Source: Mytilus trossulus (Eukaryota). Taken from it: a DNA stretch of 64,000 nt. How positions within the stretch are numbered: position 1 is the first letter of the stretch; each line of letters begins with the position of its first letter. The translations under genes and the position numbers were made by a program. This document shows, in pieces, positions 1 through 64,000 of this stretch. Where the stretch lies: the NCBI RefSeq assembly GCF_036588685.1, contig NC_086374.1, positions 20,212,001-20,276,000 on the forward strand, in the 5' to 3' direction. The notes below the pieces were generated by a model, which was not told where the DNA came from, did not search any database, and saw only the letters and a list, made by a program, of their open reading frames with translations.

Positions 1-292
1 GGATTTAATTTGTAATAATTTTCCAAATTAGAGTAACAGTTTTCAGTTATATTTATGTAAAATACTTCAAAAGCAGAATGATCCCTGAACTTAATTTTGT
101 TCAATTATATTCAAGGCAGCATATCAAAGATGATGCCTTAGCTGAATAATACTAATCACAAAGAAAAGTAAATACATGTGTTTATTACTATTTTGCTAGA
201 AGAAAAGATGATTCATGTGTTGAATATTATATTGTCAAAAATACAGTTAATTTGTTTGGTAAGTTTGTAATATTTAAACATTTTTGTTATAG

Positions 293-364
293 GATCAACT
301 GGTAAAATTGCAACAACAACGCCAGTTGTAGCTACAAGTCCTTCTCCTGGAATATCAAGTACAA
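293..364 (+). CDS. Exon L2, type A (representative): linker GSTGKIATTTPVVATSPSPGISST
   Basis: tttttgttatag|GATCAACT...AGTACAA|gtaaga; 72 nt, phase 1-1; recurs every unit (e.g. 1821). Confidence 0.88.
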
Positions 365-3300
365 GTAAGAATGAACTTTGATTTTTTTTGTTGCTTGATT
401 TTTTTTATGTTAATGAGACTAAAATATATATTGTTTTGGAAAATTCAATAAATAAAATGCAAATAATTTTTCAAGAATGAAAATGTTAATGCATGACAGT
501 TTTTTGTATAGAGTGAGTACAGTATTTTGTTAAAGGCGGTTATAACAATGACATTTTTGGTTTTTAGAGATATCGACAACTACGCCAATTTGTGAAGAAA
601 CAGATGGAATGGGTTCAATAACAACAATACCATCAACAGAAATTACATCTAATGACAAAAAGGCAGATATTGAAAATCTACGACCTTCGTCTAAAACACC
701 CTTTAAAAGCTCCGAAGGACAAGTGGTTATAGAGTACATGCCTTCAAAGACGAGACCAATTGCCAACGTTGAACTGGTTTCTACTGATAATATCAAGACG
801 TATACAGTACAATTCTTTAATGCAGATGGAACTGTGACAACTCGAAAGGTTTGTATAACTTACTCCAAATCATTAAGTTTTAACTAATCAATTTTAATTG
901 ATTCTTCTTTAAAAAGAATGTGGAATATTAAACAAGACCAATTTTTCCATGTTATGTTTCAAATGTGTATTTTTCTTTCGGTAGGTTAAAGTAGGCGAAA
1001 AGGCTACAAGCATTGGAACCAAGCCTGATGTGAGAAAGGTAACTGTAATTATTACACCTGACGACAAAGAAGATTCTTACAGACCTGTACAGCTCCAACT
1101 AAGCGTCCATGCCTGTTTTGAAGTCAGTAAGTAATGAAAAGCAATAGTTACTTACTTGAAGATATATGTTTTGTATGGTGTTACAGTAGTATAATACAGA
1201 TGTACTGCAGATATCTTACAGGTTCCATTTTGAAATGAAAGTTTGCTCATGTTAATCTGTTTTAATTTTGTCAAAACCTGCTGGTTAATGGTGTTTGATA
1301 TGTCCTTGTAACATAAGAGTTGTTTGCCTTGAATAATGAATTAACCTTTTTTTGTTTAGCTTCTACGCCTATTCCAAGTACAACAGCAGTCCCACAAAAA
1401 GCATCCACAACAGTTGTCACTACAGCCGTGGTTTCACCAACACCTACAGCTACACCCTCTATAATAAGTGAAGCTACTACAACATTGCAAGGTAAAGGAT
1501 TTAATTTGTAATAATTTTCCAAATTAGAGTAACAGTTTTCAGTTATATTTATGTAAAATACTTCAAAAGCAGAATGATCCCTGAACTTAATTTTGTTCAA
1601 TTATATTCAAGGCAGCATATCAAAGATGATGCCTTAGCTGAATAATACTAATCACAAAGAAAAGTAAATACATGTGTTTATTACTATTTTGCTAGAAGAA
1701 AAGATGATTCATGTGTTGAATATTATATTGTCAAAAATACAGATAATACAATTTTTGAATTTGAACAAATTATTAATTTGTTTGGTATGTTTGTATAATA
1801 TTTAAACATTTTTGTTATAGGATCAACTGGTAAAATTGCAACAACAACGCCAGTTGTAGCTACAAGTCCTTCTCCTGGAATATCAAGTACAAGTAAGAAT
1901 GAACTTTGATTTTTTTTGTTGCATGATTTTTTTTATGTTAATGAGACTAAAATATATATTGTTTTGGAAAATTCAATAAATAAAATGCAAATAATTTTTC
2001 AAGAATGAAAATGTAAATGCATGCCAGTTTTTTTATAGAGTGAGTACAGTATTTTGTTAAAGGCGGTTATAACAATGACATTTTTGGTTTTTAGAGATAT
2101 CGACAACTACGCCAATTTGTGAAGAAACAGATGGAATGGGTTCAATAACAACAATACCATCAACAGAAATTACATCTAATGACAAAAAGGCAGATATTGA
2201 AAATCTACGACCTTCGTCTAAGACACCTTTTAAAAGCTCCGAAGGACAAGTGGTTATAGAGTACATGCCTTCAAAGACGAGACCAATTGCCAACGTTGAA
2301 CTGGTTTCTACTGATAATATCAAGACGTATACAGTACAATTCTTTAATGCAGATGGAACTGTGACAACTCGAAAGGTTTGTATAACTTACTCCAAATCAT
2401 TAAGTTTTAACTAATCAATTTTAATTGATTCTTCTTTAAAAAGAATGTGGAATATTAAACAAGACCAATTTTTCCATGTTATGTTTCAAATGTGTATTTT
2501 TCTTTCGGTAGGTTAAAGTAGGCGAAAAGGCTACAAGCAAGCCTGATGTGAGAAAGGTAACTGTTATTATTACACCTGATGACAAAGAAGATTCTTACAG
2601 ACCTGTACAGCTCCAACTAAGCGTCCATGCCTGTTTTGAAGTCAGTAAGTAATGAAAAGCAATAGTTACTTACTTGAAGATATATGTTTTGTATGGTGTT
2701 ACAGTAGTATAATACAGATGTACTGCAGATATCTTACAGGTTCCATTTTGAAATGAAAGTTTGCTCATGTTAATCTGTTTTAATTTTGTCAAAACCTGCT
2801 GGTTAATGGTGTTTGATATGTCCTTGTAACATAAGAGTTGTTTGCCTTGAATAATGAATTAACCTTTTTTTGTTTAGCTTCTACGCCTATTCCAAGTACA
2901 ACAGCAGTCCCACAAAAAGCATCCACAACAGTTGTCACTACAGCCGTGGTTTCACCAACACCTACAGCTACACCCTCTATAATAAGTGAAGCTACTACAA
3001 CATTGCATGGTAAAGGATTTAATTTGTAATAATTTTCCAAATTAGAGTAACAGTTTTCAGTTATATTTATGTAAAATACTTCAAAAGCAGAATGATCCCT
3101 GAACTTAATTTTGTTCAATTATATTCAAGGCAGCATATCAAAGATGATGCCTTAGCTGAATAATACTAATCACAAAGAAAAGTAAATACATCTGTTAAAT
3201 ACTATTTTGCTAGAAGAAAAGATGATTCATGTGTTGAATATTATATTGTCAAAAATACAGTTAATTTGTTTGGTAGGTTTGTAATATTTAAACATTTTTG

Positions 3301-6300
3301 TTATAGGATCAACTGGTAAAATTGCAACAACAACGCCAGTTGTAGCTACAAGTCCTTCTCCTGGAATATCAAGTACAAGTAAGAATGAACTTTGATTTTT
3401 TTTGTTGCTTGATTTTTTTTATGTTAATGAGACTAAAATATATATTGTTTTGGAAAATTCAATAAATAAAATGCAAATAATTTTTCAAGAATGAAAATGT
3501 TAATGCATGCCAGTCTTTTTATAGAGTGAGTACAGTATTTTGTTAAGGGCGGTTATAACAATGACATTTTTGGTTTTTAGAGATATCGACAACTACGCCA
3601 ATTTGTGAAGAAACAGATGGAATGGGTTCAATAACAACAATACCATCAACAGAAATTACATCTAATGACAAAAAGGCAGATATTGAAAATCTACGACCTT
3701 CGTCTAAGACACCTTTTAAAAGCTCCGAAGGACAAGTGGTTATAGAGTACATGCCTTCAAAGACGAGACCAATTGCCAACGTTGAACTGGTTTCTACTGA
3801 TAATATCAAGACGTATACAGTACAATTCTTTAATGCAGATGGAACTGTGACAACTCGAAAGGTTTGTATAACTTACTCCAAATCATTAAGTTTTAACTAA
3901 TCAATTTTAATTGATTCTTCTTTAAAAAGAATGTGGAATATTAAACAAGACCAATTTTTCCATGTTATGTTTCAAATGTGTATTTTTCTTTCGGTAGGTT
4001 AAAGTAGGCGAAAAGGCTACAAGCATTGGAACCAAGCCTGATGTGAGAAAGGTAACTGTAATTATTACACCTGATGACAAAGAAGATTCTTACAGACCTG
4101 TACAGCTCCAACTAAGCGTCCATGCCTGTTTTGAAGTCAGTAAGTAATGAAAAGCAATAGTTACTTACTTGAAGATATATGTTTTGTATGGTGTTACAGT
4201 AGTATAATACAGATGTACTGCAGATATCTTACAGGTTCCATTTTGAAATGAAAGTTTGCTCATGTTAATCTGTTTTAATTTTGTCAAAACCTGCTGGTTA
4301 ATGGTGTTTGATATGTCCTTGTAACATAAGAGTTGTTTGCCTTGAATAATGAATTAACCTTTTTTTGTTTAGCTTCTACGCCTATTCCAAGTACAACAGC
4401 AGTCCCACAAAAAGCATCCACAACAGTTGTCACTACAGCCGTGGTTTCACCAACACCTACAGCTACACCCTCTATAATAAGTGAAGCTACTACAACATTG
4501 CAAGGTAAAGGATTTAATTTGTAATAATTTTCCAAATTAGAGTAACAGTTTTCAGTTATATTTATGTAAAATACTTCAAAAGCAGAATGATCCCTGAACT
4601 TAATTTTGTTCAATTATATTCAAGGCAGCATATCAAAGATGATGCCTTAGCTGAATAATACTAATCACAAAGAAAAGTAAATACATGTGTTAAATACTAT
4701 TTTGCTAGAAGAAAAGATGATTCATGTGTTGAATATTATATTGTCAAAAATACAGATAATACAATTTTTGAATTTGAACAAATTATTAATTTGTTTGGTA
4801 TGTTTGTATAATATTTAAACATTTTTGTTATAGGATCAACTGGTAAAATTGCAACAACAACGCCAGTTGTAGCTACAAGTCCTTCTCCTGGAATATCAAG
4901 TACAAGTAAGAATGAACTTTGATTTTTTTTGTTGCTTGATTTTTTTTATGTTAATGAGACTAAAATATATATTGTTTTGGAAAATTCAATAAATAAAATG
5001 CAAATAATTTTTCAAGAATGAAAATGTTAATGCATGCCAGTTTTTTTATAGAGTGAGTACAGTATTTTGTTAAAGGCGGTTATAACAATGACATTTTTGT
5101 TTTTTAGAGATATCGACAACTACGCCAATTTGTGAAGAAACAGATGGAATGGGTTCAATAACAACAATACCATCAACGGAAATTACATCTAATGACAAAA
5201 AGGCAGATATTGAAAATCTACGACCTTCGTCTAAGACACATTTTAAAAGCTCCGAAGGACAAGTGGTTATAGAGTACATGCCTTCAAAGACGAGACCAAT
5301 TGCTAACGTTGAACTGGTTTCTACTGATAATATCAAGACGTATACAGTACAATTCTTTAATGCAGATGGAACTGTGACAACTCGAAAGGTTTGTATAACT
5401 TACTCCAAATCATTAAGTTTTAACTAATCAATTTTAATTGATTCTTCTTTAAAAAGAATGTGGAATATTAAACAAGACCAATTTTTCCATGTTATGTTTC
5501 AAATGTGTATTTTTCTTTCGGTAGGTTAAAGTAGGCGAAAAGGCTACAAGCATTGGAACCAAGCCTGATGTGAGAAAGGTAACTGTAATTATTACACCTG
5601 ATGACAAAGAAGATTCTTACAGACCTGTACAGCTCCAACTAAGCGTCCATGCCTGTTTTGAAGTCAGTAAGTAATGAAAAGCAATAGTTACTTACTTGAA
5701 GATATATGTTTTGTATGGTGGTACAGTAGTATAATACAGATGTACTGCAGATATCTTACAGGTTCAATTTTGAAATGAAAGTTTGCTCATGTTAATCTGT
5801 TTTAATTTTGTCAAAACCTGCTGGTTAATGGTGTTTGATATGTCCTTGTAACATAAGAGTTGTTTGCCTTGAATAATGAATTAACCTTTTTTTGTTTAGC
5901 TTCTACGCCTATTCCAAGTACAACAGCAGTCCCACAAAAAGCATCCACAACAGTTGTCACTACAGCCGTGGTTTCACCAACACCTACAGCTACACCCTCT
6001 ATAATAAGTGAAGCTACTACAACATTGCAAGGTAAAGGATTTAATTTGTAATAATTTTCCAAATTAGAGTAACAGTTTTCAGTTATATTTATGTTAAATA
6101 CTTCAAAAGCAGAATGATCCCTGAACTTAATTTTGTTCAATTATATTCAAGGCAGCATATCAAAGATGATGCCTTAGCTGAATAATACTAATCACAAAGA
6201 AAAGTAAATACATGTGTTAAATACTATTTTGCTAGAAGAAAAGATGATTCGTGTGTTGAATATTATATTGTCAAAAATACAGATAATACAATTTTTGAAT

Positions 6301-9300
6301 TTGAACAAATTATTAATTTGTTTGGTATGTTTGTATAATATTTAAACATTTTTGTTATAGGATCAACTGGTAAAATTGCAACAACAACGCCAGTTGTAGC
6401 TACAAGTCCTTCTCCTGGAATATCAAGTACAAGTAAGAATGAACTTTGATTTTTTTTGTTGCTTGATTTTTTTTATGTTAATGAGACTAAAATATATATT
6501 GTTTTGGAAAATTCAATAAATAAAATGCAAATAATTTTTTCAAGAATGAAAATGTTAATGCATGCCAGTTTTTTTATAGAGTGAGTACAGTATTTTGTTA
6601 AAGGCGGTTATAACAATGACATTTTTGGTTTTTAGAGATATCGACAACTACGCCAATTTGTGAAGAAACAGATGGAATGGGTTCAATAACAACAATACCA
6701 TCAACAGAAATTACATCTAATGACAAAAAGGCAGATATTGAAAATCTACGACCTTCGTCTAAGACACCTTTTAAAAGCTCCGAAGGACAAGTGGTTATAG
6801 AGTACATGCCTTCAAAGACGAGACCAATTGCCAACGTTGAACTGGTTTCTACTGATAATATCAAGACGTATACAGTACAATTTTTTAATGCAGATGGAAC
6901 TGTGACAACTCGAAAGGTTTGTATAACTTACTCCAAATCATTAAGTTTTAACTAATCAATTTTAATTGATTCTTCTTTAAAAAGAATGTGGAATATTAAA
7001 CAAGACCAATTTTTCCATGTTATGTTTCAAATGTGTATTTTTCTTTCGGTAGGTTAAAGTAGGCGAAAAGGCTACAAGCATTGGAACCAAGCCTGATGTG
7101 AGAAAGGTAACTGTAATTATTACACCTGATGACAAAGAAGATTCTTACAGACCTGTACAGCTCCAACTAAGCGTCCATGCCTGTTTTGAAGTCAGTAAGT
7201 AATGAAAAGCAATAGTTACTTACTTGAAGATATATGTTTTGTATGGTGTTACAGTAGTATAATACAGATGTACTGCAGATATCTTACAGGTTCCATTTTG
7301 AAATGAAAGTTTGCTCATGTTAATCTGTTTTAATTTTGTCAAAACCTGCTGGTTAATGGTGTTTGATATGTCCTTGTAACATAAGAGTTGTTTGCCTTGA
7401 ATAATGAATTAACCTTTTTTTGTTTAGCTTCTACGCCTATTCCAAGTACAACAGCAGTCCCACAAAAAGCATCCACAACAGTTGTCACTACAGCCGTGGT
7501 TTCACAAACACCTACAGCTACACCCTCTATAATAAGTGAAGCTACTACAACATTGCATGGTAAAGGATTTAATTTGTAATAATTTTCCAAATTAGAGTAA
7601 CAGTTTTCAGTTATATTTATGTAAAATACTTCAAAAGCAGAATGATCCCTGAACTTAATTTTGTTCAATTATATTCAAGGCAGCATATCAAAGATGATGC
7701 CTTAGCTGAATAATACTAATCACAAAGAAAAGTAAATACATGTGTTAAATACTATTTTGCTAGAAGAAAAGATGATTCATGTGTTGAATATTATATTGTC
7801 AAAAATACAGTTAATTTGTTTGGTAGGTTTGTAATATTTAAACATTTTTGTTATAGGATCAACTGGTAAAATTGCAACAACAACGCCAGTTGTAGCTACA
7901 AGTCCTTCTCCTGGAATATCAAGTACAAGTAAGAATGAACTTTGATTTTTTTTGTTGCTTGATTTTTTTTATGTTAATGAGACTAAAATATATATTGTTT
8001 TGGAAAATTCAATAAATAAAATGCAAATAATTTTTTCAAGAATGAAAATGTTAATGCATGCCAGTTTTTTTATAGAGTGAGTACAGTATTTTGTTAAAGG
8101 CGGTTATAACAATGACATTTTTGGTTTTTAGAGATATCGACAACTACGCCAATTTGTGAAGAAACAGATGGAATGGGTTCAATAACAACAATACCATCAA
8201 CAGAAATTACATCTAATGACAAAAAGGCAGATATTGAAAATCTACGACCTTCGTCTAAGACACCTTTTAAAAGCTCCGAAGGACAAGTGGTTATAGAGTA
8301 CATGCCTTCAAAGACGAGACCAATTGCCAACGTTGAACTGGTTTCTACTGATAATATCAAGACGTATACAGTACAATTCCTTAATGCAGATGGAACTGTG
8401 ACAACTCGAAAGGTTTGTATAACTTACTCCAAATCATTAAGTTTTAACTAATCAATTTTAATTGATTCTTCTTTAAAAAGAATGTGGAATATTAAACAAG
8501 ACCAATTTTTCCATGTTATGTTTCAAATGTGTATTTTTCTTTCGGTAGGTTAAAGTAGGCGAAAAGGCTACACGCATTGGAACCAAGCCTGATGTGAGAA
8601 AGGTAACTGTAATTATTACACCTGATGACAAAGAAGATTCTTACAGACCTGTACAGCTCCAACTAAGCGTCCATGCCTGTTTTGAAGTCAGTAAGTAATG
8701 AAAAGCAATAGTTACTTACTTGAAGATATATGTTTTGTATGGTGTTACAGTAGTATAATACAGATGTACTGCAGATATCTTACAGGTTCAATTTTGAAAT
8801 GAAAGTTTGCTCATGTTAATCTGTTTTAATTTTGTCAAAACCTGCTGGTTAATGGTGTTTGATATGTCCTTGTAACATAAGAGTTGTTTGCCTTGAATAA
8901 TGAATTAACCTTTTTTTGTTTAGCTTCTACGCCTATTCCAAGTACAACAGCAGTCCCACAAAAAGCATCCACAACAGTTGTCACTACAGCCGTGGTTTCA
9001 CAAACACCTACAGCTACACCCTCTATAATAAGTGAAGCTACTACAACATTGCAAGGTAAAGGATTTAATTTGTAATAATTTTCCAAATTAGAGTAACAGT
9101 TTTCAGTTATATTTATGTAAAATACTTCAAAAGCAGAATGATCCCTGAACTTAATTTTGTTCAATTATATTCAAGGCAGCATATCAAAGATGATGCCTTA
9201 GCTGAATAATACTAATCACAAAGAAAAGTAAATACATGTGTTAAATACTATTTTGCTAGAAGAAAAGATGATTCATGTGTTGAATATTATATTGTCAAAA

Positions 9301-12300
9301 ATACAGATAATACAATTTTTGAATTTGAACAAATTATTAATTTGTTTGGTATGTTTGTATAATATTTAAACATTTTTGTTATAGGATCAACTGGTAAAAT
9401 TGCAACAACAACGCCAGTTGTAGCTACAAGTCCTTCTCCTGGAATATCAAGTACAAGTAAGAATGAACTTTGATTTTTTTTGTTGCTTGATTTTTTTTAT
9501 GTTAATGAGACTAAAATATATATTGTTTTGGAAAATTCAATCAATAAAATGCAAATAATTTTTCAAGAATGAAAATGTTAATGCATGACTGTTTTTTATA
9601 GAGTGAGTACAGTATTTTGTTAAAGGCGGTTATAACAATGACATTTTTGGTTTTTAGAGATATCGACAACTACGCCAATTTGTGAAGAAACAGATGGAAT
9701 GGGTTCAATAACAACAATACCATCAACAGAAATTACATCTAATGACAAAAGGGCAGATATTGAAAATCTACGACCTTCGTCTAAGACACCTTTTAAAAGC
9801 TCCGAAGGACAAGTGGTTATAGAGTACATGTCTTCAAAGACGAGACCAATTGCCAACGTTGAACTGGTTTCTACTGATAATATCAAGACGTATACAGTAC
9901 AATTCTTTAATGCAGATGGAACTGTGACAACTCGAAAGGTTTGTATAACTTACTCCAAATCATTAAGTTTTAACTAATCAATTTTAATTGATTCTTCTTT
10001 AAAAAGAATGTGGAATATTAAACAAGACCAATTTTTCCATGTTATGTTTCAAATGTGTATTTTTCTTTCGGTAGGTTAAAGTAGGCGAAAAGGCTACAAG
10101 CATAGGAACCAAGCCTGATGTGAGAAAGGTAACTGTAATTATTACACCTGATGACAAAGAAGATTCTTACAGACCTGTACAGCTCCAACTAAGCGTTCAT
10201 GCCTGTTTTGAAGTCAGTAAGTAATGAAAAGCAATAGTTACTTACTTGAAGATATATGTTTTGTATGGTGTTACAGTAGTATAATACAGATGTACTGCAG
10301 ATATCTTACAGGTTCCATTTTGAAATGAAAGTTTGCTCATGTTAATCTGTTTTAATTTTGTCAAAACCTGCTGGTTAATGGTGTTTGATATGTCCTTGTA
10401 ACATAAGAGTTGTTTGCCTTGAATAATGAATTAACCTTTTTTTGTTTAGCTTCTACGCCTATTCCAAGTACAACAGCAGTCCCACAAAAAGCATCCACAA
10501 CAGTTGTCACTACAGCCGTGGTTTCACCAACACCTACAGCTACACCCTCTATAATAAGTGAAGCTACTACAACATTGCATGGTAAAGGATTTAATTTGTA
10601 ATAATTTTCCAAATTAGAGTAACAGTTTTCAGTTATATTTATGTAAAATACTTCAAAAGCAGAATGATCCCTGAACTTAATTTTGTTCAATTATATTCAA
10701 GGCAGCATATCAAAGATGATGCCTTAGCTGAATAATACTAATCACAAAGAAAAGTAAATACATGTGTTAAATACTATTTTGCTAGAAGAAAAGATGATTC
10801 ATGTGTTGAATATTATATTGTCAAAAATACAGATAATACAATTTTTGAATTTGAACAAATTATTAATTTGTTTGGTATGTTTGTATAATATTTAAACATT
10901 TTTGTTATAGGATCAACTGGTAAAATTGCAACAACAACGCCAGTTGTAGCTACAAGTCCTTCTCCTGGAATATCAAGTACAAGTAAGAATGAACTTTGAT
11001 TTTTTTTGTTGCATGATTTTTTTTATGTTAATGAGACTAAAATATATATTGTTTTGGAAAATTCAATAAATAAAATGCAAATAATTTTTCAAGAATGAAA
11101 ATGTAAATGCATGCCAGTTTTTTTATAGAGTGAGTACAGTATTTTGTTAAAGGCGGTTATAACAATGACATTTTTGGTTTTTAGAGATATCGACAACTAC
11201 GCCAATTTGTGAAGAAACAGATGGAATGGGTTCAATAACAACAATACCATCAACAGAAATTACATCTAATGACAAAAAGGCAGATATTGAAAATCTACGA
11301 CCTTCGTCTAAGACACCTTTTAAAAGCTCCGAAGGACAAGTGGTTATAGAGTACATGCCTTCAAAGACGAGACCAATTGCCAACGTTGAACTGGTTTCTA
11401 CTGATAATATCAAGACGTATACAGTACAATTCTTTAATGCAGATGGAACTGTGACAACTCGAAAGGTTTGTATAACTTACACCATATCATTAAGTTTTAA
11501 CTAATCAATTTTAATTGATTCTTCTTTAAAAAGAATGTGGAATATTAAACAAGACCAATTTTTCCATGTTATGTTTCAAATGTGTATTTTTCTTTCGGTA
11601 GGTTAAAGTAGGCGAAAAGGCTACAAGCATTGGAACCAAGCCTGATGTGAGAAAGGTAACTGTAATTATTACACCTGATGACAAAGAAGATTCTTACAGA
11701 CCTGTACAGCTCCAACTAAGCGTCCATGCCTGTTTTGAAGTCAGTAAGTAATGAAAAGCAATAGTTACTTACTTGAAGATATATGTTTTGTATGGTGTTA
11801 CAGTAGTATAATACAGATGTACTGCAGATATCTTACAGGTTCAATTTTGAAATGAAAGTTTGCTCATGTTAATCTGTTTTAATTTTGTCAAAACCTGCTG
11901 GTTAATGGTGTTTGATATGTCCTTGTAACATAAGAGTTGTTTGCCTTGAATAATGAATTAACCTTTTTTTGTTTAGCTTCTACGCCTATTCCAAGTACAA
12001 CAGCAGTCCCACAAAAAGCATCCACAACAGTTGTCACTACAGCCGTGGTTTCACCAACACCTACAGCTACACCCTCTATAATAAGTGAAGCTACTACAAC
12101 ATTGCAAGGTAAAGGATTAAATTTGTAATAATTTTCCAAATTAGAGTAACAGTTTTCAGTTATATTTATGTAAAATACTTCAAAAGCAGAATGATCCCTG
12201 AACTTAATTTTGTTCAATTATATTCAAGGCAGCATATCAAAGATGATGCCTTAGCTGAATAATACTAATCACAAAGAAAAGTAAATACATGTGTTAAATA

Positions 12301-15300
12301 CTATTTTGCTAGAAGAAAAGATGATTCGTGTGTTGAATATTATATTGTCAAAAATACAGATAATACAATTTTTGAATTTGAACAAATTATTAATTTGTTT
12401 GGTAGGTTTGTATAATATTTAAACATTTTTGTTATAGGATCAACTGGTAAAATTGCAACAACAACGCCAGTTGTAGCTACAAGTCCTTCTCCTGGAATAT
12501 CAAGTACAAGTAAGAATGAACTTTGATTTTTTTTGTTGCTTGATTTTTTTTATGTTAATGAGACTAAAATATATATTGTTTTGGAAAATTCAATAAATAA
12601 AATGCAAATAATTTTTCAAGAATGAAAATGTTAATGCATGCCAGTTTTTTTATAGAGTGAGTACAGTATTTTGTTAAAGGCGGTTATAACAATGACATTT
12701 TTGGTTTTTAGAGATATCGACAACTACGCCAATTTGTGAAGAAACAGATGGAATGGGTTCAATAACAACAATACCATCAACAGAAATTACATCTAATGAC
12801 AAAAAGGCAGATATTGAAAATCTACGACCTTCGTCTAAGACACCTTTTAAAAGCTCCGAAGGACAAGTGGTTATAGAGTACATGCCTTCAAAGACGAGAC
12901 CAATTGCCAACGTTGAACTGGTTTCTACTGATAATATCAAGACGTATACAGTACAATTCTTTAATGCAGATGGAACTGTGACAACTCGAAAGGTTTGTAT
13001 AACTTACTCCAAATCATTAAGTTTTAACTAATCAATTTTAATTGATTCTTCTTTAAAAAGAATGTGGAATATTAAACAAGACCAATTTTTCCATGTTATG
13101 TTTCAAATGTGTATTTTTCTTTCGGTAGGTTAAAGTAGGCGAAAAGGCTACAAGCATTGGAACCAAGCCTGATGTGAGAAAGGTAACTGTAATTATTACA
13201 CCTGATGACAAAGAAGATTCTTACAGACCTGTACAGCTCCAACTAAGCGTCCATGCCTGTTTTGAAGTCAGTAAGTAATGAAAAGCAATAGTTACTTACT
13301 TGAAGATATATGTTTTGTATGGTGTTACAGTAGTATAATACAGATGTACTGCAGAGATCTTACATGTTCCATTTTGAAATGAAAGTTTGCTCATGTTAAT
13401 CTGTTTTAATTTTGTCAAAACCTGCTGGTTAATGGTGTTTGATATGTCCTTGTAACATAAGAGTTGTTTGCCTTGAATAATGAATTAACCTTTTTTTGTT
13501 TAGCTTCTACGCCTATTCCAAGTACAACAGCAGTCCCACAAAAAGCATCCACAACAGTTGTCACTACAGCCGTGGTTTCACCAACACCTACAGCTACACC
13601 CTCTATAATAAGTGAAGCTACTACAACATTGCAAGGTAAAGGATTTAATTTGTAATAATTTTCCAAATTAGAGTAACAGTTTTCAGTTATATTTATGTAA
13701 AATACTTCAAAAGCAGAATGATCCCTGAACTTAATTTTGTTCAATTATATTCAAGGCAGCATATCAAAGATGATGCCTTAGCTGAATAATACTAATCACA
13801 AAGAAAAGTAAATACATGTGTTAAATACTATTTTGCTAGAAGAAAAGATGATTCATGTGTTGAATATTATATTGTCAAAAATACAGATAATACAATTTTT
13901 GAATTTGAACAAATTATTAATTTGTTTGGTATGTTTGTATAATATTTAAACATTTTTGTTATAGGATCAACTGGTAAAATTGCAACAACAACGCCAGTTG
14001 TAGCTACAAGTCCTTCTCCTGGAATATCAAGTATAAGTAAGAATGAACTTTGATTTTTTTTGTTGATTGATTTTTTTTATGTTAATGAGACTGAAATATA
14101 TATTGTTTTGGAAAATTCAATAAATAAAATGCAAATAATTTTTCAAGAATAAAAATGTTAATGCATGCCAGTTTTTTTTTATAGAGTGAGTACAGTATTT
14201 TGTTAAAGGCGGTTATAACAATGACATTTTTGGTTTTTAGAGATATCGACAACTACGCCAATTTGTGAAGAAACAGATGGAATGGGTTCAATAACAACAA
14301 TACCATCAACAGAAATTACATCTAATGACAAAAAGGCAGATATTGAAAATCTACGACCTTCGTCTAAGACACCTTTTAAAAGCTCCGAAGGACAAGTGGT
14401 TATAGAGTACATGCCTTCAAAGACGAGACCAATTGCCAACGTTGAACTGGTTTCTACTGATAATATCAAGACGTATACAGTACAATTCTTTAATGCAGAT
14501 GGAACTGTGACAGCTCGAAAGGTTTGTATTACTTATTCCAAATCATTAAGTTTTAACTAATCAATTTTAATTGATTCTTCTTTAAAAAGAATGTGGAATA
14601 TTAAACAAGACCAATTTTTCCATGTTATGTTTCAAATGTGTATTTTTCTTTCGGTAGGTTAAAGTAGGCGAAAAGGCTACAAGCATTGGAACCAAGCCTG
14701 ATGTGAGAAAGGTAACTGTAATTATTACACCTGATGACAAAGAAGATTCTTACAGACCTGTACAGCTCCAACTAAGCGTCCATGCCTGTTTTGAAGTCAG
14801 TAAGTAATGAAAAGCAATAATTACTTACTTGAAGATATATGTTTTGTATGGTGTTACAGTAGTATAATACAGATGTACTGCAGAGATCTTACAGGTTCCA
14901 TTTTGAAATGAAAGTTTGCTCATGTTAATCTGTTTTAATTTTGTCAAAACCTGCTGGTTAATGGTGTTTGATATGTCCTTGTAACATAAGAGTTGTTTGC
15001 CTTGAATAATGAATTAACCTTTTTTTGTTTAGCTTCTACGCCTATTCCAAGTACAACAGCAGTCCCACAAAAAGCATCCACAACAGTTGTCACTACAGCC
15101 GTGGTTTCACCAACACCTACAGCTACACCCTCTATAATAAGTGAAGCTACTACAACATTGCAAGGTAAAGGATTTAATTTGTAATAATTTTCCAAATTAG
15201 AGTAACAGTTTTCAGTTATATTTATGTTAAATACTTCAAAAGCAGAATGATCCCTGAACTTAATTTTGTTCAATTATATTCAAGGCAGCATATCAAAGAT

Positions 15301-18300
15301 GATGCCTTAGCTGAATAATACTAATCACAAAGAAAAGTAAATACATGTGTTAAATACTATTTTGCTAGAAGAAAAGATGATTCATGTGTTGAATATTATA
15401 TTGTCAAAAATACAGTTAATTTGTTTGGTAGGTTTGTAATATTTAAACATTTTTGTTATAGGATCAACTGGTAAAATTGCAACAACAACGCCAGTTGTAG
15501 CTACAAGTCCTTCTCCTGGAATATCAAGTACAAGTAAGAATGAACTTTGATTGTTTTTGTTGCTTGATTTTTTTTTATGTTAATGAGACTAAAATATATA
15601 TTGTTTTGGAAAATTCAATAAATAAAATGCAAATAATTTTTCAAGAATGAAAATGTTAATGCATGCCAGTTTTTTTATAGAGTGAGTACAGTATTTTGTT
15701 AAAGGCGGTTATAACAATGACATTTTTGGTTTTTAGAGATATCGACAACTACGCCAATTTGTGAAGAAACAGATGGAATGGGTTCAATAACAACAATACC
15801 ATCAACAGAAATTACATCTAATGACAAAAAGGCAGATATTGAAAATCTACGACCTTCGTCTAAGACACCTTTTAAAAGCTCCGAAGGACAAGTGGTTATA
15901 GAGTACATGCCTTCAAAGACGAGACCAATTGCCAACGTTGAACTGGTTTCTACTGATAATATCAAGACGTATACAGTACAATTCTTTAATGCAGATGGAA
16001 CTGTGACAACTCGAAAGGTTTGTATAACTTACTCCAAATCATTAAGTTTTAACTAATCAATTTTAATTGATTCTTCTTTAAAAAGAATGTGGAATATTAA
16101 ACAAGACCAATTTTTCCATGTTATGTTTCAAATGTGTATTTTTCTTTCGGTAGGTTAAAGTAGGCGAAAAGGCTACAAGCATTGGAACCAAGCCTGATGT
16201 GAGAAAGGTAACTGTAATTATTACACCTGATGACAAAGAAGATTCTTACAGACCTGTACAGCTCCAACTAAGCGTCCATGCCTGTTTTGAAGTCAGTAAG
16301 TAATGAAAAGCAATAGTTACTTACTTGAAGATATATGTTTTGTATGGTGTTACAGTAGTATAATACAGATGTACTGCAGATATCTTACAGGTTCCATTTT
16401 GAAATGAAAGTTTGCTCATGTTAATCTGTTTTAATTTTGTCAAAACCTGCTGGTTAATGGTGTTTGATATGTCCTTGTAACATAAGAGTTGTTTGCCTTG
16501 AATAATGTATTAACCTTTTTTTGTTTAGCTTCTACGCCTATTCCAAGTACAACAGCAGTCCCACAAAAAGCATCCACAACAGTTGTCACTACAGCCGTGG
16601 TTTCACCAACACCTACAGCTACACCCTCTATAATAAGTGAAGCTACTACAACATTGCATGGTAAAGGATTTAATTTGTAATAATTTTCCAAATTAGAGTA
16701 ACAGTTTTCAGTTATATTTATGTAAAATACTTCAAAAGCAGAATGATCCCTGAACTTAATTTTGTTCAATTATATTCAAGGCAGCATATCAAAGATGATG
16801 CCTTAGCTGAATAATACTAATCACAAAGAAAAGTAAATACATGTGTTAAATACTATTTTGCTAGAAGAAAAGATGATTCATGTGTTGAATATTATATTGT
16901 CAAAAATACAGTTAATTTGTTTGGTAGGTTTGTAATATTTAAACATTTTTGTTATAGGATCAACTGGTAAAATTGCAACAACAACGCCAGTTGTAGCTAC
17001 AAGTCCTTCTCCTGGAATATCAAGTACAAGTAAGAATGAACTTTGATTTTTTTTGTTGCTTGATTTTTTTTATGTTAATGAGACTAAAATATATATTGTT
17101 TTGGAAAATTCAATAAATAAAATGCAAATAATTTTTTCAAGAATGAAAATGTTAATGCATGCCAGTTTTTTTATAGAGTGAGTACAGTATTTTGTTAAAG
17201 GCGGTTATAACAATGACATTTTTGGTTTTTAGAGATATCGACAACTACGCCAATTTGTGAAGAAACAGATGGAATGGGTTCAATAACAACAATACCATCA
17301 ACAGAAATTACATCTAATGACAAAAAGGCAGATATTGAAAATCTACGACCTTCGTCTAAGACACCTTTTAAAAGCTCCGAAGGACAAGTGGTTATAGAGT
17401 ACATGCCTTCAAAGACGAGACCAATTGCCAACGTTGAACTGGTTTCTACTGATAATATCAAGACGTATACAGTACAATTCTTTAATGCAGATGGAACTGT
17501 GACAACTCGAAAGGTTTGTATAACTTACTCCAAATCATTAAGTTTTAACTAATCAATTTTAATTGATTCTTCTTTAAAAAGAATGTGGAATATTAAACAA
17601 GACCAATTTTTCCATGTTATGTTTCAAATGTGTATTTTTCTTTCGGTAGGTTAAAGTAGGCGAAAAGGCTACAAGCATTGGAACCAAGCCTGATGTGAGA
17701 AAGGTAACTGTAATTATTACACCTGATGACAAAGAAGATTCTTACAGACCTGTACAGCTCCAACTAAGCGTCCATGCCTGTTTTGAAGTCAGTAAGTAAT
17801 GAAAAGCAATAGTTACTTACTTGAAGATATATGTTTTGTATGGTGTTACAGTAGTATAATACAGATGTACTGCAGATATCTTACAGGTTCCATTTTGAAA
17901 TGAAAGTTTGCTCATGTTAATCTGTTTTAATTTTGTCAAAACCTGCTGGTTAATGGTGTTTGATATGTCCTTGTAACATAAGAGTTGTTTGCCTTGAATA
18001 ATGAACCATAACCTTTTTTTGTTTAGCTTCTACGCCTATTCCAAGTACAACAGCAGTCCCACAAAAAGCATCCACAACAGTTGTCACTACAGCCGTGGTT
18101 TCACCAACACCTACAGCTACACCCTCTATAATAAGTGAAGCTACTACAACATTGCAAGGTAAAGGATTTAATTTGTAATAATTTTCCAAATTAGAGTAAC
18201 AGTTTTCAGTTATATTTATGTAAAATACTTCAAAAGCAGAATGATCCCTGAACTTAATTTTGTTCAATTATATTCAAGGCAGCATATCAAAGATGATGCC

Positions 18301-21300
18301 TTAGCTGAATAATACTAATCACAAAGAAAAGTAAATACATGTGTTAAATTCTATTTTGCTAGAAGAAAAGATGATTCATGTGTTGAATATTATATTGTCA
18401 AAAATACAGATAATACAATTTTTGAATTTGAACAAATTATTAATTTGTTTGGTATGTTTGTATAATATTTAAACATTTTTGTTATAGGATCAACTGGTAA
18501 AATTGCAACAACAACGCCAGTTGTAGCTACAAGTCCTTCTCCTGGAATATCAAGTACAAGTAAGAATGAACTTTGATTTTTTTTGTTGCTTGATTTTTTT
18601 TATGTTAATGAGACTAAAATATATATTGTTTTGGAAAATTCAATCAATAAAATGCAAATAATTTTTCAAGAATGAAAATGTTAATGCATGACTGTTTTTT
18701 ATAGAGTGAGTACAGTATTTTGTTAAAGGCGGTTATAACAATGACATTTTTGGTTTTTAGAGATATCGACAACTACGCCAATTTGTGAAGAAACAGATGG
18801 AATGGGTTCAATAACAACAATACCATCAACAGAAATTACATCTAATGACAAAAAGGCAGATATTGAAAATCTACGACCTTCGTCTAAGACACCTTTTAAA
18901 AGCTCCGAAGGACAAGTGGTTATAGAGTACATGCCTTCAAAGACGAGACCAATTGCCAACGTTGAACTGGTTTCTACTGATAATATCAAGACGTATACAG
19001 TACAATTCTTTAATGCAGATGGAACTGTGACAACTCGAAAGGTTTGTATAACTTACTCCAAATCATTAAGTTTTAACTAATCAATTTTAATTGATTCTTC
19101 TTTAAAAAGAATGTGGAATATTAAACAAGACCAATTTTTCCATGTTATATTTCAAATGTGTATTTTTCTTTCGGTAGGTTAAAGTAGGCGAAAAGGCTAC
19201 AAGCATTGGAACCAAGCCTGATGTGAGAAAGGTAACTGTAATTATTACACCTGATGACAAAGAAGATTCTTACAGACCTGTACAGCTCCAACTAAGCGTC
19301 CATGCCTGTTTTGAAGTCAGTAAGTAATGAAAAGCAATAGTTACTTACTTGAAGATATATGTTTTGTATGGTGTTACAGTAGTATAATACAGATGTACTG
19401 CAGATATCTTACAGGTTCCATTTTGAAATGAAAGTTTGCTCATGTTAATCTGTTTTAATTTTGTCAAAACCTGCTGGTTAATGGTGTTTAATATGTCCTT
19501 GTAACATAAGAGTTGTTTGCCTTGAATAATGAATTAACCTTTTTTTGTTTAGCTTCTACGCCTATTCCAAGTACAACAGCAGTCCCACAAAAAGCATCCA
19601 CAACAGTTGTCACTACAGCCGTGGTTTCACCAACACCTACAGCTACACCCTCTATAATAAGTGAAGCTACTACAACATTGCAAGGTAAAGGATTTAATTT
19701 GTAATAATTTTCCAAATTAGAGTAACAGTTTTCAGTTATATTTATGTAAAATACTACAAAAGCAGAATGATCCCTGAACTTAATTTTGTTCAATTATATT
19801 CAAGGCAGCATATCAAAGATGATGCCTTAGCTGAATAATACTAATCACAAAGAAAAGTAAATACATGTGTTAAATACTATTTTGCTAGAAGAAAAGATGA
19901 TTCATGTGTTGAATATTATATTGTCAAAAATACAGATAATACAATTTTTGAATTTGAACAAATTATTAATTTGTTTGGTATGTTTGTATAATATTTAAAC
20001 ATTTTTGTTATAGGATCAACTAGTAAAATTGCAACAACAACGCCAGTTGTAGCTACAAGTCCTTCTCCTGGAATATCAAGTACAAGTAAGAATGAACTTT
20101 GATTTTTTTTGTTGCTTGATTTTTTTTATGTTAATGAGACTAAAATATATATTGTTTTGGAAAATTCAATCAATAAAATGCAAATAATTTTTCAAGAATG
20201 AAAATGTTAATGCATGACTGTTTTTTATAGAGTGAGTACAGTTTTTTGTTAAAGGCGGTTATAACAATGACATTTTTGGTTTTTAGAGATATCGACAACT
20301 ACGCCAATTTGTGAAGAAACAGATGGAATGGGTTCAATAACAACAATACCATCAACAGAAATTACATCTAATGACAAAAAGGCAGATATTGAAAATCTAC
20401 GACCTTCGTCTAAGACACCTTTTAAAAGCTCCGAAGGACAAGTGGTTATAGAGTACATGCCTTCAAAGACGAGACCAATTGCCAACGTTGAACTGGTTTC
20501 TACTGATAATATCAAGACGTATACAGTACAATTCTTTAATGCAGATGGAACTGTGACAACTCGAAAGGTTTGTATAACTTACTCCAAATCATTAAGTTTT
20601 AACTAATCAATTTTAATTGATTCTTCTTTAAAAAGAATGTGGAATATTAAACAAGACCAATTTTTCCATGTTATGTTTCAAATGTGTATTTTTCTTTCGG
20701 TAGGTTAAAGTAGGCGAAAAGGCTACAAGCATTGGAACCAAGCCTGATGTGAGAAAGGTAACTGTAATTATTACACCTGATGACAAAGAAGATTCTTACA
20801 GACCTGTACAGCTCCAACTAAGCGTCCATGCCTGTTTTGAAGTCAGTAAGTAATGAAAAGCAATAGTTACTTACTTGAAGATATATGTTTTGTATAGTGT
20901 TACAGTTTTATAATACAGATGTACTGCAGAGATCTTAGATGTTCCATTTTGAAATGAAAGTTCGCTCATGTTAATCTGTTTTAATTTTGTCAAAACCTGC
21001 TGGTTAATGGTGTTTGATATGTCCTTGTAACATAAGAGTTGTTTGCCTTGAATAATGAATTAACCTTTTTTTGTTTAGCTTCTACGCCTATTCCAAGTAC
21101 AACAGCAGTCCCACAAAAAGCATCCACAACAGTTGTCACTACAGCCGTGGTTTCACCAACACCTACAGCTACACCCTCTATAATAAGTGAAGCTACTACA
21201 ACATTGCAAGGTAAAGGATTTAATTTGTAATAATTTTCCAAATTAGAGTAACAGTTTTCAGTTATATTTATGTAAAATACTTCAAAAGCAGAATGATCCC

Positions 21301-24300
21301 TGAACTTAATTTTGTTCAATTATATTCAAGGCAGCATATCAAAGATGATGCCTTAGCTGAATAAAACTCATCACAAAGGAAACTAAATACATGTGTTATA
21401 TACTATTTTGCTAGTAGAAAAGATGATTCATGTGTTGAATATTATATTGTCAAAAATACAGATAATACAATTTTTGAATTTAAACAAATTATTAATTTGT
21501 TTGGTATGTTTGTATATTTAAACATTTTGTTATAGGATCAACTGGTAAAATTGCAACAACAACGCCAGTTGTAGCTACAAGTCCTTCTCCTGGAATTTCA
21601 AGTACAAGTAAGACTGAACTTTGATTTTTTTTTTATGTTAATGAGACTAAAATATATATTGTTTTGGAAAATTCAATAAATAAAATGCAAATAATTTTTC
21701 AAGAATGAAAATGTTAATGACTGATTTTTATAGAATAAGTACAGTATTTTGTTAAAGGTGCTTATTACAATGACATTTTTGGTTTTTAGAGATATCGACA
21801 ACTACGCCAATTTGTGAAGAAACAGATGGAATGGGTTCAATAACAACAATACCATCAACAGAAATTTCTTCTAATGACAAAAAGGCAGATATTGAAAATC
21901 TACGACCTTCGTCTAAGACACCTTTTAAAAGCTCCGAAGGACAAGTGGTTATAGAGTACGTGCCTTCAAAGACAAGACCAATTGCCAACGTTGAACTGGT
22001 TTCTACTGATAATATCAAGACGTATACAGTACAATTCTTTAATGCAGATGGAACTGTGACAACTCGAAAGGTTTGTATAACTTACTCCAAATCATTAAGT
22101 TTTAACTAATCAATTTTAATTGATTCTTCTTTAAAAAGAATGTGGAATATTAAACAAGACCATTTTTTTTTCCATGTTATGTTTCAAATGTGTATTTTTC
22201 TTTCGGTAGGTTAAAGTAGGCGAAAAGGCTACAAGCATTGGAACCAAGCCTGATGTGAGAAAGGTAACTGTAATTATTACACCTGATGACAAAGAAGATT
22301 CTTACAGACCTGTACAGCTCCAACTAAGCGTCCATGCCTGTTTTGAAGTCAGTAAGTAATGAAAAGCAATAGTTACTTACTTGAAGATATATGTTTTGTA
22401 TAGTGTTACAGTTTTATAATACAGATGTACTGCAGAGATCTTAGATGTTCCATTTTGAAATGAAAGTTCGCTCATGTTAATCTGTTTTATTTTTGTCAAA
22501 ACCTGCTGGTTAATGGTGTTTGATATGTCCTTGTAACATAAGAGTTGTTTGCCTTGAATAATGAATTAACCTTTTTTTGTTTAGCTTCTACGCCTATTCC
22601 AAGTACAACAGCAGTCCCACAAAAAGCATCCACAACAGTTGTCACTACAGCCGTGGTTTCACCAACACCTACAGCTACACCCTCTATAATAAGTGAAGCT
22701 ACTACAACATTGCAAGGTAAAGGATTTAATTTGTAATAATTTTCCAAATTAGAGTAACAGTTTTCAGTTATATTTATGTAAAATACTTCAAAAGCAGAAT
22801 GATCCCTGAACTTAATTTTGTTCAATTATATTCAAGGCAGCATATCAAAGATGATGCCTTAGCTGAATAAAACTCATCACAAAGGAAACTAAATACATGT
22901 GTTATATACTATTTTGCTAGTAGAAAAGATGATTCATGTGTTGAATATTATATTGTCAAAAATACAGATAATACAATTTTTGAATTTAAACAAATTATTA
23001 ATTTGTTTGGTATGTTTGTATATTTAAACATTTTGTTATAGGATCAACTGGTAAAATTGCAACAACAACGCCAGTTGTAGCTACAAGTCCTTCTCCTGGA
23101 ATTTCAAGTACAAGTAAGACTGAACTTTGATTTTTTTTTTTATGTTAATGAGACTAAAATATATATTGTTTTGGAAAATTCAATAAATAAAATGCAAATA
23201 ATTTTTCAAGAATGAAAATGTTAATGACTGATTTTTATAGAATAAGTACAGTATTTTGTTAAAGGTGCTTATTACAATGACATTTTTGGTTTTTAGAGAT
23301 ATCGACAACTACGCCAATTTGTGAAGAAACAGATGGAATGGGTTCAATAACAACAATACCATCAACAGAAATTTCTTCTAATGACAAAAAGGCAGATATT
23401 GAAAATCTACGACCTTCGTCTAAGACACCTTTTAAAAGCTCCGAAGGACAAGTGGTTATAGAGTACGTGCCTTCAAAGACAAGACCAATTGCCAACGTTG
23501 AACTGGTTTCTACTGATAATATCAAGACGTATACAGTACAATTCTTTAATGCAGATGGAACTGTGACAACTCGAAAGGTTTGTATAACTTACTCCAAATC
23601 ATTAAGTTTTAACTAATCAATTTTAATTGATTCTTCTTTAAAAAGAATGTGGAATATTAAACAAGACCATTTTTTTTTCCATGTTATGTTTCAAATGTGT
23701 ATTTTTCTTTCGGTAGGTTAAAGTAGGCGAAAAGGCTACAAGCATTGGAACCAAGCCTGATGTGAGAAAGGTAACTGTAATTATTACACCTGATGACAAA
23801 GAAGATTCTTACAGACCTGTACAGCTCCAACTAAGCATCCATGCCTGTTTTGAAGTCAGTAAGTAATGAAAAGCAATAGTTACTTACTTGAAGATATATG
23901 TTTTGTATGGTGTTACAGTATTATAATACAGATGTACTGAAGAGATCTTACATGTTCCATTTTGAGATGAAAGTTCGCTCATGTTAATCTGTTTTAATTT
24001 TGTCAAAACCTGCTGGATAATGGTGTTTGATATGTCCTTGTAACATAAGAGTTATTTGCCTTGAATAATGAAGTAACCTTTTTTTGTTTAGCTTCTACGC
24101 CTATTCCAAGTACAACAGCAGTCCCACAAAAAGCATCCACAACAGTTGTCACTACAGCCGTGGTTTCACCAACACCTACAGCTACACCCTCTATAATAAG
24201 TGAAGCTACTACAACATTGCAAGGTAAAGGATTTAATTTATAATAATTTTCCAAATTAGAGTAACAGTTTTCAGTTATATCTATGTAAAATACTACAAAA

Positions 24301-27300
24301 GCAGAATGATTCCTGAACTTAATTTTGTTCAATTAAAAATATAAATTCAAGGCAGCATATCAAAGATGATGCATTAGCTATATAATGCTAATCAAAAAGG
24401 AAAGTAAAAACATGTGTTAAATACTATTTTGCTAGTAGAAAAGATGTTTCATGTGTTGAATATTATATTGTAAAAAATAAAAATAAAACTATTTTTGAAT
24501 TTGAACAAATTACTAATTTGTTTGGCTTGTTTGTATATTTAAACATTTTTGTTCTAGGATCAACTGGTAAAATTGCAACAACAACGCCAGTTGTAGCTAC
24601 AAGTCCTTCTCCTGGAATTTCAAGTACAAGTAAGAATGAACTTTGATTCATTTCTTGTTTTATTTTTTATATGTTAATGAGACTAAAATATATATTGTTT
24701 TGGAAAATTCAATAAATAAAATGCAAATAATTTTTCAAGAATGAAAATGTGAATGCATGACTGTTTTTTATAGAATGAGTACAGTATTTTGTTAAAGGTG
24801 GTTATAACAATGACATTTTTGGTTTGTAGAGATATCGACAACTACGCCAATTTGTGAAGAAACAGATGGAATGGGTTCAATAACAACAATACCATCAACA
24901 GAAATTACATCTAATGACAAAACGGCAGATATTGAAAATCTACGACCTTCGTCTAAGACACCTTTTAAAAGCTCCGAAGGACAAGTGGTTATAGAGTACG
25001 TGCCTTCAAAGACAAGACCAATAGCCAATGTTGAACTGGTTTCTACTGATAATGTCAAAACTTATACAGTGCAATTCTTTAATGCAGATGGAACCGTGAC
25101 AACTAGAAAGGTTAGTATAATTCCCACAAAGTCAATACGATTAATGGTTTTTAGTTTACTCTATCTTCATCAAAAAATATATTCAATTGCTGAAACTTAA
25201 ATACTGTTGCCTTTAAAACCTTAAAAGTTATGTTTTTCTGTTCTGTAGGTGAAAGTTGGCGAAAAGGCCATAAGTGTTGGAACTAAACCTGACGTGAAAA
25301 AAGTGAATGTAATAATCACACCGGATGACAAAGAAGATTCTTACAAACCTGTACAGCTACAATTGAGTGTCCATGCTTGTTTTGAAGTCAGTAAGTAAAG
25401 AAGTGACATAGATGTTTAAACTGTAGAAGTATATCTCATTTATTTAACAATCACATAGTCTATTTGTTTTGTTTAATATCTTGGTGTGCCTTGCTAAAAT
25501 AGCACCATGATTACAAAAATGAGTATGGTAAATAAGTATACAAGGAAGTAGTCAATAAACTGTCATCCAAAGGATGTTTGAAATGTTCTTGTCTGAAATC
25601 GTTGAATACTGGTCACATTTTGTTTGTTTTATTTTGTCAGTTTCCACGACAATTCCAAGTACAACAACAGTTCCACAGACACCGTCTTCAGCAGTAATTA
25701 CTACAGCCGTGGTTTCACCCACACCTACAGCTACACCTGAAATTATAACTGAAACTACTCAAACAATTAAAGGTAATTGTTTTTAAAATATCATTATAGT
25801 TGTATTGGCATTTTCTAAAAGATGTTATAAGCCGCCTTAAGCTTTATTTAAGTGAATGATTATAAATCAAAAACTGATGATTTTTACTGTTGAAATTTTA
25901 GAAGGACATTTAAGAAAGACATTTAATCTTGCAACATTGTTGAATATTATGATTTGAAAACAGGTAAAATTTATTCAGTTAATTATTCTGTCTTACTTGA
26001 CTTTTGAATAATCATTTTTCAGTAACCAGTGAAAAAGTTACAACACCAACTCAAGTGTCAACGACAAGTCCATCTCCTGGAATTTCAATTACTTGTAAGT
26101 TTGAATATTTCAGTTTTTCTTGTACTATTTGTTTGTTTTATTTGCGCACGTTTACAACATAATTGCTGAAACGTTTTCAACAGGAGACACTTAGCCTGCC
26201 AATACACCGGATCATGCTCCTTTTGGAGTTAATACAATTCCCTCATTTAGTTTTGTATTCCTTGATTTGTATTGTCAAAATAGAGTTATGAGATTTTAAC
26301 ATAGGTTAACTACTGTTGTTTTGAATTTATGAATGAAACTCGAGTTAATTTTCTTTTCTCTCAGTGTTTATGCATGAATTATAGCACTAGTTTGATAAGT
26401 GGTTACATGCTGAAATGTTTTTTTTCTTCTGTAGCAATAGCAACAACTACTCCAATCTGTGAAGAAACAGATGGAATGGATTCAATAACAACAATACCTT
26501 CAACTGAAATTACAACAAATGACCAGAAAGGAGAAATTGAAAATCTGCGACCTTCCTCTAAGACACCATTTAAAAGTTCTGAAGAAAAACTGGTTTTAGA
26601 ATACGTGCCTGCGAAGTCAAGACCAATAGCCAATGTTGAACTGGTTTCTACTGATAATGTCAAGACTTATACAGTGCAATTCTTTAATGCAGATGGAACC
26701 GTGACAACTAGAAAGGTTAGTATGACTCCCACAAAGGCAATACGATTAATGGTTTTCAGTTTACTCTATCTTCATCAAAAAGAATATTCAATTGCTGCTT
26801 ATATGGTCATTGAAACTTAAATACTGTTGCCTTTAAAACCTTAAAAGTTATGTTTTTCTCTGTCCTGTAGGTGAAAGTTGGCGAAAAGGCCATAAGTGTT
26901 GGAACTAAACCTGACGTGAAAAAAGTGAATGTAATAATCACACCGGATGACAAAGAAGATTCTTACAAACCTGTACAGCTACAATTGAGTGTCCATGCTT
27001 GTTTTGAAGTCAGTAAGTAAAGAAGTGACATAGATGTTTAAACTGTAGAAGTATATCTCATTTATTTAACAATCACATAGTCTATTTGTTTTGTTTAATA
27101 TCTTGGTGTGCCTTGCTAAAATAGCACCATGATTACAAAAATGAGTATGGTAAATAAGTATACAAGGAAGTAGTCAATAAACTGTCATCCAAAGGATGTT
27201 TGAAATGTTCTTGTCTGAAATCGTTGAATACTGGTCACATTTTGTTTGTTTTATTTTGTCAGTTTCCACGACAATTCCAAGTACAACAACAGTTCCACAG

Positions 27301-30300
27301 ACACCGTCTTCAGCAGTAATTACTACAGCCGTGGTTTCACCCACACCTACAGCTACACCTGAAATTATAACTGAAACTACTCAAACAATTAAAGGTATTT
27401 GTTTTTAAAATATCATTATAGTTGTATTGGCATTTTCTAAAAGATGTTATAAGCCGCCTTAAGCTTTATTTAAGTGAATGATTATAAATCAAAAACTGAT
27501 GATTTTTACTGTTGAAATTTTAGAAGGACATTTAAGAAAAACATTTAATCTTGCAACATTGTTGAATATTATGATTTGAAAACAGGTAAAATTTATTCAG
27601 TTAATTATTCTGTCTTACTTGACTTTTGAATAATCATTTTTCAGTAACCAGTGAACAAGTTACAACACCAACTCAAGTGTTAACGACAAGTCCATCTCCT
27701 GGAATTTCAATTACTTGTAAGTTTGAATATTTCAGTTTTTCTTGTACTATTTGTTTGTTTTATTTGCGCACGTTTACAACATAATTGCTGAAACGTTTTC
27801 AACAGGAGACACTTAGCCTGCCAATACACCGGATCATGCTCCTTTTGGAGTTAATACAATTCCCTCATTTAGTTTTGTATTCCTTGATTTGTATTGTCAA
27901 AATAGAGTTATGAGATTTTAACATAGGTTAACTACTGTTGTTTTGAATTTATGAATGAAACTCGAGTTAATTTTCTTTTCTCTCAGTGTTTATGCATGAA
28001 TTATAGCACTAGTTTGATAAGTGGTTACATGCTGAAATGTTTTTTTTCTTCTGTAGCAATAGCAACAACTACTCCAATCTGTGAAGAAACAGATGGAATG
28101 GATTCAATAACAACAATACCTTCAACTGAAATTACAACAAATGACCAGAAAGGAGAAATTGAAAATCTGCGACCTTCCTCTAAGACACCATTTAAAAGTT
28201 CTGAAGAAAAACTGGTTTTAGAATACGTGCCTGCGAAGTCAAGACCAATAGCCAATGTTGAACTGGTTTCTACTGATAATGTCAAGACTTATACAGTGCA
28301 ATTCTTTAATGCAGATGGAACCGTGACAACTAGAAAGGTTAGTATGACTCCCACAAAGGCAATACGATTAATGGTTTTCAGTTTACTCTATCTTCATCAA
28401 AAAGAATATTCAATTGCTGCTTATATGGTCATTGAAACTTAAATACTGTTGCCATTAAAACCTTAAAAGTTATGTTTTTCTCTGTCCTGTAGGTGAAAGT
28501 TGGCGAAAAGGCCATAAGTGTTGGAACTAAACCTGACGTGAAAAAAGTGAATGTAATAATCACACCGGATGACAAAGAAGATTCTTACAAACCTGTACAG
28601 CTACAATTGAGTGTCCATGCTTGTTTTGAAGTCAGTAAGTAAAGAAGTGACATAGATGTTTAAACTGTAGAAGTATATCTCATTTATTTAACAATCACAT
28701 AGTCTATTTGTTTTGTTTAATATCTTGGTGTGCCTTGCTAAAATAGCACCATGATTACAAAAATGAGTATGGTAAATAAGTATACAAGGAAGTAGTCAAT
28801 AAACTGTCATCCAAAGGATGTTTGAAATGTTCTTGTCTGAAATCGTTGAATACTGGTCACATTTTGTTTGTTTTATTTTGTCAGTTTCCACGACAATTCC
28901 AAGTACAACAACAGTTCCACAGACACCGTCTTCAGCAGTAATTACTACAGCCGTGGTTTCACCCACACCTACAGCTACACCTGAAATTATAACTGAAACT
29001 ACTCAAACAATTAAAGGTATTTGTTTTTAAAATATCATTATAGTTGTATTGGCATTTTCTAAAAGATGTTATAAGCCGCCTTAAGCTTTATTTAAGTGAA
29101 TGATTATAAATCAAAAACTGATGATTTTTACTGTTGAAATTTTAGAAGGACATTTAAGAAAGACATTTAATCTTGCAACATTGTTGAATATTATGATTTG
29201 AAAACAGGTAAAATTTATTCAGTTAATTATTCTGTCTTACTTGACTTTTGAATAATCATTTTTCAGTAACCAGTGAAAAAGTTACAACACCAACTCAAGT
29301 GTCAACGACAAGTCCATCTCCTGGAATTTCAATTACTTGTAAGTTTGAATATTTCAGTTTTTCTTGTACTATTTGTTTGTTTTATTTGCGCACGTTTACA
29401 ACATAATTGCTGAAACGTTTTCAACAGGAGACACTTAGCCTGCCAATACACCGGATCATGCTCCTTTTGGAGTTAATACAATTCCCTCATTTAGTTTTGT
29501 ATTCCTTGATTTGTATTGTCAAAATAGAGTTATGAGATTTTAACATAGGTTAACTACTGTTGTTTTGAATTTATGAATGAAACTCGAGTTAATTTTCTTT
29601 TCTCTCAGTGTTTATGCATGAATTATAGCACTAGTTTGATAAGTGGTTACATGCTGAAATGTTTTTTTTCTTCTGTAGCAATAGCAACAACTACTCCAAT
29701 CTGTGAAGAAACAGATGGAATGGATTCAATAACAACAATACCTTCAACTGAAATTACAACAAATGACCAGAAAGGAGAAATTGAAAATCTGCGACCTTCC
29801 TCTAAGACACCATTTAAAAGTTCTGAAGAAAAACTGGTTTTAGAATACGTGCCTGCGAAGTCAAGACCAATAGCCAATGTTGAACTGGTTTCTACTGATA
29901 ATGTCAAGACTTATACAGTGCAATTCTTTAATGCAGATGGAACCGTGACAACTAGAAAGGTTAGTATGACTCCCACAAAGGCAATACGATTAATGGTTTT
30001 CAGTTTACTCTATCTTCATCAAAAAGAATATTCAATTGCTGCTTATATGGTCATTGAAACTTTAATACTGTTGCCTTTAAAACCTTAAAAGTTATGTTTT
30101 TCTCTGTCCTGTAGGTAAAAGTTGGCGAAAAGGCCATAAGTGTTGGAACTAAACCTGACGTGAAAAAAGTGAATGTAATAATCACACCGGATGACAAAGA
30201 AGATTCTTACAAACCTGTACAGCTACAATTGAGTGTCCATGCTTGTTTTGAAGTCAGTAAGTAAAGAAGTGACATAGATGTTTAAACTGTAGAAGTATAT

Positions 30301-33300
30301 CTCATTTATTTAACAATCACATAGTCTATTTGTTTTGTTTAATATCTTGGTGTGCCTTGCTAAAATAGCACCATGATTACAAAAATGAGTATGGTAAATA
30401 AGTATACAAGGAAGTAGTCAATAAACTGTCATCCAAAGGATGTTTGAAATGTTCTTGTCTGAAATCGTTGAATACTGGTCACATTTTGTTTGTTTTATTT
30501 TGTCAGTTTCCACGACAATTCCAAGTACAACAACAGTTCCACAGACACCGTCTTCAGCAGTAATTACTACAGCCGTGGTTTCACCCACACCTACAGCTAC
30601 ACCTGAAATTATAACTGAAACTACTCAAACAATTAAAGGTATTTGTTTTTAAAATATCATTATAGTTGTATTGGCATTTTCTAAAAGATGTTATAAGCCG
30701 CCTTAAGCTTTATTTAAGTGAATGATTATAAATCAAAAACTGATGATCATTACTGTTGAAATTTTAGAAGGACATTTAAGAAAGACATTTAAACTTGCAA
30801 CATTGTTGAATATTATGATTTGAAAACAGGTAAAATTTATTCAGTTAATTATTCTGTCTTACTTGACTTTTGAATAATCATTTTTCAGTAACCAGTGAAC
30901 AAGTTACAACACCAACTCAAGTGTCAACGACAAGTCCATCTCCTGGAATTTCAATTACTTGTAAGTTTGAATATTTCAGTTTTTCTTGTACTATTTGTTT
31001 GTTTTATTTGCGCACGTTTACAACATAATTGCTGAAACGTTTTCAACAGGAGACACTTAGCCTGCCAATACACCGGATCATGCTCCTTTTGGAGTTAATG
31101 CAATTCCCTCATTTAGTTTTGTATTCCTTGATTTGTATTGTCAAAATAGAGTTATGAGATTTTAACATAGGTTAACTACTGTTGTTTTGAATTTATGAAT
31201 GAAACTCGAGTTACTTTTCTTTTCTCTCAGTGTTTATGCATGAATTATAGCACTAGTTTGATAAGTGGTTACATGCTGAAATGTTTTTTTTCTTCTGTAG
31301 CAATAGCAACAACTACTCCAATCTGTGAAGAAACAGATGGAATGGATTCAATAACAACAATACCTTCAACTGAAATTACAACAAATGACCAGAAAGGAGA
31401 AATTGAAAATCTCCGACCTTCCTCTAAGACACCATTTAAAAGTTCTGAAGAAAAACTGGTTATAGAATACGTGCCTACGAAGACAAGACCAATTGCCAAT
31501 GTTGAACTGGTTTCTACTGATAATGTCAAGACTTATACAGTGCAATTCTTTAATGCAGATGGAACTGTGACAACTAGAAAGGTTAGTATGACTCCCACAA
31601 AGGCAATACGATTAATGGTTTCCAGTTTACTCTATCTTCATCAAAAAGAATATTCAATTGCTGCTTATATGGTCATTGAAACTTAAATACTGTTGCCTTT
31701 AAAACCTTAAAAGTTATGTTTTTCTGTTCTGTAGGTGAAAGTTGGCGAAAAGGCCATAAGTGTTGGAACTAAACCTGACGTGAAAAAAGTGAATGTAATA
31801 ATCACACCGGATGACAAAGAAGATTCTTACAAACCTGTACAGCTACAATTGAGTGTCCATGCTTGTTTTGAAGTCAGTAAGTAAAGAAGTGACATAGATG
31901 TTTAAACTGTAGAAGTATATCTCATTTATTTAACAATCACATAGTCTATTTGTTTTGTTTAATATCTTGGTGTGCCTTGCTAAAATAGCACCATGATTAC
32001 AAAAATGAGTATGGTAAATAAGTATACAAGGAAGTAGTCAATAAACTGTCATCCAAAGGATGTTTGAAATGTTCTTGTCTGAAATCGTTGAATACTGGTC
32101 ACATTTTGTTTGTTTTATTTTGTCAGTTTCCACGACAATTCCAAGTACAACAACAGTTCCACAGACACCGTCTTCAGCAGTAATTACTACAGCCGTGGTT
32201 TCACCCACACCTACAGCTACACCTGAAATTATAACTGAAACTACTCAAACAATTAAAGGTATTTGTTTTTAAAATATCATTATAGTTGTATTGGCATTTT
32301 CTAAAAGATGTTATAAGCCGCCTTAAGCTTTATTTAAGTGAATGATTATAAATCAAAAACTGATGATCATTACTGTTGAAATTTTAGAAGGACATTTAAG
32401 AAAGACATTTAAACTTGCAACATTGTTGAATATTATGATTTGAAAACAGGTAAAATTTATTCAGTTAATTATTCTGTCTTACTTGACTTTTGAATAATCA
32501 TTTTTCAGTAACCAGTGAACAAGTTACAACACCAACTCAAGTGTCAACGACAAGTCCATCTCCTGGAATTTCAATTACTTGTAAGTTTGAATATTTCAGT
32601 TTTTCTTGTACTATTTGTTTGTTTTATTTGCGCACGTTTACAACATAATTGCTGAAACGTTTTCAACAGGAGACACTTAGCCTGCCAATACACCGGATCA
32701 TGCTCCTTTTGGAGTTAATGCAATTCCCTCATTTAGTTTTGTATTCCTTGATTTGTATTGTCAAAATAGAGTTATGAGATTTTAACATAGGTTAACTACT
32801 GTTGTTTTGAATTTATGAATGAAACTCGAGTTACTTTTCTTTTCTCTCAGTGTTTATGCATGAATTATAGCACTAGTTTGATAAGTGGTTACATGCTGAA
32901 ATGTTTTTTTTCTTCTGTAGCAATAGCAACAACTACTCCAATCTGTGAAGAAACAGATGGAATGGATTCAATAACAACAATACCTTCAACTGAAATTACA
33001 ACAAATGACCAGAAAGGAGAAATTGAAAATCTGCGACCTTCCTCTAAGACACCATTTAAAAGTTCTGAAGAAAAACTGGTTATAGAATACGTGCCTACGA
33101 AGACAAGACCAATTGCCAATGTTGAACTGGTTTCTACTGATAATGTCAAGACTTATACAGTGCAATTCTTTAATGCAGATGGAACTGTGACAACTAGAAA
33201 GGTTAGTATGACTCCCACAAAGGCAATACGATTAATGGTTTCCAGTTTACTCTATCTTCATCAAAAAGAATATTCAATTGCTGCTTATATGGTCATTGAA

Positions 33301-36300
33301 ACTTAAATACTGTTGCCTTTAAAACCTTAAAAGTTATGTTTTTCTGTTCTGTAGGTGAAAGTTGGCGAAAAGGCCATAAGTGTTGGAACTAAACCTGACG
33401 TGAAAAAAGTGAATGTAATAATCACACCGGATGACAAAGAAGATTCTTACAAACCTGTACAGCTACAATTGAGTGTCCATGCTTGTTTTGAAGTCAGTAA
33501 GTAAAGAAGTGACATAGATGTTTAAACTGTAGAAGTATATCTCATTTATTTAACAATCACATAGTCTATTTGTTTTGTTTAATATCTTGGTGTGCCTTGC
33601 TAAAATAGCACCATGATTACAAAAATGAGTATGGTAAATAAGTATACAAGGAAGTAGTCAATAAACTGTCATCCAAAGGATGTTTGAAATGTTCTTGTCT
33701 GAAATCGTTGAATACTGGTCACATTTTGTTTGTTTTATTTTGTCAGTTTCCACGACAATTCCAAGTACAACAACAGTTCCACAGACACCGTCTTCAGCAG
33801 TAATTACTACAGCCGTGGTTTCACCCACACCTACAGCTACACCTGAAATTATAACTGAAACTACTCAAACAATTAAAGGTATTTGTTTTTAAAATATCAT
33901 TATAGTTGTATTGGCATTTTCTAAAAGATGTTATAAGCCGCCTTAAGCTTTATTTAAGTGAATGATTATAAATCAAAAACTGATGATCATTACTGTTGAA
34001 ATTTTAGAAGGACATTTAAGAAAGACATTTAAACTTGCAACATTGTTGAATATTATGATTTGAAAACAGGTAAAATTTATTCAGTTAATTATTCTGTCTT
34101 ACTTGACTTTTGAATAATCATTTTTCAGTAACCAGTGAACAAGTTACAACACCAACTCAAGTGTCAACGACAAGTCCATCTCCTGGAATTTCAATTACTT
34201 GTAAGTTTGAATATTTCAGTTTTTCTTGTACTATTTGTTTGTTTTATTTGCGCACGTTTACAACATAATTGCTGAAACGTTTTCAACAGGAGACACTTAG
34301 CCTGCCAATACACCGGATCATGCTCCTTTTGGAGTTAATGCAATTCCCTCATTTAGTTTTGTATTCCTTGATTTGTATTGTCAAAATAGAGTTATAAGAT
34401 TTTAACATAGGTTAACTACTGTTAATTTGAATTTATGAATGAAACTCGAGTTACTTTTCTTTTCTCTCAGTGTTTATGCATGAATTATAGCACTAGTTTG
34501 ATAAGTGGTTACATGCTGAAATGTTTTTTTTCTTCTGTAGCAATAGCAACAACTACTCCAATCTGTGAAGAAACAGATGGAATGGATTCAATAACAACAA
34601 TACCTTCAACTGAAATTACAACAAATGACCAGAAAGGAGAAATTGAAAATCTCCGACCTTCCTCTAAGACACCATTTAAAAGTTCTGAAGAAAAACTGGT
34701 TATAGAATACGTGCCTACGAAGACAAGACCAATTGCCAATGTTGAACTGGTTTCTACTGATAATGTCAAGACTTATACAGTGCAATTCTTTAATGCAGAT
34801 GGAACTGTGACAACTAGAAAGGTTAGTATGACTCCCACAAAGGCAATACGATTAATGGTTTCCAGTTTACTCTATCTTCATCAAAAAGAATATTCAATTG
34901 CTGCTTATATGGTCATTGAAACTTAAATACTGTTGCCTTTAAAACCTTAAAAGTTATGTTTTTCTGTTCTGTAGGTGAAAGTTGGCGAAAAGGCCATAAG
35001 TGTTGGAACTAAACCTGACGTGAAAAAAGTGAATGTAATAATCACACCGGATGACAAAGAAGATTCTTACAAACCTGTACAGCTACAATTGAGTGTCCAT
35101 GCTTGTTTTGAAGTCAGTAAGTAAAGAAGTGACATAGATGTTTAAACTGTAGAAGTATATCTCATTTATTTAACAATCACATAGTCTATTTGTTTTGTTT
35201 AATATCTTGGTGTGCCTTGCTAAAATAGCACCATGATTACAAAAATGAGTATGGTAAATAAGTATACAAGGAAGTAGTCAATAAACTGTCATCCAAAGGA
35301 TGTTTGAAATGTTCTTGTCTGAAATCGTTGAATACTGGTCACATTTTGTTTGTTTTATTTTGTCAGTTTCCACGACAATTCCAAGTACAACAACAGTTCC
35401 ACAGACACCGTCTTCAGCAGTAATTACTACAGCCGTGGTTTCACCCACACCTACAGCTACACCTGAAATTATAACTGAAACTACTCAAACAATTAAAGGT
35501 ATTTGTTTTTAAAATATCATTATAGTTGTATTGGCATTTTCTAAAAGATGTTATAAGCCGCCTTAAGCTTTATTTAAGTGAATGATTATAAATCAAAAAC
35601 TGATGATCATTACTGTTGAAATTTTAGAAGGACATTTAAGAAAGACATTTAAACTTGCAACATTGTTGAATATTATGATTTGAAAACAGGTAAAATTTAT
35701 TCAGTTAATTATTCTGTCTTACTTGACTTTTGAATAATCATTTTTCAGTAACCAGTGAACAAGTTACAACACCAACTCAAGTGTCAACGACAAGTCCATC
35801 TCCTGGAATTTCAATTACTTGTAAGTTTGAATATTTCAGTTTTTCTTGTACTATTTGTTTGTTTTATTTGCGCACGTTTACAACATAATTGCTGAAACGT
35901 TTTCAACAGGAGACACTTAGCCTGCCAATACACCGGATCATGCTCCTTTTGGAGTTAATGCAATTCCCTCATTTAGTTTTGTATTCCTTGATTTGTATTG
36001 TCAAAATAGAGTTATGAGATTTTAACATAGGTTAACTACTGTTGTTTTGAATTTATGAATGAAACTCGAGTTACTTTTCTTTTCTCTCAGTGTTTATGCA
36101 TGAATTATAGCACTAGTTTGATAAGTGGTTACATGCTGAAATGTTTTTTTTCTTCTGTAGCAATAGCAACAACTACTCCAATCTGTGAAGAAACAGATGG
36201 AATGGATTCAATAACAACAATACCTTCAACTGAAATTACAACAAATGACCAGAAAGGAGAAATTGAAAATCTGCGACCTTCCTCTAAGACACCATTTAAA

Positions 36301-39300
36301 AGTTCTGAAGAAAAACTGGTTATAGAATACGTGCCTACGAAGACAAGACCAATTGCCAATGTTGAACTGGTTTCTACTGATAATGTCAAGACTTATACAG
36401 TGCAATTCTTTAATGCAGATGGAACTGTGACAACTAGAAAGGTTAGTATGACTCCCACAAAGGCAATACGATTAATGGTTTCCAGTTTACTCTATCTTCA
36501 TCAAAAAGAATATTCAATTGCTGCTTATATGGTCATTGAAACTTAAATACTGTTGCCTTTAAAACCTTAAAAGTTATGTTTTTCTGTTCTGTAGGTGAAA
36601 GTTGGCGAAAAGGCCATAAGTGTTGGAACTAAACCTGACGTGAAAAAAGTGAATGTAATAATCACACCGGATGACAAAGAAGATTCTTACAAACCTGTAC
36701 AGCTACAATTGAGTGTCCATGCTTGTTTTGAAGTCAGTAAGTAAAGAAGTGACATAGATGTTTAAACTGTAGAAGTATATCTCATTTATTTAACAATCAC
36801 ATAGTCTATTTGTTTTGTTTAATATCTTGGTGTGCCTTGCTAAAATAGCACCATGATTACAAAAATGAGTATGGTAAATAAGTATACAAGGAAGTAGTCA
36901 ATAAACTGTCATCCAAAGGATGTTTGAAATGTTCTTGTCTGAAATCGTTGAATACTGGTCACATTTTGTTTGTTTTATTTTGTCAGTTTCCACGACAATT
37001 CCAAGTACAACAACAGTTCCACAGACACCGTCTTCAGCAGTAATTACTACAGCCGTGGTTTCACCCACACCTACAGCTACACCTGAAATTATAACTGAAA
37101 CTACTCAAACAATTAAAGGTATTTGTTTTTAAAATATCATTATAGTTGTATTGGCATTTTCTAAAAGATGTTATAAGCCGCCTTAAGCTTTATTTAAGTG
37201 AATGATTATAAATCAAAAACTGATGATCATTACTGTTGAAATTTTAGAAGGACATTTAAGAAAGACATTTAAACTTGCAACATTGTTGAATATTATGATT
37301 TGAAAACAGGTAAAATTTATTCAGTTAATTATTCTGTCTTACTTGACTTTTGAATAATCATTTTTCAGTAACCAGTGAACAAGTTACAACACCAACTCAA
37401 GTGTCAACGACAAGTCCATCTCCTGGAATTTCAATTACTTGTAAGTTTGAATATTTCAGTTTTTCTTGTACTATTTGTTTGTTTTATTTGCGCACGTTTA
37501 CACCATAATTGCTGAAACGTTTTCAACAGGAGACACTTAGCCTGCCAATACACCGGATCATGCTCCTTTTGGAGTTAATGCAATTCCCTCATTTAGTTTT
37601 GTATTCCTTGATTTGTATTGTCAAAATAGAGTTATAAGATTTTAACATAGGTTAACTACTGTTGTTTTGAATTTATGAATGAAACTCGAGTTACTTTTCT
37701 TTTCTCTTAGTGTTTATGCATGAATTATAGCACTAGTTTGATAAGTGGTTACATGCTGAAATGTTTTTTTCTTCTGTAGCAATAGCAACAACTACTCCAA
37801 TCTGTGAAGAAACAGATGGAATGGATTCAATAACAACAATACCTTCAACTGAAATTACAACAAATGACCAGAAAGGAGAAATTGAAAATCTCCGACCTTC
37901 CTCTAAGACACCATTTAAAAGTTCTGAAGAAAAACTGGTTATAGAATACGTGCCTACGAAGACAAGACCAATTGCCAATGTTGAACTGGTTTCTACTGAT
38001 AATGTCAAGACTTATACAGTGCAATTCTTTAATGCAGATGGAACTGTGACAACTAGAAAGGTTAGTATGACTCCCACAAAGGCAATACGATTAATGGTTT
38101 CCAGTTTACTCTATCTTCATCAAAAAGAATATTCAATTGCTGCTTATATGGTCATTGAAACTTAAATACTGTTGCCTTTAAAACCTTAAAAGTTATGTTT
38201 TTCTGTTCTGTAGGTGAAAGTTGGCGAAAAGGCCATAAGTGTTGGAACTAAACCTGACGTGAAAAAAGTGAATGTAATAATCACACCGAATGACAAAGAA
38301 GATTCTTACAAACCTGTACAGCTACAATTGAGTGTCCATGCTTGTTTTGAAGTCAGTAAGTAAAGAAGTGACATAGATGTTTAAACTGTAGAAGTATATC
38401 TCATTTATTTAACAATCACATAGTCTATTTGTTTTGTTTAATATCTTGGTGTGCCTTGCTAAAATAGCACCATGATTACAAAAATGAGTATGGTAAATAA
38501 GTATACAAGGAAGTAGTCAATACACTGTCATCCAAAGGATGTTTGAAATGTTCTTGTCTGAAATCGTTGAATACTGGTCACATTTTGTTTGTTTTATTTT
38601 GTCAGTTTCCACGACAATTCCAAGTACAACAACAGTTCCACAGACACCGTCTTCAGCAGTAATTACTACAGCCGTGGTTTCACCCACACCTACAGCTACA
38701 CCTGAAATTATAACTGAAACTACTCAAACAATTAAAGGTATTTGTTTTTAAAATATCATTATAGTTGTATTGGCATTTTCTAAAAGATGTTATAAGCCGC
38801 CTTAAGCTTTATTTAAGTGAATGATTATAAATCAAAAACTGATGATCATTACTGTTGAAATTTTAGAAGGACATTTAAGAAAGACATTTAAACTTGCAAC
38901 ATTGTTGAATATTATGATTTGAAAACAGGTAAAATTTATTCAGTTAATTATTCTGTCTTACTTGACTTTTGAATAATCATTTTTCAGTAACCAGTGAACA
39001 AGTTACAACACCAACTCAAGTGTCAACGACAAGTCCATCTCCTGGAATTTCAATTACTTGTAAGTTTGAATATTTCAGTTTTTCTTGTACTATTTGTTTG
39101 TTTTATTTGCGCACGTTTACAACATAATTGCTGAAACGTTTTCAACAGGAGACACTTAGCCTGCCAATACACCGGATCATGCTCCTTTTGGAGTTAATGC
39201 AATTCCCTCATTTAGTTTTGTATTCCTTGATTTGTATTGTCAAAATAGAGTTATAAGATTTTAACATAGGTTAACTACTGTTGTTTTGAATTTATGAATG

Positions 39301-42300
39301 AAACTCGAGTTACTTTTCTTTTCTCTCAGTGTTTATGCATGAATTATAGCACTAGTTTGATAAGTGGTTACATGCTGAAATGTTTTTTTTCTTCTGTAGC
39401 AATAGCAACAACTACTCCAATCTGTGAAGAAACAGATGGAATGGATTCAATAACAACAATACCTTCAACTGAAATTACAACAAATGACCAGAAAGGAGAA
39501 ATTGAAAATCTCCGACCTTCCTCTAAGACACCATTTAAAAGTTCTGAAGAAAAACTGTTTATAGAATACGTGCCTACGAAGACAAGACCAATTGCCAATG
39601 TTGAACTGGTTTCTACTGATAATGTCAAGACTTATACAGTGCAATTCTTTAATGCAGATGGAACTGTGACAACTAGAAAGGTTAGTATGACTCCCACAAA
39701 GGCAATACGATTAATGGTTTCCAGTTTACTCTATCTTCATCAAAAAGAATATTCAATTGCTGCTTATATGGTCATTGAAACTTAAATACTGTTGCCTTTA
39801 AAACCTTAAAAGTTATGTTTTTCTGTTCTGTAGGTGAAAGTTGGCGAAAAGGCCATAAGTGTTGGAACTAAACCTGACGTGAAAAAAGTGAATGTAATAA
39901 TCACACCGGATGACAAAGAAGATTCTTACAAACCTGTACAGCTACAATTGAGTGTCCATGCTTGTTTTGAAGTCAGTAAGTAAAGAAGTGACATAGATGT
40001 TTAAACTGTAGAAGTATATCTCATTTATTTAACAATCACATAGTCTATTTGTTTTGTTTAATATCTTGGTGTGCCTTGCTAAAATAGCACCATGATTACA
40101 AAAATGAGTATGGTAAATAAGTATACAAGGAAGTAGTCAATAAACTGTCATCCAAAGGATGTTTGAAATGTTCTTGTCTGAAATCGTTGAATACTGGTCA
40201 CATTTTGTTTGTTTTATTTTGTCAGTTTCCACGACAATTCCAAGTACAACAACAGTTCCACAGACACCGTCTTCAGCAGTAATTACTACAGCCGTGGTTT
40301 CACCCACACCTACAGCTACACATGAAATTATAACTGAAACTACTCAAACAATTAAAGGTATTTGTTTTTAAAATATCATTATAGTTGTATTGGCATTTTC
40401 TAAAAGATGTTATAAGCCGCCTTAAGCTTTATTTAAGTGAATGATTATAAATCAAAAACTGATGATCATTACTGTTGAAATTTTAGAAGGACATTTAAGA
40501 AAGACATTTAAACTTGCAACATTGTTGAATATTATGATTTGAAAACAGGTAAAATTTATTCAGTTAATTATTCTGTCTTACTTGACTTTTGAATAATCAT
40601 TTTTCAGTAACCAGTGAACAAGTTACAACACCAACTCAAGTGTCAACGACAAGTCCATCTCCTGGAATTTCAATTACTTGTAAGTTTGAATATTTCAGTT
40701 TTTCTTGTACTATTTGTTTGTTTTATTTGCGCACGTTTACAACATAATTGCTGAAACGTTTTCAACAGGAGACACTTAGCCTGCCAATACACCGGATCAT
40801 GCTCCTTTTGGAGTTAATGCAATTCCCTCATTTAGTTTTGTATTCCTTGATTTGTATTGTCAAAATAGAGTTATGAGATTTTAACATAGGTTAACTACTG
40901 TTGTTTTGAATTTATGAATGAAACTCGAGTTAATTTTCTTTTCTCTCAGTGTTTATGCATGAATTATAGCACTAGTTTGATAAGTGGTTACATGCTGAAA
41001 TGTTTTTTTTCTTCTGTAGCAATAGCAACAACTACTCCAATCTGTGAAGAAACAGATGGAATGGATTCAATAACAACAATACCTTCAACTGAAATTACAA
41101 CAAATGACCAGAAAGGAGAAATTGAAAATCTCCGACCTTCCTCTAAGACACCATTTAAAAGTTCTGAAGAAAAACTGGTTATAGAATACGTGCCTACGAA
41201 GACAAGACCAATTGCCAATGTTGAACTGGTTTCTACTGATAATGTCAAGACTTATACAGTGCAATTCTTTAATGCAGATGGAACCGTGACAACTAGAAAG
41301 GTTAGTATGACTCCCACAAAGGCAATACGATTAATGGTTTCCAGTTTACTCTATCTTCATCAAAAAGAATATTCAATTGCTGCTTATATGGTCATTGAAA
41401 CTTAAATACTGTTGCCTTTAAAACCTTAAAAGTTATGTTTTTCTGTTCTGTAGGTGAAAGTTGGCGAAAAGGCCATAAGTGTTGGAACTAAACCTGACGT
41501 GAAAAAAGTGAATGTAATAATCACACCGGATGACAAAGAAGATTCTTACAAACCTGTACAGCTACAATTGAGTGTCCATGCTTGTTTTGAAGTCAGTAAG
41601 TAAAGAAGTGACATAGATGTTTAAACTGTAGAAGTATATCTCATTTATTTAACAATCACATAGTCTATTTGTTTTGTTTAATATCTTGGTGTGCCTTGCT
41701 CAAATAGCACCAAGATTACAAAAATGAGTATGGTAAATAAGTATACAAGGAAGTAGTCAATAAACTGTCATCCAAAGGATGTTTGAAATGTTCTTGTCTG
41801 AAATCGTTGAATACTGGTCACATTTTGTTTGTTTTATTTTGTCAGTTTCCACGACAATTCCAAGTACAACAACAGTTCCACAGACACCGTCTTCAGCAGT
41901 AATTACTACAGCCGTGGTTTCACCCACACCTACAGCTACACCTGAAATTATAACTGAAACTACTCAAACAATTAAAGGTATTTGTTTTTAAAATATCATT
42001 ATAGTTGTATTGGCATTTTCTAAAAGATGTTATAAGCCGCCTTAAGCTTTATTTAAGTGAATGATTATAAATCAAAAACTGATGATCATTACTGTTGAAA
42101 TTTTAGAAGGACATTTAAGAAAGACATTTAATCTTGCAACATTGTTGAATATTATGATTTGAAAACAGGTAAAATTTATTCAGTTAATTATTCTGTCTTA
42201 CTTGACTTTTGAATAATCATTTTTCAGTAACCAGTGAAAAAGTTACAACACCAACTCAAGTGTCAACGACAAGTCCATCTCCTGGAATTTCAATTACTTG

Positions 42301-45300
42301 TTAGTTTGAATATTTCAGTTTTTCTTGTACTATTTGTTTGTTTTATTTGCGCACGTTTACAACATAATTGCTGAAACGTTTTCAACAGGAGACACTTAGC
42401 CTGCCAATACACCGGATCATGCTCCTTTTGGAGTTAATGCAATTCCCTCATTTAGTTTTGTATTCCTTGATTTGTATTGTCAAAATAGAGTTATGAGATT
42501 TTAACATAGGTTAACTACTGTTGTTTTGAATTTATGAATGAAACTCGAGTTACTTTTCTTTTCTCTCAGTGTTTATGCATGAATTATAGCACTAGTTTGA
42601 TAAGTGGTTACATGCTGAAATGTTTTTTTCTTCTGTAGCAATAGCAACAACTACTCCAATCTGTGAAGAAACAGATGGAATGGATTCAATAACAACAATA
42701 CCTTCAACTGAAATTACAACAAATGACCAGAAAGGAGAAATTGAAAATCTGCGACCTTCCTCTAAGACACCATTTAAAAGTTCTGAAGAAAAACTGGTTA
42801 TAGAATACGTGCCTACGAAGACAAGACCAATTGCCAATGTTGAACTGGTTTCTACTGATAATGTCAAGACTTATACTGTGCAATTCTTTAATGCAGATGG
42901 AACCGTGACAACTAGAAAGGTTAGTATGACCCCCACAAAGGCAATACGATTAATGGTTTCCAGTTTACTCTATCTTCATCAAAAAGAATATTCAATTGCT
43001 GCTTATATGGTCATTGAAACTTAAATACTGTTGCCTTTAAAACCTTAAAAGTTATGTTTTTCTGTTCTGTAGGTGAAAGTTGGCGAAAAGGCCATAAGTG
43101 TTGGAACTAAACCTGACGTGAAAAAAGTGAATGTAATAATCACACCGGATGACAAAGAAGATTCTTCCAAACCTGTACAGCTACAATTGAGTGTCCATGC
43201 TTGTTTTGAAGTCAGTAAGTAAAGAAGTGACATAGATGTTTAAACTGTAGAAGTATATCTCATTTATTTAACAATCACATAGTCTATTTGTTTTGTTTAA
43301 TATCTTGGTGTGCCTTGCTAAAATAGCACCATGATTACAAAAATGAGTATGGTAAATAAGTATACAAGGAAGTAGTCAATAAACTGTCATCCAAAGGATG
43401 TTTGAAATGTTCTTGTCTGAAATCGTTGAATACTGGTCACATTTTGTTTGTTTTATTTTGTCAGTTTCCACGACAATTCCAAGTACAACAACAGTTCCAC
43501 AGACACCGTCTTCAGCAGTAATTACTACAGCCGTGGTTTCACCCACACCTACAGCTACACCTGAAATTATAACTGAAACTACTCAAACAATTAAAGGTAT
43601 TTGTTTTTAAAATATCATTATAGTTGTATTGGCATTTTCTAAAAGATGTTATAAGCCGCCTTAAGCTTTATTTAAGTGAATGATTATAAATCAAAAACTG
43701 ATGATCATTACTGTTGAAATTTTAGAAGGACATTTAAGAAAGACATTTAAACTTGCAACATTGTTGAATATTATGATTTGAAAACAGGTAAAATTTATTC
43801 AGTTAATTATTCTGTCTTACTTGACTTTTGAATAATCATTTTTCAGTAACCAGTGAAAAAGTTACAACACCAACTCAAGTGTCAACGACAAGTCCATCTC
43901 CTGGAATTTCAATTACTTGTAAGTTTGAATATTTCAGTTTTTCTTGTACTATTTGTTTGTTTTATTTTCGCACGTTTACAACATAATTGCTGATTTTTTT
44001 TCGACAGTTAACAATTAGCCTGTCAATACAACGGATCAAGCTCCTTAGTGAGTTGATGCCATTGTCTCATCTTTTTGTGCTGTATTCCTTGATTGGATTG
44101 TCTTAATGGAGTTATACGATTTAAACATAGGTTAACTACTGTTGTTTTGATATTTTTGAATGAAAATCGAGTTACGTTTTCCTTTTCACAGTGTTTATGT
44201 ATGAATTTTAATACTAGTTTGATAATTTTTAACATGCTAAAATGTTTCTTTTGTAGCAATAGCAACAACAACTCCCATTTGTGAAGAAACGGATGGAATG
44301 GATTCAATAACAACAATACCTTCAACTGAAATTACAACAAATGACAAGAAAGGAGAAATTGAAAATCTCCGACCTTCCTCTAAGACACCATTTAAAAGTT
44401 CTGAAGAAAAACTGGTTATAGAATACGTGCCTACGAAGACAAGACCAATAGCCAATGTTGAACTAGTTTCTACTGATAATGTCAAGACTTATACAGTGCA
44501 ATTCTTTAATGCAGATGGAACCGTAACAACAAAAAAGGTTAGTTTGACACCTAGAAATCAATAGAATTAACAGTTTCAAGTTTACTTTTTCGTTATCAAA
44601 AACAAAATTTAATTGCTGCAAATATGGTCAGTGAAATTTGAATACTTTGCCTTGTGAGTCTGTAAACTTTATTTTTTCTGTTCTGTAGGTGAAAGTTGGC
44701 GAAAAAGCTACAAGTGTTGGAACTAAACCTGACGTAAGAAAAGTGAATGTAATAATCACACCAGATGACAAGGAAGATTCTTACAAACCTGTACAACTAC
44801 AATTGAGTGTCCATGCTTGTTTTGAAATCAGTAAGTAGAGAATATACACAGGTGTTTTAACTGCAGATGTATATCTGTTTAAATAAACCGTCGTATAGTC
44901 TATTTGTCTGTTAAGTATCTAAGTGAGTTTTGTTAAGATTAGACGTTACGTACAAAATAAATATGATCAATTTGAATACATTGTCGTGGTCGATCCAAAG
45001 GATTTTTAAAAGTTTCTTGTCTATAATAATTGAATGCTGATCAAGTTTTGTTTAATTAATTCTTTTAGTTTCTACGACAATTCCAAGTACAACAACAGTT
45101 CCACAGACACCTGTTTCAGCAGTTATCACTACAGCCAAGGTTACAGAAACACCTACAGCCACACCCGAAATTACAACTGAAACTATTCAAACATTAAGCG
45201 GTAATTATTAAAAAAAACTTTCATAGTTTTGATGAAATTTTCTGATTAATTTTTAAGCAGCGTAAAGTCATATCTAAGTAAATGATTACTAATCAAAAGG

Positions 45301-48300
45301 AGAGTCATTAATGTTTAATATTTTACAAGGATATTTTTGAAAGAATTTAAAGTTGAAACATTTGTAAAATAAAAAGATGTGAAAAAAATTGAAAACGTTT
45401 AAGTTGTCTGCTATACTTGACTTTCAATAATAATTTTTCAGTAACAAGCGGAAAAGTTACAACACCAACTCTAGTGTCAACGACAAGTCCATCTCCTGGA
45501 ATTTCAATTACTTGTAAGTATGATTTTTTCAGTTTTTCTTGTAATATTTGTTTGTTTTATTTTCGCACATTCACATCACAATTGCTGAATTTATTTCGAC
45601 AGTTAACAATTAGCCTGTCAATACAACGGATCAAGCTCCTTAGTGAGTTGATGCCATTGTCTCATCTTTTTGTGCTGTATTCCTTGATTGGATTGTCTTA
45701 ATGGAGTTATACGATTTTAACATAGGTTAACTACTGTTGTTTTGATTTTTTTGAATGAAAATCGAGTTACGTTTTCCTTTTCACAGTGTTTATGTATGAA
45801 TTATAATACTAGTTTGATAATTTTTAACATGCTCAAATGTTTCTTTTGTAGCAATAGCAACAACAACTCCCATTTGTGAAGAAACGGATGGAATGGATTC
45901 AATAACAACAATACCTTCAACTGAAATTACAACAAATGACAAGAAAGGAGAAATTGAAAATCTCCGACCTTCCTCTAAGACACCATTTAAAAGTTCTGAA
46001 GAAAAACTGGTTATAGAATACGTGCCTACGAAGACAAGACCAATAGCCAATGTTGAACTGGTTTCTACTGATAATGTCAAGACTTATACAGTGCAATTCT
46101 TTAATGCAGATGGAACCGTGACAACAAAAAAGGTTATTATGACTCCTAGAAATCAATAGGATTAACGGTTTCAAGTTTACTATTTCGTCATCAAAAACAA
46201 AATTTAATTGCTGCAAATATGGTCAGTGAAATTTGAATACTTTGCCTTGTGAGTCTGTAAACTTTATTTTTTCTGTTCTGTAGGTGAAAGTTGGCGAAAA
46301 AGCTACAAGTGTTGGAACTAAACCTGACGTAAGAAAAGTGAATGTAATAATCACACCAGATGACAAGGAAGATTCTTACAAACCTGTACAACTACAATTG
46401 AGTGTCCATGCTTGTTTTGAAGTCAGTAAGTAGAGAATATACACAGGTGTTTTAACTGCAGATGTATATCTGTTTAAATAAACCGTCGTATAGTCTATTT
46501 GTCTGTTAAGTGTCTAAGTGAGTTTTGTTAAGATTAGACGTTACGTACAGAAAAAAATTATGATCAATTTGAATACATTGTCGTGGTCGATCCAAAGGAT
46601 TTTTAAAAGTTTCTTGTCTATAATAATTGAATGCTGATCAAGTTTTGATTAATTAATTCTTTTAGTTTCTACGACAATTCCAAGTACAACAACAGTTCCA
46701 CAGACACCTGTTTCAGCAGTTATCACTACAGCCAAGGTTACAGAAACACCTACAGCCACACCCGAAATTACAACTGAAACTATTCAAACATTAAGCGGTA
46801 ATTATTAAAAATAACTTTCATAGTTTTGATGAAATTTTCTGATTAATTTTTAAGCAGCGTAAAGTCATATCTAAGTAAATGATTACTAATCAAAAGGAGA
46901 GTCATTAATGTTTAATATTTTACAAGGATATTTTTGAAAGAATTTAAAGTTGAAACATTTGTAAAATAAAAAGATGCGAAAAAAATTGAAAACGTTTAAG
47001 TTGTCTGCTATACTTGACTTTCAATAATAATTTTTCAGTAACAAGCGGAAAAGTTACAACACCAACTCTAGTGTCAACGACAAGTCCATCTCCTGGAATT
47101 TCAATTACTTGTAAGTATGATTTTTTCAGTTTTTCTTGTAATATTTGTTTGTTTTATTTTCGCACATTCACATCATAATTGCTGAATTTATTTCGACAGT
47201 TAACAATTAGCCTGTCAATACAACGGACCAAGCTCCTTAGTGAGTTGATGCCATTGTCTCATCTTTTTGTGCTCTATTCCTTGATTGGATTGTCTTAATG
47301 GAGTTATACGATTTTAACATAGGTTAACTACTGTTGTTTTGATTTTTTTGAATGAAAATCGAGTTACGTTTTCCTTTTCGTAGTGTTTATGTATGAATTA
47401 TAATACTAGTTTGATAATTTTTAACATGCTCAAATGTTTCTTTTGTAGCAATAGCAACAACAACTCCCATTTGTGAAGAAACGGATGGAATGGATTCAAT
47501 AACAACAATACCTTCAACTGAAATTACAACAAATGACAAGAAAGGAGAAATTGAAAATCTCCGACCTTCCTCTAAGACACCATTTAAAAGTTCTGAAGAA
47601 AAACTGGTTATAGAATACGTGCCTACGAAGACAAGACCAATAGCCAATGTTGAACTGGTTTCTACTGATAATGTCAAGACTTATACAGTGCAATTCTTTA
47701 ATGCAGATGGAACCGTGACAACAAAAAAGGTTATTATGACTCCTAGAAATCAATAGGATTAACGGTTTCAAGTTTACTATTTCGTCATCAAAAACAAAAT
47801 TTAATTGCTGCAAATATGGTCAGTGAAATTTGAATACTTTGCCTTGTGAGTCTGTAAACTTTATTTTTTCTGTTCTGTAGGTGAAAGTTGGCGAAAAAGC
47901 TACAAGTGTTGGAACTAAACCTGACGTAAGAAAAGTGAATGTAATAATCACACCAGATGACAAGGAAGATTCTTACAAACCTGTACAACTACAATTGAGT
48001 GTCCATGCTTGTTTTGAAGTCAGTAAGTAGAGAATATACACAGGTGTTTTAACTGCAGATGTATATCTGTTTAAATAAACCGTCGTATAGTCTATTTGTC
48101 TGTTAAGTGTCTAAGTGAGTTTTGTTAAGATTAGACGTTACGTACAGAAAAAAATTATGATCAATTTGAATACATTGTCGTGGTCGATCCAAAGGATTTT
48201 TAAAAGTTTCTTGTCTATAATAATTGAATGCTGATCAAGTTTTGTTTAATTAATTCTTTTAGTTTCTACGACAATTCCAAGTACAACAACAGTTCCACAG

Positions 48301-51300
48301 ACACCTGTTTCAGCAGTTATCACTACAGCCAAGGTTACAGAAACACCTACAGCCACACCCGAAATTACAACTGAAACTATTCAAACATTAAGCGGTAATT
48401 ATTAAAAATAACTTTCATAGTTTTGATGAAATTTTCTGATTAATTTTTAAGCAGCGTAAAGTCATATCTAAGTAAATGATTACTAATCAAAAGGAGAGTC
48501 ATTAATGTTTAATATTTTACAAGGATATTGGTGAAAGAAATTTAAAGTTGAAACATTTGTAAAATAAAAAGATGCGAAAAAAATTGAAAACGTTTAAGTT
48601 GTCTGCTATACTTGACTTTCAATAATAATTTTTCAGTAACAAGCGGAAAAGTTACAACACCAACTCTAGTGTCAACGACAAGTCCATCTCCTGGAATTTC
48701 AATTACTTGTAAGTATGATTTTTTCAGTTTTTCTTGTAATATTTGTTTGTTTTATTTTCGCACATTCACATCATAATTGCTGAATTTATTTCGACAGTTA
48801 ACAATTAGCCTGTCAATACAACGGACCAAGCTCCTTAGTGAGTTGATGCCATTGTCTCATCTTTTTGTGCTCTATTCCTTGATTGGATTGTCTTAATGGA
48901 GTTATACGATTTTAACATAGGTTAACTACTGTTGTTTTGATTTTTTTGAATGAAAATCGAGTTACGTTTTCCTTTTCACAGTGTTTATGTATGAATTATA
49001 ATACTAGTTTGATAATTTTTAACATGCTCAAATGTTTCTTTTGTAGCAATAGCAACAACAACTCCCATTTGTGAAGAAACGGATGGAATGGATTCAATAA
49101 CAACAATACCTTCAACTGAAATTACAACAAATGACAAGAAAGGAGAAATTGAAAATCTCCGACCTTCCTCTAAGACACCATTTAAAAGTTCTGAAGAAAA
49201 ACTGGTTATAGAATACGTGCCTACGAAGACAAGACCAATAGCCAATGTTGAACTGGTTTCTACTGATAATGTCAAGACTTATACAGTGCAATTCTTTAAT
49301 GCAGATGGAACCGTGACAACAAAAAAGGTTATTATGACTCCTAGAAATCAATAGGATTAACGGTTTCAAGTTTACTATTTCGTCATCAAAAACAAAATTT
49401 AATTGCTGCAAATATGGTCAGTGAAATTTGAATACTTTGCCTTGTGAGTCTGTAAACTTTATTTTTTCTGTTCTGTAGGTGAAAGTTGGCGAAAAAGCTA
49501 CAAGTGTTGGAACTAAACCTGACGTAAGAAAAGTGAATGTAATAATCACACCAGATGACAAGGAAGATTCTTACAAACCTGTACAACTACAATTGAGTGT
49601 TCATGCTTGTTTTGAAGTCAGTAAGTAGAGAATATACACAGGTGTTTTAACTGCAGATGTATATCTGTTTAAATAAACCGTCGTATAGTCTATTTGTCTG
49701 TTAAGTATCTAAGTGAGTTTTGTTAAGATTAGACGTTACGTACAGAAAAAAAATTATGATCAATTTGAATACATTGTCGTGGTCGATCCAAAGGATTTTT
49801 AAAAGTTTCTTGTCTATAATAATTGAATGCTGATCAAGTTTTGTTTAATTAATTCTTTTAGTTTCTACGACAATTCCAAGTACAACAACAGTTCCACAGA
49901 CACCTGTTTCAGCAGTTATCACTACAGCCAAGGTTACAGAAACACATACAGCCACACCCGAAATTACAACTGAAACTATTCAAACATTAAGCGGTAATTA
50001 TTAAAAAAAACTTTCATAGTTTTGATGAAATTTTCTGATTAATTTTTAAGCAGCGTAAAGTCATATCTAAGTAAATGATTACTAATCAAAAGGAGAGTCA
50101 TTAATGTTTAATATTTTACAAGGATATTTTTGAAAGAATTTAAAGTTGAAACATTTGTAAAATAAAAAGATGCGAAAAAAATTGAAAACGTTTAAGTTGT
50201 CTGCTATACTTGACTTTCAATAATAATTTTTCAGTAACAAGCGGAAAAGTTACAACACCAACTCTAGTGTCAACGACAAGTCCATCTCCTGGAATTTCAA
50301 TTACTTGTAAGTATGATTTTTTCAGTTTTTCTTGTAATATTTGTTTGTTTTATTTTCGCACATTCACATCATAATTGCTGAATTTATTTCGACAGTTAAC
50401 AATTAGCCTGTCAATACAACGGATCAAGCTCCTTAGTGAGTTGATGCCATTGTCTCATCTTTTTGTGCTGTATTCCTTGATTGGATTGTCTTAATGGAGT
50501 TATACGATTTTAACATAGGTTAACTACTGTTGTTTTGATTTTTTTGAATGAAAATCGAGTTACGTTTTCCTTTTCACAGTGTTTATGTATGAATTATAAT
50601 ACTAGTTTGATAATTTTTAACATGCTCAAATGTTTCTTTTGTAGCAATAGCAACAACAACTCCCATTTGTGAAGAAACGGATGGAATGGATTCAATAACA
50701 ACAATACCTTCAACTGAAATTACAACAAATGACAAGAAAGGAGAAATTGAAAATCTCCGACCTTCCTCTAAGACACCATTTAAAAGTTCTGAAGAAAAAC
50801 TGGTTATAGAATACGTGCCTACGAAGACAAGACCAATAGCCAATGTTGAACTGGTTTCTACTGATAATGTCAAGACTTATACAGTGCAATTCTTTAATGC
50901 AGATGGAACCGTGACAACAAAAAAGGTTATTATGACTCCTAGAAATCAATAGGATTAACGGTTTCAAGTTTACTATTTCGTCATCAAAAACAAAATTTAA
51001 TTGCTGCAAATATGGTCAGTGAAATTTGAATACTTTGCCTTGTGAGTCTGTAAACTTTATTTTTTCTGTTCTGTAGGTGAAAGTTGGCGAAAAAGCTACA
51101 AGTGTTGGAACTAAACCTGACGTAAGAAAAGTGAATGTAATAATCACACCAGATGACAAGGAAGATTCTTACAAACCTGTACAACTACAATTGAGTGTCC
51201 ATGCTTGTTTTGAAGTCAGTAAGTAGAGAATATACACAGGTGTTTTAACTGCAGATGTATATCTGTTTAAATAAACCGTCGTATAGTCTATTTGTCTGTT

Positions 51301-54300
51301 AAGTGTCTAAGTGAGTTTTGTTAAGATTAGACGTTACGTACAGAAAAAAATTATGATCAATTTGAATACATTGTCGTGGTCGATCCAAAGGATTTTTAAA
51401 AGTTTCTTGTCTATAATAATTGAATGCTGATCAAGTTTTGTTTAATTAATTCTTTTAGTTTCTACGACAATTCCAAGTACAACAACAGTTCCACAGACAC
51501 CTGTTTCAGCAGTTATCACTACAGCCAAGGTTACAGAAACACCTACAGCCACACCCGAAATTACAACTGAAACTATTCAAACATTAAGCGGTAATTATTA
51601 AAAATAACTTTCATAGTTTTGATGAAATTTTCTGATTAATTTTTAAGCAGCGTAAAGTCATATCTAAGTAAATGATTACTAATCAAAAGGAGAGTCATTA
51701 ATGTTTAATATTTTACAAGGATATTTTTGAAAGAATTTAAAGTTGAAACATTTGTAAAATAAAAAGATGCGAAAAAAATTGAAAACGTTTAAGTTGTCTG
51801 CTATACTTGACTTTCAATAATAATTTTTCAGTAACAAGCGGAAAAGTTACAACACCAACTCTAGTGTCAACGACAAGTCCATCTCCTGGAATTTCAATTA
51901 CTTGTAAGTATGATTTTTTCAGTTTTTCTTGTAATATTTGTTTGTTTTATTTTCGCACATTCACATCATAATTGCTGAATTTATTTCGACAGTTAACAAT
52001 TAGCCTGTCAATACAACGGACCAAGCTCCTTAGTGAGTTGATGCCATTGTCTCATCTTTTTGTGCTCTATTCCTTGATTGGATTGTCTTAATGGAGTTAT
52101 ACGATTTTAACATAGGTTAACTACTGTTGTTTTGATTTTTTTGAATGAAAATCGAGTTACGTTTTCCTTTTCACAGTGTTTATGTATGAATTATAATACT
52201 AGTTTGATAATTTTTAACATGCTCAAATGTTTCTTTTGTAGCAATAGCAACAACAACTCCCATTTGTGAAGAAACGGATGGAATGGATTCAATAACAACA
52301 ATACCTTCAACTGAAATTACAACAAATGACAAGAAAGGAGAAATTGAAAATCTCCGACCTTCCTCTAAGACACCATTTAAAAGTTCTGAAGAAAAACTGG
52401 TTATAGAATACGTGCCTACGAAGACAAGACCAATAGCCAATGTTGAACTGGTTTCTACTGATAATGTCAAGACTTATACAGTGCAATTCTTTAATGCAGA
52501 TGGAACCGTGACAACAAAAAAGGTTATTATGACTCCTAGAAATCAATAGGATTAACGGTTTCAAGTTTACTATTTCGTCATCAAAAACAAAATTTAATTG
52601 CTGCAAATATGGTCAGTGAAATTTGAATACTTTGCCTTGTGAGTCTGTAAACTTTATTTTTTCTGTTCTGTAGGTGAAAGTTGGCGAAAAAGCTACAAGT
52701 GTTGGAACTAAACCTGACGTAAGAAAAGTGAATGTAATAATCACACCAGATGACAAGGAAGATTCTTACAAACCTGTACAACTACAATTGAGTGTTCATG
52801 CTTGTTTTGAAGTCAGTAAGTAGAGAATATACACAGGTGTTTTAACTGCAGATGTATATCTGTTTAAATAAACCGTCGTATAGTCTATTTGTCTGTTAAG
52901 TATCTAAGTGAGTTTTGTTAAGATTAGACGTTACGTACAGAAAAAAAATTATGATCAATTTGAATACATTGTCGTGGTCGATCCAAAGGATTTTTAAAAG
53001 TTTCTTGTCTATAATAATTGAATGCTGATCAAGTTTTGTTTAATTAATTCTTTTAGTTTCTACGACAATTCCAAGTACAACAACAGTTCCACAGACACCT
53101 GTTTCAGCAGTTATCACTACAGCCAAGGTTACAGAAACACATACAGCCACACCCGAAATTACAACTGAAACTATTCAAACATTAAGCGGTAATTATTAAA
53201 AAAAACTTTCATAGTTTTGATGAAATTTTCTGATTAATTTTTAAGCAGCGTAAAGTCATATCTAAGTAAATGATTACTAATCAAAAGGAGAGTCATTAAT
53301 GTTTAATATTTTACAAGGATATTTTTGAAAGAATTTAAAGTTGAAACATTTGTAAAATAAAAAGATGCGAAAAAAATTGAAAACGTTTAAGTTGTCTGCT
53401 ATACTTGACTTTCAATAATAATTTTTCAGTAACAAGCGGAAAAGTTACAACACCAACTCTAGTGTCAACGACAAGTCCATCTCCTGGAATTTCAATTACT
53501 TGTAAGTATGATTTTTTCAGTTTTTCTTGTAATATTTGTTTGTTTTATTTTCGCACATTCACATCATAATTGCTGAATTTATTTCGACAGTTAACAATTA
53601 GCCTGTCAATACAACGGATCAAGCTCCTTAGTGAGTTGATGCCATTGTCTCATCTTTTTGTGCTGTATTCCTTGATTGGATTGTCTTAATGGAGTTATAC
53701 GATTTTAACATAGGTTAACTACTGTTGTTTTGATTTTTTTGAATGAAAATCGAGTTACGTTTTCCTTTTCACAGTGTTTATGTATGAATTATAATACTAG
53801 TTTGATAATTTTTAACATGCTCAAATGTTTCTTTTGTAGCAATAGCAACAACAACTCCCATTTGTGAAGAAACGGATGGAATGGATTCAATAACAACAAT
53901 ACCTTCAACTGAAATTACAACAAATGACAAGAAAGGAGAAATTGAAAATCTCCGACCTTCCTCTAAGACACCATTTAAAAGTTCTGAAGAAAAACTGGTT
54001 ATAGAATACGTGCCTACGAAGACAAGACCAATAGCCAATGTTGAACTGGTTTCTACTGATAATGTCAAGACTTATACAGTGCAATTCTTTAATGCAGATG
54101 GAACCGTGACAACAAAAAAGGTTATTATGACTCCTAGAAATCAATAGGATTAACGGTTTCAAGTTTACTATTTCGTCATCAAAAACAAAATTTAATTGCT
54201 GCAAATATGGTCAGTGAAATTTGAATACTTTGCCTTGTGAGTCTGTAAACTTTATTTTTTCTGTTCTGTAGGTGAAAGTTGGCGAAAAAGCTACAAGTGT

Positions 54301-57300
54301 TGGAACTAAACCTGACGTTAGAAAAGTGAATGTAATAATCACACCAGATGACAAGGAAGATTCTTACAAACCTGTACAACTACAATTGAGTGTCCATGCT
54401 TGTTTTGAAGTCAGTAAGTAGAGAATATACACAGGTGTTTTAACTGCAGATGTATATCTGTTTAAATAAACCGTCGTATAGTCTATTTGTCTGTTAAGTG
54501 TCTAAGTGAGTTTTGTTAAGATTAGACGTTACGTACAGAAAAAAATTATGATCAATTTGAATACATTGTCGTGGTCGATCCAAAGGATTTTTAAAAGTTT
54601 CTTGTCTATAATAATTGAATGCTGATCAAGTTTTGTTTAATTAATTCTTTTAGTTTCTACGACAATTCCAAGTACAACAACAGTTCCACAGACACCTGTT
54701 TCAGCAGTTATCACTACAGCCAAGATTACAGAAACACCTACAGCCACACCCGAAATTACAACTGAAACTATTCAAACATTAAGCGGTAATTATTAAAAAA
54801 AACTTTCATAGTTTTGATGAAATTTTCTGATTAATTTTTAAGCAGCGTAAAGTCATATCTAAGTAAATGATTACTAATCAAAAGGAGAGTCATTAATGTT
54901 TAATATTTTACAAGGATATTTTTGAAAGAATTTAAAGTTGAAACATTTGTAAAATAAAAAGATGCGAAAAAAATTGAAAACGTTTAAGTTGTCTGCTATA
55001 CTTGACTTTCAATAATAATTTTTCAGTAACAAGCGGAAAAGTTACAACACCAACTCTAGTGTCAACGACAAGTCCATCTCCTGGAATTTCAATTACTTGT
55101 AAGTATGATTTTTTCAGTTTTTCTTGTAACATTTGTTTGTTTTATTTTCGCACATTCACATCATAATTGCTGAATTTATTTCGACAGTTAACAATTAGCC
55201 TGTCAATACAACGGATCAAGCTCCTTAGTGAGTTGATGCCATTGTCTCATCTTTTTGTGCTGTATTCCTTGATTGGATTGTCTTAATGGAGTTATACGAT
55301 TTTAACATAGGTTAACTACTGTTGTTTTGATTTTTTTGAATGAAAATCGAGTTACGTTTTCCTTTTCACAGTGTTTATGTATGAATTATAATACTAGTTT
55401 GATAATTTTTAACATGCTCAAATGTTTCTTTTCTAGCAATAGCAACAACAACTCCCATTTGTGAAGAAACGGATGGAATGGATTCAATAACAACAATACC
55501 TTCAACTGAAATTACAACAAATGACAAGAAAGGAGAAATTGAAAATCTCCGACCTTCCTCTAAGACACCATTTAAAAGTTCTGAAGAAAAACTGGTTATA
55601 GAATACGTGCCTACGAAGACAAGACCAATAGCCAATGTTGAACTGGTTTCTACTGATAATGTCAAGACTTATACAGTGCAATTCTTTAATGCAGATGGAA
55701 CCGTGACAACAAAAAAGGTTATTATGACTCCTAGAAATCAATAGGATTAACGGTTTCAAGTTTACTATTTCGTCATCAAAAACAAAATTTAATTGCTGCA
55801 AATATGGTCAGTGAAATTTGAATACTTTGCCTTGTGAGTCTGTAAACTTTATTTTTTCTGTTCTGTAGGTGAAAGTTGGCGAAAAAGCTACAAGTGTTGG
55901 AACTAAACCTGACGTTAGAAAAGTGAATGTAATAATCACACCAGATGACAAGGAAGATTCTTACAAACCTGTACAACTACAATTGAGTGTCCATGCTTGT
56001 TTTGAAGTCAGTAAGTAGAGAATATACACAGGTGTTTTAACTGCAGATGTATATCTGTTTAAATAAACCGTCGTATAGTCTATTTGTCTGTTAAGTGTCT
56101 AAGTGAGTTTTGTTAAGATTAGACGTTACGTACAGAAAAAAATTATGATCAATTTGAATACATTGTCGTGGTCGATCCAAAGGATTTTTAAAAGTTTCTT
56201 GTCTATAATAATTGAATGCTGATCAAGTTTTGTTTAATTAATTCTTTTAGTTTCTACGACAATTCCAAGTACAACAACAGTTCCACAGACACCTGTTTCA
56301 GCAGTTATCACTACAGCCAAGGTTACAGAAACACCTACAGCCACACCCGAAATTACAACTGAAACTATTCAAACATTAAGCGGTAATTATTAAAAAAAAC
56401 TTTCATAGTTTTGATGAAATTTTCTGATTAATTTTTAAGCAGCGTAAAGTCATATCTAAGTAAATGATTACTAATCAAAAGGAGAGTCATTAATGTTTAA
56501 TATTTTACAAGGATATTTTTGAAAGAATTTAAAGTTGAAACATTTGTAAAATAAAAAGATGCGAAAAAAATTGAAAACGTTTAAGTTGTCTGCTATACTT
56601 GACTTTCAATAATAATTTTTCAGTAACAAGCGGAAAAGTTACAACACCAACTCTAGTGTCAACGACAAGTCCATCTCCTGGAATTTCAATTACTTGTAAG
56701 TATGATTTTTTCAGTTTTTCTTGTAATATTTGTTTGTTTTATTTTCGCACATTCACATCATAATTGCTGAATTTATTTCGACAGTTAACAATAAGCCTGT
56801 CAATACAACGGATCAAGCTCCTTAGTGAGTTGATGCCATTGTCTCATCTTTTTGTGCTGTATTCCTTGATTGGATTGTCTTAATGGAGTTATACGATTTT
56901 AACATAGGTTAACTACTGTTGTTTTGATTTTTTTGAATGAAAATCGAGTTACGTTTTCCTTTTCACAGTGTTTATGTATGAATTATAATACTAGTTTGAT
57001 AATTTTTAACATGCTCAAATGTTTCTTTTGTAGCAATAGCAACAACAACTCTCATTTGTGAAGAAACGGATGGAATGGATTCAATAACAACAATACCTTC
57101 AACTGAAATTACAACAAATGACAAGAAAGGAGAAATTGAAAATCTCCGACCTTCCTATAAGACACCATTTAAAAGTTCTGAAGAAAAACTGGTTATAGAA
57201 TACGTGCCTACGAAGACAAGACCAATAGCCAATGTTGAACTGGTTTCTACTGATAATGTCAAGACTTATACAGTGCAATTCTTTAATGCAGATGGAACCG

Positions 57301-60300
57301 TGACAACAAAAAAGGTTATTATGACTCCTAGAAATCGATAGGATTAACGGTTTCAAGTTTACTATTTCGTCATCAAAAACAAAATTTAATTGCTGCAAAT
57401 ATGGTCAGTGAAATTTGAATACTTTGCCTTGTGAGTCTGTAAACTTTATTTTTTCTGTTCTGTAGGTGAAAGTTGGCGAAAAAGCTACAAGTATTGGAAC
57501 TAAACCTGACGTAAGAAAAGTGAATGTAATAATCACACCAGATGACAAGGAAGATTCTTACAAACCTGTACAACTACAATTGAGTGTCCATGCTTGTTTT
57601 GAAGTCAGTAAGTAGAGAATATACACAGGTGTGTTAACTGCAGATGTATATCTGTTTAAATAAACCGTCGTAAAGTCTATTTGTCTGTTAAGTGTCTAAG
57701 TGAGTTTTGTTAAGATTAGACGTTACGTACAGAAAAAAAATATGATCAATTTGAATACATTGTCGTGGTCGATCCAAAGGATTTTTAAAAGTTTCTTGTC
57801 TATAATAATTGAATGCTGATCAAGTTTTGTTTAATTAATTCTTTTAGTTTCTACGACAATTCCAAGTACAACAACAGTTCCACAGACACCTGTTTCAGCA
57901 GTTATCACTACAGCCAAGGTTACAGAAACACCTACAGCCACACCCGAAATTACAACTGAAACTATTCAAACATTAAGCGGTAATTATTAAAAAAAACTTT
58001 CATAGTTTTGATGAAATTTTCTGATTAATTTTTAAGCAGCGTAAAGTCATATCTAAGTAAATGATTACTAATCAAAAGAAGAGTCATTAATGTTTAATAT
58101 TTTACAAGGATATTTTTGAAAGAATTTAAAGTTGAAACATTTGTAAAATAAAAAGATGCGAAAAAAATTGAAAACGTTTAAGTTGTCTGCTATACTTGAC
58201 TTTCAATAATAATTTTTCAGTAACAAGCGGAAAAGTTACAACACCAACTCTAGTGTCAACGACAAGTCCATCTCCTGGAATTTCAATTACTTGTAAGTAT
58301 GATTTTTTCAGTTTTTCTTGTAATATTTGTTTGTTTTATTTTCGCACATTCACATCATAATTGCTGAATTTATTTCGACAGTTAACAATTAGCCTGTCAA
58401 TACAACGGATCAAGCTCCTTAGTGAGTTGATGCCATTGTCTCATCTTTTTGTGCTCTATTCCTTGATTGGATTGTCTTAATGGAGTTATACGATTTTAAC
58501 ATAGGTTAACTACTGTTGTTTTGATTTTTTTGAATGAAAATCGAGTTACGTTTTCCTTTTCACAGTGTTTATGTATGAATTATAATACTAGTTTGATAAT
58601 TTTTAACATGCTCAAATGTTTCTTTTGTAGCAATAGCAACAACAACTCCCATTTGTGAAGAAACGGATGGAATGGATTCAATAACAACAATACCTTCAAC
58701 TGAAATTACAACAAATGACAAGAAAGGAGAAATTGAAAATCTCCGACCTTCCTCTAAGACACCATTTAAAAGTTCTGAAGAAAAACTGGTTATAGAATAC
58801 GTGCCTACGAAGACAAGACCAATAGCCAATGTTGAACTGGTTTCTACTGATAATGTCAAGACTTATACAGTACAATTCTTTAATGCAGATGGAACCGTGA
58901 CAACAAAAAAGGTTATTATGACTCCTAGAAATCAATAGGATTAACGGTTTCAAGTTTACTATTTCGTCATCAAAAACAAAATTTAATTGCTGCAAATATG
59001 GTCAGTGAAATTTGAATACTTTGCCTTGTGAGTCTGTAAACTTTATTTTTTCTGTTCTGTAGGTGAAAGTTGGCGAAAAAGCTACAAGTATTGGAACTAA
59101 ACCTGACGTAAGAAAAGTGAATGTAATAATCACACCAGATGACAAGGAAGATTCTTACAAACCTGTACAACTACAATTGAGTGTCCATGCTTGTTTTGAA
59201 GTCAGTAAGTAGAGAATATACACACGTGTTTTAACTGCAGATGTATATCTGTTTAAATAAACCGTCGTATAGTCTATTTGTCTGTTAAGTGTCTAAGTGA
59301 GTTTTGTTAAGATTAGACGTTACGTACAGAAAAAAAATATGATCAATTTGAATACATTGTCGTGGTCGATCCAAAGGATTTTTAAAAGTTTCTTGTCTAT
59401 AATAATTGAATGCTGATCAAGTTTTGTTTAATTAATTCTTTTAGTTTCTACGACAATTCCAAGTACAACAACAGTTCCACAGACACCTGTTTCAGCAGTT
59501 ATCACTACAGCCAAGGTTACAGAAACACCTACAGCCACACCCGAAATTACAACTGAAACTATTCAAACATTAAGCGGTAATTATTAAAAAAAACTTTCAT
59601 AGTTTTGATGAAATTTTCTGATTAATTTTTAAGCAGCGTAAAGTCATATCTAAGTAAATGATTACTAATCAAAAGGAGAGTCATTAATGTTTAATATTTT
59701 ACAAGGATATTTTTGAAAGAATTTAAAGTTGAAACATTTGTAAAATAAAAAGATGCGAAAAAAATTGAAAACGTTTAAGTTGTCTGCTATACCTGACTTT
59801 CAATAATATTTTTTCAGTAACAAGCGGAAAAGTTACAACACCAACTCTAGTGTCAACGACAAGTCCATCTCCTGGAATTTCAATTACTTGTAAGTATGAT
59901 TTTTTCAGTTTTTCTTGTAATATTTGTTTGTTTTATTTTCGCACATTCACATCATAATTGCTGAATTTATTTCGACAGTTAACAATTAGCCTGTCAATAC
60001 AACGGATCAAGCTCCTTAGTGAGTTGATGCCATTGTCTCATCTTTTTGTGCTGTATTCCTTGTTGGATTGTCTTAATGGAGTTATACGATTTTAACATAG
60101 GTTAACTACTGTTGTTTTGATTTTTTTGAATGAAAATCGAGTTGCGTTTTCCTTTTCACAGTGTTTATGTATGAATTATAATACTTGTTTGATAATTTTT
60201 AACATGCTAAAATGTTTCTTTTGTAGCAATAGCAACAACAACTCCCATTTGTGAAGAAACGGATGGAATGGATTCAATAACAACAATACCTTCAACTGAA

Positions 60301-63300
60301 ATTACAACAAATGACAAGAAAGGAGAAATTGAAAATCTCCGACCTTCCTCTAAGACACCATTTAAAAGTTCTGAAGAAAAACTGGTTATAGAATACGTGC
60401 CTACGAAGACAAGACCAATAGCCAATGTTGAACTGGTTTCTACTGATAATGTCAAGACTTATACAGTGCAATTCTTTAATGCAGATGGAACCGTGACAAC
60501 AAAAAAGGTTATTATGACTCCTAGAAATCAATAGGATTAACGGTTTCAAGTTTACTATTTCGTCATCAAAAACAAAATTTAATTGCTGCAAATATGGTCA
60601 GTGAAATTTGAATACTTTGCCTTGTGAGTCTGTAAACTTTATTTTTTCTGTTCTGTAGGTGAAAGTTGGCGAAAAAGCTACAAGTGTTGGAACTAAACCT
60701 GACGTAAGAAAAGTGAATGTAATAATCACACCAGATGACAAGGAAGATTCTTACAAACCTGTACAACTACAATTGAGTGTCCATGCTTGTTTTGAAGTCA
60801 GTAAGTAGAGAATATACACACGTGTTTTAACTGCAGATGTATATCTGTTTAAATAAACCGTCGTATAGTCTATTTGTCTGTTAAGTATCTAAGTGAGTTT
60901 TGTTAAGATTAGACGTTACGTACAGAAAAAAAATATGATCAATTTGAATACATTGTCGTGGTCGATCCAAAGGATTTTTAAAAGTTTCTTGTCTATAATA
61001 ATTGAATGCTGATCAAGTTTTGTTTAATTAATTCTTTTAGTTTCTACGACAATTCCAAGTACAACAACAGTTCCACAGACACCTGTTTCAGCAGTTATCA
61101 CTACAGCCAAGGTTACAGAAACACCTACAGCCACACCAGAAATTACAACTGAAACTATTCAAACATTAAGCGGTAATTATTAAAAAAAACTTTCATAGTT
61201 TTGATGAAATTTTATGATTAATTTTTAAGCAGTGTAAAGTCATATCTAAGTAAATGATTACTAATCAAAAGGAGAGTTATTAATGTTTAATATTTTACAA
61301 GGATATTGGTGAAAGAAATTTAAAGTTGAAACATTTGTAAAATAAAAAGATGCGAAAACAGTTGAAAACGTTTAAGTTGTCTGCTATACTTGACTTTCAA
61401 TAATAATTTTTCAGTAACAAGCGGAAAAGTTACAACACCAACTGTAGTGTCAACGACAAGTCCATCTCCTGGAATTTCAATTACTTGTAAGTATTATTTT
61501 TTCAGTTTTTCTTGTAATATTTGTTTGTTTTATTTTCGCACATTCACATCATAATTGCTGAATTTATTTCGACAGTTAACAATTAGCCTGTCAATACAAC
61601 GGATCAAGCTCCTTAGTGAGTTGATGCCATTGTCTCATCTTTTTGTGCTCTATTCCTTGATTGGATTGTCTTAATGGAGTTATACGATTTTAACATAGGT
61701 TAACTACTGTTGTTTTGATTTTTTTGAATGAAAATCGAGTTACGTTTTCCTTTTCACAGTGTTTATGTATGAATTATAATACTAGTTTGATAATTTTTAA
61801 CATGCTAAAATGTTTCTTTTGTAGCAATAGCAACAACAACTCCCATTTGTGAAGAAACGGATGGAATGGATTCAATAACAACAATACCTTCAACTGAAAT
61901 TACAACAAATGACAAGAAAGGAGAAATTGAAAATCTCCGACCTTCTTCTAAGACACCATTTAAAAGTTCTGAAGAAAAACTGGTTATAGAATACGTGCCT
62001 ACGAAGACAAGACCAATAGCCAATGTTGAACTGGTTTCTACTGATAATGTCAAGACTTATACAGTGCAATTCTTTAATGCAGATGGAACCGTGACAACAA
62101 AAAAGGTTAGTATGACTCCTAGAAATCAATAGGATTAACGGTTTTAAGTTTACTATTTCGTCATCAAAAACAAAATTTAATTGCTGCAAATATGGTCAGT
62201 GAAATTTGAATACTTTGCCTTGTGAGTCTGTAAACTTTATTTTTTCTGTTCTGTAGGTGAAAGTTGGCGAAAAAGCTACAAGTGTTGGAACTAAACCTGA
62301 CGTAAGAAAAGTGAATGTAATAATCACACAAGATGACAAGGAAGATTCTTACAAACCTGTACAACTACAATTGAGTGTCCATGCCTGTTTTGAAGTCAGT
62401 AAGTAAGAAATATACACAGGTGTTTTACTGCAAGAGCATCTGATATCTTACTGTTGCCTTTATTTATCGTTTTAAGATTTGTATAATTAATTTGTCTTTA
62501 GAAGGTCTATGGTGTGTCTTGTTGGCATGAAACTATTGGTAAAAAATTTTAAGTAAAATTATTATATTGTAATTTAGATTTCAAAATGCTTTGCGAAATC
62601 AAACGCTAGATTATATCAACCAACCGAACAAATAGAAACCAACTGTCATATTTTTTTACTTGGTTCAGGCAATCAGGCAAATGACAAGGACAATGGCAGG
62701 TGATCAAGATTTTATAGTACGCTAAATCTGCTACATAACAGTTGTAATTCTGTTATATTAACGAAACATAAAAAAGCAATTCCAACACACATAATTGATT
62801 TAAAAAACAATAATTGAGATCAGGCGGCACATTCTGTAATCAAACATCATATGAATCAAACACAGATGAAAGGTCAATTATATATACAAATTAAGCTAAC
62901 AAAGATGACAACACACATTTTTTTGTAGTTGATATTATATGAATTAAAGAATCAATTGTACATTCAAAGTTATAATATTTTACTGTTATTTGTGTGTTAC
63001 TTAAGAATTAAAGCATGGGGGCTTGAACATATCGTGATTTTACCACGGTTTGGCCCTTTATGACAAATATTTCACCTTGAGCAATACCGAGAGGTAAATA
63101 TCGGCATAAAGGGACAACCCGTGGTAAAGGGTTAAATATTTGTCATTCTAATAGGACAAATACTGCAATTCTGTTGGATCGGAGCGCTCTAGGTGGAGGC
63201 AAATATTTGCCGTAATCATAAATAAACGCACTATTAAATTGGTGTAAAACAAAAGAGCAAACTGAGTTAGTAGCACGTTTAAACTATTTACAATAACGTA

Positions 63301-63775
63301 TTTAGATAGTTTTTGATGAATGTAAATGATTGTTTACTTATATATGTTTTATTTGTTTAAAAATGGCTTATACCACATTTTAGCCTGTTTTTTTTTCTTC
63401 TTTTTTTTTGTGTTGTTATGATTTTCCGATTCACAAGCGTGAATTTTCCCGTAAAATGCATATATTCTTAAGTCATCGTACTATGACGTCGGGTACCTCA
63501 TTCATAAAAAAAAGGCATATGACGTGGGAGTACGATCGGAACAGCCCAGGCAATATATTCATATTTTACAACCGGTGTGTACTCAAAGAGTTTGAAAGAT
63601 GTCATGTTATAATGATATTTCATGCTTTTTGATTTCTCTTTGTCAGCTTCAACGTCAATTCCTAGTACAACTACAGTCCCACACACGTCATCAACGGGAA
63701 CCATCAAGGTCGAGATTACACCAGTAACTACATCTACACCAACAATTTCAAGTGAAACGACTACATCATCAACGG
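293..63775 (+). CDS. Internal part of a giant multi-exon mucin-like gene (~160 exons in window): 40 repeats of [S/T/P-rich linker + Cys-bounded discoidin/F5-8C-like domain], ~8,350 aa in window; 5' end not in window
   Basis: Four exons per repeat with canonical AG/GT boundaries and compatible phases (1-1, 1-0, 0-1, 1-1), 72+281+142+132=627 nt. D1 exon starts: 568, 2095, 3581, 5108, 6636, 8132, 9658, 11185, 12712, 14241, 15737, 17233, 18761, 20287, 21790, 23297, 24830, 26435, 28057, 29679, 31301, 32921, 34541, 36161, 37780, 39400, 41020, 42639, 44257, 45852, 47449, 49047, 50645, 52242, 53840, 55437, 57034, 58631, 60227, 61825. No stop or frameshift noticed in the spliced frame. The product name is inferred from composition and motifs. 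Confidence 0.88.
568..848 (+). CDS. Exon D1, type A (representative): (K)ISTTTPICEETDGMGSITTIP...NADGTVTTRK, N-terminal part of the domain
   Basis: ggtttttag|AGATATCG...CGAAAG|gtttgt; 281 nt, phase 1-0; matches ORF 609..887 up to the donor. Confidence 0.92.
985..1126 (+). CDS. Exon D2, type A (representative): VKVGEKATSIGTKPDVRKVTVIITPDDKEDSYRPVQLQLSVHACFEV, C-terminal part of the domain
   Basis: ttttctttcggtag|GTTAAA...GAAGTCA|gtaagt; 142 nt, phase 0-1; missed by the ORF track. Confidence 0.92.
1360..1491 (+). CDS. Exon L1, type A (representative): TSTPIPSTTAVPQKASTTVVTTAVVSPTPTATPSIISEATTTLQ, mucin-like linker
   Basis: ttttttgtttag|CTTCTACG...TTGCAAG|gtaaag; 132 nt, phase 1-1. Confidence 0.9.
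24830..25110 (+). CDS. Exon D1 of unit 17: A/B chimeric
   Basis: 5' part is A-type (GMGSITT...SNDKTADI...EGQVVIEY); from ~25020 codons are B-type (atagccaat, aatgtc, gtgcaa, ggaacc, actagaaag|gttagt), followed by a B-type intron. Confidence 0.88.
25641..25772 (+). CDS. Exon L1, type B (representative): ISTTIPSTTTVPQTPSSAVITTAVVSPTPTATPEIITETTQTIK
   Basis: attttgtcag|TTTCC...ATTAAAG|gtaatt; 132 nt, phase 1-1. Confidence 0.9.
26023..26094 (+). CDS. Exon L2, type B (representative): VTSEKVTTPTQVSTTSPSPGISIT
   Basis: catttttcag|TAACC...ATTACTT|gtaagt; 72 nt, phase 1-1. Confidence 0.88.
26435..26715 (+). CDS. Exon D1, type B (representative)
   Basis: ttcttctgtag|CAATAGCA...AGAAAG|gttagt; 281 nt, phase 1-0. 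Confidence 0.9.
26871..27012 (+). CDS. Exon D2, type B (representative): VKVGEKAISVGTKPDVKKVNVIITPDDKEDSYKPVQLQLSVHACFEV
   Basis: tgtcctgtag|GTGAAA...GAAGTCA|gtaagt; 142 nt, phase 0-1. Confidence 0.9.
44257..44537 (+). CDS. Exon D1, type C (representative)
   Basis: ttcttttgtag|CAATAG...ACAAAAAAG|gttagt; 281 nt. Confidence 0.9.
44689..44830 (+). CDS. Exon D2, type C (representative)
   Basis: ttctgttctgtag|GTGAAA...GAAATCA|gtaagt; 142 nt. Confidence 0.9.
45069..45200 (+). CDS. Exon L1, type C (representative): ISTTIPSTTTVPQTPVSAVITTAKVTETPTATPEITTETIQTLS
   Basis: ttcttttag|TTTCT...TTAAGCG|gtaatt; 132 nt. Confidence 0.9.
45442..45513 (+). CDS. Exon L2, type C (representative): VTSGKVTTPTLVSTTSPSPGISIT
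   Basis: aatttttcag|TAACA...ATTACTT|gtaagt; 72 nt. Confidence 0.88.
62257..62398 (+). CDS. Exon D2 of the last (40th) unit
   Basis: ctgtag|GTGAAA...GAAGTCA|gtaagt; carries ITQDD (P>Q); the downstream intron departs from the C consensus after ~30 bp. Confidence 0.9.
62399..63646 (+). other. Expanded 1248-bp intron ending the periodic array (D2-L1 introns in the array are ~233-250 bp)
   Basis: gtaagt donor at 62399; tgtcag acceptor at 63646; sequence is unique within the window. Confidence 0.8.
63039..63211. mobile_element. Inverted-repeat/palindrome cluster, probably part of a non-autonomous DNA element inserted in the intron
   Basis: Imperfect IR 63039-63077 / 63092-63128; perfect 13-bp IR 63060-63072 / 63134-63146; palindromes GAGCGCTC (63182-63189) and GGCAAATATTTGCC (63198-63211). 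Element boundaries and TSD not identified. Confidence 0.45.
63647..63775 (+). CDS. Divergent L1-type linker exon: TSTSIPSTTTVPHTSSTGTIKVEITPVTTSTPTISSETTTSST
   Basis: ctctttgtcag|CTTCAACG...TCAACGG|gtaagt; 129 nt, phase 1-1; shares IPSTTTVP with L1 and is one codon shorter. Confidence 0.85.
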
Positions 63776-63909
63776 GTAAGTGTTTAGCTGGTAGTCCCAG
63801 TTATCTTTTAAGAGATATATTATAGCAGCTTATGTATGCTATATCAAGGTAGTTGACATCAATCAAATGCTGTAGGAAGTTGATAACTTGTTTACAATTT
63901 ATTTTATAG

Positions 63910-63970
63910 GGGGGTTCCAAATCGATAACAACACCTTATTTATGTGAACGATCAGTCCCTTTCCACATTT
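63910..63970 (+). pseudogene. Probable decayed L2-type exon (or stop-containing terminal exon)
   Basis: attttatag acceptor; at the same offset as L2's GTG TCA ACG ACA AGT CCA TCT CCT it reads ATG TGA ACG ATC AGT CCC TTT CCA; in-frame TGA at 63945-63947; no GT donor at the expected position 63982. Confidence 0.45.
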
Positions 63971-64000
63971 TTTTAAATTACAAAAATGTTTTACTATTGA

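What the first reader, a model, noticed from the sequence alone, without database searches (positions are those of the whole stretch)
293..63775. Giant beads-on-a-string protein built from 40+ copies of a four-exon genomic module
Seen: 40 modules whose exons splice into one frame of ~8,350 codons, alternating a ~130-aa Cys-bounded domain with a ~76-aa linker of ~60% S/T/P. The window begins mid-array, so the gene is longer still. Established: vertebrate gel-forming mucins usually keep their PTS repeats inside one large exon; here the repeat unit is an intron-containing 1.5-1.6 kb cassette, more like the kringle IV-2 array of LPA. Inference: a secreted, heavily O-glycosylated, highly multivalent scaffold (mucus, adhesive, matrix or immune lectin-mucin) that gene predictors would probably fragment or mask as a satellite.
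Basis: partly seen in the sequence, partly recalled or inferred. Interest (0 to 1): 0.85.

Follow-up and report, generated by a model that had tools for sequence, protein, structure and literature searches.

The report
Giant mussel mucin with discoidin beads
The window is the middle of a very large mussel (Mytilus trossulus) mucus-protein gene, in which a four-exon cassette encoding a discoidin-like domain plus a sugar-carrying linker is repeated about 48 times; it is real and neatly built, but it is an extreme example of a known kind of invertebrate mucin, not a new kind of system.

Summary
The window holds 40 tandem units of 1.5-1.6 kb. Each unit has four exons of fixed length (132, 72, 281 and 142 nt, together 209 codons) with canonical AG/GT sites and compatible phases. 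This gives 8,356 codons in the window with no stop, and 10,028 codons over all 48 units once the 8 upstream units are added.

The domain exons are under strong purifying selection (dN/dS 0.07-0.10). The linker exons are not (0.57-0.78), but they stay about 59% Ser/Thr/Pro.

The Cys-bounded domain has no Pfam match. Its AlphaFold model is a discoidin (F5/8 type C) fold, Z 12.6 against neuropilin b1 and factor VIII C2. It shares exon lengths and phases with a genuine F5/8C domain 1.3 kb downstream.

On the same strand, EGF/VWD-C8-TIL/LDLa exons lie 112-128 kb upstream. TSP1/TIL/VWC/cystine-knot exons lie 57-64 kb downstream. This is the backbone of a SCO-spondin-like gel-forming mucin, collinear with "mucin-2-like" models from Patella and Lineus.

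RefSeq fragments the gene. One 337-aa model starts at an internal ATG in the last unit. The M. californianus orthologue is modelled as 21 repeats of 209 aa.

No RNA evidence could be obtained, so a single transcript remains an inference. Two other first-reader notes in this scan describe similar mucins elsewhere in this genome.

The parts
1..25640 (+). Subfamily A block: 17 units of about 1.50-1.53 kb. The window starts inside a unit whose L1 exon lies just upstream. Units are about 99% identical in their exons.
293..364 (+). Linker exon L2 of the first unit in the window: 72 nt, phase 1 to 1, Ser/Thr/Pro-rich. It recurs in every unit.
568..848 (+). Domain exon D1: 281 nt, phase 1 to 0. It holds the N-terminal Cys and the C-x4-DGM motif and makes up the first two thirds of the discoidin-like domain. 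The 40 copies in the window start at 568, 2095, 3581, 5108, 6636, 8132, 9658, 11185, 12712, 14241, 15737, 17233, 18761, 20287, 21790, 23297, 24830, 26435, 28057, 29679, 31301, 32921, 34541, 36161, 37780, 39400, 41020, 42639, 44257, 45852, 47449, 49047, 50645, 52242, 53840, 55437, 57034, 58631, 60227 and 61825.
   Evidence: dN/dS 0.07-0.10
985..1126 (+). Domain exon D2: 142 nt, phase 0 to 1. It is the last third of the domain and ends with the C-terminal Cys (HACFEV).
   Evidence: The length and phases are the same as exon 2 of the neighbouring true F5/8C domain.
1360..1491 (+). Linker exon L1: 132 nt, phase 1 to 1, Ser/Thr/Pro-rich.
   Evidence: dN/dS 0.57-0.78
2512..2644 (+). The only length variant: a D2 exon of 133 nt with an in-frame 9-nt deletion.
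24092..25640 (+). Hybrid A/B unit. L1, L2 and D1 are A-like (D1 97% amino-acid identity to unit 1); D2 matches unit 1 at the level of the B units (89%).
25641..43464 (+). Subfamily B block: 11 units of 1.62 kb.
43465..62398 (+). Subfamily C block: 12 units of 1.60 kb. The L2 acceptor context of the first unit is of the B type. The last unit spans 61041-62398.
61866..62105 (+). Start of the RefSeq model P0108, at an internal ATG inside the last D1 exon. This marks where automatic annotation cuts the gene.
63647..63775 (+). Last, diverged linker exon: 129 nt, phase 1 to 1. In P0108 it is spliced to a true F5/8 type C exon 1.35 kb downstream, outside the window at G000:C2:20277126-20277418.

Best explanation
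The window is the central "mucin domain" of a very large gene of Mytilus trossulus that encodes a secreted, polymer-forming mucus glycoprotein.

The gene backbone is that of SCO-spondin-like invertebrate gel-forming mucins. The N-terminus has EGF-like, VWD-C8-TIL x3 and LDLa modules. The C-terminus has F5/8C, TSP1, TIL, VWC and a cystine knot.

In place of one large PTS exon, the middle is built from a four-exon, phase-1-symmetric cassette. Two exons encode a Ser/Thr/Pro linker of about 68 residues that is predicted to be disordered. Two exons encode a 140-residue divergent discoidin (F5/8 type C) domain, closed by one Cys pair (inferred to form a disulfide).

The cassette was amplified by unequal crossing-over and homogenised within three blocks. 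There are 48 copies here, 40 of them in the window.

The inferred product is a bottle-brush string of O-glycosylated linkers interrupted every 209 residues by a folded jelly-roll bead. Its ends would polymerise through the VWD assemblies and the cystine knot. The beads would act as spacers or as weak multivalent binding sites for glycans or particles in the mucus gel.

Shown: the exon structure, the selection pattern, the fold, homology to proteins of other lophotrochozoans, and the flanking domains. Inferred: expression, a single transcript, glycosylation and ligand binding.
For: - Exon grammar and open frame.
- Purifying selection acts on the domain exons and not on the linker exons. Introns carry indels while exon lengths are fixed.
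- The same splice pattern and 209-aa period appear in independent gene models from M. californianus (P0104, 21 repeats), M. coruscus (P0002) and M. trossulus (P0108).
- The genome is identified as M. trossulus.
- AF2 model of P0002: the domain (residues 188-322) has pLDDT 90-97 and is all-beta, while the linkers have pLDDT below 50.
- Fold matches: Foldseek's top hits are neuropilin b1b2 and factor V/VIII C domains (E 1e-7). VIA gives Z 12.0-12.6, rmsd about 3.1 A over 124-129 of about 135 residues against neuropilin b1, FVIII C2, discoidin II and DDR1.
- Profile comparison with the neighbouring F5/8C domain: hhalign score 31, E 3e-5, against a maximum of 19.9 in 30 shuffles.
- Exon split: D has 281+142 nt and the neighbouring true F5/8C domain has 293+142 nt, both with phases 1-0-1. 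Pfam confirms that F5/8C exon (29.4 bits against a cut-off of 28.2).
- Upstream on the + strand, 20083879-20099688: EGF-like, VWD (36 and 80 bits), TIL x3, C8 and LDLa x3, collinear with residues 115-1531 of Patella mucin-2-like P0107.
- Downstream on the + strand, 20332951-20340071: TSP1 x5, TIL x2, VWC (weak) and Cys_knot/DAN above cut-off.
- Patella P0107 and Lineus P0001 carry VWD x3, C8, TIL and LDLa, followed by 13 copies each of the same D domain.
- Literature: the F5_F8 domain is characteristic of lophotrochozoan mucin-like proteins, and a group of invertebrate mucins resembles SCO-spondin (PMC4948705).
Against: - The tryptic peptides were not found in the paper library.
- All supporting protein models are computational predictions.
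- The link between the array and the VWD and cystine-knot ends rests on strand, order, phase compatibility and collinearity with the Patella and Lineus models. A 42-kb stretch rich in transposon fragments (20125000-20166900) interrupts the chain of exons.
- Neither Patella P0107 nor Lineus P0001 ends in a cystine knot.
- Pfam's F5_F8_type_C model does not detect the D domain.
- Copy number in 99%-identical 1.5-kb repeats depends on assembly quality.
Confidence: 0.75

Rival explanations
1. The array exons are real and serially spliced, but the locus holds two or more separate genes. For example, a VWD-LDLa gene could end before the array, the array plus F5/8C could form a gene of its own, or the downstream giant-PTS exons plus TSP1/cystine knot could form another gene.
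For: - There is a 42-kb gap with reverse-transcriptase fragments between the exon at 20124558 and the Z units at 20166934.
- There is about 7 kb between the F5/8C exons and the first giant PTS exon.
- The Patella and Lineus models end after D domains, without a cystine knot.
- In the Patella pedal-mucus proteome the VWD/LDLa piece (P-vulgata_3) and the TSP1/cystine-knot piece (P-vulgata_6) were recovered as separate contigs (PMC7333891).
Against: - No signal-peptide-like first exon or cystine knot was found between the two ends.
- Every exon examined belongs to the phase-1 class, so all can be joined in frame.
- The exon after the first F5/8C domain ends in a strong GTAAGT donor whose phase fits the next F5/8C exon.
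- Transcriptome contigs break at long repeats anyway, so separate contigs in Patella say little.
Confidence: 0.2
2. It is a tandem family of about 40 small genes, each unit being its own transcript that encodes one discoidin-like domain with a mucin tail.
For: The units are regularly spaced, which is also how tandem gene families look.
Against: - No unit has a start-codon exon, a signal peptide or a stop codon. The joined frame runs 10,028 codons without a stop.
- All four exon types have phases that only make sense when spliced into the next unit.
- The M. californianus model runs through 21 units.
Confidence: 0.02
3. It is a silent or decaying exon array (a satellite of pseudo-exons), or an assembly artefact that inflates a much shorter gene.
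For: Within-block identity of about 99% is the regime in which assemblers can mis-size arrays. No expression data were obtainable.
Against: - dN/dS of 0.07-0.10 between blocks with dS 0.16-0.69 shows protein-level selection after the blocks diverged.
- There is not one stop codon, frameshift or lost splice site in 192 exons.
- Three distinct subfamilies with hybrid boundary units are not what a collapse or expansion artefact produces.
- The orthologous array exists in a second species' assembly.
Confidence: 0.03

Closest known systems
Invertebrate (lophotrochozoan) gel-forming mucin-like proteins with F5/8 type C domains, and insect hemolectin/hemocytin (Lang et al. 2016, PMC4948705)
   Same: It has VWD-C8-TIL units at the N-terminus, F5/8C domains, PTS sequence and a C-terminal cystine knot. 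The paper states that the F5_F8 domain is characteristic of lophotrochozoan mucin-like proteins.
   Different: The discoidin-type domain is not present once or twice. It is the repeating bead of the mucin domain, with at least 56 copies in the locus, in a diverged Trp-free form that Pfam does not recognise. No second VWD block (the 3+2 arrangement of hemolectin) was seen between the array and the cystine knot.
SCO-spondin (vertebrate Reissner-fibre glycoprotein)
   Same: The backbone has the same order of modules: EGF/EMI-like, VWD-C8-TIL x3, LDLa repeats, F5/8C, TSP1 alternating with TIL, VWC and CTCK. Lang et al. note that invertebrate mucins group with SCO-spondins.
   Different: SCO-spondin has no mucin domain. 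Here, about 230 kb of PTS and discoidin-like cassettes sit between the LDLa and TSP1 parts, and there are only about 5 TSP1 repeats.
Vertebrate MUC2/MUC5AC/MUC5B with CysD domains interrupting PTS tracts
   Same: The same "beads on a string" logic applies: small folded, disulfide-closed domains are interspersed in O-glycosylated sequence between polymerising VWD and cystine-knot ends.
   Different: The bead is a discoidin jelly roll with 2 Cys, not a 10-Cys CysD. There are tens of beads rather than 2-9. The repeat is an intron-containing four-exon cassette rather than part of one giant exon.
LPA kringle IV-2 array
   Same: It is a tandem amplification of a multi-exon, in-frame cassette encoding one folded domain, with near-identical copies and probably variable copy number.
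   Different: The protein family and function are different. The cassette here has four exons and includes a mucin linker. Copy-number polymorphism was not tested.
Automatic gene models: M. californianus XP_052090872.1 "mucin-17-like" (P0104), M. coruscus CAC5411568.1 (P0002), Patella vulgata XP_055959230.1 and Lineus longissimus XP_064639835.1 "mucin-2-like" (P0107, P0001)
   Same: They carry the same D domain. The Mytilus models have the same 209-aa unit (89-90% identity to the B and C units). The Patella and Lineus models give the N-terminal VWD/LDLa context.
   Different: All are unpublished computational predictions and are partial. P0104 has no signal peptide and ends in a linker. None names the domain.
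Patella vulgata pedal-mucus proteins P-vulgata_3 and P-vulgata_6 (Kang et al. 2020, PMC7333891)
   Same: P-vulgata_3 has VWD x3, C8 x2, TIL x2 and LDLa x5. P-vulgata_6 has TSP1 x4 plus a cystine knot. These are the same module sets as the two ends of this locus. Both were detected in secreted adhesive mucus, and P-vulgata_3 expression was localised to the pedal sole.
   Different: Identity with the Patella homologue P0107 could not be shown. The peptide encoded by the published P-vulgata_3 primer is not in P0107, and no sequences were in the held supplement. This is a lead only.

Membership tests
Gel-forming mucin (sensu Lang et al.: VWD-C8-TIL units + PTS domain + C-terminal cystine knot) | Multiple N-terminal VWD-C8-TIL units | tested here: met
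   Pfam on single exons found VWD at 36.2 and 79.9 bits, C8 at 37.8 bits and TIL x3 at 40-46 bits. The exons are collinear with residues 115-1531 of Patella P0107, which has 3 VWD. The third VWD is inferred from collinear weak HSPs.
Gel-forming mucin (sensu Lang et al.: VWD-C8-TIL units + PTS domain + C-terminal cystine knot) | Long Pro/Thr/Ser-rich region | tested here: met
   The linkers are 59% S+T+P and are predicted to be disordered. Additional single exons of 231-1,345 codons with 59-68% S+T+P lie downstream.
Gel-forming mucin (sensu Lang et al.: VWD-C8-TIL units + PTS domain + C-terminal cystine knot) | C-terminal cystine knot | tested here: met
   Cys_knot scores 24.8 bits (cut-off 24) and DAN 30.6 bits (cut-off 22) at G000:C2:20339655-20340071 on the + strand.
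Gel-forming mucin (sensu Lang et al.: VWD-C8-TIL units + PTS domain + C-terminal cystine knot) | All parts lie on one polypeptide | not testable with these tools
Only strand, order, phase and collinearity support it.
F5/8 type C (discoidin) domain, Pfam PF00754 | Match to the family's sequence model above its cut-off | tested here: not met
   There was no PF00754 hit for the D1 or D2 exons or for the full-domain proteins P0002, P0104, P0028 and P0017, even at E up to 1-10.
F5/8 type C (discoidin) domain, Pfam PF00754 | Discoidin beta-sandwich (jelly-roll) fold spanning the domain | tested here: met
   AF2 gives pLDDT 90-97. Foldseek gives probability 1.00 to neuropilin b1b2 and FV/FVIII C1-C2. 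VIA gives Z 12.6, rmsd 3.1-3.2 A over 125-129 aligned residues, covering model residues 187-322.
F5/8 type C (discoidin) domain, Pfam PF00754 | One Cys near each end of the domain, which form the terminal disulfide in F5/8C domains | tested here: met
   There are exactly two Cys per unit, at D1 residue 8 and D2 residue 44. In the hhalign alignment they pair with the first and last Cys of the neighbouring F5/8C domain. The disulfide itself is inferred.
F5/8 type C (discoidin) domain, Pfam PF00754 | Detectable sequence homology to a bona fide member | tested here: inconclusive
   A profile of 112 D domains against the single neighbouring F5/8C sequence gives hhalign score 31.1, probability 74% and E 2.9e-5. 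Thirty shuffles gave at most 19.9 and the reversed sequence 15.8. The exon split and phases are shared. This is supportive but rests on one target sequence.
F5/8 type C (discoidin) domain, Pfam PF00754 | Ligand (lipid or glycan) binding through the loop "spikes" | not testable with these tools
   It needs a glycan array or binding assay on the recombinant domain.
SCO-spondin | VWD x3, then LDLa repeats, F5/8C, many TSP1/TIL (SCOR) repeats, VWC and CTCK | tested here: inconclusive
   All module types are present in the right order. However, only about 5 TSP1 repeats are present, and a very large mucin region that SCO-spondin lacks is inserted. No orthology tree was made.

The most novel reading that the evidence does not exclude
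The whole + strand chain from G000:C2:20083879 to 20340071 (256 kb) may be one gene encoding a protein of roughly 23,000 residues. It would have a SCO-spondin-type polymerising backbone carrying at least 56 discoidin-like lectin beads plus about 7,000 residues of classical PTS repeats. That would make it one of the largest animal proteins. The beads would belong to a previously unnamed, Trp-free discoidin subfamily conserved across molluscs and nemerteans, and they would give mussel mucus a multivalent glycan- or particle-binding net.
Probability: 0.4. Interest if true: 0.6.

Novelty: new variant of a known kind. Interest (0 to 1): 0.45.

Why it matters
Mussel mucus underlies particle capture, feeding, defence against microbes and locomotion, yet its core polymers are essentially uncharacterised. 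Repeat-rich giant genes like this one are broken up by assemblers, transcriptome assemblies and gene predictors.

This locus gives a complete, testable blueprint of one such polymer. It shows that RefSeq currently represents it as a 337-aa "venom prothrombin activator-like" fragment.

It also defines a discoidin-like domain family that is invisible to Pfam and shared by molluscan and nemertean mucins. And it offers a clean example of mucin-domain growth by amplification of a symmetric four-exon cassette rather than by slippage inside one exon.

It does not change the known picture that lophotrochozoan mucins combine VWD assemblies with F5/8C domains.

Tried and rejected
- TRF found no array because the period exceeds 500 nt.
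- Pfam on single exons and on full-domain homologues gave only sub-threshold noise: ChuX_HutX, TRAP-delta, and APT/DAP_epimerase from summed micro-matches in the 21-repeat protein. These were rejected as chance.
- A profile search of solved-structure sequences gave only weak hits: the TXNL1 PITH domain at E 0.019 and a CBM32 at E 0.22. Both are jelly rolls, so they are consistent, but they are not evidence on their own.
- A homologue search with P0104 (residues 20-440) returned nothing, because its cluster representative is outside the length window.
- A search with the Patella VWD/LDLa region was swamped by FCGBP-like proteins and gave no Mytilus model.
- Searches of the paper library for the accession numbers and for four tryptic peptides found nothing.
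- The attempt to tie Patella P-vulgata_3 to P0107 through its published primer failed.
- The 109-aa ORFs on the minus strand over the D1 and L1 exons were considered and rejected. They have no homologues, while the + strand frames match proteins from four phyla-level lineages.
- Bacterial (P0020) and frog "titin-like" (P0021) hits of the D1 profile rest on short repeated stretches and lack the C-x-DGM motif. They were not taken as relatives.
- The joined (spliced) model protein was never sent to a search or fold tool. It was used only inside local scripts for frame, stop, composition and dN/dS statistics. The database proteins P0002, P0104 and P0108 served as its stand-ins.

Full report
WHAT IS IN THE WINDOW.

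The window is AT-rich (31-33% GC) and contains no N. A BLASTN of the first unit against the window shows head-to-tail copies from base 1 to about 62,400. They fall into three blocks:
- A: about 1.50-1.53 kb per unit, mostly 98-100% identical to unit 1 (falling to 94-96% in the last units).
- B: 1.62 kb per unit.
- C: 1.60 kb per unit.

Blocks B and C match A only over the exons and parts of the introns, at about 77% identity.

I mapped the four translated exons with tblastn and extended each hit to the nearest phase-consistent AG and GT. This resolved every one of 192 exons in 48 units. Eight of these units lie upstream of the window.

Exon lengths are L1 132, L2 72, D1 281 and D2 142 nt in all three blocks. 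The only exception is a 133-nt D2 at 2512-2644, with an in-frame 9-nt deletion.

The phases are L1 1-1, L2 1-1, D1 1-0 and D2 0-1. One unit is therefore 627 nt, or 209 codons, and can only be read through into the next unit.

The window holds 159 such exons plus a diverged last linker exon at 63647-63775. That totals 25,068 nt, or 8,356 codons. The full 48-unit frame is 10,028 codons without a stop.

Each unit has exactly two Cys, about 130 residues apart, no Trp and no N-glycosylation sequon.

IS IT CODING?

Between blocks, the domain exons have dN/dS of 0.07-0.10 at dS 0.16-0.69. The linker exons have dN/dS of 0.57-0.78. Introns differ in length by up to 140 nt, whereas exon lengths never change. 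This is the signature of a folded domain under constraint and a composition-constrained linker. It is not the signature of a satellite.

Within blocks the units are about 99% identical. There are hybrid units at the A/B boundary and probably at the B/C boundary. This fits unequal crossing-over and conversion.

WHOSE GENOME, AND WHAT IS ANNOTATED.

The window is G000:C2:20212001-20276000 of a 1.3-Gb assembly. A 337-aa RefSeq protein of Mytilus trossulus (P0108) lies on a contig of exactly the same length, 103,707,636 bases. It maps at 95-100% identity to the last unit and to downstream exons. The genome is therefore M. trossulus.

P0108 begins at an ATG inside the last D1 exon (window 61866). 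It runs through D2, the last linker exon and a two-exon F5/8 type C domain. It then ends by reading 6 codons into an intron past a GTAAGT donor. It is named [quoted passage not shown] after its F5/8C domain.

The orthologue in M. californianus (XP_052090872.1, "mucin-17-like", P0104) is modelled as 21 perfect repeats of 209 aa with the same junctions. It is 89-90% identical to the B and C units. M. coruscus has a 392-aa fragment (P0002).

THE DOMAIN.

Pfam sees nothing in the exons or in the full-domain homologues.

A profile of seven D1-exon variants was searched against 1.84 billion proteins and found 103 relatives. Most are short ORFs read from genomic exons. The informative ones are long "mucin-2-like" models from Patella vulgata (P0107), the chiton Liolophura (P0014) and the nemertean Lineus (P0001), plus unnamed eukaryotic fragments from metagenomes.

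I did not submit my own joined model to any tool. Instead I folded P0002 with an alignment of 26 relatives. Residues 188-322 form an all-beta domain with pLDDT 90-97, and the linkers are disordered (pLDDT below 50).

Foldseek's best matches are neuropilin b1b2 and the C1-C2 domains of factors V and VIII. The second-look aligner gives Z 12.0-12.6, rmsd about 3.1 A and 124-129 aligned residues. These run from the first to the last Cys, against neuropilin b1, FVIII C2, Dictyostelium discoidin II, DDR1/DDR2 and CBM32. ESM-Atlas neighbours point the same way, as leads only.

Two further observations argue for descent from an F5/8C domain rather than convergence.
- The bona fide F5/8C domain 1.35 kb downstream (Pfam 29.4 bits) is split into exons of 293 and 142 nt with phases 1-0-1. 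The D domain is split into 281 and 142 nt with phases 1-0-1.
- A profile of 112 distinct D domains aligns to that F5/8C sequence Cys to Cys. The hhalign score is 31 (E 3e-5), against at most 19.9 for 30 shuffles.

I therefore call it a divergent, Trp-free discoidin-like domain. This agrees with the other first-reader note on this window. It fails Pfam's own sequence test, so formal family membership is left open.

THE SURROUNDINGS.

All features below are on the + strand.

Upstream of the window:
- 8 more A units, from 20198215.
- 7 units of a 3.6-kb cassette (20166934-20194586), each with a D domain 54% identical to the window's and one ~170-aa PTS exon.
- A lone D1-type exon at 20124558.
- Further PTS/Cys-domain, F5/8C-like and LDLa exons at 20100435-20116773.
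- At 20083879-20099688, EGF-like, VWD, TIL, VWD, C8, TIL, VWD, C8, TIL and LDLa x3 exons. These are collinear with residues 115-1531 of Patella P0107.

Downstream of the window:
- F5/8C domain 1 (20277126-20277896), a short linker exon and F5/8C domain 2 (from 20279701), all in compatible phases.
- Eleven giant PTS exons of 231-1,345 codons, interspersed with an unassigned ~100-aa exon type and another D-like exon.
- At 20332951-20340071, TSP1 x5, TIL x2, a weak VWC and a cystine knot above Pfam's cut-off.

Beyond that point the + strand mucin exons stop. A cystine-knot ORF on the opposite strand appears at 20374924-20375253.

The module order is that of SCO-spondin, with an enormous mucin region inserted. 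Patella P0107 and Lineus P0001 show the same N-terminal half followed by 13 D domains each.

This fits Lang et al. 2016. [quoted passage not shown]

In the limpet, a VWD x3/C8/TIL/LDLa x5 protein and a TSP1 x4/cystine-knot protein were both found in secreted pedal mucus (PMC7333891). I could not show that they are pieces of the Patella homologue.

HOW IT MOST LIKELY WORKS.

- Shown: a serially spliceable cassette array under protein-level selection. It encodes alternating disordered Ser/Thr/Pro linkers and discoidin-fold beads, and it is flanked in cis by polymerisation modules.
- Inferred from established knowledge of gel-forming mucins and VWF: the cystine knot dimerises the C-termini, the VWD-C8-TIL assemblies multimerise the N-termini, and the linkers are densely O-glycosylated. 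The product would be a net-forming bottle-brush polymer.
- Inferred from the known roles of discoidin domains and CBM32 as glycan, lipid or protein binders: the beads, one every 209 residues, either simply punctuate and stiffen the chain or provide many weak binding sites that cross-link mucin glycans or trap microbes and particles.
- Not shown: expression, tissue, glycosylation, ligand, and whether all 256 kb form one transcript. If they do, the protein would be roughly 23,000 residues. That is my rough sum of the exon classes listed above.

LIMITS.

- All supporting protein models are computational.
- Copy number within 99%-identical blocks depends on the assembly.

VERDICT.

The gene belongs to a known kind: the lophotrochozoan SCO-spondin-like/F5/8C gel-forming mucins. 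It has an unusual and previously undescribed build, with tens of copies of a four-exon linker-plus-discoidin cassette, a domain subfamily unknown to Pfam, and poor current annotation.

Two other first-reader notes in this genome describe similar discoidin or two-Cys-bead mucins, 122 kb and 2 Mb further along the same chromosome. The architecture is therefore probably a family trait in this mussel.

Noticed in passing
window 62399-63646: The last D2-to-linker intron is 1.25 kb, against about 0.24 kb in all other units. Its core (about 62995-63260) is a dispersed ~270-bp repeat with an internal 24-nt palindrome (63039-63062 / 63105-63128). Copies at 75-84% identity are found on many chromosomes (1,627 first-look candidates). 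It is probably a MITE/SINE-like insertion.
   Followed up: partly
G000:C2:20278491-20278560 (L023:8491-8560): The RefSeq model P0108 ends with SKLHRC. It gets there by reading through a consensus GTAAGT donor, and the donor's phase fits the next F5/8C exon at 20279701. The annotated stop is therefore probably an artefact.
   Followed up: yes
G000:C2:20291188-20291499, 20309055-20309384, 20318319-20318615 (L020:5188-5499, L022:3055-3384, L026): A third ~100-aa exon type (motif C-x-NPKTF-x-Y-x-NRDDKDLEIKTTNGK ... SSWTPT) recurs between the giant PTS exons downstream. It has no Pfam match. It may be another discoidin-like variant, but it was not folded.
   Followed up: no
G000:C2:20285301-20328374: Eleven single exons of 231-1,345 codons consist of TTTVGTSQPTPTPG-type repeats (59-68% S+T+P). 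The same locus therefore uses both ways of building a mucin domain: giant single exons and intron-containing cassettes.
   Followed up: partly
G000:C2:20100435-20107303: Four exons carry a PTS stretch followed by a different one-Cys motif (TTTTEC-x-K...). They lie directly after the LDLa exons and may form yet another bead type at the start of the mucin region.
   Followed up: no
G000:C2:20125000-20166900: A 42-kb interruption of the exon chain contains reverse-transcriptase-like ORFs on both strands (20141052-20142017 on +, 20161186-20161575 on -). A lone D2-like exon lies at 20147143. It is either a transposon-filled intron or a gene boundary.
   Followed up: no
G000:C2:20374924-20375253 (-): A cystine-knot ORF lies on the opposite strand, 35 kb beyond this gene's own cystine knot. 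This suggests a tail-to-tail neighbouring mucin gene.
   Followed up: no
window, minus strand, e.g. 533-859 and 1274-1600: Stop-free antisense stretches of 109 codons overlie the D1 and L1 exons of every A unit. There are no homologues. They are most likely a by-product of the Thr/Ser/Pro-rich sense codons.
   Followed up: partly
G000:C2:20198215-20212000: Two of the eight upstream A units are 2.30 kb instead of 1.5 kb, because of an extra ~0.8 kb in the L2-D1 intron. The unit lengths (2304, 1529, 1496) repeat twice, which hints at a higher-order repeat.
   Followed up: no

What the first reader, a model, noticed from the sequence alone, without database searches (positions are those of the whole stretch)
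568..1126. Repeated domain looks like a degenerate, tryptophan-free F5/8 type C (discoidin-like) domain
The motif order matches FA58C/discoidin domains: C-x-x-x-x-GM (cf. C..PLGM), IPSTEITSN (cf. I.D.QITASS), QVVIEY (cf. WLQVDL), IANVELVST (cf. V.GV.TQG), IKTYTVQFFNADG (cf. V..FKL.YS.DG), KPDVRKVTVIITP (cf. P..ARYVRI.P), LQLSVHAC (cf. LRLELLGC). Only two Cys occur, at the domain ends, as with the terminal disulfide of FA58C. The domain is shorter (130 aa Cys to Cys) and the 209-aa repeat has no Trp, so it may be a distinct subfamily of the galactose-binding-like fold with altered ligand loops. The family assignment is by eye.
Basis: partly seen in the sequence, partly recalled or inferred. Interest (0 to 1): 0.7.

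Follow-up and report, generated by a model that had tools for sequence, protein, structure and literature searches.

The report
Trimmed discoidin beads on mussel mucin
A mussel gene with the parts of a giant mucus protein carries 48 near-identical spliced copies of a small domain that Pfam misses; the domain is predicted to be a trimmed discoidin fold and likely acts as a sticky bead between sugar-coated stretches, a role vertebrate mucins give to a different domain.

Summary
Exons 568-848 and 985-1126 splice (transcript contigs, 4 of 4 runs laid) into a 130-aa Cys-to-Cys domain. It has 40 copies in the window and 48 in the array, each with two Cys and no Trp. Pfam PF00754 misses it. An AlphaFold model of a ~97% identical Mytilus orthologue gives a jelly-roll whose best matches are neuropilin b1, factor V/VIII C domains and discoidin (Foldseek E 3e-9; Z about 11-12). 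Two domains just downstream do match PF00754 and share the same internal intron. The flanks carry VWD, TIL, LDLa, PTS and cystine-knot exons, so this is likely one SCO-spondin-like gel-forming mucin. Two corrections. The domain is not decaying (dN/dS 0.07-0.10, against 0.58-0.87 in the linkers). Lack of Trp does not define the family, since relatives keep one or two. F5/8 C domains in lophotrochozoan mucins are already published. Not found in my searches: this Pfam-invisible, loop-trimmed subfamily, amplified in a mucin cluster with no CysD hit. Function is untested; I favour a non-covalent gel sticker.

The parts
568..848 (+). Exon D1 (phase 1 to phase 0): N-terminal Cys, GM/IP/LRP motifs and first strands of the trimmed discoidin domain
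   Evidence: AG/GT ends; joined in transcript contigs
849..984 (+). 136-nt phase-0 intron just after the DG hairpin; same place and phase in both PF00754-matching domains of the gene
985..1126 (+). Exon D2 (phase 0 to phase 1): last strands and C-terminal Cys
293..364 (+). Short PTS linker exon (24 codons)
1360..1491 (+). PTS linker exon (44 codons); the whole ~79-aa linker is 58% Pro/Thr/Ser with 35 Thr+Ser, predicted O-glycosylated
1..24629 (+). Sub-array A: 16 units in the window plus 8 upstream, about 1.5 kb each, about 99% identical including introns
24830..26092 (+). Transition unit: D1 is A-like (95%), the rest is B-like (about 80-84% to A)
26435..43916 (+). Sub-array B: 11 units of about 1.62 kb
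44257..62398 (+). Sub-array C: 12 units of about 1.60 kb
63647..63775 (+). Last linker exon (3' end inferred from gene model P0004); leads to the PF00754-positive domain that starts about 1.1 kb beyond the window (L021:1128-1418 and 1755-1895)

Best explanation
The repeat is a spliced, strongly conserved 130-aa domain, predicted to have a loop-trimmed F5/8 type C (discoidin) jelly-roll fold, set 48 times between PTS linkers in what is likely one giant SCO-spondin-like gel-forming mucin of a Mytilus mussel, where it likely works as a non-covalent sticker in the mucus gel. Shown: exons, splicing, copy number, purifying selection, species-specific homogenisation, flanking VWD/TIL/LDLa/cystine-knot exons, and no CysD hit in this cluster. 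Predicted: the fold, a terminal disulfide, and loss of about 7 residues from the loop-3 spike and about 7 from the F-x-GN-x-D region relative to the canonical neighbour. Inferred mechanism: the mucin polymerises through VWD and cystine-knot ends as other gel-forming mucins do. The ~79-aa linkers become glycosylated brushes, and the bare domains form regularly spaced weak contacts (domain to domain, or domain to mucin glycan) whose number and spacing set mesh size. This is the position and job that CysD has in MUC2/MUC5. I put identity (FA58C-derived, in a mucin) at about 0.9 and the sticker mechanism at about 0.5.
For: Fold: model pLDDT 73-95 by 10-residue block over most of the domain, from an alignment with no canonical FA58C row and no templates. 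Foldseek top 39 ranks, as far as shown, are neuropilin, FV and FVIII except one GH92 at rank 37; best E 3.1e-9. Single-domain VIA matches: discoidin I Z 11.7, rmsd 3.1, 123 aligned; NRP1 b1 Z 11.7, rmsd 3.3, 127; FV C2 Z 10.9, rmsd 3.4, 126, model 204-336 on chain 0-159. Homology: the family profile aligns with the gene's own PF00754 domains over 119-124 columns, scores 35-38; against the first domain alone 31; 120 shuffles of the single domains reached at most 18 and 65 unrelated beta-rich windows at most 26 over 29 columns. The same phase-0 intron is in 8 of 8 domain types examined. Host: Pfam VWD, TIL and LDLa upstream; PF00754, TIL and cystine knot downstream, all on the same strand; TSP1-like exons by eye. 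A Lineus mucin (P0025) has the same N-terminal layout and many such domains. Selection: dN/dS 0.103, 0.069, 0.095 for the domain against 0.58, 0.87, 0.73 for the linkers. CysD: 0 of 24 PF13330 hits in the genome lie in this cluster; 17 lie in another locus that also holds the 7 best PF00754 hits. CysD dimers as gel cross-links: PMC3195396 abstract.
Against: No binding or self-association result exists. The fold search does not single out FA58C: APC10/DOC, CBM32, IFT25 and a GH29 fucosidase domain score within about 1 Z unit, and the last ranks first. PF00754 gives no hit on the repeat. HMM-to-sequence cross-searches between the divergent and canonical sets were not significant (best E 0.03), and the second canonical domain alone aligned over only 23 columns. 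The good model is of orthologue P0039, and its last strands are weaker (blocks at 48-64). No transcript spans the gene, so the single-gene model is inferred; public gene models split the region. dN/dS rests on three non-independent pairs. The tissue of expression is unknown.
Confidence: 0.5

Rival explanations
1. The domain is a multivalent lectin-like module that captures food particles or microbes in mucus through foreign glycans.
For: The fold is shared with CBM32, discoidin and F-type lectins. Forty-eight copies would give high avidity. Surface constraint is compatible with low dN/dS.
Against: The F-type fucose motif is absent; the only His is residue 128 (motif from PMC5712786). There is no Trp and only 6 Phe/Tyr between the Cys residues for sugar stacking. 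The loop-3 spike is shortened. Homogenised, near-invariant copies fit a self ligand better than diverse foreign ones (inference).
Confidence: 0.22
2. The domain is a structural spacer with no ligand. It stiffens or helps fold and pack the chain, or resists proteases, and copy number grew by unequal crossing-over with little selection on number.
For: Ligand loops and aromatics are reduced. Family-wide conserved positions are few and look structural. Neighbouring mucin-like genes appear to amplify different, very divergent variants. Introns are homogenised with the exons.
Against: dN/dS near 0.1 across the whole domain, with 88% or so identity kept between sub-arrays whose synonymous sites differ by 0.5-0.7, is tight for an inert bead, though core packing in a small beta domain could account for part of it.
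Confidence: 0.2
3. The domain belongs to another branch of the galactose-binding-like superfamily (CBM32, DOC, F-type) and resembles FA58C only by fold.
For: Z-scores for those families tie with FA58C; no PF00754 hit.
Against: Terminal Cys pair in register with FA58C; end-to-end profile alignment with the FA58C neighbour; identical intron position and phase; FA58C domains adjacent in the same gene.
Confidence: 0.05
4. The domain binds phospholipid membranes or collagen, as factor V/VIII C domains and DDR do.
For: Those proteins are among the top structural matches.
Against: FV/FVIII use exposed hydrophobic spikes and basic patches (recalled). This domain has no Trp, a shortened spike and net charge -1, and many relatives are strongly acidic, down to -21.
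Confidence: 0.03

Closest known systems
F5/8 type C / discoidin domain (Pfam PF00754; FV/FVIII C1-C2, neuropilin b1/b2, DDR)
   Same: Predicted jelly-roll, rmsd about 3.1-3.5 A over 123-129 residues; terminal Cys pair in register; same motif order; conserved Arg of the RL motif (35 of 36 rows).
   Different: 130 aa against about 155-160; no Trp in the Mytilus copies; shortened spike; no F-x-GN-x-D motif; below Pfam detection.
Lophotrochozoan gel-forming mucins with F5_F8 domains, and insect hemolectin (Lang et al. 2016, PMC4948705)
   Same: VWD-C8-TIL N-terminus followed by F5/8 C domains and PTS.
   Different: The published type has Pfam-detectable F5/8 domains with CysD inserted among them; the genome has such a locus elsewhere. 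This cluster has no CysD hit and dozens of Pfam-invisible copies.
SCO-spondin and limpet pedal-mucus P-vulgata_3 / P-vulgata_6 (PMC7333891)
   Same: VWD/C8/TIL plus LDLa at the front; TSP1 and cystine knot at the back.
   Different: The middle is a PTS-and-discoidin array of more than 10,000 aa. SCO-spondin has one FA58C and many TSP1 repeats (recalled).
CysD domains of MUC2, MUC5AC and MUC5B (PMC3195396, PMC11912381)
   Same: Small disulfide-closed globular domains interrupting PTS regions, with variable copy number.
   Different: Unrelated fold with five disulfides; 2-9 copies against 48 or more; dimerisation shown for MUC2 CysD, untested here.
Abalone egg-coat VERL repeat array (recalled, not looked up)
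   Same: A tandem domain array homogenised by concerted evolution with species-specific fixed differences.
   Different: ZP-N fold in an egg-coat receptor; here a discoidin fold in four-exon cassettes within a mucin.

Membership tests
F5/8 type C (FA58C/discoidin) | Match to Pfam PF00754 | tested here: not met
   No hit on D1, D2, P0038, P0044, P0039 or P0002; the neighbouring domain in P0004 passes at E 8e-10
F5/8 type C (FA58C/discoidin) | Beta jelly-roll of the galactose-binding-like fold | tested here: met
   Predicted model; Foldseek E 3e-9; Z 10.9-11.7
F5/8 type C (FA58C/discoidin) | Terminal Cys pair forming a disulfide | tested here: inconclusive
   Two Cys in 48 of 48 copies, aligned with both ends of FV C2 and NRP1 b1; distance not measured; the disulfide in FA58C is recalled
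F5/8 type C (FA58C/discoidin) | Conserved Trp residues and F-x-GN-x-D motif (recalled signature) | tested here: not met
   0 Trp in 48 copies; first Trp kept in 4 of 36 family rows; GN motif region deleted in the alignment
F5/8 type C (FA58C/discoidin) | Common descent with canonical FA58C domains | tested here: met
   Full-length profile alignment above controls and shared intron; the sequence signal is modest
F5/8 type C (FA58C/discoidin) | Ligand binding through the spike loops | not testable with these tools
   Needs binding assays
Gel-forming mucin | Three VWD-C8-TIL units at the N-terminus | tested here: met
   Three VWD-matching exons (two over the Pfam cut-off, one at E 0.009) and a TIL exon upstream on the same strand; C8 seen by eye only
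Gel-forming mucin | PTS domains | tested here: met
   Linkers 58% P/T/S; large PTS frames downstream
Gel-forming mucin | C-terminal cystine knot | tested here: met
   L027:3655-4071 matches Cys_knot (E 3e-5) and DAN (E 4e-7)
Gel-forming mucin | All parts on one transcript, with a signal peptide | tested here: inconclusive
   Local junctions confirmed; no read spans the gene; signal-peptide exon not located
CysD-bearing mucin (MUC2/MUC5 type; published lophotrochozoan type) | Mucin2_WxxW (PF13330) domains in the PTS region | tested here: not met
   0 of 24 genome hits lie in this cluster (that search scores best candidates only); a motif scan of the gene span was also empty
F-type lectin | HX24RXDX4[R/K] fucose-binding motif (PMC5712786) | tested here: not met
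   Absent; single His at residue 128
Galactose-binding-like superfamily in InterPro (SUPERFAMILY, Gene3D, SMART) | Match to those profile libraries | not testable with these tools
   Libraries not held; they may already label the domain

The most novel reading that the evidence does not exclude
A lophotrochozoan class of SCO-spondin-like mucins has replaced CysD with a dedicated, loop-trimmed discoidin domain as its homotypic gel cross-linker. Each gene of the cluster amplifies its own variant into arrays of dozens by exon-cassette concerted evolution, giving self-selective meshes of set spacing in a protein of perhaps 20,000 residues.
Probability: 0.25. Interest if true: 0.7.

Novelty: new variant of a known kind. 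Interest (0 to 1): 0.38.

Why it matters
Much of the sequence in invertebrate mucins is unannotated. This result assigns a fold to a recurring Pfam-dark module found in Mytilus, in a ribbon-worm mucin and in unnamed public sequences, and supplies a motif for building a family model. It also shows that such arrays are parts of giant mucin genes that public gene models split and misname. If the domain self-associates, it would be a second, independently recruited solution to cross-linking mucus, testable with a 14-kDa recombinant domain and relevant to filter feeding and to designed hydrogels. If it does not, it remains a tidy annotation of a known domain in a known host.

Tried and rejected
Pfam hits on multi-copy proteins (ChuX_HutX, TRAP-delta, APT, Phage_TTP_12, GtfA_EBD and others) were rejected. 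They are short or weak, inconsistent with each other and inflated by summing repeats; none reaches E 0.01 on a single domain. Bacterial repeat proteins (P0017, P0023, P0024, P0029, P0032) matched a 20-30 residue hairpin only and were dropped from the family and reused as negative controls. The first AlphaFold model (5 rows, pLDDT 49) and its Foldseek search were uninformative. A PDB sequence search with profile A1 found nothing at E 10. Alignment A2 misplaced the D2-only rows and was not used. One Trp-rich Lineus domain type was left out of the 36-row family alignment as a possible intermediate; that alignment grew from a D1 search, so its motif conservation is partly circular. The protein atlas did not hold the sequences. 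No transcript contig covered the first PF00754-positive domain at 88% likeness, which is not evidence of absence. Three look-ups of earlier scan findings returned nothing. Ten literature searches listed no paper whose title or abstract opening describes this divergent domain or array. The library lacks most subscription papers, and I could not view the domain diagrams in Fig. S4 of PMC4948705 or its supplementary file 1.

Full report
Observation. The window is almost entirely a tandem array of a four-exon unit. In the first unit the exons are 293-364, 568-848 (D1), 985-1126 (D2) and 1360-1491, all AG/GT-bounded, 627 nt in all and open in one frame as 209 aa. Each exon has 40 copies in the window, and 8 more units lie upstream. 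All 192 projected exons have canonical ends and join into 10,027 codons without a stop or a Trp; 48 of 48 domains have exactly two Cys. Contigs from four public runs (two recorded as RNA, two guessed) skip exactly these introns: D1>D2 and D2>linker in 4 of 4, linker>D1 in 3 of 4, and the loop back to the next unit exactly in 2 of 4. The feature is real and spliced.

Organism and host. The closest proteins are labelled Mytilus. I fetched 200 kb upstream and 150 kb downstream. On the same strand, 114-126 kb upstream, are exons matching VWD, TIL and LDLa. Downstream come two PF00754-matching domains (one over the cut-off once spliced, E 8e-10; the first exon of the other at E 1e-4), then PTS frames of hundreds to over 1,000 codons, TIL, TSP1-like exons (by eye) and a cystine knot near +128 kb. 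This is the layout of a SCO-spondin-like gel-forming mucin spanning about 257 kb. One transcript is inferred from strand and splice phase. Transcript contigs show that splicing continues through the second PF00754-like domain in 3 of 4 runs, but none spans the gene. Public models split the region into 'mucin-17-like', 'uncharacterized' and a venom-factor-like name. Adding up open frames suggests roughly 20,000 aa (my estimate).

Family. Pfam does not recognise the repeat. Searches found 33 representatives at E 0.001, of which 5 bacterial repeat proteins were spurious. True relatives include a Lineus mucin with VWD, C8, TIL and LDLa hits, 15 Cys-to-Cys stretches picked by a pattern scan and no PF00754 hit at E 0.01, and unnamed proteins P0030 and P0035. 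The same gene holds 7 copies of a 53-54% identical variant, single copies near -87 kb and +91 kb, and weaker variants. In a 36-row alignment the shared motif is C-x4-GM-x5-IP-x3-I, then [LI]RP, then N-[IV], then AC[FY]. Four rows keep a Trp at the position of the first FA58C Trp, where the window has Phe, so absence of Trp is a derived state, not the family's definition.

Fold. A 5-row model failed (pLDDT 49). A 22-row alignment on orthologue P0039, with no canonical FA58C row and no templates, gave an all-beta domain with 10-residue blocks of 73-95 over most of its length and 48-64 at the C-terminal end. Foldseek ranked neuropilin b1b2 (E 3.1e-9) and factor V/VIII chains at the top. VIA-align gave discoidin I Z 11.7 (rmsd 3.1, 123 residues), NRP1 b1 Z 11.7 (3.3, 127) and FV C2 Z 10.9 (3.4, 126), with the model's two Cys falling on the two ends of those domains. 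APC10/DOC, CBM32, IFT25 and a GH29 domain tie within about 1 Z unit, so structure alone gives the superfamily.

Descent from FA58C. Three lines narrow it. First, the family profile aligns end to end with the gene's own PF00754 domains: score 35 over 124 columns and 38 over 119, or 31 over 78 against the first domain alone. Shuffles reached at most 18 (n = 120) and unrelated beta-rich windows at most 26 (n = 65). The second domain alone was weak, and HMM-to-sequence searches were not significant. Second, that canonical neighbour hits factor V and neuropilins by sequence. Third, 8 of 8 domain types examined, canonical and divergent, have a phase-0 intron just after the DG hairpin and a phase-1 boundary after the last Cys.

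Evolution. The array has three sub-arrays (24, 11 and 12 units plus one transition unit). Units are about 99% identical within a sub-array, introns included, and 79-86% identical between them. Between sub-arrays dN/dS is 0.07-0.10 in the domain and 0.58-0.87 in the linkers (three non-independent pairs, Nei-Gojobori), so the domain is conserved, not decaying. Three positions differ between all 23 full-length type-A copies here and all 9 type-A copies in M. galloprovincialis models, and six differ between type C and all 21 M. californianus copies. That is concerted evolution after speciation.

Mechanism. Shown: a constrained globular domain every 209 residues, between ~79-aa linkers with 35 Thr/Ser. 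Inferred: a beads-on-a-brush mucin. In vertebrate mucins CysD occupies that position and MUC2 CysD forms non-covalent dimers proposed to cross-link the gel (PMC3195396, abstract); humans have 2-9 copies (PMC11912381, passages). None of 24 CysD hits in this genome lies in this cluster, while 17 lie in another locus that also holds the 7 strongest PF00754 hits. I therefore favour a sticker role (about 0.5) over a foreign-glycan lectin (0.22; F-type motif absent, few aromatics), an inert spacer (0.2) or lipid/collagen binding (0.03). No binding test was possible.

Prior knowledge. Lang et al. 2016 state that the F5_F8 domain is characteristic of lophotrochozoan mucin-like proteins, with CysD inserted among them, and that some invertebrate mucins are closest to SCO-spondin (PMC4948705; passages, section 15 and a supplement term search; Fig. 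S4 diagrams and file 1 not seen). SCO-spondin-like fragments occur in limpet pedal mucus (PMC7333891, passages). A 2026 ctenophore mucin preprint does not mention discoidin or FA58C in its main text (passages). Ten searches listed nothing on this divergent subfamily, but InterPro superfamily models could not be tested and may already label it.

Verdict. The finding is a correct by-eye assignment of a known domain type in a known kind of host. The new elements are a Pfam-invisible, loop-trimmed subfamily, its extreme and selected amplification, and its presence in a mucin cluster without CysD. New variant of a known kind; interest 0.38.

Noticed in passing
L032-L035, L086 and L093-L095 (G000:C2 about 20.39-20.53 Mb, minus strand): A second mucin-like gene, or genes, on the opposite strand: a PTS frame of over 5,200 codons, one clear copy of the same domain family (L034), and a ~2.48-kb tandem cassette ending in a weaker Cys-terminated variant.
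   Followed up: partly
L098-L102 (G000:C2 about 20.74-20.78 Mb, minus strand): Another mucin-like stretch: a PTS frame open across all of L098, one family copy (L099), and a ~1.1-kb tandem cassette with an acidic Cys-bounded variant; its family assignment is by motif only.
   Followed up: partly
G000:C2:77.02-77.18 Mb (L056-L062): A locus with the 7 strongest PF00754 hits and 17 CysD hits, probably the published F5/8-plus-CysD mucin type.
   Followed up: no
window 2512-2644: The second unit has a 9-nt in-frame deletion in D2 that removes 3 aa; stored protein P0040 shows the same shortened copy.
   Followed up: yes
window 24830-26092: A mosaic unit at the A/B boundary (A-like D1, B-like D2 and linkers), as expected from unequal crossing-over.
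   Followed up: partly
L012:2843 to L014:5103: A ~22-kb intron splits the two exons of the single domain near -87 kb; it contains frames that look like a broken reverse-transcriptase element, judged by eye.
   Followed up: no
L009:8400 to L010:5300: Four Cys-led acidic exons between the LDLa repeats and the array that may be very divergent members of the same fold; profile E-values were not significant.
   Followed up: partly
L021:4380-7350: An intron holding high-copy repeats that attract thousands of transcript contigs.
   Followed up: no
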